Part shown: positions 1 to 63,523 of the stretch, in pieces
Position numbering within the stretch: the first letter of the stretch is position 1
Layout of the letters: each line of letters opens with the position of its first letter
Origin: Paraphysomonas bandaiensis
Taxonomy: Eukaryota; Protista; Chrysophyceae
Assembly (NCBI GenBank): GCA_965644295.1
Contig: CBFFRP010000505.1
Coordinates: 1-63,523 of the forward strand
Length of the DNA stretch: 63,523 nt
Direction of reading: 5' to 3'
Translations under genes and position numbers: made by a program
Notes under the pieces: model-generated
What the model was told of the DNA's origin: nothing
The model's database searches: none
Seen by the model: the letters and a program-made list of their open reading frames with translations, nothing else

Positions 1-825
1 TATCCTTCTCATATTCTTTGGTTTAATTCTATCAGGAATAGTACTTTTCACCTTTAATTTTAACTCAGGAACATGCTGAATTCCAGTCCACTCTCTAGGA
101 ACAAAGACGTCAACTGCATCCTCTCTCAAAACTCTCAATATATCAGTTTGTTGAGCGAAATCAGGATGTACTTTTGATTCTAGTTCACTAAAATATTTCT
201 CCCTAGCCTCATCCACTGACTGTTCCAAAAATGTCACTAAACTTCCAAAACTACATGGTTCGGGAATCATATCATCTTCCTCTGACTGTTCTGGAATTGG
301 ATTTTCCCAAGGATCACACACTGGTCCTGACGACATATATCTCCTAAGTTCGTCAATGTCTTCACCAATATTGGCAAGAATTTCTATCTCATTTAAATTA
401 ACTGATTGCTCCGCACTCAGTGATGCTTTCTTAATCATGTTCATAAATAACTCGGAAAAATGCTCACAGATTGCCGGTAATCCTATAATAATATCCTTTG
501 CCAAACCGTCCAAAACATACAGTGAAAGTTGTGCTTTGTAGGTCTTACCCTCATCTTCAAAAGCAATTGTAACAGGAATATATCCTTTAAGTTCAATCTG
601 ATGTCCGTCTGCTACTTTAACCCTCAACTTTTTATGTACCATATCTTTTAACAATTTGTCCCCACACTTCTTAACAAAATTTGATGAAATAAAATTATCT
701 GAAGATGATCCGGAATCAAATAAAACCATTTCCACATTAATCTTATCACCACAATTATTTATTATCATTCCTTGCCTATGTACAGCATTGCGAAATCTGC
801 TGGAAGTATCATTGTAATCTCGCAT
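1..825 (-). CDS. pol: Gypsy pol, N-terminal part (aspartic protease), truncated by the window edge
   Basis: Same sequence as the 5' end of ORF 47939..51883; LFDSGS protease motif; ATG at 825. Confidence 0.9.
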   Translation of the reverse strand, partial: MRDYNDTSSRFRNAVHRQGMIINNCGDKINVEMVLFDSGSSSDNFISSNFVKKCGDKLLKDMVHKKLRVKVADGHQIELKGYIPVTIAFEDEGKTYKAQLSLYVLDGLAKDIIIGLPAICEHFSELFMNMIKKASLSAEQSVNLNEIEILANIGEDIDELRRYMSSGPVCDPWENPIPEQSEEDDMIPEPCSFGSLVTFLEQSVDEAREKYFSELESKVHPDFAQQTDILRVLREDAVDVFVPREWTGIQHVPELKLKVKSTIPDRIKPKNMRRI

Positions 826-846
826 AGCCGCTATCAGTGATTGTGC

Positions 847-2463
847 TCAAAGGTCATCCAAAGGATTGTCATCCCCTTGTTGATCCTCTTCAACATCAGG
901 TTGATCTCTGGTAAGAATACGTACATCACCAGGACGCTTTCTATCCCCAGGATATCTTTTCAATTGAGCTGGAGAATTACTGTATCGACGTTGAGGTGGT
1001 GCATTAATACTTGGTTTGGGCATTACTGTTAACCCCACTCTTTCAGTCATCTTCTTAAGAGCTTCCGTCAAAACAGCTTTATCATGTGAAAATTTACATG
1101 ACTTATCTTTGCACCCACCATCTTGCGTCAATTCTCTAAAACATGGGGAAGATTTCAATACCTCAGCCGCATACAAATCTTCTTCATGTTTCAGTACGTT
1201 TTGCTCCTCATCACTAACAGATTCTGAGTCAGAAACTTGTTGCTCAATTTGGTGTAGTCGCTTATCTACCGCAGACGATTTTGTTCGAAAATTAAAACGA
1301 CTTCTGAATTGATTATATTTTAACGACAAATCCCTAGTAATCTTCAACTGCTTAAAGAATTCTTTCAGAAAAGCTTTTACTGAAGGGAAATTTTCCGACC
1401 TCATGAGTCTCTTAGTAGTATCTCTCATACACGCAGGAATAAGACTCATCCACTGTTCCAACGAACCACCTCTCTTAGTCGTTACTAAAGGTATACTCTC
1501 ATCAAGTTTGTTCATCTTAGCAGCCTCCTCTAAGAAATCATACCGCTGATTGAACTTCGTTTCCAAAATACAAAGATCCTCATCAACTCGACGAAAATCC
1601 TCCAACTTGTCCATTGTTACTCTGTACGGCAAACACGATTCAAGCAACATCGAATTAAAATCCATCATATCCAAAGGTCTGAACTGATACTTCGCTGCCT
1701 CAATAACTCGCGTTACACTTGCATCTATGCATTCCAAAGGTTCAGTATAGTCATCAGGATATAATTCCATCAACGTAAACCTAATCATTTCCTTAGCCCT
1801 GCCTTCCAACAATGTAAACACAGAAGGAATTGGTCCATTGTCACGACATTTCTCAAACTCAGCAATTCGTTCCAAGAAAACCAAAAACCCATCTAAAGTA
1901 ATTTCCGACAACCTTATCTCCAGGTATGAATCATCTTCTTTGGTCAACGTAACTTTAGCCTTCGGTTGACGATCAATTTCACGAAGTGCTTCCTGAATAG
2001 TCTGACGTTTAGGTCTGACCGGTGGTCGCTCCTCTTCACTCCTGAGAGCTTGAGTAGCATTCAATACACCCTCACGCACAGCATTCTCTATGCGCGTATG
2101 CAACAACTCAGGGTCAATATACTGCTGCTCACGTCGCTCAATAGTTGCAGTTACAGGCTGTTCACCATTCCCATGACCATCAAATTTAGACTCTTCAAAC
2201 GGTATCTCCGAAAGCTGATCAACTTGTATAATTTCTGAATTAGCTCTCGATGACCTTCCAGATCTCCTCTGATTGATCTCCTCAAGACTCCGTTGAACAT
2301 GCTCATTGAACGCCTGTTGCTGATGAAAACGCTGCTCTATATCACCAAAACGTTGTTCTATACCACCGAAACGCTGCTCCATATACTCACGTTGCTCACG
2401 CATATACTGCATCAAGTCTTCCAGAGTAAGCTCTGTCTTCGCATCTCCTTCTGCAGGCTCCAT
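847..2463 (-). CDS. gag: Gag-like protein (538 aa), N-terminal coiled-coil-like region and C-x9-C-x4-C-x3-H finger
   Basis: Lies between the 5' LTR and pol; differs from the second copy at 3 residues by eye. Confidence 0.85.
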   Translation of the reverse strand: MEPAEGDAKTELTLEDLMQYMREQREYMEQRFGGIEQRFGDIEQRFHQQQAFNEHVQRSLEEINQRRSGRSSRANSEIIQVDQLSEIPFEESKFDGHGNGEQPVTATIERREQQYIDPELLHTRIENAVREGVLNATQALRSEEERPPVRPKRQTIQEALREIDRQPKAKVTLTKEDDSYLEIRLSEITLDGFLVFLERIAEFEKCRDNGPIPSVFTLLEGRAKEMIRFTLMELYPDDYTEPLECIDASVTRVIEAAKYQFRPLDMMDFNSMLLESCLPYRVTMDKLEDFRRVDEDLCILETKFNQRYDFLEEAAKMNKLDESIPLVTTKRGGSLEQWMSLIPACMRDTTKRLMRSENFPSVKAFLKEFFKQLKITRDLSLKYNQFRSRFNFRTKSSAVDKRLHQIEQQVSDSESVSDEEQNVLKHEEDLYAAEVLKSSPCFRELTQDGGCKDKSCKFSHDKAVLTEALKKMTERVGLTVMPKPSINAPPQRRYSNSPAQLKRYPGDRKRPGDVRILTRDQPDVEEDQQGDDNPLDDL

Positions 2464-2541
2464 GACTCTTAAAACAGTTCAAAGGGCTCAATAACACAAT
2501 GAATGTATAATGTATTGTTCTTATCAACAGAGTAATATTAC

Positions 2542-3003
2542 TGTAGTTGTTCTTAAGAACAACGTATGCTCACACAAAAACAACACTGATCTATAACGTT
2601 TTAAAAAGATTTTAAGTGCACGCCAGCGGGCTGCTACACTGTTGAACTCACCAGCGGGTGATGCTCCTCAACTCAGACGCAAACCGCGAAAGAATTTAAA
2701 TAAATCGTTATTTAAAACGTTATATAGAAAAGTGAGTAACACTGCTATACAACTCTACAGTAACACACACATACAACATCATGTTCAGCATTTCACTTCA
2801 GCACACAACACACCAGATCAGAAGTATTTTATCCGGTACGTATGTACAGCTTCAACACTCCGTGTATACACTGAAAGAGTAGAAACTGAATATGTAACTG
2901 AAAACTGAAAATACAAAAACACTCTGTACGTGTTAGAGAGTACAACAGAAGAGTAACATATAATACTACTACCAACGCAGAAAATAACCAGTACTGCGTT
3001 ACA
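2542..3003 (-). repeat. LTR (462 bp), 5' LTR of Gypsy copy 1
   Basis: TGTAGTTG...GCGTTACA, matching 47247-47708 and 53600-54061. Confidence 0.95.
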
Positions 3004-4800
3004 GGTGTGGTTTCGCACCTCTTCGCGTCGGGGGATTGTCGTGTGGATGCTTGTGAGTGGGCGGGCCATCTCCACTGCTGTCGGACGCGTATTCCGGTCC
3101 CTGCTGGGTTCGGGCAGGGTGAGTGTAGCCTGGGGTTGATGGAAGGGGTGGGACAAGCCTATCAGCATATAGGTGTGGGAGGAGCTCCATGAGGCTGTGG
3201 AGTTCGTCTTCTGCAGGTTCCCTTAGGTCTAGGAAAAAATGCTGGCTGCAACAGAAGATGTCCTGTGGCGTCTTGCGCGAGGTGTCTGGGAAGAAGGTGC
3301 GATGATGATCCGCCCACGCAGCCCAGTTGGGGTTGAGGAATGCGGGCTCTGTAGGTAGTGTTGGGTCCTGCCATATCCTGATGTGGAGACCGTGGGTTTC
3401 GGCCATAAGGATGATGGCATCCGTTTGGGCCCAGTATTGAGGTGGGAGACCTGTCTTTGTAGGCACGTCAGCGGAGAGCGCGATGCGGTATGCGTCAATT
3501 AATTCGTCCAAGTAGGCTATCACTGCCCTGTCTCCCACCTCTGCAATCGTTGAGTCCGGAAGGGATGCCATCACGGCTTGACTGTGGTTGAGTAGTTCTT
3601 GTAAGTAGTCGTTATCTGCGGGGTCGTCGGGATCAAGCAATGGTCCCTTAGTGGGTCGGGTTGGGTGCAGGGTAGAGTAGTCCGGGAGAAGGGGACCGAT
3701 TGCTCCTATCCCACAGAGACCGTTTCCTGGGGTTGTATTGACCTCAGCGGTTGTGTACGACCTAGCGGTGCATATTTCCCCATTCTTGAGGCAGGTGGTG
3801 ACTAGGTTCTTGATAGCGCTACGGGTGGCGGTCTCTCTGGGGATCTCAAGTAGTTGTTGTAATTCTGAAGGGTATAGTGTCATGGCAATGAGGCCAGATG
3901 GTGAGTAGAAGGCCCATTGTTCAGTGGAGTCATCTGTGAATGCTGACGTGGAAGGAGTGTGGTTTCGAGCTTGCTCTCGGGGGGGCGCTACCTGTACCGT
4001 CGTGGGAGTGACTCTCTGTCGCTGCCGATGTTTGTGGGTGGCGGGGGGACGTATGCGGGTGGAGCGTCTTGGCAGGGGCGGGTGGGTTTCAGAGGCGTCT
4101 TCGGTATCTAGGTATTTTCTATAGATGCGGAGGCACTCATTATCTGGTGGCTTGTTTGTGCGGGAGATGAGGTGGCCATCACCGTAGTCCAGGAGAATTT
4201 CCTCCTGCGGGTGGATGTCTGTACAGGCGTCGATGAAGATGCAGTCCGAGTGATTATTTTCGTCCCGGGGTCGAATGCGGGCGTTGTATACCCGTGTGCC
4301 CAGGTCCTCTACTGGTATAGTGTTACAACAGGCGCCAAATGCACGGGGGATGCGCTTGGGGAGTGGATCCCCGGGTGCTCGAAATGCAACGTATCCATAG
4401 TCCACCATAGCTGGTTTAGCCTGTATGTACTGCTCGTCTTCATGGAGTTGAAGTAGATATGTGCTGGCTGGCGGTGTGCTTGTGAGGTAGTGGCCGACAT
4501 ATGGGAATAGTGGTGTACCGGATGGTATGTGCTCCGCGGCCCATACCCCTCGTTGAGAGACGTCGTTGGTGATATTGGGTTTTTGATGTCCGCGGAGGAT
4601 TTGGAAGCGGGCGTCGCCATTAGGGTGGGCCTTGTAGTATTCGACGGCTTCTGGGTGGGCTGTTTCTGAGGTAGGTTGGCGTGGCTTTCGTGTGCGCAGC
4701 CTCCATGGGGTGGGACGTTGATCGTGGATGTTGAAGACTGCTGGGGCGATTGTCTGCCCGGGTGCCGTTCGTTTGCGGAGGTGGTGTTGGATATGAGGAA
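3004..4800 (-). mobile_element. LINE copy A: upstream-ORF fragment encoding SET domain 1 and OTU-like domain 1; 5' end approximate, 3' part cut by the Gypsy insertion
   Basis: The frame of ORF 2999..4408 stays open upstream to ~4840 and gives RGVWAAEHIPSGTPLFPYVG...GACCNT...YNARI...DIHPQEEILLDYG (SET, ~4175-4549) and PGNGLC...YWAQTD...HFF (OTU-like, ~3230-3740). Homologous to 19301-19951 plus 54913-55597. Confidence 0.8.
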
Positions 4801-5113
4801 TTGCTACCAGAAGATGAAATAGAGTCCAGTAGTGGTAGTGGGATTAGTACCAGAAGAAGAAATTGCAAGGGGGCACTATAAAGGTCTGTGTGATGCTTGT
4901 ATATCAGGTGTTGGCAATTTAGAAAATGGTGCTTGTTGCCAGGAGCTACTTTTAATCCGTCAGTGATAGAGGAGGTGTATTTACATCAGATGTTTCGCAT
5001 GTTTGCTACTAGCTAAGGGCAACCTAATCTGTTGCATCGAACAATTGTTTCCGGGATTCATATTGTGATAGTTGGACATATGATTGGATTGGATTATATA
5101 TATATAATATATG

Positions 5114-5140
5114 TGTTCTCTCATGTAATAATCAGATCTT
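5114..5140 (+). mobile_element. ~25-bp LINE 3'-terminal stub flanked by a 17-18-bp target site duplication
   Basis: GTTCTCTCATGTAATAATCAGATCT matches the 3' ends of the LINE copies at 6311 (-) and 18582 (+); TATATATAATATATGTG at 5099-5115 and 5141-5157. Confidence 0.8.
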
Positions 5141-6353
5141 TATATATAATATATGTGTGTGGACGTGTCAAGAAGATATAAATGGGCGTCGTTGGTAAGA
5201 GAACACGAGGAGTCGGAAGATCTATATTGGCTGCAGTTGTGTCAACACGTGCGTTTCTATAAATAGATGGTCATGAGGTTAAGGTACTTAGTCTCGTTGC
5301 GAGAATTGTTGTAGAGCCGGCAGCTCCTGAAGCATAGTTTTAAAAGCTTGCGGTATGGTCGATGCCAACAGTGGATAAAGGAGTACCGGTTGTTCTTGCG
5401 CATCAGTTTCATAAAAGCTTTTAGTGGAGAATATACTCCGTATTATTGGGTAGCGGCCGGTGGTGTCAGTGGTATTGCATCACAGTAGCAGTTAAAATTT
5501 TGTGTTTGTACCGCATGCAGAGTTTGAATTTGGGTATAGGCTCAACTTGTGGTACAAAAATGGAGCTACACTTGTTTATATATACCGGGTCGAAAGGAAG
5601 TGGAAAGTTCTATGTGCATGGAGATGTGCGGGTGGTGAAGTTAGGAGTTGAAGATTATGTTAAATGAATGAAAGATTCAGGAGATGGTTCCTACGATTGA
5701 TGAGAAATGGACCAGAGAGTTATAAATCAGTTCAAGGACTTCTGTGGGAACTGTTGAGTTGTGTGCGGCATCATGGTACTCTAACCATAAATAGATATGT
5801 TTGGTCAAGAGTTCAGGAGGGTGTATAGGCAATGGAAACAGTACACATGATCAGGAGGGTGTGCTACAGGAGAGCAGCATATATGTTACAGGGGTCTGGT
5901 TTGGATGTGTCGTGCATGTGGCTATAAGAGTTTATTTAATTAGAGATCGACAACCTATTCAAAGGTATATACACCCGCCGAGTGACAGCAACACGAGGGA
6001 AACCCGAGAGTTAAAATTAAGGTTATTTTTATTCAAGGACCTAGTAGGTATACAAAGCAGCAGTGCGTTTATTTCGTTTGGTTGGTTTCTGGGATTTGTA
6101 CTGTTATTATTCGACTGTGTGAAGTTACGATTTCTTTTGAAAGAAAGAGTTATTATGTTGCGAATGAGGTGTCAGCGTATCAAAGTTTTTTTTTATTGGG
6201 AGAGACTGAATGATCAGGGTGAAAGTTTTGTCAGTGTGATCAGTTATAGTTCTTCGTCGTTCTTCACTGTTTCAATGAATGCAAAAGAAGAGTTAATTCG
6301 GAATATATAAAGATCTGATTATTACATGAGAGAACTACTTTGTTTTTAGCTAT

Positions 6354-8654
6354 CTACGACTTTAGACTAGTGGTATCAAAGTTGCTAAAAACTGGGTTGT
6401 CTCGGGACTGCTTGTGCATTGCTGCAAGCACCTTGGTGCAACCATCCCTTGTGTTGGGCTTAGTCCGGTGGTCTTCCTTTGGGTAATGTCTCTGCCGGTC
6501 CGGAGCCACTTGTGGACCGGGATGTGGAGGGTGGGATTTTGATTCGTCGGTGACAGAGGATCCGGGCGCTCCAGTCGTGTCTGGGTTTCGTTTGTAGGTG
6601 AGAGTCGTTTGTATCCGGGCCGGATTTGCAGGCCTGTGTTGTGATCGAGTTCGCGTGGGGGGCTTGGCTCTAGGGGTGGATGTTGCTTGGAGGAGTTGAA
6701 GGATTGTCGAGTTGGTGGTAGTGTGAGTGCGGTGTGGTTGTGAGGTTGTAGAAGTCGAGGGTTGTGTCAGTGGTGTTACCTTGATGTTGTGATGTCTGCA
6801 GCCTCTGTTTTTGAGCATGTTCATCCCTCCGTTGTAGAGAGGGAGTAGAATCTTGGTGACAGATTGCTCGAGTTTGTGAAACTGATATTCGGGTAGTGGC
6901 GTGGAGATGTTACAGCCGAAGGCGTTTGCTAGTTGCGATGCTGTGAGTTGGCCGGTCCAGTATCTTTCAATTTGGGGTGTGTTAGGATCCCATGCAGCCT
7001 TTGCCAATTTGTTCAAAGCGGTGTGGAACCATGGGCGAGGGTGTCGTTGCCTGTGAAGTTTGTCTAGTTGTGATTGCTGTGTTTGGAAGGCGTGTTCGCG
7101 TATGAGAGCAATCTCCGGTTGTGTGCATTGGAGGAGCATGTGTGCCATGTTGTCCGTTGTGTGATCGCAGTCTGTGCATTTGGCAGCTGTCGTGAGGTCG
7201 TCCCCGGCTTTGCCCTTTGCTCGGTTTCTGCCGATCGCGTATGATTTATCCCATACGTATGCAGTTTCGCGTATGCGGTCTTGGAGCGAGACGTAGCATT
7301 TTGGGGAGTTATTGGTGCGGAGGGGGTGAAGTTTGTGTGGGAGCCTCGTACCGCTACGTGTCCAATACTGTGGGTCGCGGCTTGTACGTGCTGCGTACGT
7401 GCCATCTCTCGTGAGTGTGTACTGGTGGAGGTCCCATTGGTGTTGGAGTTCTGTGACGTCCCCTAGCATGGGGCCACTGTCTGTGAGAAGATACTTATCG
7501 TATCTCCTCCAGTGCCATTGGCCAGTAGTGAGGAATTCCTCTAGGAGGTGTGTGATTTCGGTTGTGACCACTCTGTAGTTGGTGGCGCCGAGTATTTTGT
7601 TGATCGTTGTCCAGTCCCCGCTGGCGGCCGCGTCAGCTATATAGATGCCATGGTCGTTGTAGGTCCATTTACTTTGGTCTGGCGTTCGGCGTTCGGGGTG
7701 GGAACGAACCCATTTGATTGGGCGCTGTTTGTGATGTTCTGTGGCAAGGCATTCGTAAAAGACGCCCTGTGGCTTCGTGCCTAGTGCTCTCCTCCTGCGT
7801 GACAGGGCTTCTGTGGTTCGTGTTTGAACTGCCTGACAGTCAGTACACATGGGCACAGTGGGTGATATGACTTTGGAGAACATGAGGGCAGCTGACATCG
7901 CGAGGGTCTCGTATGTGTATGATGTTAGTCCAGGTGTGGAGTGCTCCGGGGTTGTGAGGTGAAGGATTTTGGTTGGTCTGTGACTCCAGTTGTTTTTGGG
8001 CGGGAGCCACACAATTGCTGCTCCTCCGGTGTGCGCGGCATTCTGGGTGTGCGAGGTTCCGAGTAGGTGGGCGGGGGTGAGATTGGTGCGAGTGAAGGAT
8101 CCATCAGTGAAGATGGCTTGATAGTCGTGTGGGTGATCGTCGTACAATTGGAGTTGGGATTGTACCCTGTCAATGGTGTCTCGGAATTGGGGCGTAGCCG
8201 GTGATGGAGGCTGCAGCCGGATTCCAAGCTGTTGTCCCCATTGGACTAGGCTGGTGATGTATAGGTCATTGTCGAGTTGGTTTAGGTCGTGGCGTTGTAG
8301 AATGGATAACGCAGCTTGTTTGGGCTCGCCTCCAAGGGTGATGGCTCTTTGCAGAGCGTGCCACTTTTGGGTCTGAGCACATGTGGAGAACTTGCGTAAC
8401 CCAAGTCCTTTGTACTTCGTTGGGAGGTAGATGAGTGCTGTGGGGTATCCTGGGGGTAGGCGCAGGACTGCCCTTACGGCGCGTGCAAGTAGTGTGTCTA
8501 TTTCAAGGAATTTGGCGTACGTCCAGGAGGCTTTGGTGGCTTTGTAGAGGAGTGTCGGGAGTATTTGAGTGTTGAGCACTAGGAGCTTGCATTCTGGGGA
8601 TGCGCACTTATATAACGGAGATATGTTGTGGAAGTGGCGATGTAGTTGACGCAC
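6354..8654 (-). pseudogene. LINE C-terminal part: RT thumb, RNase H, CCHC zinc finger
   Basis: GLGL, AIFTDGS, YETLA, CTDC, WVRSH, ADAAA; CTDCDHTTDNMAHMLLQC. Confidence 0.88.
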
Positions 8655-9661
8655 CAGGCATGGGAGTCGGTGTCTTTTGGGGAGAATGGGAGTAGTACTC
8701 CAAGATATTTGGTGGGGAGTGTGGTAGCTCTGATTGGGATGGTGTGCGGGATCCAGTTCCAGTCTCTGATGGTGAGGGTTGGCTCTTTTTCCAGCATGGC
8801 CTCAACTTCAAAAGGAGCGCCAATAGCGATACATTCCGTTTTGTCTATGGCGAGCTGCATTCCCGTGAATGCGCAGAAGGATGAAAGCCTATCTGCCTTC
8901 GTCTGTGTGACGGCAATGGAGTTCGTAATTTGGGATAGGTCATCAGCATACGCCTTGTCTTGGCTGTCGTCGCTAAGGTCAGACCAGCAGAGGATCATGT
9001 CGAAAACGACAATCCATGCCACTGTGGACTCTGTTCCTCCCTGTGTAACCCCTCTGTCGGCGGAGAAGCCCATGTCGGGGTGTTGGAGGAAGGAGCCTTC
9101 GGATTGGCTGAGTGCTTCGAGGGTTTTTGGATCGATGTGGTCCGCCATGTGTGGGGTCCAGATATAGGTGCGGCCTCCGTCGTCAAGGTCACTGAGCCAT
9201 TTAATTGTGTCTTCGGGAACTCCAAGTCTCGCCCACGCTAGTCTGAGGAGGTTAGGTGCGATGGAGTCGAATGCTTTCTGGAAGTCCCAAAAGGTGCAGA
9301 TTTTAGCGTGTCCGGTGAGTTTGGCCAGTTCGGTGGCTGCGAGTACGCGAAGGATGGCAGTGTCGGTGCCATGTCTCCACCTGTAGCCGTGTTGTGCCGG
9401 GTGTAGAACATCGTCGTCTTCCCAGATTTGAAGAAGTCGGTGGGTGATGATGCGTGTCATTAGTTTGCGGAGGACCTCTAGTAGTCCGATTGGTCTAAGA
9501 TTTTTGAGTGATGTGTTCCCCGGTTTTTTGAGCAGTGGGGTCATGACTCTGTCTCGCCACCAGTGGGGGATGTGGCGATGAGTCCAGAGTGTCTGTAGGA
9601 GACCGAGTACCTCGATTTTGACTTGTGGTGTCCAGCTCTTGATCATGTTCGTGGTGACCAT
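8579..9661 (-). pseudogene. Non-LTR reverse transcriptase, 5'-truncated and frameshifted
   Basis: RT motifs RPI, QxGYR, DFxKAFD, GVxQG, YADD. Confidence 0.9.
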
Positions 9662-10813
9662 GGACGGCCCAGGTGCTCAAATAAGTTGAATAAGTTGAAA
9701 TTCGGAATAAGTTGAAAAGTGTCTCAAACATATAATAGGGTATATGTTACATGGTGAAGTAAAGTACATATATTTTGTTCTGTAATTTGTATGGATTTAG
9801 TTGATGATCTTAATTGATTGTGTGAGAATCTTTGAGACAAAGTAATTCGGATGTTCAGTTGTTCGTTATGAGTTATGTTCAAATATTGTGCTACAATTAT
9901 AAAGGAAAGGAGTGATTGGTATTTCGACAATGCCGGTTCAGTGTTCGACAGCTTGTGAATTCAATGACCATGCAACATTATTTAATTCGTGCAGTGGTAC
10001 AGTGTGTGTGTTTTCTTTTTTCCTCGAATGACCCGTTGTTATTTATATTCCAATGGTTCTTAAAGTTACGCATTCGTGATGGTTGTGTGTGATGTTACGA
10101 AGAATATTTGTTCAACAGTATCATATTATCAGGAGTGTTATTGTAGCGACGACATTATTTGATCATAAATTTATTGGAGATTTTCCTGACAGCAAGTTTC
10201 AATTTCGATGATGGTTATCGGCAGCAGTTGAATGAATGACAAATAATTGCATCTGCATTCTCCATGTGAGTTTATAATGTTGAAATTGTTGGGAGGAGTG
10301 TGATACTACTGTATACTCTTTCGAGAGTGTAATTTTCAAACAAATCCATCATTACTGCGAAGGATATAATGTCGAAAGAGTTCAATGCATTGGTCGATAG
10401 TTTATTTCAGTATGAGTTGGTGATATTATGAAGGAGAACTTTTTGGTCCTTAGGCACGAACAATGATCAGAGCTGGTTATATATGGCAGTTCAGAAGGTC
10501 GACTACATGGTGATCATTTGTGTGAGTTAAAGTCCAATACTAAGAGATATTTGGTTTCGAAAATTGCTTGTGCGGGCTAGGCCTTCTTGTATGCAGTTGG
10601 AACCTACTCTAATATTTGCAGATAAAATGCGTCGTTGATTATTATGGAGGAGTTTTTTTTTTAGTGGAAAACATAAGAAGGTCCTGCGGAGGATGAAAGA
10701 GAAAACAGGGAAGGATGATCTGGTTTGTATTTTGATATACGATGACTAATATATTGTTTTCAGATTATAAATCAACAATTATGATCGATATCATCTTGTC
10801 TTTGGACATAATT

Positions 10814-11051
10814 GCCTGCGTATCATTTGGGTTTTAGCCTATGACACAGAGCACTTTTTATGTTGTCTATAGGCAAAGGCCTGCGTATCATTTGGGTTTA
10901 AGCCTATGACACAGAGCACTTTTTATGTTGTCTATAGGCAAAGGCCTGCGTATCATTTGGGTTTAAGCCTATGACACAGAGCATTCTTTTTATTCTGTCT
11001 ATAGACAATTGCCTGCGTATCATTTGGGTTTTAGCCTATGACACAGAGCAT
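10814..11051. repeat. Minisatellite, ~65-bp unit x ~3.6
   Basis: GCCTGCGTATCATTTGGGTTTWAGCCTATGACACAGAGCA starts at 10814, 10879, 10944 and 11011. Confidence 0.9.
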
Positions 11052-11568
11052 TATGGGGGGGCGGTTGTGACTTAGTCGAGCAATAGCCGATTGAGGTCAC
11101 GGTATTTAATATTTATTTATAGGTTCATATTTTATGGACGATAAGGAGATCAGGCGTTGGACTGAACATAGGAGGGTGTGTTGTCATCCCCGTATAGGAG
11201 GTTGGCTGTCATTGGAGTGAAAGCTTGGTTTGATAGTATACTGCTGTATATTGCACTATACTGTGGATGTATAGTATACAGGATATATACAGTGTAGACA
11301 GCCAGCTACAGTAGGGTAACGGTATACCATTATACGGTGTATGATGACAATACGGTGTAGGATATGTACAGTCCAATATGTACAGTGGATTGGTATAGAG
11401 TAAGGGCATATACATATATATGTGCCCAAGCGGTGAGCTGTAGGTGTAATCTGTGATAGAAGATAGATTAGAATGCTATAGTCATTATTATCACAGATAA
11501 CCTCTGATAAAACAAGTTAATAACACTATCATTACTATCAACTTGTGGCTTGTTATTGCCTTACAACA

Positions 11569-11681
11569 GGTCATGTACGTAACTCTTTCCACAATTGAAT
11601 GATATTTGAAGCATGCATCCGATCATCATAAACTTCACGCAATACCAACTTTAAGAAATGCGCTTCAACTCTACTCGAATA
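11569..11681 (+). repeat. 113-bp dispersed repeat, copy 1
   Basis: GGTCATGTACGTAACTC...CTACTCGAATA, identical by eye to 19188-19300. Confidence 0.9.
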
Positions 11682-13297
11682 CTTGTTCAATTCACACAAT
11701 GTTTTTGACACAATCGAATATCCACGTTGAAAAAGTAATGGGAAAAGAACACACTAGTATTCATCGAGATATAAGCAATTTACCATCATCAACGCATTGA
11801 AATACTCTGAGTCATAACAATAATATCACCAGGAAAATATATTTTACCATAATGAATTGTCCATCTATCGTCAATCAATTACAGAGTAAACTTTAGAAGT
11901 ACAAAGTAACTCCGTTGAGAACTCATTGCAACAACATATCAATATCATGAGAAAGAATCAAGTCATATGACAGACTCCCTTATGAAATATAGATACTTCC
12001 CACTTTGTATGTGTAAAACCAAAGAGACACTCCCATCAACTTATTGACCATCGTAACGACATTTCAAACATCTTATTCACACTATAACCAGAACCAGAGA
12101 TCTTAGAAATGAATAACATTTGGGTAACATAAGACGATCAAATATAATTTGTTTCACCTTGGCAACTCAACTAGAGTTAATCTTCACGTATATGGAAATT
12201 TTCCCATTGGAAAACAAATAACTTGAGAATAACTTAGACAACATGGAATAACATGGAATATCTAAGTTGAAAGTTCAAAAATTTCAAGATACAGATCAAA
12301 ATTTTGTAAACCAGAACACAATTACGTAACCAGGAATACAAGTATAAAGTGAATCAAAGGAACAATAACCTTAGAAAGAATCTGGACAAATATCCACCGA
12401 ATACTCGTTACAACAAACGTAATTGAACAATAGCACAGTCAAGTTTTAACCTTGTCGTAACCAGACAACATATGTCACAGCAACAACGTTATAAAACTTC
12501 TCATTTCACTCATCATAAAAATTTACCGAGTTCACAAAGTAACTTGATAACTCTTCTATTCCGAATCCAAATTCATAATATCAACAACCAGAACTGCACA
12601 AACTCCATATCACACACTTAATTCATCTTCCTGAATTTAATATGAACTCATCAACTTTCGGAAATTCAACTCAAACTTTAACTCTGACAACATTCTGACA
12701 CCAAACCTTCACAAGTTGAAAGTAAACTCAAAATGCTTTCAAAACATTACAAAAGTAAGTTCACTCAAACAACACCTTAATATGTTGATTCAGACACTTG
12801 AGCTCAACATTGTTGACACAGTTGTAACTTTGAATGTAAAACTTGTGCATCAAGATCAGCAATTACTCCTCACTAAAGAAGCACCAATAATACTTTTCCT
12901 CTTCCTAATCACACACCTCCTTCATTCCATAATATATATAATGTATAAAACCTCAAACCTCAAATTTCAAACATGAACAACAAGTTCACACATTCCGAAT
13001 ATCAAACAAACTACAGTTCGTTCACCCATAACTAACTGCTCAAAAAACGGTCGACAGTTACGTTTTTTTCAGTTATTGAGTTTGATAATATTTCAGGAAA
13101 TCTCTCAATTTCACCACGACTGCACCCACACACCCTTCCAAACCGACTTGACACTGTCAATCAGCTGATGATGAATGCGTTATTAATAGTTAGTCGCGCT
13201 CTGCGCCTCCAAGCACAACATTGTAGTCTTGAAGTATCACTTGTAGTAACGCACTATAGCCACGTAAGTAAGGCACGCGAGATGCCACGTGGTCACA

Positions 13298-16200
13298 GAA
13301 CGTAAACGGTAACCCCTCCAACAACCCAGGAAAAATCGAAGCTATCCTACACTACATACGCACACACCATATAGACTGTCTTTACCTGCTCGACGTCCGC
13401 CTGTCACAAAACCAGGCACTATACCTTGCTGACTACATCCAGGACCAGATTCCAGGGGTTCTTGTCTGCAACTTCCTTAACTCGACGCGGAAACAGGGCC
13501 CCAACGATCCGCACATGGGAGGAACTATTGCAGTGATCAGCGAAGCGTGGAAAGGAAGAGTCCGCCACACAGGCTCCGACTGCACTGGATTAGGGCTCAT
13601 CTCTCGAATCGAATTTCACACCGGCAGACCTAACAGAGAAGAAAGATTCACTACCATAGGAGTGTACCTCCCCCCCAAGCCTGCGACCGATGGACCCTGC
13701 ACACTGTGGGCATCACTAAAAGCCTTCGGCAAGAATGCTCACAGGAACGGCGCCACGGGACCCTACGACATCCTCACGAACATCCTATCCAAATGGATCA
13801 CCAAAGCCAGGGCAAACAACCACACAGTACTAGTTGGCGGAGATTTCAACGCCACCCTAGAGGGACAAACAGGTAAAAGGGACCTCAGAGGTTTAGCAAG
13901 ATCCCTGCAGCTAACAGCCCCTCTCATACAAACCCTTGACCAGGAGGCACCATACCACACCTTCTACTGGAAAGACCGCGGCATCTCCAGAATAGACCAT
14001 ATACTACATTCTCCCCTCCCTACACACTTTCATAACACTAGAAATGGATGCCACACATCTGATGCCATCACTGCTGCACCATTTGATCACAGACCGGTCT
14101 GGATCCAGATCGACATTAGCGGTACATGCCCAACCCTTCCCAAGGAACGGCACCGTCAGATTCCTCCACGGCTCAACATCAACCCTGCTGACCACGACAT
14201 GGTAGAAGAATTCCAGACCCACCTACACAAACACCACCACAAATTGTCCACGCTCCCCACGCACCCTCACCCCGCCGAAGATGCAGCCATAAAACTGGCG
14301 CTCCTCCATCGTATCACATTAGAAGCGGCCCACGATACCCGTCACGCGGACAGAACCAAGAAAAACGGCATCCATGCAAAATGCCAACGAAAACGATCCC
14401 GGTTCAAGGATGGCTTCTCCGCCGAAATGAGAGTCCTACAAATGGCACTCCACCTGATCGTATATCTCAAACGAAAGCTCTTTACCAGATCCGGCCACCT
14501 ACACCCCCGTGTCACCGATGCATACTTATACAGCATCGTCCGGAGAGGAATCTGCAGATGGGAGCGCACCACTGCTGCACTTGACCGCTCATCAGAGGAC
14601 CACGATCGACCGCCCACTGCCATCATCCGGGCCGCGACAGACCCAAGACAAATGCTAACATGGACCACAACAAACGTCACAGGCAACGCCTTCGACAACC
14701 TCCGTGACAGTCTCATGCGAATGCTCTAAGGGAGAGCCCGAGCTGAAATGAGGAAAAGGATGACCACCAGAACACACACCCTCCAAGACCAACTCGAAAC
14801 ACAACAGATACGCAAGATCCTCCAATCCATCGAACTAAAGCGGAAGCAGACACCAGCACTCACCCGTCTCACCCTGGAGGACGGGGCCACGATCACCATT
14901 CCATCGGAGATACAGGAAGCCCTGAACAAGCACTTCACGGCACACCACGCATTCCCCAAAGGCATGGACCCCACCGCCCACAGATTACACCACGACGACA
15001 ACTGGTGGCGCGAACTAACCGCCGGCGATAACCTACACAACCCTCTCCACCCAAACTCCGCTATCCCGATACAACATCATTCTGGACTACGCAAACTATG
15101 CAAAACAAAGGTCGGCCCATCCACCTCAGCAAAGATACAGGAAGCCCTCAGGCAACAAATTTCGATAAATGAGTTCCACTCCACCCTTGATAATATGGCC
15201 AAGGACAAAGCACCCGGACCGTCCATGGTCACCACAAACATGATAAAAAGTTGGACCCCACAAGTCAAAATAGAAGTGCTCGGTCTCCTACAAACGCTCT
15301 GGACCCACCGCCACATCCCACACTGGTGGAGAGACAGAGTCATGACCCCACTACTCAAGAAACCGGGAAACACCTCCCTCAAAAACCTGAGACCGATCAG
15401 TTTGCTAGAGGTTCTCCGCAAATTGATGTCACGCATCATTACCCACCGACTCCTCCAAATCTGGGAAGACGACGCTGTCCTACACCCGGCGCAACACGGT
15501 TACAGGTGGAGACATGGAACAGACACTGCCATCCTTCGTGTACTAGCGGCCACCGAACTGGCCAAGCTCACAGGACACGCGAAAATATGCACCTTTTGGG
15601 ACTTCCAAAAAGCCTTCGACTCCATTGCACCTAACCTCCTCAAACTCGCGTGGGCGAGACTTGGGGTTCCAGAAGACACGATCAAATGGCTCAGCGAACT
15701 AGACTGCGAGGGGCGCACCTACATCTGGACACCGCACATGGCTGACCACATCGATCCCAAAACCCTAGAGGAATTAAGTCAATCCGACGGTTCCTTCCTC
15801 CGGAACCCCGACATGGGATTCTCCGCCAACAGAGGCGTTACACAGGGCGGAACAGAGTCCACAGTCGCATGGATCGTCATCTTCGACATGATCCTCTGCT
15901 GGTCTGACCTTAATGACGACAGTCAGGACAAAGCGTACGCGGACGACTTCTCCCAAATAACCAACTCCATTGCCACCGTGCAGATGAAGGCGGACAGACT
16001 CTCATCCTTCTGTGCATTCACGGGCATGCAGCTAGCCATAGCCAAAACGGAATGCATTGCAATAGGCTCTCCCTTTGAAGTTGAGGCCATGCTAGAAACA
16101 GAGCCCACCATAACTATTAGAGATTGGAACTGGAACCCGCACACCATCCCCATTAGAGCCACTACAGTCCCCACCAAATACCTCGGAGTCCTACTCCCGT

Positions 16201-18582
16201 TCTCCTCGAAGGACACCGACTCGCACGCATGGTGTGTCGACTACGTCACCACGTCCGCAACACATCTTCGCTATAAATGTGCATCCCCAGACTGTAAACT
16301 GTTAGCGCTTAACACACAAATACTCCCGACACTACTCTACAAAGCCACCAAAGCCTCCTGGACATACGACAGATACCTGGACATAGACAAACTTCTTGCA
16401 CGAGCAGCCAGGAAAGTCCTCCGTCTACCCCCGGGATACCCCACAGCCCTCATCTATCTGCCCACGAAATACAAAGGACTTGGCTTGCGTAAGTTCTCCA
16501 CCTGTGCTCAGACCCAAAAGTGGCACACAATCCAAAGGGCCATCACCTTGGGAGGGGAACCCAAGCGAGCCGCCATATCCATCTTACAACGTCACGATCA
16601 CAATCGCCCAGACATCGACCTGTACATCACTAGCCTGGTCCAATGGGGACAACAGCTCGGAATTCGACTGCAGCCCCCATCCCCAGCCACGCCCCAATTC
16701 CGAGAAACCATCGACAAGGTCCAATCCCAACTCCAACTGCACAACAATCATCCACACGACTTTCAAGCCATATTCACTGATGGTTCCTTCACTCGCACAA
16801 ACCTCTCTCCGGCTCATCTCCTAGGTGACTCTCACGTGCAGCCCGAAACACACAACGGGGGGGCAGCAATTGTCTGGCTCCCACCCAAAACCAACTGGAG
16901 CACAGGAATAACCAAAATCCTTCGACTTACAGCCCCCGAGCAAACCTTACCCGGGATAACCCCATACACCTACGAGACCCTGGCAATGTCAGCAGCCCTC
17001 ACGTTCTCGAAACTCGTATCCCCCACCGTACCTATGTGCACCGATTGCCAAGCAGTCCAAACACGAACCACGGAAGCTCTCTCTCGTCGGTGGCGGGCCC
17101 TCGGCACAAAGCCCCAGGGCATCTTTTACGAATGCCTCGCCACAGGAAATCACCGACAGCGACCAATCCGATGAGTCCGCTCCCATCCAGAACGCCGAAC
17201 ACAAGATAGGAACAACTGGACCTACAACGACTATGGCATTTACATAGCTGACGCTGCCGCCAGTGGAGAGTGGTCGGCGATCGACAAAATACTAGGCGGC
17301 ACAAACTACAGCGTGGTCACGACTGAGATCACACACCTCATCGACGAATTCCTCACTGCCGGCCAATGGCAATGGAGAAGATACGACAAATTCCTCCACA
17401 CCGACTGTGGACCCATGCTAGGGGATGTCACCGAACTCCAACATCAATGGGACCTCCACCAATACATCCTCACGCGTGACGGCACGTACCCCGCAAGCGC
17501 AAGCCGGGACTCGCAGTACTGGACACGCAGCGGCACCAGGCTCCCACACAAACTTCACCCTCTCAAGCCCAATAATTCGTCCAACTGCTATGTCCCATTC
17601 CACGACCGCATCCGTGAAACGGCATATGTCTGGGACAAATCATACGCGATGGGCAGAAACAGGGCCAAGGGCAAACATGGAGACGAACTTACAACAGCAG
17701 CCAAATGCACAGACTGTGACCACAACCTGGACAACATGGCGCATATGCTCCTCCACTGTCCACACCCTGAGATCGCCCAACTACGTGAACATGCCTTCCA
17801 CACACAGCAAACCCAGCTTACAAAACTCCACGGGCAACTGCAACCCATCCCCTGGCTACACACCGCTCTACAAAGACTGGCGAGGGCTGCCTGGGATCCC
17901 ACCACACCCCAGGTTGAGAGATACTGGACCGGACAACTAACAGCCTTGCAACTCGCTAATGCTTTCGGACACAACATCTCCACCTCGCTACACGACCACC
18001 AGTTCCATAAACTCGAGAAATCCGTCACCAAAGTCCTGCTCCCCTCTACAATGGAGGAATAAACATGCTCAAAAACAGAGGATGCCGATTTCACAGTAAC
18101 GATGCGACAACAATGACACCAACCTCGACTCATGCCAGCTCACAACCACGTCGCACATACCCCACCACCAACCCGACGATCCTCCAGCTACTTAAAGCGA
18201 CATCCACCCCCAGAGCCGTGCCCCACACGAGACCCCGCCCTCAACGCAGGCCTGCCAACCCGATCCGGAGGCAGACAACACTCATTTCCGACAGAACCAC
18301 AACCACAACTGCTGGTAATCCCACCACCTCCGCTGACACACATTCACAGAATGGCACGTCACCCCCCACACCCCGACTCGCATGCAGATATGGACCACCA
18401 GACACACTACCCAAAGGACGACCACCAGACTAAACTTCAAACAAGGGATGGTTGCACCAAGGTGCTTGCAGCAATGCACAAGCAATCCCGAGATAACTGA
18501 GCATTTCATAATGTGAGTTACAACTAGTCTAAAGTTATAGATAGATAAATGCAACAAGCTATCTCATGTAATAATCAGATCT
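13298..18582 (+). mobile_element. LINE copy C, 5'-truncated at the start of APE: APE-RT-RNase H-CCHC-3' UTR, inactivated
   Basis: NVNG...DCLYLLDVR...YLPP...GGDFNA...SRIDH...DHRPV (APE); YADD (RT); FTDGS (RH). ORFs at 13515, 14748 and 17313 share one frame, broken by TAA (14727) and TGA (17172; Trp in copy B). Frameshift near 18040. Ends CATGTAATAATCAGATCT. Confidence 0.93.
13515..18500 (+). pseudogene. LINE APE-RT-RNase H polyprotein with two nonsense mutations and at least one frameshift
   Basis: Collinear with copy B and with the APE at 58521-59790. Confidence 0.9.
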
Positions 18583-18593
18583 AATTATTATAG

Positions 18594-19030
18594 ATTGAGA
18601 ATAAGCTAGATAGACAAGGTAGTATTGTAATAGAAATAAAAGAATATTATAAATATGATTTCAAAATAGAAGAATAAAACCTGTTTACAAGAGTATATCA
18701 GGAAATCTCTTGCAAAACTCCGCATCGACCAACACCATAATAGAAGAGTCAAATAAATGTAGTAACTCGACCGTAGTAATGAACGTCATAGGCACTCCAT
18801 TCAACAAAGGGCAATATAGATCAATATACGCAATTTACGACGACCCGCCCACCGTACATAGTTACACTCCACAACATAAATAGTCGTATAACAATTCGGT
18901 AAGTCTAGTGTATCATAAAAATCGGCACCCCAAGCACGTAAATCTACATAAATAGTTTGACCAGGAGACACTCCGTCCCTCAATAGGAATACGTTTCATA
19001 CGAGTACGTTCAGCTTTAGCCATGGTAGCA
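18594..19030 (-). pseudogene. Relic of a related Gypsy family: pol C-terminus and 3' UTR
   Basis: GVSPGQTIYVDLRAWGADFYDTLDLPNCY is similar to GVQPGQKVYINLRAWGADFYDALSLPDCY of the intact pol; shared UTR CTAGATAGACAAGGTAGTATT and stop region TTACAAGAGTATATCAGG. Confidence 0.85.
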
Positions 19031-19187
19031 GTAACAACATCCTCGTATCGATAACAGATTTCACTCATTCAAATAGAATACCGCAGTAAAAGTAAACGAT
19101 ACTGAATTCTCAAATACGGATATTTGGATTAACCTTTGCCTTGTATTATTGTATCCAATAACCAAATGAGAAATTCGTAGAAGAATT

Positions 19188-19300
19188 GGTCATGTACGTA
19201 ACTCTTTCCACAATTGAATGATATTTGAAGCATGCATCCGATCATCATAAACTTCACGCAATACCAACTTTAAGAAATGCGCTTCAACTCTACTCGAATA
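19188..19300 (+). repeat. 113-bp dispersed repeat, copy 2, interrupted by LINE copy D
   Basis: Match to 11569-11681 stops exactly where LINE homology begins. Confidence 0.85.
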
Positions 19301-19951
19301 TTTGGTGCCTGTTGTAACACTATACCAGTAGAAGACCTGGACACACGGGTCTACAACGCCCGCATTCGACCCCGGGACGAAAATGATCACTCAGACTGCA
19401 TCTTCATCGATGCCTGTACAGACATCCACCCACAGGAGGAAATCCTCCTGGATTACGGAGATGGGCATCTCATCTCTCGCACAAACAAGCCACCAGATGA
19501 TGAGTGCCTCCGCATCTATAGAAAATACCTCGCAACTGTAGACGCCACAGAAGCCCACCCACCCCCACCCAGACGCTCCCCCCGCATACACCCCCCCGCC
19601 ACCCACAAACCTCGGAGAACACAGAGAACCACTCCCTCGAAAGCAAAGGCAGCGCCCCCCCGAGAGCAAGCTCGAAACCACACTCCTTCCACGTCAGCAT
19701 TCATAGATGACTCCACTGAACAATGGGCCTTCTACTCACCGTCTGGCCTCATTGCCATGACACTATATCCTTCAGAATTACAACAACTACTTGAGATCCC
19801 CAGAGAGACCGCCACCCGTAGTACTATCAAGAACCTAGTTAACACCTGCCTCAAGAATGGGGAAATATGCACCGCTAGGTCGTACACAACCGCTGAGGTC
19901 AACACAACCCCAGAAAATGGTCTCTGTGGGATAGGAGCAATTGGTCCCCTC
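19301..19951 (+). mobile_element. LINE copy D, left piece (C-terminal half of SET1, start of OTU-like 1)
   Basis: FGACCNTIP...EEILLDYG...PENGLCGIGAIGPL, then breaks at the TIR. Confidence 0.9.
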
Positions 19952-20381
19952 AAGTAAACATTATGCAAACGTGGGAATTTTACGATATTTTGGGAAATTT
20001 AGGAGTATTTAGAGTATTTAAGTAGAAATGTTAAAGAAACAATTCTATTTGTGGTATTAGGGTTAGAGACAACAAAAAATATTAATTTTATTATAATTTT
20101 AAGTCTCATAGGATGTAACAGAAGCGCCTTTTTGCTTACCAGCAACCACGTTATCTGCCCTCATACTACCACTGTCAACCCATTGATCATAATGATGCCA
20201 GCAGTCATTGCCCTACTCGTAGCTACATTGTTTCTAGCCACTTGTGATTTAATATACAACTTACGTACGATCATGAATACATTACATCATATAACTATCC
20301 TTTCACTGTATGAACAACACACACTAAGTCCATCAATATTTATCACTTTCTCACTCAAGTGAACTGTAGTTCACCCCATTG

Positions 20382-23300
20382 CCATCACACAACCAATACA
20401 CGTCATACACTTTCTCTCGGTGCACCTTGCCTGAGCATACTATATACACTCAGCTAACAGACGTAGCAGCAGTATGACTGTACAACAAAATATAGACACT
20501 GTGCAACCAATACACGTCATACACTATTGTCTCTCAGTACAACATGAGCCTCTGCATGCACTCGGCTCAAAGAGAGAATATAAGTGTAGCATAACATATA
20601 CAATATATACCCATCACACAACCAATACACGTCATACACTATCTCTCGGTGCACCCTGCCTGAGCATACTATAATATTCACTCAGCTAACACACATAGCA
20701 GCAGAATGACAGTACAACATATACCCATCATACACTATTGTTTCTCAGTACAACATGAGTCTCTTGCATGCACTCGGCTCAACGAGAGAATATAAGTGTA
20801 GCGTAACATTATACAATATATACCCATCACACAACCAATACACGTCATACACTATCTCTCGGTGGCCTGAGCATACTATAATATTCACTCAGCTAACAGA
20901 CGTAGCAGCAGTATTACTGTACAACATATACCCATCACACAACCAATACACGTCATACACTATTGTCTCTCAGTACAACATGAGTCTCTTGCCTGCACTC
21001 GGCTCAACGAGAGAATATAAGTGTAGCATAACACATACAACATACCCATCACACAACCAATACTGCCTGAGCATACTATATTCACTCAGCTAACACACGT
21101 AGCAGCAGTATTACTGTACAACATATACCCATCACACAACCAATACACGTCATACACTATTGTCTCTCAGTACAACATGAGTCTCTTGCATGCACTCGGC
21201 TCAACGAGAGAATATAAGTGTAGCATAACATATACAACATACCCATCACACAACCAATACACGTCATACACTTTCTCTCGGTGCACCTTGCCTGAGCATA
21301 CTATATACACTCAGCTAACACGCGTAGCAGCATTATTACTGTACAACATATACCCATCACACAACCAATACTCGTCATACACTATTGTTTCTCAGTACAT
21401 AAGCCTCTTGCATGCACTCGGCTTAGCAAGAGAATATAAGTGTAGCATAACATATACAACATACCCATCACACAACCAATACACGTCATACACTATTGTC
21501 TCTCAGTACAACATGAGTCTCTTGCCTGCACTCGGCTCAACGAGAGAATATAAGTGTAGCATAACACATACAACATACCCATCACACAACCAATACTGCC
21601 TGAGCATACTATATTCACTCAGCTAACACGCGTAGCAGCAGTATTACTGTACAACATATACCCATCACACAACCAATACACGTCATACACTATTGTCTCT
21701 CAGTACATAAGCCTCTTGCATGCACTCGGCTCAACGAGAGAATATAAGTGTACCATAACATATACAACATACCCATCACACAACCAATACACGTCATACA
21801 CTTTCTCTCGGTGCACCTTGCTGAGCATACTATATTCACTCAGCTAACATGCGTAGCAACAGTATGACTGTACAACATATACCCATTACACGTGATGCAC
21901 TATTGTCTCTCAGTACAACATGAGTCTCTTGCCTGCACTCGGCTCAACGAGAGAATATAAGTGTAGCATAACATATACAACATACCCATCACACAACCAA
22001 TACACGTCATACACTTTCTCTCGGTGCACCCTCCTGCCTGAGCATACTATATTCACTCAGCTAACACGCGTAGCAGCAGTATTACTGTACAACATATACC
22101 CATCACACAACCAATACACGTCATACACTATTGTCTCTCAGTACAACATGAGTCTCTTGCATGCACTCGGCTCAACGAGAGAATATAAGTGTAGCATAAC
22201 ATATACAACATACCCATCACACAACCAATACACGTCATACACTTTCTCTCGGTGCACCTTGCCTGAGCATACTATATACACTCAGCTAACAGACGTAGCA
22301 GCAGTATGACTGTACAACAAAATATAGACACTGTGCAACCAATACACGTCATACACTATTGTCTCTCAGTACAACATGAGCCTCTGCATGCACTCGGCTC
22401 AAAGAGAGAATATAAGTGTAGCATAACATATACAATATATACCCATCACACAACCAATACACGTCATACACTATCTCTCGGTGCACCCTGCCTGAGCATA
22501 CTATAATATTCACTCAGCTAACACACATAGCAGCAGAATGACAGTACAACATATACCCATCATACACTATTGTTTCTCAGTACAACATGAGTCTCTTGCA
22601 TGCACTCGGCTCAACGAGAGAATATAAGTGTAGCGTAACATTATACAATATATACCCATCACACAACCAATACACGTCATACACTATCTCTCGGTGGCCT
22701 GAGCATACTATAATATTCACTCAGCTAACAGACGTAGCAGCAGTATTACTGTACAACATATACCCATCACACAACCAATACACGTCATACACTATTGTCT
22801 CTCAGTACAACATGAGTCTCTTGCCTGCACTCGGCTCAACGAGAGAATATAAGTGTAGCATAACACATACAACATACCCATCACACAACCAATACTGCCT
22901 GAGCATACTATATTCACTCAGCTAACACACGTAGCAGCAGTATTACTGTACAACATATACCCATCACACAACCAATACACGTCATACACTATTGTCTCTC
23001 AGTACAACATGAGTCTCTTGCATGCACTCGGCTCAACGAGAGAATATAAGTGTAGCATAACATATACAACATACCCATCACACAACCAATACACGTCATA
23101 CACTTTCTCTCGGTGCACCTTGCCTGAGCATACTATATACACTCAGCTAACACGCGTAGCAGCATTATTACTGTACAACATATACCCATCACACAACCAA
23201 TACTCGTCATACACTATTGTTTCTCAGTACATAAGCCTCTTGCATGCACTCGGCTTAGCAAGAGAATATAAGTGTAGCATAACATATACAACATACCCAT

Positions 23301-26300
23301 CACACAACCAATACACGTCATACACTATTGTCTCTCAGTACAACATGAGTCTCTTGCCTGCACTCGGCTCAACGAGAGAATATAAGTGTAGCATAACACA
23401 TACAACATACCCATCACACAACCAATACTGCCTGAGCATACTATATTCACTCAGCTAACACGCGTAGCAGCAGTATTACTGTACAACATATACCCATCAC
23501 ACAACCAATACACGTCATACACTATTGTCTCTCAGTACATAAGCCTCTTGCATGCACTCGGCTCAACGAGAGAATATAAGTGTACCATAACATATACAAC
23601 ATACCCATCACACAACCAATACACGTCATACACTTTCTCTCGGTGCACCTTGCTGAGCATACTATATTCACTCAGCTAACATGCGTAGCAACAGTATGAC
23701 TGTACAACATATACCCATTACACGTGATGCACTATTGTCTCTCAGTACAACATGAGTCTCTTGCCTGCACTCGGCTCAACGAGAGAATATAAGTGTAGCA
23801 TAACATATACAACATACCCATCACACAACCAATACACGTCATACACTTTCTCTCGGTGCACCCTCCTGCCTGAGCATACTATATTCACTCAGCTAACACG
23901 CGTAGCAGCAGTATTACTGTACAACATATACCCATCACACAACCAATACACGTCATACACTATTGTCTCTCAGTACAACATGAGTCTCTTGCATGCACTC
24001 GGCTCAACGAGAGAATATAAGTGTAGCATAACATATACAACATACCCATCACACAACCAATACACGTCATACACTTTCTCTCGGTGCACCTTGCCTGAGC
24101 ATACTATATACACTCAGCTAACACGCGTAGCAGCATTATTACTGTACAACATATACCCTTCACACAACCAATACTCGTCATACACTATTGTCTCTCAGTA
24201 CATAAGCCTCTTGCATGCACTCGGCTCAGCAAGAGAATATAAGTGTAGCATAACATATACAACATACCCATCACACAACCAATACACGTGATGCACTATT
24301 GTTTCTCAGTACAACATGAGTCTCTTGCATGCACTCGGCTCAACGAGAGAATATAAGTGTAGCATAACACATACAACATACCCATCACACAACCAATACT
24401 GCCTGAGCATACTATATTCACTCAGCTAACACACGTAGCAGCAGTATTACTGTACAACATATACCCATCACACAACCAATACACGTCATACACTATTGTC
24501 TCTCAGTACAACATGAGTCTCTTGCATGCACTCGGCTCAACGAGAGAATATAAGTGTAGCATAACACATACAACATACCCATCACACAACCAATACACGT
24601 CATACACTTTCTCTCGGTGCACCTTGCCTGAGCATACTATATACACTCAGCTAACACGCGTAGCAGCATTATTACTGTACAACATACACCCTTCACACAA
24701 CCAATACTCGTCATACACTATTGTTTCTCAGTACATAAGCCTCTTGCATGCACTCGGCTTAGCAAGAGAATATAAGTGTAGCATAACATATACAACATAC
24801 CCATCACACAACCAATACACGTCATACACTATTGTCTCTCAGTACAACATGAGTCTCTTGCATGCACTCGGCTCAACGAGAGAATATAAGTGTAGCATAA
24901 CATATACAACATACCCATCACACAACCAATACTGCCTGAGCATACTATATTCACTCAGCTAACACGCGTAGCAGCAGTATTACTGTACAACATATACCCA
25001 TCACACAACCAATACACGTCATACACTATTGTCTCTCAGTACATAAGCCTCTTGCATGCACTCGGCTCAACGAGAGAATATAAGTGTACCATAACATATA
25101 CAACATACCCATCACACAACCAATACACGTCATACACTTTCTCTCGGTGCACCTTGCTGAGCATACTATATTCACTCAGCTAACATGCGTAGCAGCAGTA
25201 TGACTGTACAACATATACCCATTACACGTGATGCACTATTGTCTCTCAGTACAACATGAGTCTCTTGCCTGCACTCGGCTCAACGAGAGAATATAAGTGT
25301 AGCATAACATATACAACATACCCATCACACAACCAATACACGTCATACACTTTCTCTCGGTGCACCCTCCTGCCTGAGCATACTATATTCACTCAGCTAA
25401 CACGCGTAGCAGCAGTATTACTGTACAACATATACCCATCACACAACCAATACACGTCATACACTATTGTCTCTCAGTACATAAGCCTCTTGCATGCACT
25501 CGGCTCAACGAGAGAATATAAGTGTACCATAACATATACAACATACCCATCACACAACCAATACACGTCATACACTTTCTCTCGGTGCACCTTGCTGAGC
25601 ATACTATATTCACTCAGCTAACATGCGTAGCAGCAGTATGACTGTACAACATATACCCATTACACGTGATGCACTATTGTCTCTCAGTACAACATGAGTC
25701 TCTTGCCTGCACTCGGCTCAACGAGAGAATATAAGTGTAGCATAACATATACAACATACCCATCACACAACCAATACACGTGATGCACTATTGTTTCTCA
25801 GTACAGCATGAGTCTCTTGCCTGCACTCGGCTCAACGAGAGAATATAAGTGCAGCATAACACATACAACATACCCATCACACAACCAATACTGCCTGAGC
25901 ATACTATATTCACTCAGCTAACACACGTAGCAGCAGTATTACTGTACAACATATACCCATCACACAACCAATACACGTCATACACTATTGTCTCTCAGTA
26001 CAACATGAGTCTCTTGCATGCACTCGGCTCAACGAGAGAATATAAGTGTAGCATAACATATACAACATACCCATCACACAACCAATACACGTCATACACT
26101 TTCTCTCGGTGCACCCTCCTGCCTGAGCATACTATATACACTCAGCTAACATGCGTAGCAGCAGTATGACTGTACAACATATACCCATTACACGTGATGC
26201 ACTATTGTCTCTCAGTACAACATGAGTCTCTTGCCTGCACTCGGCTCAACGAGAGAATATAAGTGTAGCATAACATATACAACATACCCATCACACAACC

Positions 26301-29300
26301 AATACTGCCTGAGCATACTATATTCACTCAGCTAACACGCGTAGCAGCAGTATTACTGTACAACATATACCCATCACACAACCAATACACGTCATACACT
26401 ATTGTCTCTCAGTACAACATGAGTCTCTTGCATGCACTCGGCTCAACGAGAGAATATAAGTGTAGCATAACATATACAACATACCCATCACACAACCAAT
26501 ACACGTCATACACTTTCTCTCGGTGCACCTTGCTGAGCATACTATATTCACTCAGCTAACATGCGTAGCAACAGTATGACTGTACAACATATACCCATTA
26601 CACGTGATGCACTATTGTCTCTCAGTACAACATGAGTCTCTTGCCTGCACTCGGCTCAACGAGAGAATATAAGTGTAGCATAACATATACAACATACCCA
26701 TCACACAACCAATACACGTCATACACTTTCTCTCGGTGCACCCTCCTGCCTGAGCATACTATATTCACTCAGCTAACACGCGTAGCAGCAGTATTACTGT
26801 ACAACATATACCCATCACACAACCAATACACGTCATACACTATTGTCTCTCAGTACATAAGCCTCTTGCATGCACTCGGCTCAACGAGAGAATATAAGTG
26901 TACCATAACATATACAACATACCCATCACACAACCAATACACGTCATACACTTTCTCTCGGTGCACCTTGCTGAGCATACTATATTCACTCAGCTAACAT
27001 GCGTAGCAGCAGTATGACTGTACAACATATACCCATTACACGTGATGCACTATTGTCTCTCAGTACAACATGAGTCTCTTGCCTGCACTCGGCTCAACGA
27101 GAGAATATAAGTGTAGCATAACATATACAACATACCCATCACACAACCAATACACGTGATGCACTATTGTTTCTCAGTACAGCATGAGTCTCTTGCCTGC
27201 ACTCGGCTCAACGAGAGAATATAAGTGCAGCATAACACATACAACATACCCATCACACAACCAATACTGCCTGAGCATACTATATTCACTCAGCTAACAC
27301 ACGTAGCAGCAGTATTACTGTACAACATATACCCATCACACAACCAATACACGTCATACACTATTGTCTCTCAGTACAACATGAGTCTCTTGCATGCACT
27401 CGGCTCAACGAGAGAATATAAGTGTAGCATAACACATACAACATACCCATCACACAACCAATACTGCCTGAGCATACTATATTCACTCAGCTAACACACG
27501 TAGCAGCAGTATTACTGTACAACATATACCCATCACACAACCAATACACGTCATACACTATTGTTTCTCAGTACATAAGCCTCTTGCATGCACTCGGCTT
27601 AGCAAGAGAATATAAGTGTAGCATAACATATACAACATACCCATCACACAACCAATACACGTGATACACTATTGTTTCTCAGTACAACATGAGTCTCTTG
27701 CCTGCACTCGGCTCAACGAGAGAATATAAGTGTAGCATAACACATACAACATACCCATCACACAACCAATACACGTCATACACTTTCTCTCGGTGCACCT
27801 TGCCTGAGCATACTATATACACTCAGCTAACACGCGTAGCAGCATTATTACTGTACAACATATACCCTTCACACAACCAATACTCGTCATACACTATTGT
27901 TTCTCAGTACATAAGCCTCTTGCATGCACTCGGCTTAGCAAGAGAATATAAGTGTAGCATAACATATACAACATACCCATCACACAACCAATACACGTGA
28001 TGCACTATTGTTTCTCAGTACAACATGAGTCTCTTGCCTGCACTCGGCTCAACGAGAGAATATAAGTGTAGCATAACATATACAACATACCCATCACACA
28101 ACCAATACTGCCTGAGCATACTATATTCACTCAGCTAACACACGTAGCAGCAGTATTACTGTACAACATATACCCATCACACAACCAATACACGTCATAC
28201 ACTATTGTCTCTCAGTACAACATGAGTCTCTTGCATGCACTCGGCTCAACGAGAGAATATAAGTGTAGCATAACATATACAACATACCCATCACACAACC
28301 AATACACGTCATACACTTTCTCTCGGTGCACCCTCCTGCCTGAGCATACTATATACACTCAGCTAACACGCGTAGCAGCAGTATTACTGTACAACATATA
28401 CCCTTCACACAACCAATACTCGTCATACACTATTGTTTCTCAGTACATAAGCCTCTTGCATACACTCGGCTTAGCAAGAGAATATAAGTGTAGCATAACA
28501 TATACAACATACCCATCACACAACCAATACACGTGATACACTATTGTTTCTCAGTACAACATGAGTCTCTTGCCTGCACTCGGCTCAACGAGAGAATATA
28601 AGTGTAGCATAACACATACAACATACCCATCACACAACCAATACACGTCATACACTTTCTCTCGGTGCACCTTGCCTGAGCATACTATATACACTCAGCT
28701 AACACGCGTAGCAGCATTATTACTGTACAACATATACCCTTCACACAACCAATACTCGTCATACACTATTGTTTCTCAGTACATAAGCCTCTTGCATGCA
28801 CTCGGCTTAGCAAGAGAATATAAGTGTAGCATAACATATACAACATACCCATCACACAACCAATACACGTGATGCACTATTGTTTCTCAGTACAACATGA
28901 GTCTCTTGCCTGCACTCGGCTCAACGAGAGAATATAAGTGTAGCATAACATATACAACATACCCATCACACAACCAATACTGCCTGAGCATACTATATTC
29001 ACTCAGCTAACACACGTAGCAGCAGTATTACTGTACAACATATACCCATCACACAACCAATACACGTCATACACTATTGTCTCTCAGTACAACATGAGTC
29101 TCTTGCATGCACTCGGCTCAACGAGAGAATATAAGTGTAGCGTAACATTATACAATATATACCCATCACACAACCAATACACGTCATACACTATCTCTCG
29201 GTGGCCTGAGCATACTATAATATTCACTCAGCTAACAGACGTAGCAGCAGTATTACTGTACAACATATACCCATCACACAACCAATACACGTCATACACT

Positions 29301-32300
29301 ATTGTCTCTCAGTACAACATGAGTCTCTTGCCTGCACTCGGCTCAACGAGAGAATATAAGTGTAGCATAACATATACAACATACCCATCACACAACCAAT
29401 ACTGCCTGAGCATACTATATTCACTCATCTAACACACATAGCAGCAGAATGACAGTACAACATATACCCATCACACAACCAATACACGTCATACACTATT
29501 GTTTCTCAGTACAACATGAGTCTCTTGCATGCACTCGGCTCAACGAGAGAATATAAGTGTAGCGTAACATTATACAATATATACCCATCACACAACCAAT
29601 ACACGTCATACACTATCTCTCGGTGGCCTGAGCATACTATAATATTCACTCAGCTAACAGACGTAGCAGCAGTATTACTGTACAACATATACCCATCACA
29701 CAACCAATACACGTCATACACTATTGTCTCTCAGTACAACATGAGTCTCTTGCCTGCACTCGGCTCAACGAGAGAATATAAGTGTAGCATAACACATACA
29801 ACATACCCATCACACAACCAATACTGCCTGAGCATACTATATTCACTCAGCTAACACACGTAGCAGCAGTATTACTGTACAACATATACCCATCACACAA
29901 CCAATACACGTCATACACTATTGTCTCTCAGTACAACATGAGTCTCTTGCATGCACTCGGCTCAACGAGAGAATATAAGTGTAGCATAACACATACAACA
30001 TACCCATCACACAACCAATACACGTCATACACTTTCTCTCGGTGCACCTTGCCTGAGCATACTATATACACTCAGCTAACACGCGTAGCAGCATTATTAC
30101 TGTACAACATATACCCTTCACACAACCAATACTCGTCATACACTATTGTTTCTCAGTACATAAGCCTCTTGCATGCACTCGGCTCAGCAAGAGAATATAA
30201 GTGTAGCATAACATATACAACATACCCATCACACAACCAATACACGTGATGCACTATTGTTTCTCAGTACAACATGAGTCTCTTGCCTGCACTCGGCTCA
30301 ACGAGAGAATATAAGTGTAGCATAACACATACAACATACCCATCACACAACCAATACTGCCTGAGCATACTATATTCACTCAGCTAACACACGTAGCAGC
30401 AGTATTACTGTACAACATATACCCATCACACAACCAATACACGTCATACACTATTGTCTCTCAGTACAACATGAGTCTCTTGCATGCACTCGGCTCAACG
30501 AGAGAATATAAGTGTAGCATAACACATACAACATACCCATCACACAACCAATACACGTCATACACTTTCTCTCGGTGCACCTTGCCTGAGCATACTATAT
30601 ACACTCAGCTAACACGCGTAGCAGCATTATTACTGTACAACATATACCCTTCACACAACCAATACTCGTCATACACTATTGTTTCTCAGTACATAAGCCT
30701 CTTGCATGCACTCGGCTTAGCAAGAGAATATAAGTGTAGCATAACATATACAACATACCCATCACACAACCAATACACGTGATACACTATTGTTTCTCAG
30801 TACAACATGAGTCTCTTGCCTGCACTCGGCTCAACGAGAGAATATAAGTGTAGCATAACACATACAACATACCCATCACACAACCAATACACGTCATACA
30901 CTTTCTCTCGGTGCACCTTGCCTGAGCATACTATATACACTCAGCTAACACGCGTAGCAGCATTATTACTGTACAACATATACCCTTCACACAACCAATA
31001 CTCGTCATACACTATTGTTTCTCAGTACATAAGCCTCTTGCATGCACTCGGCTTAGCAAGAGAATATAAGTGTAGCATAACATATACAACATACCCATCA
31101 CACAACCAATACACGTGATGCACTATTGTTTCTCAGTACAACATGAGTCTCTTGCCTGCACTCGGCTCAACGAGAGAATATAAGTGTAGCATAACATATA
31201 CAACATACCCATCACACAACCAATACTGCCTGAGCATACTATATTCACTCATCTAACACACATAGCAGCAGAATGACTGTACAACATATACCCATCACAC
31301 AACCAATACACGTCATACACTATTGTCTCTCAGTACATAAGCCTCTTGCATGCACTCGGCTCAACGAGAGAATATAAGTGTAGCATAACATATACAACAT
31401 ACCCATCACACAACCAATACTGCCTGAGCATACTATATTCACTCAGCTAACACGCGTAGCAGCAGAATGACTGTACAACATATACCCATCACACAACCAA
31501 TACACGTCATACACTATTGTCTCTCAGTACAACATGAGTCTCTTGCATGCACTCGGCTCAACGAGAGAATATAAGTGTAGCGTAACCATATACAACATAC
31601 CCATCACACAACCAATACACGTCATACACTATTGTCTCTCAGTACATAAGCCTCTTGCATGCACTCGGCTCAACGAGAGAATATAAGTGTAGCATAACAT
31701 ATACAACATACCCATCACACAACCAATACACGTCATACACTTTCTCTCGGTGCACCTTGCTGAGCATACTATATTCACTCAGCTAACATGCGTAGCAGCA
31801 GTATGACTGTACAACATATACCCATTACACGTGATGCACTATTGTCTCTCAGTACAACATGAGTCTCTTGCCTGCACTCGGCTCAACGAGAGAATATAAG
31901 TGTAGCATAACATATACAACATACCCATCACACAACCAATACACGTCATACACTTTCTCTCGGTGCACCCTCCTGCCTGAGCATACTATATTCACTCAGC
32001 TAACACGCGTAGCAGCAGTATTACTGTACAACATATACCCATCACACAACCAATACACGTCATACACTATTGTCTCTCAGTACATAAGCCTCTTGCATGC
32101 ACTCGGCTCAACGAGAGAATATAAGTGTAGCATAACATATACAACATACCCATCACACAACCAATACTGCCTGAGCATACTATATTCACTCATCTAACAC
32201 ACATAGCAGCAGAATGACTGTACAACATATACCCATCACACAACCAATACACGTCATACACTATTGTCTCTCAGTACATAAGCCTCTTGCATGCACTCGG

Positions 32301-35300
32301 CTCAACGAGAGAATATAAGTGTAGCATAACATATACAACATACCCATCACACAACCAATACTGCCTGAGCATACTATATTCACTCATCTAACACGCGTAG
32401 CAGCAGAATGACTGTACAACATATACCCATCACACAACCAATACACGTCATATACACTATCTCTCGGTGCACCCTCCTGCCTGAGCATACTATATTCACT
32501 CAGCTAACACGCGTAGCAGCAGTATTACTGTACAACATATACCCATCACACAACCAATACACGTCATACACTATTGTCTCTCAGTACATAAGCCTCTTGC
32601 ATGCACTCGGCTCAACGAGAGAATATAAGTGTAGCATAACATATACAACATACCCATCACACAACCAATACTGCCTGAGCATACTATATTCACTCATCTA
32701 TCACACATAGCAGCAGAATGACTGTACAACATATACCCATCACACAACCAATACACGTCATACACTATTGTCTCTCAGTACATAAGCCTCTTGCATGCAC
32801 TCGGCTCAACGAGAGAATATAAGTGTAGCATAACATATACAACATACCCATCACACAACCAATACTGCCTGAGCATACTATATTCACTCATCTAACACGC
32901 GTAGCAGCAGAATGACTGTACAACATATACCCATCACACAACCAATACACGTCATATACACTATCTCTCGGTGCACCCTCCTGCCTGAGCATACTATATT
33001 CACTCAGCTAACACGCGTAGCAGCAGTATTACTGTACAACATATACCCATCACACAACCAATACACGTCATACACTATTGTCTCTCAGTACAACATGAGT
33101 CTCTTGCATGCACTCGGCTCAACGAGAGAATATAAGTGTAGCGTAACCATATACAACATACCCATCACACAACCAATACACGTCATACACTATTGTCTCT
33201 CAGTACATAAGCCTCTTGCATGCACTCGGCTCAACGAGAGAATATAAGTGTAGCATAACATATACAACATACCCATCACACAACCAATACACGTCATACA
33301 CTTTCTCTCGGTGCACCTTGCTGAGCATACTATATTCACTCAGCTAACATGCGTAGCAGCAGTATGACTGTACAACATATACCCATTACACGTGATGCAC
33401 TATTGTCTCTCAGTACAACATGAGTCTCTTGCCTGCACTCGGCTCAACGAGAGAATATAAGTGTAGCATAACATATACAACATACCCATCACACAACCAA
33501 TACACGTCATACACTTTCTCTCGGTGCACCCTCCTGCCTGAGCATACTATATTCACTCATCTAACACGCGTAGCAGCAGTATTACTGTACAACATATACC
33601 CATTACACGTGATGCACTATTGTCTCTCAGTACATAAGCCTCTTGCATGCACTCGGCTCAACGAGAGAATATAAGTGTAGCATAACATATACAACATACC
33701 CATCACACAACCAATACTGCATGAGCATACTATATTCACTCAGCTAACACGCGTAGCAGCAGTATTACTGTACAACATATACCCATCACACAACCAATAC
33801 ACGTCATACACTATTGTCTCTCAGTACATAAGCCTCTTGCATGCACTCGGCTCAACGAGAGAATATAAGTGTAGCATAACATATACAACATACCCATCAC
33901 ACAACCAATACACGTCATACACTTTCTCTCGGTGCACCTTGCTGAGCATACTATATTCACTCAGCTAACATGCGTAGCAGCAGTATGACTGTACAACATA
34001 TACCCATTACACGTGATGCACTATTGTCTCTCAGTACAACATGAGTCTCTTGCCTGCACTCGGCTCAACGAGAGAATATAAGTGTAGCATAACATATACA
34101 ACATACCCATCACACAACCAATACACGTCATACACTTTCTCTCGGTGCACCCTCCTGCCTGAGCATACTATATTCACTCAGCTAACACGCGTAGCAGCAG
34201 TATTACTGTACAACATATACCCATCACACAACCAATACACGTCATACACTATTGTCTCTCAGTACATAACCTCTTGCATGCACTCGGCTCAACGAGAGAA
34301 TATAAGTGTAGCATAACATATACAACATACCCATCACACAACCAATACTGCCTGAGCATACTATATTCACTCAGCTAACACGCGTAGCAGCAGTATTACT
34401 GTACAACATATACCCATCACACAACCAATACACGTCATACACTATTGTCTCTCAGTACATAAGCCTCTTGCATGCACTCGGCTCAACGAGAGAATATAAG
34501 TGTAGCATAACATATACAACATACCCATCACACAACCAATACACGTCATACACTTTCTCTCGGTGCACCTTGCTGAGCATACTATATTCACTCAGCTAAC
34601 ATGCGTAGCAGCAGTATGACTGTACAACATATACCCATTACACGTGATGCACTATTGTCTCTCAGTACAACATGAGTCTCTTGCCTGCACTCGGCTCAAC
34701 GAGAGAATATAAGTGTAGCATAACATATACAACATACCCATCACACAACCAATACACGTCATACACTTTCTCTCGGTGCACCCTCCTGCCTGAGCATACT
34801 ATATTCACTCATCTAACACGCGTAGCAGCAGTATTACTGTACAACATATACCCATCACACAACCAATACACGTCATACACTATTGTCTCTCAGTACATAA
34901 GCCTCTTTCATGCACTCGGCTCAACGAGAGAATATAAGTGTAGCATAACATATACAACATACCCATCACACAACCAATACTGCCTGAGCATACTATATTC
35001 ACTCATCTAACACGCGTAGCAGCAGAATGACTGTACAACATATACCCATCACACAACCAATACACGTCATACACTATTGTCTCTCAGTACATAAGCCTCT
35101 TACATGCACTCGGCTCAACGAGAGAATATAAGTGTAGCATAACATATACAACATACCCATCACACAACCAATACTGCCTGAGCATACTATATTCACTCAT
35201 CTAACACGCGTAGCAGCAGAATGACTGTACAACATATACCCATCACACAACCAATACACGTCATATACACTATCTCTCGGTGCACCCTCCTGCCTGAGCA

Positions 35301-38300
35301 TACTATATTCACTCAGCTAACACGCGTAGCAGCAGTATTACTGTACAACATATACCCATCACACAACCAATACACGTCATATACACTATTGTCTCTCAGT
35401 ACAACATGAGTCTCTTGCATGCACTCGGCTCAACGAGAGCATATAAGTGTAGCGTAACCATATACAACATACCCATCACACAACCAATACACGTCATACA
35501 CTATTGTCTCTCAGTACATAAGCCTCTTGCATGCACTCGGCTCAACGAGAGAATATAAGTGTAGCATAACATATACAACATACCCATCACACAACCAATA
35601 CACGTCATACACTTTCTCTCGGTGCACCCTCCTGCCTGAGCATACTATATTCACTCAGCTAACACGCGTAGCAGCAGTATTACTGTACAACATATACCCA
35701 TTACACGTGATGCACTATTGTCTCTCAGTACATAAGCCTCTTGCATGCACTCGGCTCAACGAGAGAATATAAGTGTAGCATAACATATACAACATACCCA
35801 TCACACAACCAATACTGCCTGAGCATACTATATTCACTCAGCTAACACGCGTAGCAGCAGAATGACTGTACAACATATACCCATCACACAACCAATACAC
35901 GTCATATACACTATCTCTCGGTGCACCCTCCTGCCTGAGCATACTATATTCACTCAGCTAACACGCGTAGCAGCAGTATTACTGTACAACATATACCCAT
36001 CACACAACCAATACACGTCATACACTATTGTCTCTCAGTACATAAGCCTCTTGCATGCACTCGGCTCAACGAGAGAATATAAGTGTAGCATAACATATAC
36101 AACATACCCATCACACAACCAATACACGTCATACACTTTCTCTCGGTGCACCTTGCTGAGCATACTATATTCACTCAGCTAACATGCGTAGCAGCAGTAT
36201 GACTGTACAACATATACCCATTACACGTGATGCACTATTGTCTCTCAGTACAACATGAGTCTCTTGCCTGCACTCGGCTCAACGAGAGAATATAAGTGTA
36301 GCATAACATATACAACATACCCATCACACAACCAATACACGTCATACACTTTCTCTCGGTGCACCCTCCTGCCTGAGCATACTATATTCACTCAGCTAAC
36401 ACGCGTAGCAGCAGTATTATTACTGTACAACATATACCCATCACACAACCAATACACGTCATACACTATTGTCTCTCAGTACATAAGCCTCTTGCATGCA
36501 CTCGGCTCAACGAGAGAATATAAGTGTAGCATAACATATACAACATACCCATCACACAACCAATACACGTCATACACTTTCTCTCGGTGCACCTTGCTGA
36601 GCATACTATATTCACTCAGCTAACATGCGTAGCAGCAGTATGACTGTACAACATATACCCATTACACGTGATGCACTATTGTCTCTCAGTACAACATGAG
36701 TCTCTTGCCTGCACTCGGCTCAACGAGAGAATATAAGTGTAGCATAACATATACAACATACCCATCACACAACCAATACACGTCATACACTTTCTCTCGG
36801 TGCACCCTCCTGCCTGAGCATACTATATTCACTCAGCTAACACGCGTAGCAGCAGTATTATTACTGTACAACATATACCCATCACACAACCAATACACGT
36901 CATACACTATTGTCTCTCAGTACATAAGCCTCTTGCATGCACTCGGCTCAACGAGAGAATATAAGTGTAGCATAACATATACAACATACCCATCACACAA
37001 CCAATACTGCCTGAGCATACTATATTCACTCATCTAACACGCGTAGCAGCAGAATGACTGTACAACATATACCCATCACACAACCAATACACGTCATATA
37101 CACTATCTCTCGGTGCACCCTCCTGCCTGAGCATACTATATTCACTCAGCTAACACGCGTAGCAGCAGTATTACTGTACAACATATACCCATCACACAAC
37201 CAATACACGTCATACACTATTGTCTCTCAGTACAACATGAGTCTCTTGCATGCACTCGGCTCAACGAGAGAATATAAGTGTAGCGTAACCATATACAACA
37301 TACCCATCACACAACCAATACACGTCATACACTATTGTCTCTCAGTACATAAGCCTCTTGCATGCACTCGGCTCAACGAGAGAATATAAGTGTAGCATAA
37401 CATATACAACATACCCATCACACAACCAATACACGTCATACACTTTCTCTCGGTGCACCTTGCTGAGCATACTATATTCACTCAGCTAACATGCGTAGCA
37501 GCAGTATGACTGTACAACATATACCCATTACACGTGATGCACTATTGTCTCTCAGTACAACATGAGTCTCTTGCCTGCACTCGGCTCAACGAGAGAATAT
37601 AAGTGTAGCATAACATATACAACATACCCATCACACAACCAATACACGTCATACACTTTCTCTCGGTGCACCCTCCTGCCTGAGCATACTATATTCACTC
37701 AGCTAACACGCGTAGCAGCAGTATTATTACTGTACAACATATACCCATCACACAACCAATACACGTCATACACTATTGTCTCTCAGTACATAAGCCTCTT
37801 GCATGCACTCGGCTCAACGAGAGAATATAAGTGTAGCATAACATATACAACATACCCATCACACAACCAATACTGCCTGAGCATACTATATTCACTCATC
37901 TAACACGCGTAGCAGCAGAATGACTGTACAACATATACCCATCACACAACCAATACACGTCATATACACTATCTCTCGGTGCACCCTCCTGCCTGAGCAT
38001 ACTATATTCACTCAGCTAACACGCGTAGCAGCAGTATTACTGTACAACATATACCCATCACACAACCAATACACGTCATACACTATTGTCTCTCAGTACA
38101 ACATGAGTCTCTTGCATGCACTCGGCTCAACGAGAGAATATAAGTGTAGCGTAACCATATACAACATACCCATCACACAACCAATACACGTCATACACTA
38201 TTGTCTCTCAGTACATAAGCCTCTTGCATGCACTCGGCTCAACGAGAGAATATAAGTGTAGCATAACATATACAACATACCCATCACACAACCAATACAC

Positions 38301-41300
38301 GTCATACACTTTCTCTCGGTGCACCTTGCTGAGCATACTATATTCACTCAGCTAACACGCGTAGCAGCAGTATTACTGTACAACATATACCCATCACACA
38401 ACCAATACACGTCATACACTATTGTCTCTCAGTACAACATGAGTCTCTTGCATGCACTCGGCTCAACGAGAGAATATAAGTGTAGCGTAACCATATACAA
38501 CATACCCATCACACAACCAATACACGTCATACACTATTGTTTCTCAGTACATAAGCCTCTTGCATGCACTCGGCTCAACGAGAGAATATAAGTGTAGCAT
38601 AACATATACAACATACCCATCACACAACCAATACACGTCATACACTTTCTCTCGGTGCACCTTGCTGAGCATACTATATTCACTCAGCTAACATGCGTAG
38701 CAGCAGTATTACTGTACAACATATACCCATTACACGTGATTCACTATTGTCTCTCAGTACATATGCCTCTTGCATGCACTCGGCTCAACGAGAGAATATA
38801 AGTGTAGCATAACATATACAACATACCCATCACACAACCAATACACGTCATACACTTTCTCTCGGTGCACCCTGCCTGAGCATACTATATTCACTCAGCT
38901 AACACGCGTAGCAGCAGTATGACTGTACAACATATACCCATCACACAACCAATACACGTCATACACTATTGTCTCTCAGTACATAAGCCTCTTGCATGCA
39001 CTCGGCTCAACGAGAGAATATAAGTGTAGCATAACATATACAACATACCCATCACACAACCAATACTGCCTGAGCATACTATATTCACTCATCTAACACG
39101 CGTAGCAGCAGAATGACTGTACAACATATACCCATCACACAACCAATACACGTCATATACACTATCTCTCGGTGCACCCTCCTGCCTGAGCATACTATAT
39201 TCACTCAGCTAACACGCGTAGCAGCAGTATTACTGTACAACATATACCCATCACACAACCAATACACGTCATACACTATTGTCTCTCAGTACATAAGCCT
39301 CTTGCATGCACTCGGCTCAACGAGAGAATATAAGTGTAGCATAACATATACAACATACCCATCACACAACCAATACTGCCTGAGCATACTATATTCACTC
39401 ATCTAACACGCGTAGCAGCAGTATTACTGTACAACATATACCCATCACACAACCAATACACGTCATACACTTTCTCTCGGTGCACCTTGCTGAGCATACT
39501 ATATTCACTCAGCTAACATGCGTAGCAGCAGTATGACTGTACAACATATACCCATTACACGTGATGCACTATTGTCTCTCAGTACAACATGAGTCTCTTG
39601 CCTGCACTCGGCTCAACGAGAGAATATAAGTGTAGCATAACATATACAACATACCCATCACACAACCAATACACGTCATACACTTTCTCTCGGTGCACCC
39701 TCCTGCCTGAGCATACTATATTCACTCAGCTAACATGCGTAGCAGCAGTATGACTGTACAACATATACCCATCACACAACCAATACACGTCATACACTAT
39801 TGTCTCTCAGTACATAAGCCTCTTGCATGCACTCGGCTCAACGAGAGAATATAAGTGTAGCATAACATATACAACATACCCATCACACAACCAATACTGC
39901 CTGAGCATACTATATTCACTCAGCTAACACGCGTAGCAGCAGTATTACTGTACAACATATACCCATCACACAACCAATACACGTCATACACTATTGTCTC
40001 TCAGTACATAAGCCTCTTGCATGCACTCGGCTCAACGAGAGAATATAAGTGTAGCATAACATATACAACATACCCATCACACAACCAATACTGCCTGAGC
40101 ATACTATATTCACTCATCTAACACGCGTAGCAGCAGAATGACTGTACAACATATACCCATCACACAACCAATACACGTCATACACTATTGTCTCTCAGTA
40201 CATAAGCCTCTTGCATGCACTCGGCTCAACGAGAGAATATAAGTGTAGCATAACATATACAACATACCCATCACACAACCAATACTGCCTGAGCATACTA
40301 TATTCACTCATCTAACACGCGTAGCAGCAGAATGACTGTACAACATATACCCATCACACAACCAATACACGTCATATACACTATCTCTCGGTGCACCCTC
40401 CTGCCTGAGCATACTATATTCACTCAGCTAACACGCGTAGCAGCAGTATTACTGTACAACATATACCCATCACACAACCAATACACGTCATACACTATTG
40501 TCTCTCAGTACATAAGCCTCTTGCATGCACTCGGCTCAACGAGAGAATATAAGTGTAGCATAACATATACAACATACCCATCAGACAACCAATACACGTC
40601 ATACACTTTCTCTCGGTGCACCCTGCCTGAGCATACTATATTCACTCAGCTAACACGCGTAGCAGCAGTATGACTGTACAACATATACCCATCACACAAC
40701 CAATACACGTCATACACTATTGTCTCTCAGTACATAAGCCTCTTGCATGCACTCGGCTCAACGAGAGAATATAAGTGTAGCATAACATATACAACATACC
40801 CATCACACAACCAATACTGCCTGAGCATACTATATTCACTCATCTAACACGCGTAGCAGCAGAATGACTGTACAACATATACCCATCACACAACCAATAC
40901 ACGTCATATACACTATCTCTCGGTGCACCCTCCTGCCTGAGCATACTATATTCACTCAGCTAACACGCGTAGCAGCAGTATTACTGTACAACATATACCC
41001 ATCACACAACCAATACACGTCATACACTATTGTCTCTCAGTACATAAGCCTCTTGCATGCACTCGGCTCAACGAGAGAATATAAGTGTAGCATAACATAT
41101 ACAACATACCCATCAGACAACCAATACACGTCATACACTTTCTCTCGGTGCACCCTGCCTGAGCATACTATATTCACTCAGCTAACACGCGTAGCAGCAG
41201 TATTACTGTACAACATATACCCATCACACAACCAATACACGTCATACACTATTGTCTCTCAGTACATAAGTCTCTTGCATGCACTCGGCTCAACGAGAGA

Positions 41301-44300
41301 ATATAAGTGTAGCATAACATATACAACATACCCATCACACAACCAATACTGCCTGAGCATACTATATTCACTCATCTAACACGCGTAGCAGCAGAATGAC
41401 TGTACAACATATACCCATCACACAACCAATACACGTCATATACACTATCTCTCGGTGCACCCTCCTGCCTGAGCATACTATATTCACTCAGCTAACACGC
41501 GTAGCAGCAGTATTACTGTACAACATATACCCATCACACAACCAATACACGTCATACACTATTGTCTCTCAGTACAACATGAGTCTCTTGCCTGCACTCG
41601 GCTCAACGAGAGAATATAAGTGTAGCATAACATATACAACATACCCATCAGACAACCAATACACGTCATACACTTTCTCTCGGTGCACCCTGCCTGAGCA
41701 TACTATATTCACTCAGCTAACACGCGTAGCAGCAGTATTACTGTACAACATATACCCATCACACAACCAATACACGTCATACACTATATTGTCTCTCAGT
41801 ACATAAGTCTCTTGCATGCACTCGGCTCAACGAGAGAATATAAGTGTAGCATAACATATACAACATACCCATCACACAACCAATACTGCCTGAGCATACT
41901 ATAATCACTCAGCTAACACACGTAGCAGCAGTATTACTGTACAACATATACCCATCACACAACCAATACACGTCATATACACTATCTCTCGGTGCACCCT
42001 CCTGCCTGAGCATACTATATTCACTCAGCTAACACGCGTAGCAGCAGTATTACTGTACAACATATACCCATCACACAACCAATACACGTCATACACTATT
42101 GTCTCTCAGTACATAAGCCTCTTGCATGCACTCGGCTCAACGAGAGAATATAAGTGTAGCATAACATATACAACATACCCATCAGACAACCAATACACGT
42201 CATACACTTTCTCTCGGTGCACCCTGCCTGAGCATACTATATTCACTCAGCTAACACGCGTAGCAGCAGTATGACTGTACAACATATACCCATCACACAA
42301 CCAATACACGTCATACACTATTGTCTCTCAGTACATAAGCCTCTTGCATGCACTCGGCTCAACGAGAGAATATAAGTGTAGCATAACATATACAACATAC
42401 CCATCACACAACCAATACTGCCTGAGCATACTATATTCACTCATCTAACACGCGTAGCAGCAGAATGACTGTACAACATATACCCATCACACAACCAATA
42501 CACGTCATATACACTATCTCTCGGTGCACCCTCCTGCCTGAGCATACTATATTCACTCAGCTAACACGCGTAGCAGCAGTATTACTGTACAACATATACC
42601 CATCACACAACCAATACACGTCATACACTATTGTCTCTCAGTACATAAGCCTCTTGCATGCACTCGGCTCAACGAGAGAATATAAGTGTAGCATAACATA
42701 TACAACATACCCATCAGACAACCAATACACGTCATACACTTTCTCTCGGTGCACCCTGCCTGAGCATACTATATTCACTCAGCTAACACGCGTAGCAGCA
42801 GTATTACTGTACAACATATACCCATCACACAACCAATACACGTCATACACTATTGTCTCTCAGTACAACATGAGTCTCTTGCATGCACTCGGCTCAACGA
42901 GAGAATATAAGTGTAGCATAACATATACAACATACCCATCACACAACCAATACTGCCTGAGCATACTATATTCACTCAGCTAACACACGTAGCAGCAGTA
43001 TTACTGTACAACATATACCCATCACACAACCAATACACGTCATACACTATTGTCTCTCAGTACATAAGCCTCTTGCATGCACTCGGCTCAACGAGAGAAT
43101 ATAAGTGTAGCATAACATATACAACATACCCATCACACAACCAATACACGTCATACACTTTCTCTCGGTGCACCCTGCCTGAGCATACTATATTCACTCA
43201 GCTAACACGCGTAGCGGCATTATTACTGTACAACATATACCCATCACACAACCAATACACGTCATACACTATTGTCTCTCAGTACATAAGCCTCTTGCAT
43301 GCACTCGGCTCAACGAGAGAATATAAGTGTAGCATAACATATACAACATACCCATCACACAACCAATACTGCCTGAGCATACTATATTCACTCATCTAAC
43401 ACGCGTAGCAGCAGAATGACTGTACAACATATACCCATCACACAACCAATACACGTCATATACACTATCTCTCGGTGCACCCTCCTGCCTGAGCATACTA
43501 TATTCACTCAGCTAACACGCGTAGCAGCAGTATTACTGTACAACATATACCCATCACACAACCAATACACGTCATACACTATTGTCTCTCAGTACATAAG
43601 CCTCTTGCATGCACTCGGCTCAACGAGAGAATATAAGTGTAGCATAACATATACAACATACCCATCAGACAACCAATACACGTCATACACTTTCTCTCGG
43701 TGCACCCTGCCTGAGCATACTATATTCACTCAGCTAACACGCGTAGCAGCAGTATTACTGTACAACATATACCCATCACACAACCAATACACGTCATACA
43801 CTATTGTCTCTCAGTACAACATGAGTCTCTTGCATGCACTCGGCTCAACGAGAGAATATAAGTGTAGCATAACATATACAACATACCCATCACACAACCA
43901 ATACTGCCTGAGCATACTATATTCACTCAGCTAACACACGTAGCAGCAGTATTACTGTACAACATATACCCATCACACAACCAATACACGTCATACACTA
44001 TTGTCTCTCAGTACATAAGCCTCTTGCATGCACTCGGCTCAACGAGAGAATATAAGTGTAGCATAACATATACAACATACCCATCAGACAACCAATACAC
44101 GTCATACACTTTCTCTCGGTGCACCCTGCCTGAGCATACTATATTCACTCAGCTAACACGCGTAGCAGCAGTATTACTGTACAACATATACCCATCACAC
44201 AACCAATACACGTCATACACTATTGTCTCTCAGTACAACATGAGTCTCTTGCATGCACTCGGCTCAACGAGAGAATATAAGTGTAGCATAACATATACAA

Positions 44301-47240
44301 CATACCCATCACACAACCAATACTGCCTGAGCATACTATATTCACTCAGCTAACACACGTAGCAGCAGTATTACTGTACAACATATACCCATCACACAAC
44401 CAATACACGTCATACACTATTGTCTCTCAGTACATAAGCCTCTTGCATGCACTCGGCTCAACGAGAGAATATAAGTGTAGCATAACATATACAACATACC
44501 CATCACACAACCAATACACGTCATACACTTTCTCTCGGTGCACCCTGCCTGAGCATACTATATTCACTCAGCTAACACGCGTAGCGGCATTATTACTGTA
44601 CAACATATACCCATCACACAACCAATACACGTCATACACTATTGTCTCTCAGTACATAAGCCTCTTGCATGCACTCGGCTCAACGAGAGAATATAAGTGT
44701 AGCATAACATATACAACATACCCATCACACAACCAATACTGCCTGAGCATACTATATTCACTCATCTAACACGCGTAGCAGCAGAATGACTGTACAACAT
44801 ATACCCATCACACAACCAATACACGTCATATACACTATCTCTCGGTGCACCCTCCTGCCTGAGCATACTATATTCACTCAGCTAACACGCGTAGCAGCAG
44901 TATTACTGTACAACATATACCCATCACACAACCAATACACGTCATACACTATTGTCTCTCAGTACATAAGCCTCTTGCATGCACTCGGCTCAACGAGAGA
45001 ATATAAGTGTAGCATAACATATACAACATACCCATCACACAACCAATACACGTCATACACTTTCTCTCGGTGCACCCTGCCTGAGCATACTATATTCACT
45101 CAGCTAACACGCGTAGCAGCAGTATTACTGTACAACATATACCCATCACACAACCAATACACGTCATACACTATTGTCTCTCAGTACAACATGAGTCTCT
45201 TGCATGCACTCGGCTCAACGAGAGAATATAAGTGTAGCATAACATATACAACATACCCATCAGACAACCAATACACGTCATACACTTTCTCTCGGTGCAC
45301 CCTGCCTGAGCATACTATATTCACTCAGCTAACACGCGTAGCAGCAGTATTACTGTACAACATATACCCATCACACAACCAATACACGTCATACACTATT
45401 GTCTCTCAGTACAACATGAGTCTCTTGCATGCACTCGGCTCAACGAGAGAATATAAGTGTAGCATAACATATACAACATACCCATCACACAACCAATACT
45501 GCCTGAGCATACTATATTCACTCAGCTAACACACGTAGCAGCAGTATTACTGTACAACATATACCCATCACACAACCAATACACGTCATACACTATTGTC
45601 TCTCAGTACATAAGCCTCTTGCATGCACTCGGCTCAACGAGAGAATATAAGTGTAGCATAACATATACAACATACCCATCACACAACCAATACACGTCAT
45701 ACACTTTCTCTCGGTGCACCCTGCCTGAGCATACTATATTCACTCAGCTAACACGCGTAGCGGCATTATTACTGTACAACATATACCCATCACACAACCA
45801 ATACACGTCATACACTATTGTCTCTCAGTACATAAGCCTCTTGCATGCACTCGGCTCAACGAGAGAATATAAGTGTAGCATAACATATACAACATACCCA
45901 TCACACAACCAATACTGCCTGAGCATACTATATTCACTCATCTAACACGCGTAGCAGCAGAATGACTGTACAACATATACCCATCACACAACCAATACAC
46001 GTCATATACACTATCTCTCGGTGCACCCTCCTGCCTGAGCATACTATATTCACTCAGCTAACACGCGTAGCAGCAGTATTACTGTACAACATATACCCAT
46101 CACACAACCAATACACGTCATACACTATTGTCTCTCAGTACATAAGCCTCTTGCATGCACTCGGCTCAACGAGAGAATATAAGTGTAGCATAACATATAC
46201 AACATACCCATCAGACAACCAATACACGTCATACACTTTCTCTCGGTGCACCCTGCCTGAGCATACTATATTCACTCAGCTAACACGCGTAGCAGCAGTA
46301 TTACTGTACAACATATACCCATCACACAACCAATACACGTCATACACTATTGTCTCTCAGTACAACATGAGTCTCTTGCATGCACTCGGCTCAACGAGAG
46401 AATATAAGTGTAGCATAACATATACAACATACCCATCACACAACCAATACTGCCTGAGCATACTATATTCACTCAGCTAACACACGTAGCAGCAGTATTA
46501 CTGTACAACATATACCCATCACACAACCAATACACGTCATACACTATTGTCTCTCAGTACATAAGCCTCTTGCATGCACTCGGCTCAACGAGAGAATATA
46601 AGTGTAGCATAACATATACAACATACCCATCAGACAACCAATACACGTCATACACTTTCTCTCGGTGCACCCTGCCTGAGCATACTATATTCACTCAGCT
46701 AACACGCGTAGCAGCAGTATTACTGTACAACATATACCCATCACACAACCAATACACGTCATACACTATTGTCTCTCAGTACAACATGAGTCTCTTGCAT
46801 GCACTCGGCTCAACGAGAGAATATAAGTGTAGCATAACATATACAACATACCCATCACACAACCAATACTGCCTGAGCATACTATATTCACTCAGCTAAC
46901 ACACGTAGCAGCAGTATTACTGTACAACATATACCCATCACACAACCAATACACGTCATACACTATTGTCTCTCAGTACATAAGCCTCTTGCATGCACTC
47001 GGCTCAACGAGAGAATATAAGTGTAGCATAACATATACAACATACCCATCACACAACCAATACACGTCATACACTTTCTCTCGGTGCACCCTGCCTGAGC
47101 ATACTATATTCACTCAGCTAACACGCGTAGCAGCAGTATTACTGTACAACATATACCCATCACACAACCAATACACGTCATACACTATTGTTCCTCAGTA
47201 CAAGATGAGCATAGAGCAGTCAATTAGCTCAACAAGAGAT
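20382..47240. repeat. Complex satellite array (~26.9 kb): two related ~110-115-bp monomers plus a deleted form, ~225/197-bp dimers, local higher-order repeats
   Basis: Shared core ACAACATA(TA)CCCATCACACAACCAATAC(ACGTCATACACT), followed by A (ATTGTCTCTCAGTAC...GCACTCGGCTCAACGAGAGAATATAAGTGTAGCAT) or B (TTCTCTCGGTGCACC...CTGAGCATACTATATTCACTCAGCTAAC...GTAGCAGCAG). Confidence 0.98.
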
Positions 47241-47246
47241 CACACG

Positions 47247-47708
47247 TGTAGTTGTTCTTAAGAACAACGTATGCTCACACAAAAACAACACTGATCTATA
47301 ACGTTTTAAAAAAATTTTAAGTGCACGCCAGCGGGCTGCTACACTGTTGAACTCACCAGCGGGTGATGCTCCTCAACTCAGACGCAAACCGCGAAAGAAT
47401 TTAAATAAATCGTTATTTAAAACGTTATATAGAAAAGTGAGTAACACTGCTATACAACTCTACAGTAACACACACATACAACATCATGTTCAGCATTTCA
47501 CTTCAGCACACAACACACCAGATCAGAAGTATTTTATCCGGTACGTATGTACAGCTTCAACACTCCGTGTATACACTGAAAGAGTAGAAACTGAATATGT
47601 AACTGAAAACTGAAAATACAAAAACACTCTGTACGTGTTAGAGAGTACAACAGAAGAGTAACATATAATACTACTACCAACGCAGAAAATAACCAGTACT
47701 GCGTTACA
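47247..47708 (-). repeat. 3' LTR (462 bp)
   Basis: One substitution seen versus the 5' LTR (AAAAAATTT vs AAAAGATTT). Confidence 0.95.
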
Positions 47709-47711
47709 CTA

Positions 47712-47725
47712 CCCTCTTTCCCCCC
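47712..47725 (-). promoter_or_regulatory. Polypurine tract
   Basis: GGGGGGAAAGAGGG 3 nt upstream of the 3' LTR on the minus strand. Confidence 0.9.
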
Positions 47726-47938
47726 AGCTGGAGAAATTAGATTGTGAATACAGACTGTGATTCTTGTATGCAAATACTTAAATCGGCCATATTAGATAGC
47801 GTCATTCTAAGTATAAACAAACAAAATCAGATTTAAACAGATATTGAGAATAAACTAGATAGACAAGGTAGTATTATAATAGAAATAAAAGAACATTGCA
47901 AATATTATCATATAATATAATAGAAGAATAAAACCTGT

Positions 47939-50900
47939 TTACAAGAGTATATCAGGAAAACTCTTGCAAAACTCCACATCGACAAGCACCATGGTAGACG
48001 GATTGAAATCGAAGCATAGTCCATAGCAGTAAACGTCATACGCACTCCATTCATAGGTAGTGTCAAAGAGTGGGCAGTATAAATCGATGCGTAAACGGCG
48101 TTTGCCTGCCCATCGTTTATAACGGCATAATACTACATAATTTGTGACATAGCAATCCGGTAATGATAATGCGTCGTAAAAATCTGCTCCCCAAGCTCGT
48201 AGGTTGATGTACACCTTTTGGCCTGGTTGAACTCCATCAATCTGCTGTTTCCGCATTCGTAGTCGTTGTTCTTTAGCTTCCTTAGCAGAAAATAAAAGTG
48301 GAAACAACGCAGGAATGTCTTTACAATACTGCTGGAAAGCCCGTGCGGTTGCAAGATCGGAATTGTATGGAATCCACACTTGTGAATCATCACTAAATAA
48401 TACGAGAAAATCCATAGTAGATCTCTTTTCAGGATCTCCCCGATATGCCACAATCTTTCGCACTTCATACTGGTTATAGTCTACTAAAGCAATGCGAAAT
48501 GCCTCATCATGAGTACCAAAAAATGGTTTAAGCCAAGACATATGAAAGACTACCTCAAATCGCATTACAATATGTGTACAGGTGATATCTGCTTTGTACG
48601 TAGAGACAACCTCGTATGGACCTTTAAATCTAGGATATAGTTTTGACGGTTTAAATTTCGAAGAATTTGGTTGGAATAAAACAAGCTGTCCGGGTTGATA
48701 TTCCGTTAAGGTCTCCGGAGGTGTTTTGGATTTTCTCTTTGCTTGGATCTTGCGTTGGACATCACATGCAATCTCACGTATAGTTCTCAAATTCTGATTT
48801 ATAAGAGATAAATATTCCGTAGTATCAACCGAATCTGACACAGCATCTGACAATTTGAAATAAGGTTTGTCTATTGTACCAAATGTAAACTCAAAAGGTG
48901 ACAATCCCGTTTCGCTACTTATTTCATCATTCAGTATGAACTGGATTACCATATAGCACTCCGGCTCTCCCCAGCAATCTTGCAACCTTTCATCATGTAC
49001 AAGAGCACTTAGAAATCGTAATGTCTCTCTATGAGTTCTCTCCACCATGTTGGACTCATGTCTATCTGTCAAAGACATTCTGAAGCGCACACCAAACCAT
49101 TTTAACAATAACTGAACAACCTCTGCTGTAATATTCGAACCTGGGTCTGAAATTAACACTTCCGATATTCCGTACGTCACGAAATAAGAAAACAACGCTC
49201 GCGCTACTCCAACTGCCGTGTAATCAGTTGCTGGATACAGACCAACCAAACGCGATGGCAATTGCTTTACAACATGGATGCAACAATGCCCTTTCTTGTC
49301 AGGAGGAGACACAGAGAGTGTGTCAAATCCTACATAATGTCTACAATGCTCGGAGTCTAAAGCTCTGATGGGTGCCTGCAAGGAAGCGCTCATTCCCGCA
49401 TTGAACTTCTGACAAATGGGACACCGATCTATGAAATCTTGTATCACCTCTGTGGTTAACTTGTGACCTGGAAATACCTTACTCAGCTTTAACCATGTTC
49501 GTTTAACTCCATGGTGACCTATCCGACCATTGTGTACTAAGTCGAACGCCTCTTTGGGTGAACTAGGTTTAATACCTTGAGCCGCTAGTTCATCTAAAGC
49601 TGCAAGTATCTCAGCTGGGAACACTGAATAACAAGCTACATCGTCGGTTTCTGAACTCCATTCCCCTACTTGGTTAAGCTCAATAAGCTGATCATCTGGT
49701 AGTAAGTCCGTATTTTCAAACATGACTACTTCACCACATACGACACTTTCTTCTGGAAAACATTCCATACAAACAGACAATAACATAACATGAGCCACAG
49801 CCGATTCCTGATCCTTACGAGATAACCAATCAGCAAATCTATTTAATTTTCCCTTGAAGTGAAGCAAGTCGAAATTGAAATTCTGTATAAACATCCGCAT
49901 GCGTACTATTCTGTCAACAACCGAAACTTCCATCCATTTAAGATTGGCGTGATCCGTCATGATCGTGAACTTTTTACCTCTCAAATAATACGACAAGGCA
50001 TATACACAAAAGAATATTCCAAAACACTCCTTGTCAATAGTGGACCACTTCAATGTTGGTTCCGAAAATTTCTTCGACACCATTGCAATTACTTGATAGA
50101 ATTCTTGACCATTGGCATCAATGAAAATTTGTAACAACACACCTCCACATGCATAAAACGAAGCATCTGTCATCAAGATCCATCTTAAAGAGTAGTCAGG
50201 ATGATACAGAGTAAGAGATTTTAAAATCGCCTCTTTAAATCTACTAAATTCCTCCCTGTAATTTACTTTCCAACCATTCTCATTCCAGTCAAAATTCTTC
50301 TTCGTCATGTCATGTAACTTATGAGTAAGGTCACTATATAACGGAATAAAAGGTTTAAAATATATTGCCGCTCCCAGGAATCTCTGCATTTGTTTCGTCT
50401 TATTTTTCCCTTCTGGAAATTCAATTGCAGTTACTGATAATTTTCGGGCCTCAGTTAATTGGTAAGTGTTGTCCTTACAAAGATAGCCGAAAAATTCCAC
50501 TGATGAATAGCCAAATTTGCTTTTCGACAATTTCAACACGACATTATAATAAGTACATTTTTTAATGACCTTCTTGAATTTCTCAATAGCATCCTGATAA
50601 TCATACGCTAACACCAGTAAGTTGTCAAATATCACTACCATCCACTCTGAGAATTCATTGAAAATATCAGACACTACATGCATCACAACTCCACTTGCCG
50701 GAGAAACTCCCTCTGGCATAAACTTTGGTTCGAACTGGCCCCATGGAGTTTGAACTGACAACAGTGCTGAAACTGATTCATGAAGTCTAATACCATGGAA
50801 AGCATTACATATATCTAAATCAATGAACACCTTATACCCAGCTGCTTTATGTAATTCTTTTATAACATCTGGTATGGGATAATGCGGACTTTCAATTTCT

Positions 50901-51883
50901 AAATTAACACGCCTGTAATCACCACATATTCGAATAAAAGGTTTCGTAGCCTTGGGTGCTACTACTATTGGTGATGCATAAGGACTCGTACTGGGACGAT
51001 AAAAGTATCCACACATCCTATTGAACTCCTCCTTAGTACGTTCATATAACATAGGTGGTATCCTTCTCATATTCTTTGGTTTAATTCTATCAGGAATAGT
51101 ACTTTTCACCTTTAATTTTAACTCAGGAACATGCTGAATTCCAGTCCATTCTCTAGGAACAAAGACATCAACTGCATCCTCTCTCAAAACTCTCAATATA
51201 TCAGTTTGTTGAGCGAAATCAGGATGTACTTTTGATTCTAGTTCACTAAAATATTTCTCCCTAGCCTCATCCACTGACTGTTCCAAAAATGTCACTAAAC
51301 TTCCAAAACTACATGGTTCGGGAATCATATCATCTTCCTCTGACTGTTCTGGAATTGGATTTTCCCAAGGATCACACACTGGTCCTGACGACATATATCT
51401 CCTAAGTTCGTCAATGTCTTCACCAATATTGGCAAGAATTTCTATCTCATTTAAATTAACTGATTGCTCCGCACTCAGTGATGCTTTCTTAATCATGTTC
51501 ATAAATAACTCGGAAAAATGCTCACAGATTGCCGGTAATCCTATAATAATATCCTTTGCCAAACCGTCCAAAACATACAGTGAAAGTTGTGCTTTGTAGG
51601 TCTTACCCTCATCTTCAAAAGCAATTGTAACAGGAATATATCCTTTAAGTTCAATCTGATGTCCGTCTGCTACTTTAACCCTCAACTTTTTATGTACCAT
51701 ATCTTTTAACAATTTGTCCCCACACTTCTTAACAAAATTTGATGAAATAAAATTATCCGAAGATGATCCGGAATCAAATAAAACCATTTCCACATTAATC
51801 TTATCACCACAATTATTTATTATCATTCCTTGCCTATGTACAGCATTGCGAAATCTGCTGGAAGTATCATTGTAATCTCGCAT
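47939..51883 (-). CDS. pol: Gypsy Pol (1314 aa): protease, RT, RNase H, integrase, GPY, chromodomain-like, C-terminal extension
   Basis: LFDSGS; RICGDYRRVN, DLDICNAF, MPEG, IFDN; TDAS, DKE, TDH; H..GHHG..CPIC, SDPGS, VER; KGPYEV; YEVRKIVAYR...FLVLF...VWIP. Confidence 0.96.
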   Translation of the reverse strand: MRDYNDTSSRFRNAVHRQGMIINNCGDKINVEMVLFDSGSSSDNFISSNFVKKCGDKLLKDMVHKKLRVKVADGHQIELKGYIPVTIAFEDEGKTYKAQLSLYVLDGLAKDIIIGLPAICEHFSELFMNMIKKASLSAEQSVNLNEIEILANIGEDIDELRRYMSSGPVCDPWENPIPEQSEEDDMIPEPCSFGSLVTFLEQSVDEAREKYFSELESKVHPDFAQQTDILRVLREDAVDVFVPREWTGIQHVPELKLKVKSTIPDRIKPKNMRRIPPMLYERTKEEFNRMCGYFYRPSTSPYASPIVVAPKATKPFIRICGDYRRVNLEIESPHYPIPDVIKELHKAAGYKVFIDLDICNAFHGIRLHESVSALLSVQTPWGQFEPKFMPEGVSPASGVVMHVVSDIFNEFSEWMVVIFDNLLVLAYDYQDAIEKFKKVIKKCTYYNVVLKLSKSKFGYSSVEFFGYLCKDNTYQLTEARKLSVTAIEFPEGKNKTKQMQRFLGAAIYFKPFIPLYSDLTHKLHDMTKKNFDWNENGWKVNYREEFSRFKEAILKSLTLYHPDYSLRWILMTDASFYACGGVLLQIFIDANGQEFYQVIAMVSKKFSEPTLKWSTIDKECFGIFFCVYALSYYLRGKKFTIMTDHANLKWMEVSVVDRIVRMRMFIQNFNFDLLHFKGKLNRFADWLSRKDQESAVAHVMLLSVCMECFPEESVVCGEVVMFENTDLLPDDQLIELNQVGEWSSETDDVACYSVFPAEILAALDELAAQGIKPSSPKEAFDLVHNGRIGHHGVKRTWLKLSKVFPGHKLTTEVIQDFIDRCPICQKFNAGMSASLQAPIRALDSEHCRHYVGFDTLSVSPPDKKGHCCIHVVKQLPSRLVGLYPATDYTAVGVARALFSYFVTYGISEVLISDPGSNITAEVVQLLLKWFGVRFRMSLTDRHESNMVERTHRETLRFLSALVHDERLQDCWGEPECYMVIQFILNDEISSETGLSPFEFTFGTIDKPYFKLSDAVSDSVDTTEYLSLINQNLRTIREIACDVQRKIQAKRKSKTPPETLTEYQPGQLVLFQPNSSKFKPSKLYPRFKGPYEVVSTYKADITCTHIVMRFEVVFHMSWLKPFFGTHDEAFRIALVDYNQYEVRKIVAYRGDPEKRSTMDFLVLFSDDSQVWIPYNSDLATARAFQQYCKDIPALFPLLFSAKEAKEQRLRMRKQQIDGVQPGQKVYINLRAWGADFYDALSLPDCYVTNYVVLCRYKRWAGKRRLRIDLYCPLFDTTYEWSAYDVYCYGLCFDFNPSTMVLVDVEFCKSFPDILL

Positions 51884-51904
51884 AGCCGCTATCAGTGATT
51901 GTGC

Positions 51905-53521
51905 TCAAAGGTCATCCAAAGGATTGTCATCCCCTTGTTGATCCTCTTCAACATCAGGTTGATCTCTGGTAAGAATACGTACATCACCAGGACGCTTTCT
52001 ATCCCCAGGATATCTTTTCAATTGAGCTGGAGAATTACTGTATCGACGTTGAGGTGGTGCATTAATACTTGGTTTGGGCATTACTGTTAACCCCACTCTT
52101 TCAGTCATCTTCTTAAGAGCTTCCGTCAAAACAGCTTTATCATGTGAAAATTTACATGACTTATCTTTGCACCCACCATCTTGCGTCAATTCTCTAAAAC
52201 ATGGGGAAGATTTCAATACCTCAGCCGCATACAAATCTTCTTCATGTTTCAGTACGTTTTGCTCCTCATCACTAACAGATTCTGAGTCAGAAACTTGTTG
52301 CTCAATTTGGTGTAGTCGCTTATCTACCGCAGACGATTTTGTTCGAAAATTAAAACGACTTCTGAATTGATTACATTTTAACGACAAATCCCTAGTAATC
52401 TTCAACTGCTTAAAGAATTCTTTCAGAAAAGCTTTTACTGAAGGGAAATTTTCCGACCTCATGAGTCTCTTAGTAGTATCTCTCATACACGCAGGAATAA
52501 GACTCATCCACTGTTCCAACGAACCACCTCTCTTAGTCGTTACTAAAGGTATACTCTCATCAAGTTTGTTCATCTTAGCAGCCTCCTCTAAGAAATCATA
52601 CCGCTGATTGAACTTCGTTTCCAAAATACAAAGATCCTCATCAACTCGACGAAAATCCTCCAACTTGTCCATTGTTACTCTGTACGGCAAACACGATTCA
52701 AGCAACATCGAATTAAAATCCATCATATCCAAAGGTCTGAACTGATACTTCGCTGCCTCAATAACTCGCGTTACACTTGCATCTATGCATTCCAAAGGTT
52801 CAGTATAATCATCAGGATATAATTCCATCAACGTAAACCTAATCATTTCCTTAGCCCTGCCTTCCAACAATGTAAACACAGAAGGAATTGGTCCATTGTC
52901 ACGACATTTCTCAAACTCAGCAATTCGTTCCAAGAAAACCAAAAACCCATCTAAAGTAATTTCCGACAACCTTATCTCCAGGTATGAATCATCTTCTTTG
53001 GTCAACGTAACTTTAGCCTTCGGTTGACGATCAATTTCACGAAGTGCTTCCTGAATAGTCTGACGTTTAGGTCTGACCGGTGGTCGCTCCTCTTCACTCC
53101 TGAGAGCTTGAGTAGCATTCAATACACCCTCACGCACAGCATTCTCTATGCGCGTATGCAACAACTCAGGGTCAATATACTGCTGCTCACGTCGCTCAAT
53201 AGTTGCAGCTACAGGCTGTTCACCATTCCCATGACCATCTAATTTAGACTCTTCAAACGGTATCTCCGAAAGCTGATCAACTTGTATAATTTCTGAATTA
53301 GCTCTCGATGACCTTCCAGATCTCCTCTGATTGATCTCCTCAAGACTCCGTTGAACATGCTCATTGAACGCCTGTTGCTGATGAAAACGCTGCTCTATAT
53401 CACCAAAACGTTGTTCTATACCACCGAAACGCTGCTCCATATACTCACGTTGCTCACGCATATACTGCATCAAGTCTTCCAGAGTAAGCTCTGTCTTCGC
53501 ATCTCCTTCTGCAGGCTCCAT
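51905..53521 (-). CDS. gag: Gag-like protein (538 aa)
   Basis: Located between the 5' LTR and pol; CFRELTQDGGCKDKSCKFSH finger. Confidence 0.85.
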   Translation of the reverse strand: MEPAEGDAKTELTLEDLMQYMREQREYMEQRFGGIEQRFGDIEQRFHQQQAFNEHVQRSLEEINQRRSGRSSRANSEIIQVDQLSEIPFEESKLDGHGNGEQPVAATIERREQQYIDPELLHTRIENAVREGVLNATQALRSEEERPPVRPKRQTIQEALREIDRQPKAKVTLTKEDDSYLEIRLSEITLDGFLVFLERIAEFEKCRDNGPIPSVFTLLEGRAKEMIRFTLMELYPDDYTEPLECIDASVTRVIEAAKYQFRPLDMMDFNSMLLESCLPYRVTMDKLEDFRRVDEDLCILETKFNQRYDFLEEAAKMNKLDESIPLVTTKRGGSLEQWMSLIPACMRDTTKRLMRSENFPSVKAFLKEFFKQLKITRDLSLKCNQFRSRFNFRTKSSAVDKRLHQIEQQVSDSESVSDEEQNVLKHEEDLYAAEVLKSSPCFRELTQDGGCKDKSCKFSHDKAVLTEALKKMTERVGLTVMPKPSINAPPQRRYSNSPAQLKRYPGDRKRPGDVRILTRDQPDVEEDQQGDDNPLDDL

Positions 53522-53599
53522 GACTCTTAAAACAGTTCAAAGGGCTCAATAACACAATGAATGTATAATGTATTGTTCTTATCAACAGAGTAATATTAC

Positions 53600-54061
53600 T
53601 GTAGTTGTTCTTAAGAACAACGTATGCTCACACAAAAACAACACTGATCTATAACGTTTTAAAAAGATTTTAAGTGCACGCCAGCGGGCTGCTACACTGT
53701 TGAACTCACCAGCGGGTGATGCTCCTCAACTCAGACGCAAACCGCGAAAGAATTTAAATAAATCGTTATTTAAAACGTTATATAGAAAAGTGAGTAACAC
53801 TGCTATACAACTCTACAGTAACACACACATACAACATCATGTTCAGCATTTCACTTCAGCACACAACACACCAGATCAGAAGTATTTTATCCGGTACGTA
53901 TGTACAGCTTCAACACTCCGTGTATACACTGAAAGAGTAGAAACTGAATATGTAACTGAAAACTGAAAATACAAAAACACTCTGTACGTGTTAGAGAGTA
54001 CAACAGAAGAGTAACATATAATACTACTACCAACGCAGAAAATAACCAGTACTGCGTTACA
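53600..54061 (-). repeat. 5' LTR (462 bp)
   Basis: Direct repeat of 47247-47708. Confidence 0.95.
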
Positions 54062-54912
54062 CACGTGAAGCAATGCGGCCTGATCACGTTTAGACTCCTG
54101 CTCGCTAATATATGGCTGGCCGATCTACGATACAGGCGCAACAAAGCAGTGTATTAGGACAGTGTCAATCATAAGTATTGACATAATATTGACATGCACG
54201 TCATACACTACAGGTACAGTGGGAATGTACAGCTATATGCGGTTTTGCCATTAATCTAGAAAACTGGCTCACGTACAGTGATGCGAGGGCCGTCGTCTTA
54301 CACTCTAACCCAGCACAAGGCTGAGCAGAGAAGCGCGTCTTAATTGCCAGCAACAAAACTCTCGTTAAGTGCTGACAAATCCCCGTTTAGGGAGGTGCCT
54401 TTATATCTCATATCCGTGTTACCGGAGAGAAGACCTGCACCCCACTGCGCCCCCAAGACCCACTTATACCATTCAACTCACATCAGTGCGCACAGTGCTG
54501 ATCAGACACATGTGAACAGAGAGTGTGAGTTGGTAGCATGCGACACACGCAACAGACCACTTCACGCCTGAAAACTAACCTGATTAATAGTGAACAACCT
54601 TCTTCTGCTGGAGATGAGACCGCATATCAGAGGAGTCTGTGCTATGATGGTATCATGTATGTCATGTGCTGTGGTGTGAGTATGTGTGTGCTGATCTGTG
54701 CACAAGAATTCAAATATCCTCCTCACACACATACATACATACACCTCTATGCGCATAGAGTACTACTCGTGCAAACGAATACATACACAATACTGCAGCA
54801 GTATAGTATAGTACAATATACCGGTATACGAGAAATACTCCTCAAATACTCCTCAAATACTCCTAAAAACGTGGGGAAAAAAAATCCCACGATTGCATAA
54901 TGTTTACTTCTC

Positions 54913-57900
54913 CTCCCGGAATACTCTACCCTGCACCCAACCCGACCCACGAAGGGACCATTGCTTGATCCCGACGACCCCACCGACAATGAATACCTAC
55001 AAGAACTACTCAACCACAGCCAAGCCGTGATGGCATCCCTTCCGGACTCAACGATTGCAGAGGTGGGTAACAGGGCAGTTATAGCCTACCTGGACGAATT
55101 AATTGACGCCTACCGAATAGCTCTCTCCGCTGACGTGCCTACAAAGACAGGTCTCCCACCTCAATACTGGGCTCAAACGGATGCACTCATCCTTATGGCC
55201 GAAACCCACGGTCTCCACATCAGGATATGGCAGGACCCAACGCTACCTACAGAGCCCGCATTCCTCAACCCCAATTGGGCTGCGTGGGCGGATCATCACC
55301 GTACCTTCTTTCCAGACACCCCGCGCAAGACGCCTCAGGACATATTCTGTTGTAATCAGCATTTCTTCCTCGACCTCAGGGAACCTGCAGAAGACGAACT
55401 CCACAGCCTCATGGAGCTCCTCCCATACCTATATGCTGATAGGCTTGTCCCACCCCTTCCATCCACCCCAGACTACACTCACCCTGCCCGAACCCAGCAG
55501 GGACCGGAATACGCCTCAGACAGCAGCGGCGATGGCCCGCCCACTCACAAGCATCCACACGACAATCCCCCAACGCGAAGAGGTGCGAAACCACACCGAC
55601 CCAGACCACGACAATTTGGACCTGGATACAGCAGCGACGACAGCAGCGATGGTCCGCCCAAGCGACGACCACGCAAACCCTCGACTGTGATCCGACAACC
55701 CACATCCACAGAAAATACCCACCAAGCCGATGCTACCACCACCTTGACAGCTCCAGAAACTGCGGTACAACCCCCCAGGCGACGCAATCGCGGCCTGACG
55801 CTAGCCGACTACTTTCCACCCATCCCGCAGTCCGAGTCCTCCGCCCGGTTCACCCCCAACGATCCACGTACACTCCCACCCACAGATCAAAACCCACAAG
55901 AAAACACCCCGGAACTAACACCTCTCACGCAAGTCAGGGCAACCCCACGCCCGACAACACCCCCCTTGACACCGCAACCCCAGCCTGCCCGACGAGGAGC
56001 GTCCCCGTTCACCAGTTCACTTGCCAACGCCTGGGCAGCATACGACAACACAAACCGAGTCGCAGTCTCCCTCCGCGAAGACCTGCTCTGCCACGTACAC
56101 AACACCGTCATGGCAGGCACGACTGACTGGACTCGACTATTCCACATCATCCACGATGATGCAAACTACATTCGAGTAGCCAACTTTGATTGGGAGGCTG
56201 ACTTCAGAGCCACGACAGAGCGCGGCCTAGGCCCCCTTGCAACCGCGTACCAACTCCACAACTCCCCCTCGCCAGGAGACTATCCCAAAGTCCCCCTCCA
56301 AACTGCTGATGAGGCAAAAGAACTGCATAAGTTCATCACATATCTCCAACGACTCTGTCTCGCTTCCGGACAGGCACACACGCACCGCCTACTCAGCATC
56401 CTTCAATGCGCGCACAAGGCTCTAACCACCATGCCCCCGCAGCGATGCGCACTCTCTGCAGATCAGCACATGGAGATCACTGACGTCCAAACACTGCTCC
56501 AGCTTCTTCGTACCAACTTCCGACTATGGAAAGAAACCTCAGACTCCTTATCTAGCGGCTGGGTAATGCTACACAACCACCACACCCACGACCCCAAGAC
56601 TGCAACCACACACAACGTCGCTGTAACCAACAAACATTGCTTCCTCCTACGAATACCGGATATCGGTTCCAAGCTCGACGATGCGCACTGCAGAGCCAAA
56701 TTGGCACTCTCCCACTTCATCCATCGCGCAGCACAGAGGACCCCACAGCCACACCCTAGAAAGGAGCATCAATCCCAAGCAGCCCTGCCAACGCCCACGT
56801 CACTATCGATACCCGCAGGCCACCTCACCCTAAGCACCACACAGCGGGGTGCCCGAGCCATAACCGCGCGCCTAGTCGAACCGGGCACCCATAACTCACC
56901 ACGAACAGCCATACAGACAGCTGGGCGTGTGTTACGAGTACACGTAACTACCGCGTCCGTCCAGGCAGCTCACCGCATACCCGCAAACGGGTACTGCGCA
57001 TACGGAACACTTTACCGACTGCACACGCTCTGCGTGGGAATGCGACACACAGCCAATCACTGGAATTTAGATCTCCGGAAACCAGAGCATCGACTACACC
57101 TAGGCCACTGGCTTGGCCAACTTCGGACCGCAGCACTAGACAGTCCACACTGCACACCAACCATCCTTAGCAAAACTGAGCACGCCATACACTCCCTTAC
57201 CCCCACATACACTACTCCGCAAGACATTCAACACTGGCTCTCCGTCCGCGAGCTACATATTCTATCCTCCTACATTGGCCCAGTCACCACATGGACAGCA
57301 GATGGTGACAACATCACAATCGTCGGAATCCCCGACGCACCAATCACTCACAGCCCCGCCTGGACATCCGATGAACTGAGAGATGCCATCACCGACGATC
57401 GACCTCACATTGTTCTGCACGACGCTCACTACTACCACCTTAATCCCAGAGGGCTAGCAGCGGAGCTAGACAACGCACTTCTTGATCTCGAAGCAGCATT
57501 TCTGAGCCCACAACTACACCGACCCACCAGTCCAACAGAACCTAGCACTAGGAACACCGCCCCTCCGGCGCCCCTGCCTCCGAAACAACCCCCCCAAAGC
57601 ATCACCCACAGCATCACACCCTGGCCGCCGACACCAACAAACTGCACGACGACCAACCTCCCCCGGAGGGGTCCCCACGTCTCCACATCCTTGACGTCAC
57701 CCGGAGACCACTCTCAACACCGCACGTACACGACAGCGGGCGCTCCCCCATCTGACGCGCCGCCACACATTCCTGAACTTCGAGATGTCCCCGGAATAAG
57801 AAGAGCCAAAGGAAAGAAAGCACGGAACCCAACGCCCGTCCCCACGCAAAAACAGCCTGCCCGTACAGCCCGCACCACGAGCTCTTACGCAGAAGACCCC

Positions 57901-58602
57901 GACGAAGTCCAAACGCACGCCATATACCGCCCGCGGGCCACTTTCAACACACTACTCCAAACGGCCCACCCACCCCTCCCACTCACCTGGGACCCAACGC
58001 TTCGATACAAGGTACTAATGGGCACGGCAGACACAGTTACCAAAGGGAACGCCCTGTACGCGGGAGAGCCAATCCCTGCCCATACCATTATTTCTGAGTA
58101 CACTGGACACCGCCTACCCATCGCAGAAGCCAGGTCCACCGGTTACATTTCCGACTACCTTGTGCAAGACGCGAAAGGTACATTTGCGATAGACGCAAGG
58201 GATAAACGAAGCAAAAGCATACTATGCGCAGCGGGGTACATAAATGATCCATTACAGGCCAGGGCGGCTAATGTAGAATTCCACACGAAAAATAACAAAA
58301 TCTACATCAGAACCACACGGAACATTGCAGCTCACGAGGAACTACTTGTACACTACGGGTACAGATACTGGCAAGACCCCAAGTGGCCGCTTGAGATCTT
58401 ATTACAAGCGAGAGAGGCATATGCTGACGACGTTGAATTCAATCACATGCACAGGCAACACCCAAGTCCCCAGAGCCGGACCACAGCCTGGCGTCATGTA
58501 CCACGACCTTCACATTCTCCACATGGAACGTCAACGGTAACCCCTCCAACAACCCAGGAAAAATCGAAGCTATCCTACACTACATACGCACACACCACAT
58601 AG
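54913..58602 (+). CDS. LINE upstream polyprotein segment: OTU-like 1 (C-terminal part), Pro/Thr-rich linkers, OTU-like 2 (~56970-57440), SET domain 2 (~58042-58371)
   Basis: Open >1200 codons; IPANGYCAY...WLSVREL...HYY; GNALYAGEPIPAHTIISEYTG...IDA...AGYINDP...ANVEF...TTRNIAAHEELLVHYGYRYW. Confidence 0.8.
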   Translation, partial: LPEYSTLHPTRPTKGPLLDPDDPTDNEYLQELLNHSQAVMASLPDSTIAEVGNRAVIAYLDELIDAYRIALSADVPTKTGLPPQYWAQTDALILMAETHGLHIRIWQDPTLPTEPAFLNPNWAAWADHHRTFFPDTPRKTPQDIFCCNQHFFLDLREPAEDELHSLMELLPYLYADRLVPPLPSTPDYTHPARTQQGPEYASDSSGDGPPTHKHPHDNPPTRRGAKPHRPRPRQFGPGYSSDDSSDGPPKRRPRKPSTVIRQPTSTENTHQADATTTLTAPETAVQPPRRRNRGLTLADYFPPIPQSESSARFTPNDPRTLPPTDQNPQENTPELTPLTQVRATPRPTTPPLTPQPQPARRGASPFTSSLANAWAAYDNTNRVAVSLREDLLCHVHNTVMAGTTDWTRLFHIIHDDANYIRVANFDWEADFRATTERGLGPLATAYQLHNSPSPGDYPKVPLQTADEAKELHKFITYLQRLCLASGQAHTHRLLSILQCAHKALTTMPPQRCALSADQHMEITDVQTLLQLLRTNFRLWKETSDSLSSGWVMLHNHHTHDPKTATTHNVAVTNKHCFLLRIPDIGSKLDDAHCRAKLALSHFIHRAAQRTPQPHPRKEHQSQAALPTPTSLSIPAGHLTLSTTQRGARAITARLVEPGTHNSPRTAIQTAGRVLRVHVTTASVQAAHRIPANGYCAYGTLYRLHTLCVGMRHTANHWNLDLRKPEHRLHLGHWLGQLRTAALDSPHCTPTILSKTEHAIHSLTPTYTTPQDIQHWLSVRELHILSSYIGPVTTWTADGDNITIVGIPDAPITHSPAWTSDELRDAITDDRPHIVLHDAHYYHLNPRGLAAELDNALLDLEAAFLSPQLHRPTSPTEPSTRNTAPPAPLPPKQPPQSITHSITPWPPTPTNCTTTNLPRRGPHVSTSLTSPGDHSQHRTYTTAGAPPSDAPPHIPELRDVPGIRRAKGKKARNPTPVPTQKQPARTARTTSSYAEDPDEVQTHAIYRPRATFNTLLQTAHPPLPLTWDPTLRYKVLMGTADTVTKGNALYAGEPIPAHTIISEYTGHRLPIAEARSTGYISDYLVQDAKGTFAIDARDKRSKSILCAAGYINDPLQARAANVEFHTKNNKIYIRTTRNIAAHEELLVHYGYRYWQDPKWPLEILLQAREAYADDVEFNHMHRQHPSPQSRTTAWRHVPRPSHSPHGTSTVTPPTTQEKSKLSYTTYAHTT

Positions 58603-61600
58603 ACTGTCTTTACCTGCTCGACGTCCGCCTGTCACAAAACCAGGCACTATACCTTGCTGACTACATCCAGGACCAGATTCCAGGGGCTCTTATCTGCAAC
58701 TTTCTCAACTCGACGCGGAAACAGGGCCCCAACGATCCGCACATGGGAGGAACTATTGCAGTGATCAGCGAAGCGTGGAAAGGAAGAGTCCGCCACACAG
58801 GCTCCGACTGCACTGGATTAGGGCTCATCTCTCGAATCGAATTTCACACCGGCAGACCTAACAGAGAAGAGAGATTCACTACCATAGGAGTGTACCTCCC
58901 CCCCAAGCCTGCGACCGATGGACCCTGCACACTGTGGACATCACTAAAAGCCTTCGGCAAGAATGCTCACAGGAACGGCGCCACGGGACCCTACGACATA
59001 CTCACGAACATCCTATCCAAATGGATCACCAAAGCCAGGGCAAACAACCACACAGTACTAGTTGGCGGAGATTTCAACGCCACCCTCGAGGGACAAACAG
59101 GTAAAAGGGACCTCAGAGGTTTAGCAAGATCCCTGCAGCTTACAGCCCCTCTCATACAAACCCTTGACCAGGAGGCACCATACCACACCTTTTACTGGAA
59201 AGACCGCGGCATCTCCAGAATAGACCATATACTACATTCTCCCCTTCCCACACACTTTCATAACGCTAGAAATGGATGCCACACATCTGATGCCATCACT
59301 GCTGCACCATTTGATCACAGACCGGTCTGGATCCAGATCGATATTAGCGGTACAGGCCCAACCCTTCCCAAGGAACGGCACCGTCAGATTCCTCCACGGC
59401 TCAACATCAACCCTGCTGACCACGACATGGTAGAAGAATTCCAGACCCACCTACACAACCACCACCACAAATTATCCACGCTCCCCACGCACCCCCACCC
59501 CGCAGAAAACGCAGCCATAAAACTGGCGCTCCTCCATCGTATCACAATAGAAGCGGCCCACGATACCCGTCACGCGGACAGAACCAAGAAAAACGGCATC
59601 CATGCAAAATGCCAACGGAAACGATCCCGGTTCAAGGATGGCTTCTCCGCCGAAATGAGAGTCCTACAAATGGCACTCCACCTGATCGTATATCTCAAAC
59701 GAAAGCTCTTTACCAGATCCGGCCACCTACACCCCCGTGTCACCGATGCATACTTATACAGCATCGTCCGGAGAGGAATCTGCAGATGGGAGCACACCCT
59801 GGCCGCCGACACCAACAAACTGCACGACGACCAACCTCCCCCGGAGGGGTCCCCACGTCTCCACATCCTTGACGTCACCCGGAGACCACTCTCAACACCG
59901 CACGTACACGACAGCGGGCGCTCCCCCATCTGACGCGCCGCCACACATTCCTGAACTTCGAGATGTCCCCGGAATAAGAAGAGCCAAAGGAAAGAAAGCA
60001 CGGAACCCAACGCCCGTCCCCACGCAAAAACAGCCTGCCCGTACAGCCCGCACCACGAGCTCTTACGCAGAAGACCCCGACGAAGTCCAAACGCACGCCA
60101 TATACCGCCCGCGGGCCACTTTCAACACACTACTCCAAACGGCCCACCCACCCCTCCCACTCACCTGGGACCCAACGCTTCGATACAAGGTACTAATGGG
60201 CACGGCAGACACAGTTACCAAAGGGAACGCCCTGTACGCGGGAGAGCCAATCCCTGCCCATACCATTATTTCTGAGTACACTGGACACCGCCTACCCATC
60301 GCAGAAGCCAGGTCCACCGGTTACATTTCCGACTACCTTGTGCAAGACGCGAAAGGTACATTTGCGATAGACGCAAGGGATAAACGAAGCAAAAGCATAC
60401 TATGCGCAGCGGGGTACATAAATGATCCATTACAGGCCAGGGCGGCTAATGTAGAATTCCACACGAAAAATAACAAAATCTACATCAGAACCACACGGAA
60501 CATTGCAGCTCACGAGGAACTACTTGTACACTACGGGTACAGATACTGGCAAGACCCCAAGTGGCCGCTTGAGATCTTATTACAAGCGAGAGAGGCATAT
60601 GCTGACGACGTTGAATTCAATCACATGCACAGGCAACACCCAAGTCCCCAGAGCCGGACCACAGCCTGGCGTCATGTACCACGACCTTCACATTCTCCAC
60701 ATGGAACGTCAACGGTAACCCCTCCAACAACCCAGGAAAAATCGAAGCTATCCTACACTACATACGCACACACCACATAGACTGTCTTTACCTGCTCGAC
60801 GTCCGCCTGTCACAAAACCAGGCACTATACCTTGCTGACTACATCCAGGACCAGATTCCAGGGGCTCTTATCTGCAACTTTCTCAACTCGACGCGGAAAC
60901 AGGGCCCCAACGATCCGCACATGGGAGGAACTATTGCAGTGATCAGCGAAGCGTGGAAAGGAAGAGTCCGCCACACAGGCTCCGACTGCACTGGATTAGG
61001 GCTCATCTCTCGAATCGAATTTCACACCGGCAGACCTAACAGAGAAGAGAGATTCACTACCATAGGAGTGTACCTCCCCCCCAAGCCTGCGACCGATGGA
61101 CCCTGCACACTGTGGACATCACTAAAAGCCTTCGGCAAGAATGCTCACAGGAACGGCGCCACGGGACCCTACGACATACTCACGAACATCCTATCCAAAT
61201 GGATCACCAAAGCCAGGGCAAACAACCACACAGTACTAGTTGGCGGAGATTTCAACGCCACCCTCGAGGGACAAACAGGTAAAAGGGACCTCAGAGGTTT
61301 AGCAAGATCCCTGCAGCTTACAGCCCCTCTCATACAAACCCTTGACCAGGAGGCACCATACCACACCTTTTACTGGAAAGACCGCGGCATCTCCAGAATA
61401 GACCATATACTACATTCTCCCCTTCCCACACACTTTCATAACGCTAGAAATGGATGCCACACATCTGATGCCATCACTGCTGCACCATTTGATCACAGAC
61501 CGGTCTGGATCCAGATCGATATTAGCGGTACAGGCCCAACCCTTCCCAAGGAACGGCACCGTCAGATTCCTCCACGGCTCAACATCAACCCTGCTGACCA

Positions 61601-63523
61601 CGACATGGTAGAAGAATTCCAGACCCACCTACACAACCACCACCACAAATTATCCACGCTCCCCACGCACCCCCACCCCGCAGAAAACGCAGCCATAAAA
61701 CTGGCGCTCCTCCATCGTATCACAATAGAAGCGGCCCACGATACCCGTCACGCGGACAGAACCAAGAAAAACGGCATCCATGCAAAATGCCAACGGAAAC
61801 GATCCCGGTTCAAGGATGGCTTCTCCGCCGAAATGAGAGTCCTACAAATGGCACTCCACCTGATCGTATATCTCAAACGAAAGCTCTTTACCAGATCCGG
61901 CCACCTACACCCCCGTGTCACCGATGCATACTTATACAGCATCGTCCGGAGAGGAATCTGCAGATGGGAGCACACCCTGGCCGCCGACACCAACAAACTG
62001 CACGACGACCAACCTCCCCCGGAGGGGTCCCCACGTCTCCACATCCTTGACGTCACCCGGAGACCACTCTCAACACCGCACGTACACGACAGCGGGCGCT
62101 CCCCCATCTGACGCGCCGCCACACATTCCTGAACTTCGAGATGTCCCCGGAATAAGAAGAGCCAAAGGAAAGAAAGCACGGAACCCAACGCCCGTCCCCA
62201 CGCAAAAACAGCCTGCCCGTACAGCCCGCACCACGAGCTCTTACGCAGAAGACCCCGACGAAGTCCAAACGCACGCCATATACCGCCCGCGGGCCACTTT
62301 CAACACACTACTCCAAACGGCCCACCCACCCCTCCCACTCACCTGGGACCCAACGCTTCGATACAAGGTACTAATGGGCACGGCAGACACAGTTACCAAA
62401 GGGAACGCCCTGTACGCGGGAGAGCCAATCCCTGCCCATACCATTATTTCTGAGTACACTGGACACCGCCTACCCATCGCAGAAGCCAGGTCCACCGGTT
62501 ACATTTCCGACTACCTTGTGCAAGACGCGAAAGGTACATTTGCGATAGACGCAAGGGATAAACGAAGCAAAAGCATACTATGCGCAGCGGGGTACATAAA
62601 TGATCCATTACAGGCCAGGGCGGCTAATGTAGAATTCCACACGAAAAATAACAAAATCTACATCAGAACCACACGGAACATTGCAGCTCACGAGGAACTA
62701 CTTGTACACTACGGGTACAGATACTGGCAAGACCCCAAGTGGCCGCTTGAGATCTTATTACAAGCGAGAGAGGCATATGCTGACGACGTTGAATTCAATC
62801 ACATGCACAGGCAACACCCAAGTCCCCAGAGCCGGACCACAGCCTGGCGTCATGTACCACGACCTTCACATTCTCCACATGGAACGTCAACGGTAACCCC
62901 TCCAACAACCCAGGAAAAATCGAAGCTATCCTACACTACATACGCACACACCACATAGACTGTCTTTACCTGCTCGACGTCCGCCTGTCACAAAACCAGG
63001 CACTATACCTTGCTGACTACATCCAGGACCAGATTCCAGGGGCTCTTATCTGCAACTTTCTCAACTCGACGCGGAAACAGGGCCCCAACGATCCGCACAT
63101 GGGAGGAACTATTGCAGTGATCAGCGAAGCGTGGAAAGGAAGAGTCCGCCACACAGGCTCCGACTGCACTGGATTAGGGCTCATCTCTCGAATCGAATTT
63201 CACACCGGCAGACCTAACAGAGAAGAGAGATTCACTACCATAGGAGTGTACCTCCCCCCCAAGCCTGCGACCGATGGACCCTGCACACTGTGGACATCAC
63301 TAAAAGCCTTCGGCAAGAATGCTCACAGGAACGGCGCCACGGGACCCTACGACATACTCACGAACATCCTATCCAAATGGATCACCAAAGCCAGGGCAAA
63401 CAACCACACAGTACTAGTTGGCGGAGATTTCAACGCCACCCTCGAGGGACAAACAGGTAAAAGGGACCTCAGAGGTTTAGCAAGATCCCTGCAGCTTACA
63501 GCCCCTCTCATACAAACCCTTGA
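57615..63523 (+). repeat. Tandem array of a 2178-bp LINE segment (SET2+APE): units 57615-59792, 59793-61970, 61971-end (partial)
   Basis: Identical ORF pairs offset by 2178 (58743/60921, 59737/61915); junction GATGGGAG-CACACC-CTGGCCG. Confidence 0.97.
58437..59933 (+). CDS. APE-type endonuclease (frame open from 58437, first ATG only at 58743); C-terminus cut by the duplication junction
   Basis: FSTWNVNG (TWN at 58521), GGDFNA, SRIDH, DHRPV. Confidence 0.85.
   Translation: MQSHAQATPKSPEPDHSLASCTTTFTFSTWNVNGNPSNNPGKIEAILHYIRTHHIDCLYLLDVRLSQNQALYLADYIQDQIPGALICNFLNSTRKQGPNDPHMGGTIAVISEAWKGRVRHTGSDCTGLGLISRIEFHTGRPNREERFTTIGVYLPPKPATDGPCTLWTSLKAFGKNAHRNGATGPYDILTNILSKWITKARANNHTVLVGGDFNATLEGQTGKRDLRGLARSLQLTAPLIQTLDQEAPYHTFYWKDRGISRIDHILHSPLPTHFHNARNGCHTSDAITAAPFDHRPVWIQIDISGTGPTLPKERHRQIPPRLNINPADHDMVEEFQTHLHNHHHKLSTLPTHPHPAENAAIKLALLHRITIEAAHDTRHADRTKKNGIHAKCQRKRSRFKDGFSAEMRVLQMALHLIVYLKRKLFTRSGHLHPRVTDAYLYSIVRRGICRWEHTLAADTNKLHDDQPPPEGSPRLHILDVTRRPLSTPHVHDSGRSPI

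Follow-up and report, generated by a model that had tools for sequence, protein, structure and literature searches.

Structure of the locus

The window, by which we mean the whole 63,523-nt stretch of Paraphysomonas bandaiensis DNA analysed here (contig C505), contains the coding frame of a giant LINE protein that is split by a block composed, from left to right, of a left arm, a satellite-like array, a Gypsy retrotransposon and a right arm (Table 1). The LINE frame stops at ...GGT CCC CTC (19951) and restarts at CTC CTC CCG (54910), with both flanks in the same frame; the upstream part is in frame with position 54913 onward and is 92% identical to positions 3690-4340 of another LINE copy found elsewhere in the window (copy A), and the downstream part is 94% identical to positions 3004-3691 of that copy. 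Copy A reads GGT CCC CTT CTC CCG without interruption. A second empty site is provided by a marine-metagenome contig that runs from position 19951 directly into CTCCCGGAATAC with one CTC fewer, the uninterrupted form of the target being ...GGTCCCCTC-CTCCCGGAA... The metagenome evidence consists of short Logan contigs of public runs, none of which spans the array; the left junction sequence is unique in the genome, and the sole contig that crosses it reaches 28 nt into the transposon side and may derive from the genome-assembly sample. Further along, an endonuclease ORF starts at 58743, after the SET-domain LINE ORF.

Table 1. Features of the LINE locus and of the block within it, by position in the window.
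Feature	Position	Strand	Description
LINE copy A	3004-4340	-	Empty target site, triplet 3689-3691
Host LINE frame upstream of insertion	19277-19951	+	ORF 19277-19957; N-terminal region of giant LINE protein
Left TSD copy	19949-19951		CTC
TIR-element block	19952-54909		34,958 bp; splits LINE reading frame
Left TIR	19952-19981	+	Begins AAGTAAAC; 28/30 complementary to 54880-54909
Left arm	19952-20381	+	430 bp; common to other copies
Subterminal motif AGGAGTATTT	20001-20010	+	One exact copy; putative protein-binding site
DUF7869 transposase relic	20099-20194	-	Last 31 codons + stop; tblastn vs L027 residues 875-905, 68% identity, E 4e-8
Satellite-like array	about 20382-47210	+	26.8 kb; ~250 monomers, types A and B, plus chimeric units
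Gypsy TSD, left copy	47243-47246		CACG
Gypsy LTR retrotransposon	47247-54062	-	6,816 bp; RT, RNase H, integrase domains (Pfam)
Gypsy LTRs	47247-47709, 53600-54062		462/463 identical; TG..CA ends
Gypsy pol	47939-51883	-
Gypsy gag-like ORF	51905-53521	-
Gypsy TSD, right copy	54063-54066		CACG
Right arm	54067-54909	+	843 bp; 92-98% identity to L006, L007, L032
Subterminal AGGAGTATTT x3, tandem	54833-54864	-	Inverted relative to left-side copy
Right TIR	54880-54909	-	Pairs with 19952-19981
Right TSD copy	54910-54912		CTC
Host LINE frame continuation	54913-58602	+	SET domain (Pfam); ORF 54961-58602, frame unchanged

The block is bounded by terminal inverted repeats (TIRs) whose initial 17 bases are identical and which agree at 24 of 25 positions, or 28 of 30 when extended to 30 nt, and these are enclosed by a CTC target site duplication (TSD). 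Outside the single left and three right copies of the subterminal motif, the window contains no further exact AGGAGTATTT. Once satellite and Gypsy are removed, about 1.3 kb (430 + 843 bp) remains, and these arms contain no transposase gene, just the 31-codon relic. The array, which measures 26.8 kb as assembled with no long reads behind the figure, is built of monomers of ~111-116 bp that are 96-97% identical to their consensus and organised in higher-order repeats; it also contains duplicated segments of 2.1-2.2 kb that share 98.6-99.2% identity. The Gypsy element follows directly on the final, degenerate monomer and borders the right arm, and its near-identical LTRs and its own CACG duplication mark it as a young element and the last insertion.

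A preliminary description of this stretch had already reported the interrupted LINE frame, the uninterrupted site in copy A (here placed at 3689-3691), the 3-bp CTC duplication, 25-bp TIRs with matching subterminal motifs, a 27-kb satellite and a transposase-free remainder of ~1.3 kb, all of which stand. One point is to be corrected: the Gypsy element is situated at the border of array and right arm and not inside the array. The order that the description gave to the events, LINE before TIR element before array growth and Gypsy, is backed by the TSD, by the two empty sites and by the Gypsy duplication and LTRs. Given the TIRs, the constant TSD, the empty site and ends in common with a transposase-coding element, the block is a non-autonomous class II (TIR) transposon.

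Related copies in the genome

Within the 62.5-Mb genome, matches to the 17-nt end word number 109, as against 0 for a reversed control, and the ends therefore belong to a real family and are not a product of chance. Perfect 3-bp TSDs flank 17 of the 18 copies read end to end, where a chance match would be expected at 1/64 per copy; their sequences are without consensus (CTC, CTA, TAT, AGT, GTT, CAA, AAA, ACC, ACT, CGG, CAT, GAA, TAG and AAT were seen). The left arm of the window copy is 96-98% identical to the arms at loci L007, L032 and L030, and 98% identical to those at L006 and L009 over the parts retained there, and the first 32 nt of the right arm have only five occurrences in the whole genome.

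In four other copies the repeat recurs, flanked by the same two arms, with lengths of 0.76 kb (C656), 1.46 kb (C355), 2.48 kb (C95) and ~14.6 kb (C599, which seemingly breaks at a contig end within the right arm), and a 594-bp family copy is without the repeat, so that array size between the common arms forms a series of 0, 0.76, 1.46, 2.48, ~14.6 and 26.8 kb. The repeat always starts immediately after left-arm position 430, and the final degenerate monomer is common to all copies read. Since the same repeat lies within the same arms in these four copies, the array is the element's own internal repeat in expanded form. A sister subfamily of the element has a 182-bp internal repeat with ~69-70% identity to that of the window.

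That the array might be unique in the genome, as could be supposed from a similarity search that skips very common words, listed short runs only and omitted even the window array, is refuted by exact-pattern counts, which found the second large array in C599. Exact 30-mers of the A type number 113 in the window, with ~50 more in contigs listed after C505, most of these probably in C599; the spacing of one marker word is 1832 and 2550 in the window array as against 1044 and 1268 in C599. Free arrays lacking transposon ends were not seen among the assembled contigs with the same word-skipping search. The earlier proposal that the satellite was seeded by a small non-autonomous transposon is supported by the four additional repeat-bearing copies.

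A candidate source of transposase

The stop codon of the transposase relic in the left arm is situated 147 nt from the terminus, the same distance as at locus L049, where a 338-aa C-terminal DUF7869 ORF ends 147 nt from an identical end. An intact DUF7869 ORF of 905 aa is present at L027, ending 136 nt from an end of the sister subfamily and accompanied by a divergent Myb gene; the left end of this element is lost, and Gypsy-derived sequence adjoins it. The sister-subfamily ends match those of the window element at 16 of 17 terminal bases, and at L001 lies a deletion derivative of the L027 element, complete from end to end. Other DUF7869 elements that begin with AAGT and are flanked by 3-bp TSDs were identified at L026 (TAT), L043 (ATT) and L048 (AAT), and a further one, L031, begins with AAGT and has flanks that do not match. 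At the exact ends of the ATT subfamily only relics of the transposase gene, and no intact gene, were found in the genome, nor was an autonomous copy of that subfamily with both ends. The DUF7869 gene beside the left arm on C139 (L030) was considered as a parent and rejected, as it belongs to another element (L026, 2947-8907) with AAGTCGATG ends and a TAT TSD.

No similarity to the autonomous element was seen in the array monomers, and an origin of the repeat from transposase or intergenic sequence is therefore not supported. As to the element itself, these sequence comparisons largely answer the superfamily question: it is an internal-deletion derivative of a two-gene element encoding a DUF7869 transposase, of the RNase-H-fold DDD/E type, and a Myb-like protein. 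A candidate for the autonomous, transposase-bearing partner asked for in the preliminary description is this DUF7869/Myb element, represented by L027 with its sister-subfamily ends and by the partial ORF of L049.

Residues D132, D213 and D252/D254 are conserved without exception across 48 sequences of DUF7869 (PF25273), and E251 almost without exception. The predicted structure of the transposase (pLDDT 84.5) has the canonical RNase-H order of strands and helices, and structure comparison gave Mos1 mariner as the closest solved fold (Z 9.0), with integrases at Z 8-8.6. A Foldseek search of the PDB returned weak matches only, and comparison of the DUF7869 profile with PDB sequences returned noise only. 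Extending the profile search to 1.8 billion proteins produced 9,389 relatives, the best 150 of which are all close DUF7869 proteins with no bridge to a named superfamily among them; an ESM Atlas feature search likewise gave no named relative, and a literature search found no mention of DUF7869.

Comparison with named superfamilies supports the earlier statement that neither CACTA nor PIF/Harbinger fits. CACTA/EnSpm termini are absent, the ends reading AAGT..., and the TWA/TNA 3-bp TSD of PIF/Harbinger is likewise absent, with no consensus in 18 duplications. Sola1 resembles the present family in its DDD-type transposase, which was for long without a Pfam family, but differs in its hallmark 4-bp AWWT duplication, as given in the passage of PMC3845634 that cites Bao et al. 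2009; this signature is absent from the window family, whose TSDs are 3 bp of any sequence. Zator elements, which are grouped with IS630-Tc1-mariner (PMC7386202), are alike in some respects, as far as they have been described: Zator-1 of amphioxus has 33-bp TIRs and 3-bp TSDs (PMC12905397), and the transposases share a compact RNase-H fold in which the second and third acidic residues are not separated by an insertion. The TSDs found here are, in contrast, without TAA/TTA bias. The profile PF07592 (ISAzo13/TP36, bacterial relatives of Zator) gave nothing above E 0.17 against the genome, and in one ESM Atlas cluster of DUF7869 proteins, 11% also match PF07592.

Discussion

Taken as a whole, we put a probability of roughly 85% on the following account: a non-autonomous copy of a DUF7869-type transposon lies in the LINE, its native repeat has been expanded, and the Gypsy element came later. 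The element inserted into the N-terminal coding part of a LINE copy, duplicating CTC; its mobilisation would be in trans, through a DUF7869 transposase of the kind encoded by the intact 905-aa gene of the sister subfamily. Between its left and right arms the family carries a tandem repeat, which in the window copy grew to ~250 monomers (26.8 kb), most likely in place, the probable mechanism being unequal exchange among monomers and higher-order units, or slippage during their replication. Insertion of the Gypsy element at the border of array and right arm followed.

The principal alternative concerns where the expansion took place. An element already holding an array of ten or more kb could have inserted here, with the C505 and C599 copies descending from one expanded ancestor and the satellite being transported rather than merely seeded. 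As two of the five complete copies are very large (26.8 and ~14.6 kb) and both large arrays share exact monomer words and variants, an already expanded element may have transposed, and the window copy has kept its two ends intact. Against this, a marker word is spaced differently in the two arrays, the near-identical 2-kb internal duplications indicate recent local growth, and the remaining complete copies hold no more than 2.5 kb of repeat; cut-and-paste movement of a 28-kb non-autonomous element is, moreover, possible but less likely. We therefore regard arrival in expanded form as unlikely, if the most serious of the competing explanations. Growth in place, to which the 98.6-99.2% identity of the 2.1-2.2-kb segments and the marker spacing unlike that of C599 both point, is the most likely course on present sequence comparisons and appears about twice as probable.

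A second possibility, which we consider distinctly improbable, is that the transposon family captured a pre-existing genomic satellite and did not generate it internally. The absence of similarity between the repeat and the autonomous element is consistent with capture, for which the Xenopus MITE miDNA4 offers a proposed precedent: according to PMC12628747, it arose when a tandem repeat that already existed was captured. However, nearly all occurrences of the repeat with known context adjoin the left arm, lie within a family copy or are the sister-subfamily repeat (locus L035, with neither arm nor end, is an exception), and the sister subfamily has a diverged homologue at the corresponding place. 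If capture occurred at all, it was ancient and is not what the window shows.

The same position of the repeat in two subfamilies whose identity has fallen to ~70% raises the thought, which we hold to be doubtful, that it is a maintained part of the lineage and not accidental cargo, and that elements with 14-27-kb arrays may have kept their mobility. Were this so, the DUF7869/Myb transposon would deliver satellite arrays, already formed, to new sites on the chromosomes, and would do so in a protist.

That the array length or the join between the contig halves is an assembly artefact (a collapsed, inflated or chimeric repeat) is very improbable: tandem arrays are prone to such error, public runs offer only short contigs and none across the array, and the C599 copy seemingly ends with its contig, but the flanks fit exactly, sharing the LINE frame, a 3-bp TSD and collinearity with copy A on both sides, which a chimeric join would not yield, and the arms match those of four other copies in order and orientation.

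Under the preferred account of expansion within a resident element, the window copy represents satellite formation caught midway, the array remaining enclosed by the two transposon ends and a TSD in a datable LINE host. It supports the existing model in which repeats inside non-autonomous transposons expand into satellites, and broadens it to include a marine protist and DUF7869, a scarcely described transposase family with a Myb partner gene. The MITE-like elements of this genome that have AAGT termini and 3-bp TSDs are thereby linked to their transposase, which helps in annotating its repeats.

Satellites that arise inside transposons are already known, from Tetris and from miDNA4, and the window copy is a clear example and not an unprecedented one. 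The Tetris foldback transposon of Drosophila virilis, with its TIR-220 satellite (PMC4079207), is likewise a non-autonomous element whose internal tandem repeats vary in copy number and yield kb-size satellite-like arrays inside the element, and it too has a related MITE with common ends and probably a common autonomous partner. The Tetris repeats, however, lie within long foldback TIRs, whereas here a central repeat lies between short ends of ~30 nt; the present element occurs in a marine protist and belongs with the DUF7869 transposase family, not with a Drosophila element, and its array is still flanked by both ends and a TSD. In miDNA4, similarly, a MITE contains the satellite unit either singly or in arrays that differ in length, and the longer internal arrays are regarded as a route to classical satellites. 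In contrast to miDNA4, which has another superfamily and TSD, the present family spans array sizes of 0 to 26.8 kb; two of its copies exceed 14 kb, and no end-free arrays were seen.

Insertion of the transposon into the host LINE

Contig C505, a complete contig of 63.5 kb in an assembly totalling 62.5 Mb in 669 contigs, carries a LINE frame that ends at 19951 with ...GGT CCC CTC, directly followed by the transposon start AAGTAAACATTATGCAA...; the transposon right end ...TTGCATAATGTTTACTT stops at 54909 and is followed by CTC CTC CCG. The second, inverted LINE copy (copy A) reads GGT CCC CTT CTC CCG, unbroken, at the target site and is collinear with both flanks (3690-4340 with 19300-19950; 3004-3691 with 54910-55597), so that the split LINE copy holds exactly one additional CTC, i.e. 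a 3-bp target duplication. Removal of the block together with one CTC places ORFs 19277-19957 and 54961-58602 in a shared frame. The break and restart of LINE coding and the CTC duplication described from the sequence alone are thus confirmed, and the claimed terminal inverted repeats and subterminal motifs are also present: a repeat finder run on the window aligned arms 19952-19981 and 54880-54909 with 28/30 positions complementary, and exact copies of the AGGAGTATTT motif lie close to both ends, one at the left and three, in inverted orientation, at the right.

In public runs, compared by way of Logan contigs, one contig of run X1 is identical to the window across 19873-19979; 79 nt of it are LINE and 28 nt are transposon, the latter falling below the 31-nt rule of the comparison tool; X1 may be the genome's source sample. 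In contigs of marine metagenome X3, 19951 is followed by CTCCCGGAATACTCTACCC, as in an uninterrupted site. Several metagenomes (marine, seawater and hydrocarbon) contain LINE and transposon-arm parts of 18400-20700, as do runs of four organisms; run X6, from one organism, holds the transposon end at a different insertion site, that known from family copy L010.

Within the host LINE family (13298-18100, 54913-63523) a SET domain precedes the endonuclease and reverse transcriptase. Copy A contains a perfect 33-nt inverted repeat (5115-5147/6303-6335, 1.2 kb spacing), a word resembling which lies at 18557-18582; the pair could represent a further small TIR element or a characteristic of the LINE end.

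Features of the window and copies of the transposon that carry the repeat
Feature	Position	Strand	Details
Left arm	19952-20381		
Transposase relic	20099-20194	-	last 31 residues + stop of the DUF7869 transposase, in the left arm; 68% identity, E 4e-8
Array	about 20382-47210		~250 units; two monomer types + chimeric units
Gypsy element	47247-54062	-	RT, RNase H, integrase domains
Right arm	54067-54909		
Second Gypsy copy, right-hand 3 kb	1-3003		99.8% identical; cut at contig start
65-bp tandem repeat	10814-11050		3.6 copies, 94% matches; between two inverted LINE copies
2,178-bp SET-to-endonuclease unit	58526-63523		head to tail ~2.3 times; 98% identity to 13298-14574
Copy in C656			repeat 0.76 kb
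Copy in C355			repeat 1.46 kb
Copy in C95			repeat 2.48 kb; duplication AAT
Copy in C599	left end 26248; repeat words 26691-39685; right arm from 41299		repeat ~14.6 kb
Copy in C505 (window)			repeat 26.8 kb, as assembled

The transposon family and its native repeat

The transposon family is real. The search for further terminal pairs proposed in the preliminary description returned 109 genome matches to a 17-nt end word at ≤1 mismatch (0 for the control), and perfect 3-bp duplications, without consensus, flank 17 of the 18 copies read end to end (window, L001-L016 and L032). Copies measure from 113 bp to 6.6 kb, the window copy excepted, and their ends define two subfamilies (AAGTAAACATT... 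versus AAGTAAACAAT...). One truncated element is present at both L033 (C426) and L034 (C460), where its flanks are reverse-complementary to each other, and these contigs are therefore probably haplotigs or duplicated contigs; the same element and flank occur twice in a 5.8-kb tandem duplication at L036 (C290).

The repeat belongs to the transposon. It begins directly after arm position 430 in every locus that keeps the left arm that far, and the right-arm start is found at only five places in the genome, all complete left-arm/repeat/right-arm copies; four copies besides the window's thus bound the repeat with the same arms, answering whether other arrays are transposon-bounded. Two copies, of 594 bp and 169 bp, lack it. 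An internal 182-bp tandem repeat of variable copy number, with ~69-70% identity to the window repeat, is present in sister-subfamily copies L002-L005 (4.4-5.7 kb), indicating that an internal tandem repeat is old in the lineage. The C599 array was revealed by exact counts of 30-mers from one monomer type, the A-type (171 in the genome versus 113 in the window), its absence from similarity-search matches reflecting that search's skipping of common words. As the left junction of the window copy is unique in the genome, the C599 copy is a separate insertion. This second large array (C599:26248-41330) apparently stops at a contig break within the right arm, and the first 547 bp of contig C512 (1-547) are the terminal part of a right arm; the two may be neighbouring contigs.

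History of the block and growth of the array

Of the proposed order of events, the sequence LINE, transposon, Gypsy is shown: the target duplication and empty site place transposon insertion after the LINE copy, and the LTR identity of 99.8% (463 bp, 1 mismatch; TG..CA ends, CACG duplication) makes the Gypsy the most recent arrival. It immediately follows the terminal degenerate monomer of the array, which is common to all sister copies that could be read; 20 bp present in the sisters at this point are absent from the window copy. A second copy of this Gypsy, inserted in LINE copy A at 3003/3004, indicates by its near-identity that the family was very recently active.

Both monomer types share a ~33-nt core, and the array has nested periods of 194, 222, 310, 336, 419-438, 533 and 1832. 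The array appears to have grown in place, and would have expanded at its present location via unequal exchange or slippage. Alternatively, with about one chance in four, an already expanded element transposed to this site: the duplicated 2.1-2.2-kb segments within the window array are near-identical (98.6-99.2%), and the marker spacing of the C599 array differs from it, both of which favour growth in place. Accordingly, of the earlier suggestion that the transposon seeded or transported the satellite, seeding accords with a repeat native to the element, and transport is the less probable part.

Transposase and superfamily

For the autonomous partner that the preliminary description had proposed to seek, a candidate transposase is the intact 905-aa ORF at L027 (C373), one of 23 places in the genome matching DUF7869 (PF25273); the ORF stops 136 nt short of a terminus of the sister subfamily, and a divergent Myb-like gene accompanies it. 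L001, complete from end to end and flanked by a CTA duplication, is a deletion derivative in which the Myb gene and parts of the transposase gene survive. At L049 (C365) a 338-aa C-terminal ORF (59% identity to L027) ends 147 nt from an exact end of the window's own ATT subfamily, and the window left arm is 81% identical to this ORF/end region. Three further DUF7869 elements of the genome have AAGT starts and 3-bp duplications; a fourth, L031, has the AAGT start, but flank comparison found no matching duplication. At L029 (C132) one DUF7869 element copy has an insertion of 1.55 kb, an element belonging to a related family (576-2129; ends AAGCAAACT..., duplication AAT), with the empty site in sisters L019 and L021.

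Across 48 aligned homologues no variation is seen at D132, D213 and D252/D254 and hardly any at E251; these acidic residues lie within the motifs DGMAQ, QIDGGSEN and GHTHEDID. In the AlphaFold model (pLDDT 84.5) strands and helices follow the canonical RNase-H order, and the third acidic residue comes directly after strand 5; among solved structures the closest are Mos1 mariner (Z 9.0 over 222 aligned residues) and Metnase, with retroviral integrases ≤1 Z unit from these best matches. A profile search of this genome for PF07592, the Pfam model of the bacterial relatives of Zator, gave no match. The element is of DUF7869 type and, on the features tested, nearer to Zator than to Sola1: Zator, placed with IS630-Tc1-mariner (PMC7386202), shares the 3-bp duplication length (PMC12905397), whereas the hallmark of Sola1, a 4-bp AWWT duplication (PMC3845634), differs from the 3 bp of this family.

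Comparison with known systems

Satellite arrays have been traced to tandem repeats within the non-autonomous DNA transposon Tetris of Drosophila virilis (PMC4079207) and likewise to those of the Xenopus MITE miDNA4, and the subject has been reviewed (PMC12628747). The window copy resembles both in that a satellite array is born from the internal repeat of a non-autonomous DNA transposon; it is a clean new example of a kind already described, from a protist host and a transposase family that is little known.

Follow-up and report, generated by a model that had tools for sequence, protein, structure and literature searches.

A LINE family of Paraphysomonas bandaiensis with SET and OTU-like modules in an N-terminal extension of ORF2

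Broken copies of one element in the window

The window analysed here is the whole of contig CBFFRP010000505.1 from Paraphysomonas bandaiensis (63,523 nt), and it contains broken copies of a LINE, labeled A to D. Copy A (3022-4795, reverse strand) is 5'-truncated, matches positions 3422-5198 of an intact copy found elsewhere in the genome (G000:C644:2114-13306, hereafter C644) by BLAST, and contains SET1 (4636-4109) as well as OTU-like module 1 in full (3829-3140); a Gypsy LTR cuts it at 3003/3004. Copy B (6303-9677, reverse strand) is also 5'-truncated, and runs from the RT to the 3' end (BLAST, Pfam RVT_1). It is older, with 81% identity, and comparison of its flanks revealed a candidate 11-bp target-site duplication, TATTCCGAATT. 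Copy C (13298-18588, forward strand), again 5'-truncated, runs from the beginning of the APE endonuclease through the RT and the CCHC tail to the 3' UTR (BLAST; Pfam APE and RVT_1), with three ORFs, 96% identity to C644 and the 3' end motif at 18563-18582.

Copy D, on the forward strand, starts at a 5' truncation with the C-terminal half of SET1 (CCNT .. EEILLDYG, 19292-19531; residues 97-176, 94% identity), identified by tblastn and by a genome search, with a partial Pfam SET match (E=0.0055). This is followed by the N-terminal part of OTU-like module 1 (19811-19951, tblastn to residues 1-47), with the Cys loop PENGLCG. The junction sequence shows that an insert interrupts the module at 19951/19952, and its remainder (..YWAQTD..AETHG.HIRIWQD .. 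CCNQHFFLD) is found at 54910-55461 (tblastn to residues 47-230, 84% identity). A linker with two [YF]xSDxS[GS]DGP motifs (55510-55539 and 55627-55656), located with a regular expression run over all subfamilies, then leads to a degenerate OTU-like middle module (55990-56787), recognized by its in-register alignment with modules 1 and 2. OTU-like module 2 (IPANGYCAYGTL .. HWLSVRELH .. TTW .. LHDAHYYHL) spans 56905-57540 and was assigned with AlphaFold2, Foldseek and VIA-align. SET2 (58045-58359) gives a full-length match to PF00856, at the same coordinates in the genome scan, and shares a 1,213-codon open frame (54961-58602) with module 2 (PANGYC .. AHYYHL). The stretch 58437-59792 encodes the APE endonuclease (96% identity to the C644 APE) and runs into the APE-RT spacer, with a Pfam Exo_endo_phos match of E=5e-8 on the ORF 58743-59933. 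Alignment with C644 reveals a 37-bp deletion at ~58440/58441, which puts this APE in a different frame from SET2.

The first-pass annotation listed the element under 54913-59792, with 19301-19951 as a further part of copy D. OTU-like module 2, SET2 and APE do lie there, whereas SET1 and the Cys loop of OTU-like module 1 are located at 19292-19951, beyond the insert. Its proposal that copies A, D, C and B tile one element is borne out by C644 and by self-BLAST of the window, in which 3004-3691 (reverse strand) matches 54910-55597 with 94% identity, and 3690-4340 (reverse strand) matches 19300-19950 with 92% identity.

The insert itself (34,958 bp, 19952-54909), delimited by comparing its flanks with copy A, is foreign to the LINE. 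It is bounded by terminal inverted repeats of ~30 bp (29/30 matching) and a 3-bp target duplication (CTC), and contains ~26 kb of satellite with units of ~110-116 bp, as well as a Gypsy element (47247-54062) encoding a Pol with RT, RNase H and integrase, whose 463-bp LTR pair is 99.8% identical. In the window, LINE copies are nested with Gypsy elements and satellite. Downstream of copy D, self-BLAST and repeated ORFs identify a tandem repeat (59793-63523, forward strand) of the region 57615-59792, which comprises linker, SET2 and part of the APE. It has a period of 2,178 bp, with ~2.7 copies that are 100% identical, the first unit ending at 59792 and the last reaching the contig end; either a genuine, recent duplication or an artefact of assembly near the contig end would account for it. 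Copy D is damaged by 5' truncation, a 35-kb insert, a frameshifting 37-bp deletion and a partial tandem duplication, and is a dead, fragmented member of an autonomous, recently active non-LTR (LINE) family.

The intact element, its linkage and its conservation

C644 carries a single open frame of 3,731 codons, encoding in order SET1, OTU-like module 1, the degenerate third OTU-like module, OTU-like module 2, SET2, APE, RT and a CCHC tail; Pfam identifies SET (two stretches), APE and RVT_1. This establishes the order of SET1, the two OTU-like modules and SET2 ahead of APE-RT that had been pieced together from the window, with the amendment that the OTU-like modules number three. The predicted APE-RT-RNase H-CCHC series is likewise recovered except for the RNase H, for which neither Pfam nor a search of PDB sequences gave confirmation. 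A further copy, C661, is near-identical to C644 over 7 kb, and a subfamily with 36% identity (C440) has a 3,021-codon frame with the same SET-APE-RT arrangement.

SET2 and APE lie in one stop-free frame at at least 35 loci of the genome. The two are ~45 residues apart, with the RT and a CCHC knuckle downstream of APE. SET1 is confined to the youngest subfamily, and the [YF]xSDxS[GS]DGP motif is kept even in elements that are 36% identical overall. The modules had been supposed to take the place of a typical LINE ORF1. They are present, but as an N-terminal extension of ORF2 (a giant of ~3,400 aa) and not as a replacement, since a separate ORF1 (~570-850 aa) lies upstream, with homologues upstream in several subfamilies. 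Copies are 5'-truncated and share a common 3' end, as expected of a LINE, and copy B has the candidate target-site duplication; a poly(A) tail is absent from the element. Searched against PDB sequences, the RT matches R2 (E=1.5e-10) better than human L1 ORF2p (E=6.5e-5).

With C644 as reference, dN/dS across copies is 0.08 for SET1, 0.09-0.11 for OTU-like module 1, 0.14 for OTU-like module 2 and 0.12 for SET2, compared to 0.25 for the middle module, mostly 0.3-0.7 for the linkers and 0.07-0.27 for APE and RT. The SET and OTU-like modules are under purifying selection, and belong to the element as heritable components that selection maintains, rather than being captured debris.

Outside the assembly, the 5.8-kb stretch of C644 from SET1 to SET2 and the start of APE is tiled at ≥95% identity by short contigs from each of the four runs examined, which belong to four studies, and a word index places it in 20 runs from 13 studies, including marine metagenomes, under four organism labels. 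The runs containing the element look like DNA. Relatives are present in few metagenome contigs only, one of which carries SET-APE followed by RT, and the only named relatives are weak matches in Chlorella. The host is a marine stramenopile-like protist.

The intact 3,731-codon frame, the two Pfam SET matches, the OTU folds described below, the linkage at 35 or more loci and the purifying selection together support the reading of a single LINE with SET and OTU-like modules in the N-terminal extension of its ORF2, to which I assign a probability of roughly 95%.

The SET and OTU-like modules

Both SET domains score above the Pfam cut-off of 22.4 bits, in agreement with their original identification by motif. 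SET1, with the motifs GVWAAEHIPSG..FPYVG, CCNT..YNA and EEILLDYG read in copy A, 4636-4109 (reverse strand), reaches 31.4 bits (E=2.6e-7), and SET2, with GNALYA..EYTG, GYINDP and EELLVHYGYRYW, 37.1 bits (PF00856, E=4.4e-9). The best PDB sequence match for SET2 is a Set1 H3K4 methyltransferase (E=0.0011), followed by SET7 protein/SETD7 (E=0.0021) and, more weakly, KMT2C/D (E about 0.04). The caution voiced earlier over the NDP and NT variants (not NHS) is justified, as the His of the NH motif is lost in both domains (IND in SET2, CNT in SET1); the Tyr of EELxxxYG is retained in both. Rea and colleagues reportedly found, in 2000, that SUV39H1 is inactive once the His in its NH(S/C) cofactor motif is replaced. 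The variant [GR][YF][IVL]N[DE] is however recurrent among many SET relatives, suggesting a working subfamily rather than decay.

The OTU-like modules have no match to Pfam OTU even at E≤10, and it is the predicted structures that place OTU proteins at the top. The model of module 2 has a pLDDT of 71 and a pTM of 0.71, and that of module 1, for which the contiguous copy A version was used, a pLDDT of 75.5; both derive from an alignment of only 17 sequences that pools the three paralogous modules. With Foldseek, the top 50 matches of module 2 are all OTU proteins, with E-values for both modules all >0.001. A wide scan of 48,161 PDB chains with VIA-align, independent of Foldseek, places OTU deubiquitinases at ranks 1-28 for module 1 (Z 7.6-4.1) and at ranks 1-19 for module 2 (Z 6.9-4.9, 116-141 residues aligned), although VIA-align notes Z near 7 as a range common for chance arrangements. 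The OTU rows cover 116-168 residues, while unrelated lower rows cover only 45-105. The best matches of both modules are the viral OTU domains of nairovirus L proteins (CCHFV and relatives; Z 6.9-7.6, rmsd 3.1-4.1 Å over 121-139 residues), and the TYMV proteinase is among those of module 1 (Z 4.0). In nairovirus L, an N-terminal OTU carried on a giant nucleic-acid polymerase strips ubiquitin or ISG15, countering host defence.

Copies A and D differ in the Cys loop of module 1 (PGNGLC and PENGLC, the latter at 19811-19951); ..IRIW.. and ..HFFLD lie at 54910-55461. The Cys and His of this module are invariant, as are Cys31, His168 and His175 of module 2; in the models the Cys caps a helix at its N-terminal end, and the His is part of a strand. 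Position -3 relative to the Cys is occupied by Asn, Asp or Glu; in Otu1-type enzymes this is the Asp of DGxC. The models thus support an OTU fold for modules 1 and 2. The middle module has lost the Cys (RGLG in the Cys loop) and has the His loop NKHCFLL; it matches module 1 of group-3 elements by tblastn (E=2e-6), and in the C32/C426 subfamily it keeps the Cys (GRGFC).

Possible functions and known systems

The roles proposed in the first-pass annotation, in chromatin writing, deubiquitination or polyprotein processing, are candidates inferred from these domains. During target-primed reverse transcription, ORF2p would carry its own protein-modifying enzymes to nicked chromatin and to its own ribonucleoprotein particle. 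There, the SET domains would methylate lysines, of nucleosomal histones or of host or element proteins, at the site of insertion or transcription, while the two OTU-fold modules with intact Cys and His may, by analogy with the nairovirus L OTU, be isopeptidases removing ubiquitin or a ubiquitin-like tag. The element would thereby be less exposed to silencing or degradation by the host. For the identity and this whole mechanism taken together, the odds are slightly less than even.

The OTU-fold modules could instead be proteases acting in cis on the ORF2 polyprotein, with cuts at the borders between modules freeing the SET pieces from APE-RT and any deubiquitination secondary. Arteriviruses and tymoviruses have OTU-like polyprotein-processing proteases of this kind (PLP2 and PRO, respectively), and the structural match of module 1 to the TYMV proteinase fits, as do the length of ORF2 with its compact modules separated by long low-complexity linkers, the three tandem papain-like modules, one degenerate, which recall the tandem leader proteases of RNA viruses, and the strong conservation of [YF]xSDxS[GS]DGP at module borders in all subfamilies. 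This motif is, however, found only after module 1 (and before SET1), is absent after the middle module and module 2 and from the ~45 residues between SET2 and APE, and does not contain the Gly-Gly-type site of known OTU-like viral proteases; moreover, the nairovirus OTU domains that match best do not process their own polyprotein. Processing accounts for the OTU modules themselves about as well as a deubiquitinase role, but as an explanation of the whole I regard it as improbable, at around one chance in four in my estimate. Slightly less probable still is that the SET and OTU folds are mostly non-catalytic binders, of histone tails or ubiquitylated nucleosomes, which would steer integration, for example into transposon-rich or heterochromatic islands, much as chromodomains steer chromovirus integration into particular chromatin. 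The NH-motif variants of both SET domains, the middle module, Cys-less yet conserved (dN/dS 0.25), and the nested make-up of the window are consistent with this. Yet the Cys and His of modules 1 and 2 and the Tyr at the SET catalytic position are invariant across subfamilies that are ~36-46% identical, which exceeds the needs of binding alone, and the recurrent [GR][YF][IVL]N[DE] variant points to a working SET subfamily.

That the SET/OTU region is foreign to the retrotransposon, be it a host gene fragment, part of another element such as a Helentron, or an assembly chimera, was also considered. The pieces in the window are scattered, interrupted and duplicated, and Helentrons unite OTU proteases with APE, a Phytophthora proto-Helentron also having a SET gene (PMC4067079). 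Against this, uninterrupted frames unite the modules with APE and RT in several subfamilies, these frames contain no Rep or helicase domain, the tiling and the index hits come from four and 13 studies, respectively, and a metagenome contig shows the same SET-APE then RT arrangement. The single frames, the SET2-APE loci and the tiling refute a foreign origin, which I hold to be extremely improbable.

Returning to the LINE with its own SET and OTU-like modules, I found no paper describing the fusion of a LINE RT to both, and the closest published precedent is a DNA transposon. Helentrons and proto-Helentrons (Thomas et al., 2014; PMC4067079) are likewise mobile and carry an OTU-like cysteine protease and an APE endonuclease of LINE origin, sometimes with SET, as in the proto-Helentron of the oomycete, and stramenopile, Phytophthora; the authors suggested a role for the protease in chromatin signalling or polyprotein cleavage. 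Helentrons, however, move as DNA by Rep/helicase and encode OTU and SET as separate ORFs, whereas here Rep/helicase is absent, the modules are fused with the RT in one frame, and the OTU fold is triplicated and too divergent for Pfam OTU. Nairovirus L differs in being an RNA virus polymerase with a single OTU, no SET and no APE-type endonuclease, and identity to its OTU is only 10-20%. Epigenetic domains retained by selection in retroelement polyproteins offer another parallel, with DNMT captured in dinoflagellates and charophytes (de Mendoza et al., 2018; PMC5890265), MBD in arthropod Copia (PMC6673714) and the chromodomain in chromoviruses. These are LTR or tyrosine-recombinase types with DNA-methylation or reader domains, none being a LINE with SET/OTU, and neither SET nor OTU is mentioned in a 2019 review on the accessory domains of retrotransposon polyproteins (PMC6338049). 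With canonical APE-type LINEs (L1, CR1, I, Jockey and others) the element has in common its two-ORF layout, an APE that precedes the RT, a CCHC knuckle at the C-terminus, 5'-truncated copies and, as a candidate, target-site duplication, while it differs from them in lacking a poly(A) tail, in the five extra modules before APE, and in an ORF2 of about three times the usual size.

Copies of the element in the window

The DNA examined here corresponds to contig C505 of a protist genome (62.5 Mb in 669 contigs), and is dense with nested repeats. Four pieces of a LINE, with two SET domains (SET1 and SET2) and three OTU-like modules (OTU1, a middle module and OTU2) upstream of an APE endonuclease and reverse transcriptase (RT), were defined in it by self-BLAST and by BLAST against C644, an intact copy elsewhere in the same genome. 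Copy A (3022-4795, reverse strand) corresponds to C644 3422-5198, copy B (6303-9677, reverse strand) to 10087-13465, and copy C (13298-18588, forward strand) to 8176-13463. Copy D, also on the forward strand, is in two parts, 19300-19951 and 54910-59798, corresponding to C644 3877-4531 and 4529-9448. The first-pass annotation had proposed that these pieces tile one element, which is borne out by both searches. It had also described a LINE at 54913-59792; this stretch is not a whole element, but the longer of the two parts of copy D, as far as the point where the first unit of a tandem repeat ends. All the SET and OTU-like motifs quoted for it are found in the window, the frame at 54961-58602 is open over 1,213 codons, and Pfam places APE downstream of SET2.

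Copy D is dead, since it starts inside SET1, its OTU1 is severed by an insert directly past the Cys loop, a 37-bp deletion immediately 3′ of SET2 causes a frameshift, and its APE region lies within the tandem repeat. Its synonymous divergence from C644 (54910-58440) drops from ~1.06 in OTU1 to 0.35 in the middle module and 0.12-0.19 in OTU2 and SET2, so that its 5′ part is a mosaic between lineages; such a gradient within ORF2 points to recombination or template switching. The tandem repeat (57615-63523, from self-BLAST) has a 2,178-bp unit that spans the linker, SET2 and part of APE, the 37-bp deletion included. About 2.7 copies, 100% identical, reach the contig end, and the joint shows microhomology of ~6 bp. 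The array reflects either duplication in very recent times or an effect of the assembly.

The insert separating the two parts of copy D (19952-54909) is 34,958 bp long. It is bounded by inverted repeats of ~30 bp, matching at 29/30 positions in a script check (sequence AAGTAAACATTATGCAA.CGTGGGA...), carries subterminal GGAGTATTT repeats, and is flanked by a 3-bp duplication, as seen by comparison with copy A. It contains ~26 kb of strand-skewed satellite, with a unit length of about 110-116 bp, together with a Gypsy element whose 463-bp LTRs are 99.8% identical. One possibility is that the insert is a giant DNA transposon, another that it is a composite.

The main ORF encodes a LINE-type RT (Pfam RVT_1, E=6.8e-19 in C644 and 2.3e-19 in copy C), whose PDB matches are the R2 and L1 ORF2p RTs, with R2 the more similar, and in C644 the APE domain lies N-terminal to it in the same frame. 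The window copies are variably truncated at the 5′ end (beginning at C644 3422, 3877, 8176 and 10087) and share a common 3′ end, those reaching it ending at ~13465. A ~190-nt 3′ UTR (18395-18588, and 6303-6500 on the reverse strand) is conserved even in the copy of 81% identity, and terminates in ..CTCATGTAATAATCAGATCT[AT]TTAT with no poly(A). This 3′-end motif occurs three times in the window, the third being an isolated 3′ end at 5120-5139. The predicted RNA fold of the 3′ UTR is no better than that of shuffled sequences (z=-0.40), and I therefore claim no hairpin. In copy B, an 11-bp direct repeat, TATTCCGAATT, lies at the 3′ junction and again ~20 bp before the mapped 5′ end, and is a candidate target-site duplication; a comparison of the flanks of copy C found none. 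For the proposed RNase H domain, a DGS..E..D motif pattern is present and a 38%-identical relative gives a sub-threshold RNase_H match, but neither Pfam nor a PDB sequence search confirmed the assignment.

Domain organization of the intact element

In C644, positions 2114-13306 (G000:C644:2114-13306) form a single open frame of 3,731 codons, with codon 346 the likely start methionine. Along this frame lie SET1 (residues ~510-650), OTU1 (~781-985), the middle module (~1161-1415), OTU2 (~1471-1668), SET2 (~1849-1953), APE (2020-2262; Pfam PF03372, Exo_endo_phos, E=5.7e-12), RT (~2650-3000) and a CCHC knuckle (about 3490-3520), such that SET2 is only ~45 residues from the nicking endonuclease. 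A separate 567-aa ORF is found upstream of ORF2 (L013:410-2110), and distant homologues of it (21-23% identity) occur 1.3-2.7 kb upstream of other subfamilies (G000:C42:103153-104547, C422:41928-43322 and C255:159774-161168; frames of 830-850 codons). Because these homologues precede the other subfamilies, the ORF is assigned as ORF1 of the element. It has no match in Pfam or among PDB sequences, and ~1 kb with two long direct repeats separates it from the likely ORF2 start.

Much of this organization extends beyond the window's own subfamily. The subfamilies of C440, C433 and C143, 33-36% identical in the accessory region, carry the middle module, OTU2, SET2, APE and RT in one frame, and several subfamilies at this level of identity also retain a complete OTU1. 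SET1 is found at only five or six loci, all of the window's subfamily, and shares only 26% identity with SET2, so that it was acquired independently and at a later stage, rather than by recent duplication. SET2 and APE are spanned without a stop at at least 35 loci, so the refuting condition named in the first-pass annotation, SET/OTU lacking a consistent link to APE-RT, does not hold. An assembly chimera or a host-gene fragment is rejected, as the modules share frames with APE and RT in several subfamilies.

The SET and OTU modules are selected parts of ORF2p. Measured against C644 by the Nei-Gojobori method, dN/dS is 0.08 for SET1, 0.09-0.11 for OTU1, 0.14 for OTU2, 0.12 for SET2 and 0.25 for the middle module; it is 0.07-0.27 for APE and RT, and 0.23-0.73 for the linkers (mostly 0.3-0.7). 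The family has also moved recently, since the copy C661 is nearly identical to C644 across 7 kb. In a word index, the C644 stretch was found in 20 runs from 13 studies, including marine metagenomes, under four organism labels, and in the four runs examined, short contigs tile it at 95-100% identity. The runs containing the element look like DNA assemblies and give no sign of transcription.

The SET domains and the OTU-like modules

Both SET assignments hold against the Pfam profile (PF00856, curated cut-off 22.4 bits), which is covered in full by SET2 (37.1 bits, E=4.4e-9) and by SET1 of copy A (31.4 bits, E=2.6e-7). The top PDB sequence match of SET2 is a Set1 H3K4 methyltransferase (E=0.0011). 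The NH(S/C) cofactor motif is incomplete in both domains, with the Asn retained and the His replaced: SET2 reads YINDP, aligned to ..INH.. of Set1, and SET1 reads CCNT. An ND/NE variant of this motif recurs among SET relatives. The catalytic-site Tyr motif ELxxxY (EELLVHYG in SET2, EEILLDYG in SET1) is invariant in all subfamilies. Of the 98 Pfam SET matches listed for the 62.5-Mb genome, SET2 of this LINE family accounts for roughly half, and identical frames of 1,526 codons contain a further repeated set; many of the SET copies in this genome are therefore transposon-borne.

SET2-like domains were also seen in environmental proteins, fused to a Ulp1/C48 cysteine protease in two cases (P0055 and P0072) and to a protein kinase in another (P0068). 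The former fusions show SET paired once more with a ubiquitin-like-specific protease, in this case one from a different protease family.

For the OTU modules, the proposed fold is supported by structure prediction, but a match to the Pfam OTU profile is absent: PF02338 gave none at E<=10 for six module sequences. Against PDB sequences, an OTU1 profile matched only nairovirus OTU domains, at an insignificant E of about 1.1-1.3, and the sole match of an OTU2 profile was to a lectin repeat, also insignificant. A 1,014-position profile searched against 1.84 billion representatives had no canonical OTU in its best 150 matches, and an ESM-Atlas feature search with OTU2 and the middle module was uninformative (scores 0.76-0.88). 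AlphaFold2 models of OTU1 (pLDDT 75.5, pTM 0.72) and OTU2 (pLDDT 71, pTM 0.71) were built from 17-row alignments pooling the three modules from four subfamilies. Foldseek returned nothing below E=0.001 for either, and the best 50 rows for each model were all OTU deubiquitinases. In a second structural scan, independent of Foldseek and covering 48,161 chains, ranks 1-28 for OTU1 (Z 7.6-4.1) and ranks 1-19 for OTU2 (Z 6.9-4.9, 116-141 residues aligned) were all OTU domains, with most of the module covered, and the rows below were unrelated proteins with much shorter alignments. The domains matched include nairovirus OTUs, otubains, OTUD1/2/3, OTULIN, A20 and bacterial OTUs, and the top ESM-Atlas match by TM-score is a PF02338 cluster (0.46/0.50). 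These results give moderate support to an OTU fold for OTU1 and OTU2, as the Z-scores are below 8 and the models are predictions.

The conserved residues are those expected of an OTU domain. In the OTU2 model, Cys31 is predicted to begin a helix (31-43) and His175 a strand (175-179), and the OTU1 model is arranged alike. This Cys and His are invariant in both modules, and the position three before the Cys is N, D or E. A W..(T/V)(D/R)E..(L/M)(A/S)....I.IW stretch also aligns with the corresponding block of the CCHFV OTU. The middle module lacks the Cys in the window's subfamily and in groups 3 and 4, but the C32/C426 group retains it; I interpret this module as a pseudo-protease. The three modules align in register, and tblastn links the middle module to OTU1 (E=2e-6). 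Since hhalign of OTU2 with OTU1 is weak (E=0.012, probability 3.5%), the common origin of the three modules rests on the in-register alignment, tblastn and the folds.

Possible roles, and comparison with known elements

The LINE toolkit is thought to be minimal, consisting of an RNA chaperone, a nuclease and an RT, and it is assumed that the host governs how LINEs deal with chromatin. Here, a young and selected LINE family has domains of histone-methyltransferase and deubiquitinase type fused beside its nicking endonuclease. The reading I favor, at a probability of about 0.45, is that ORF2p modifies chromatin or ubiquitin marks, at the target or on its own particle. The closest structural analogues of the OTU modules, polymerase-fused viral deubiquitinases, and the match of SET2 to Set1 are both in keeping with such a role. 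Alternatively, the OTU modules may cut the giant ORF2 polyprotein in cis. In favor of this, a conserved motif, [YF]xSDxS[GS]DGP, usually preceded by QG.., is found at module borders in all subfamilies, amid non-conserved linkers (window 55510-55539, 55627-55656 and 3062-3091 on the reverse strand; C644 ORF2 residues 368, 1006 and 1040). This is a candidate cleavage site, and equally a candidate phosphorylation or docking site, and I consider cis-processing rather unlikely. It is also conceivable, if improbable, that the SET and OTU domains are non-catalytic chromatin-binding modules, as the missing His of the NH motif in the SET domains would suggest.

A bolder form of the mark-modifying reading, which I regard as doubtful, is that ORF2p is a self-contained chromatin-editing integration machine, and that the OTU/SET/APE set of stramenopile and animal Helentrons descends from such LINEs. 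At the nucleosome being nicked, SET2 (and SET1) would deposit a mark on histone lysine, the OTU modules would meanwhile erase histone or RNP ubiquitin, and new copies would escape, or deliberately set, the host silencing state. If ORF2p does modify such marks, the family would directly exemplify a retrotransposon supplying its own chromatin or ubiquitin enzymes. It opens the arms race of transposons against histone-based silencing to experiment in a protist that can be cultured, using a small number of recombinant domains.

Beyond this genome, searches by profile and by word, covering 1.8 and 5.8 billion proteins, recovered only fragments nearly identical to its elements, an 8.8-kb metagenome contig on which a SET-APE gene of 60% identity precedes RT, and a 1.6-kb contig bearing a SET-APE fusion that has diverged further; the remaining matches were to SET alone. 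RT relatives at 30-47% identity occur in environmental data, some beginning directly with APE. One protein annotated in NCBI to a Nitrospiraceae metagenome-assembled genome (P0158) is 88% identical to the APE/RT region of the LINE, and probably reflects eukaryotic sequence contaminating a bacterial bin.

Full-text literature searching found no LINE carrying SET or OTU. The nearest precedent is found in Helentrons, rolling-circle transposons that, like this LINE, combine OTU-like proteases with an APE, itself LINE-derived, and of which a Phytophthora proto-Helentron has a SET gene (PMC4067079). The element is not itself a Helentron, as no Rep/helicase was found in the full C644 and C440 frames, where Pfam gives only SET, PRDM2_PR, Exo_endo_phos and RVT_1; it may nonetheless bear on the source of the Helentron OTU, SET and APE parts. 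A conceptual parallel is provided by retrotransposons that have captured other epigenetic domains, DNMT or MBD (PMC5890265, PMC6673714), where this LINE has SET and OTU. With these, and with elements bearing chromodomains, it joins a short list of retroelements with captured epigenetic machinery.
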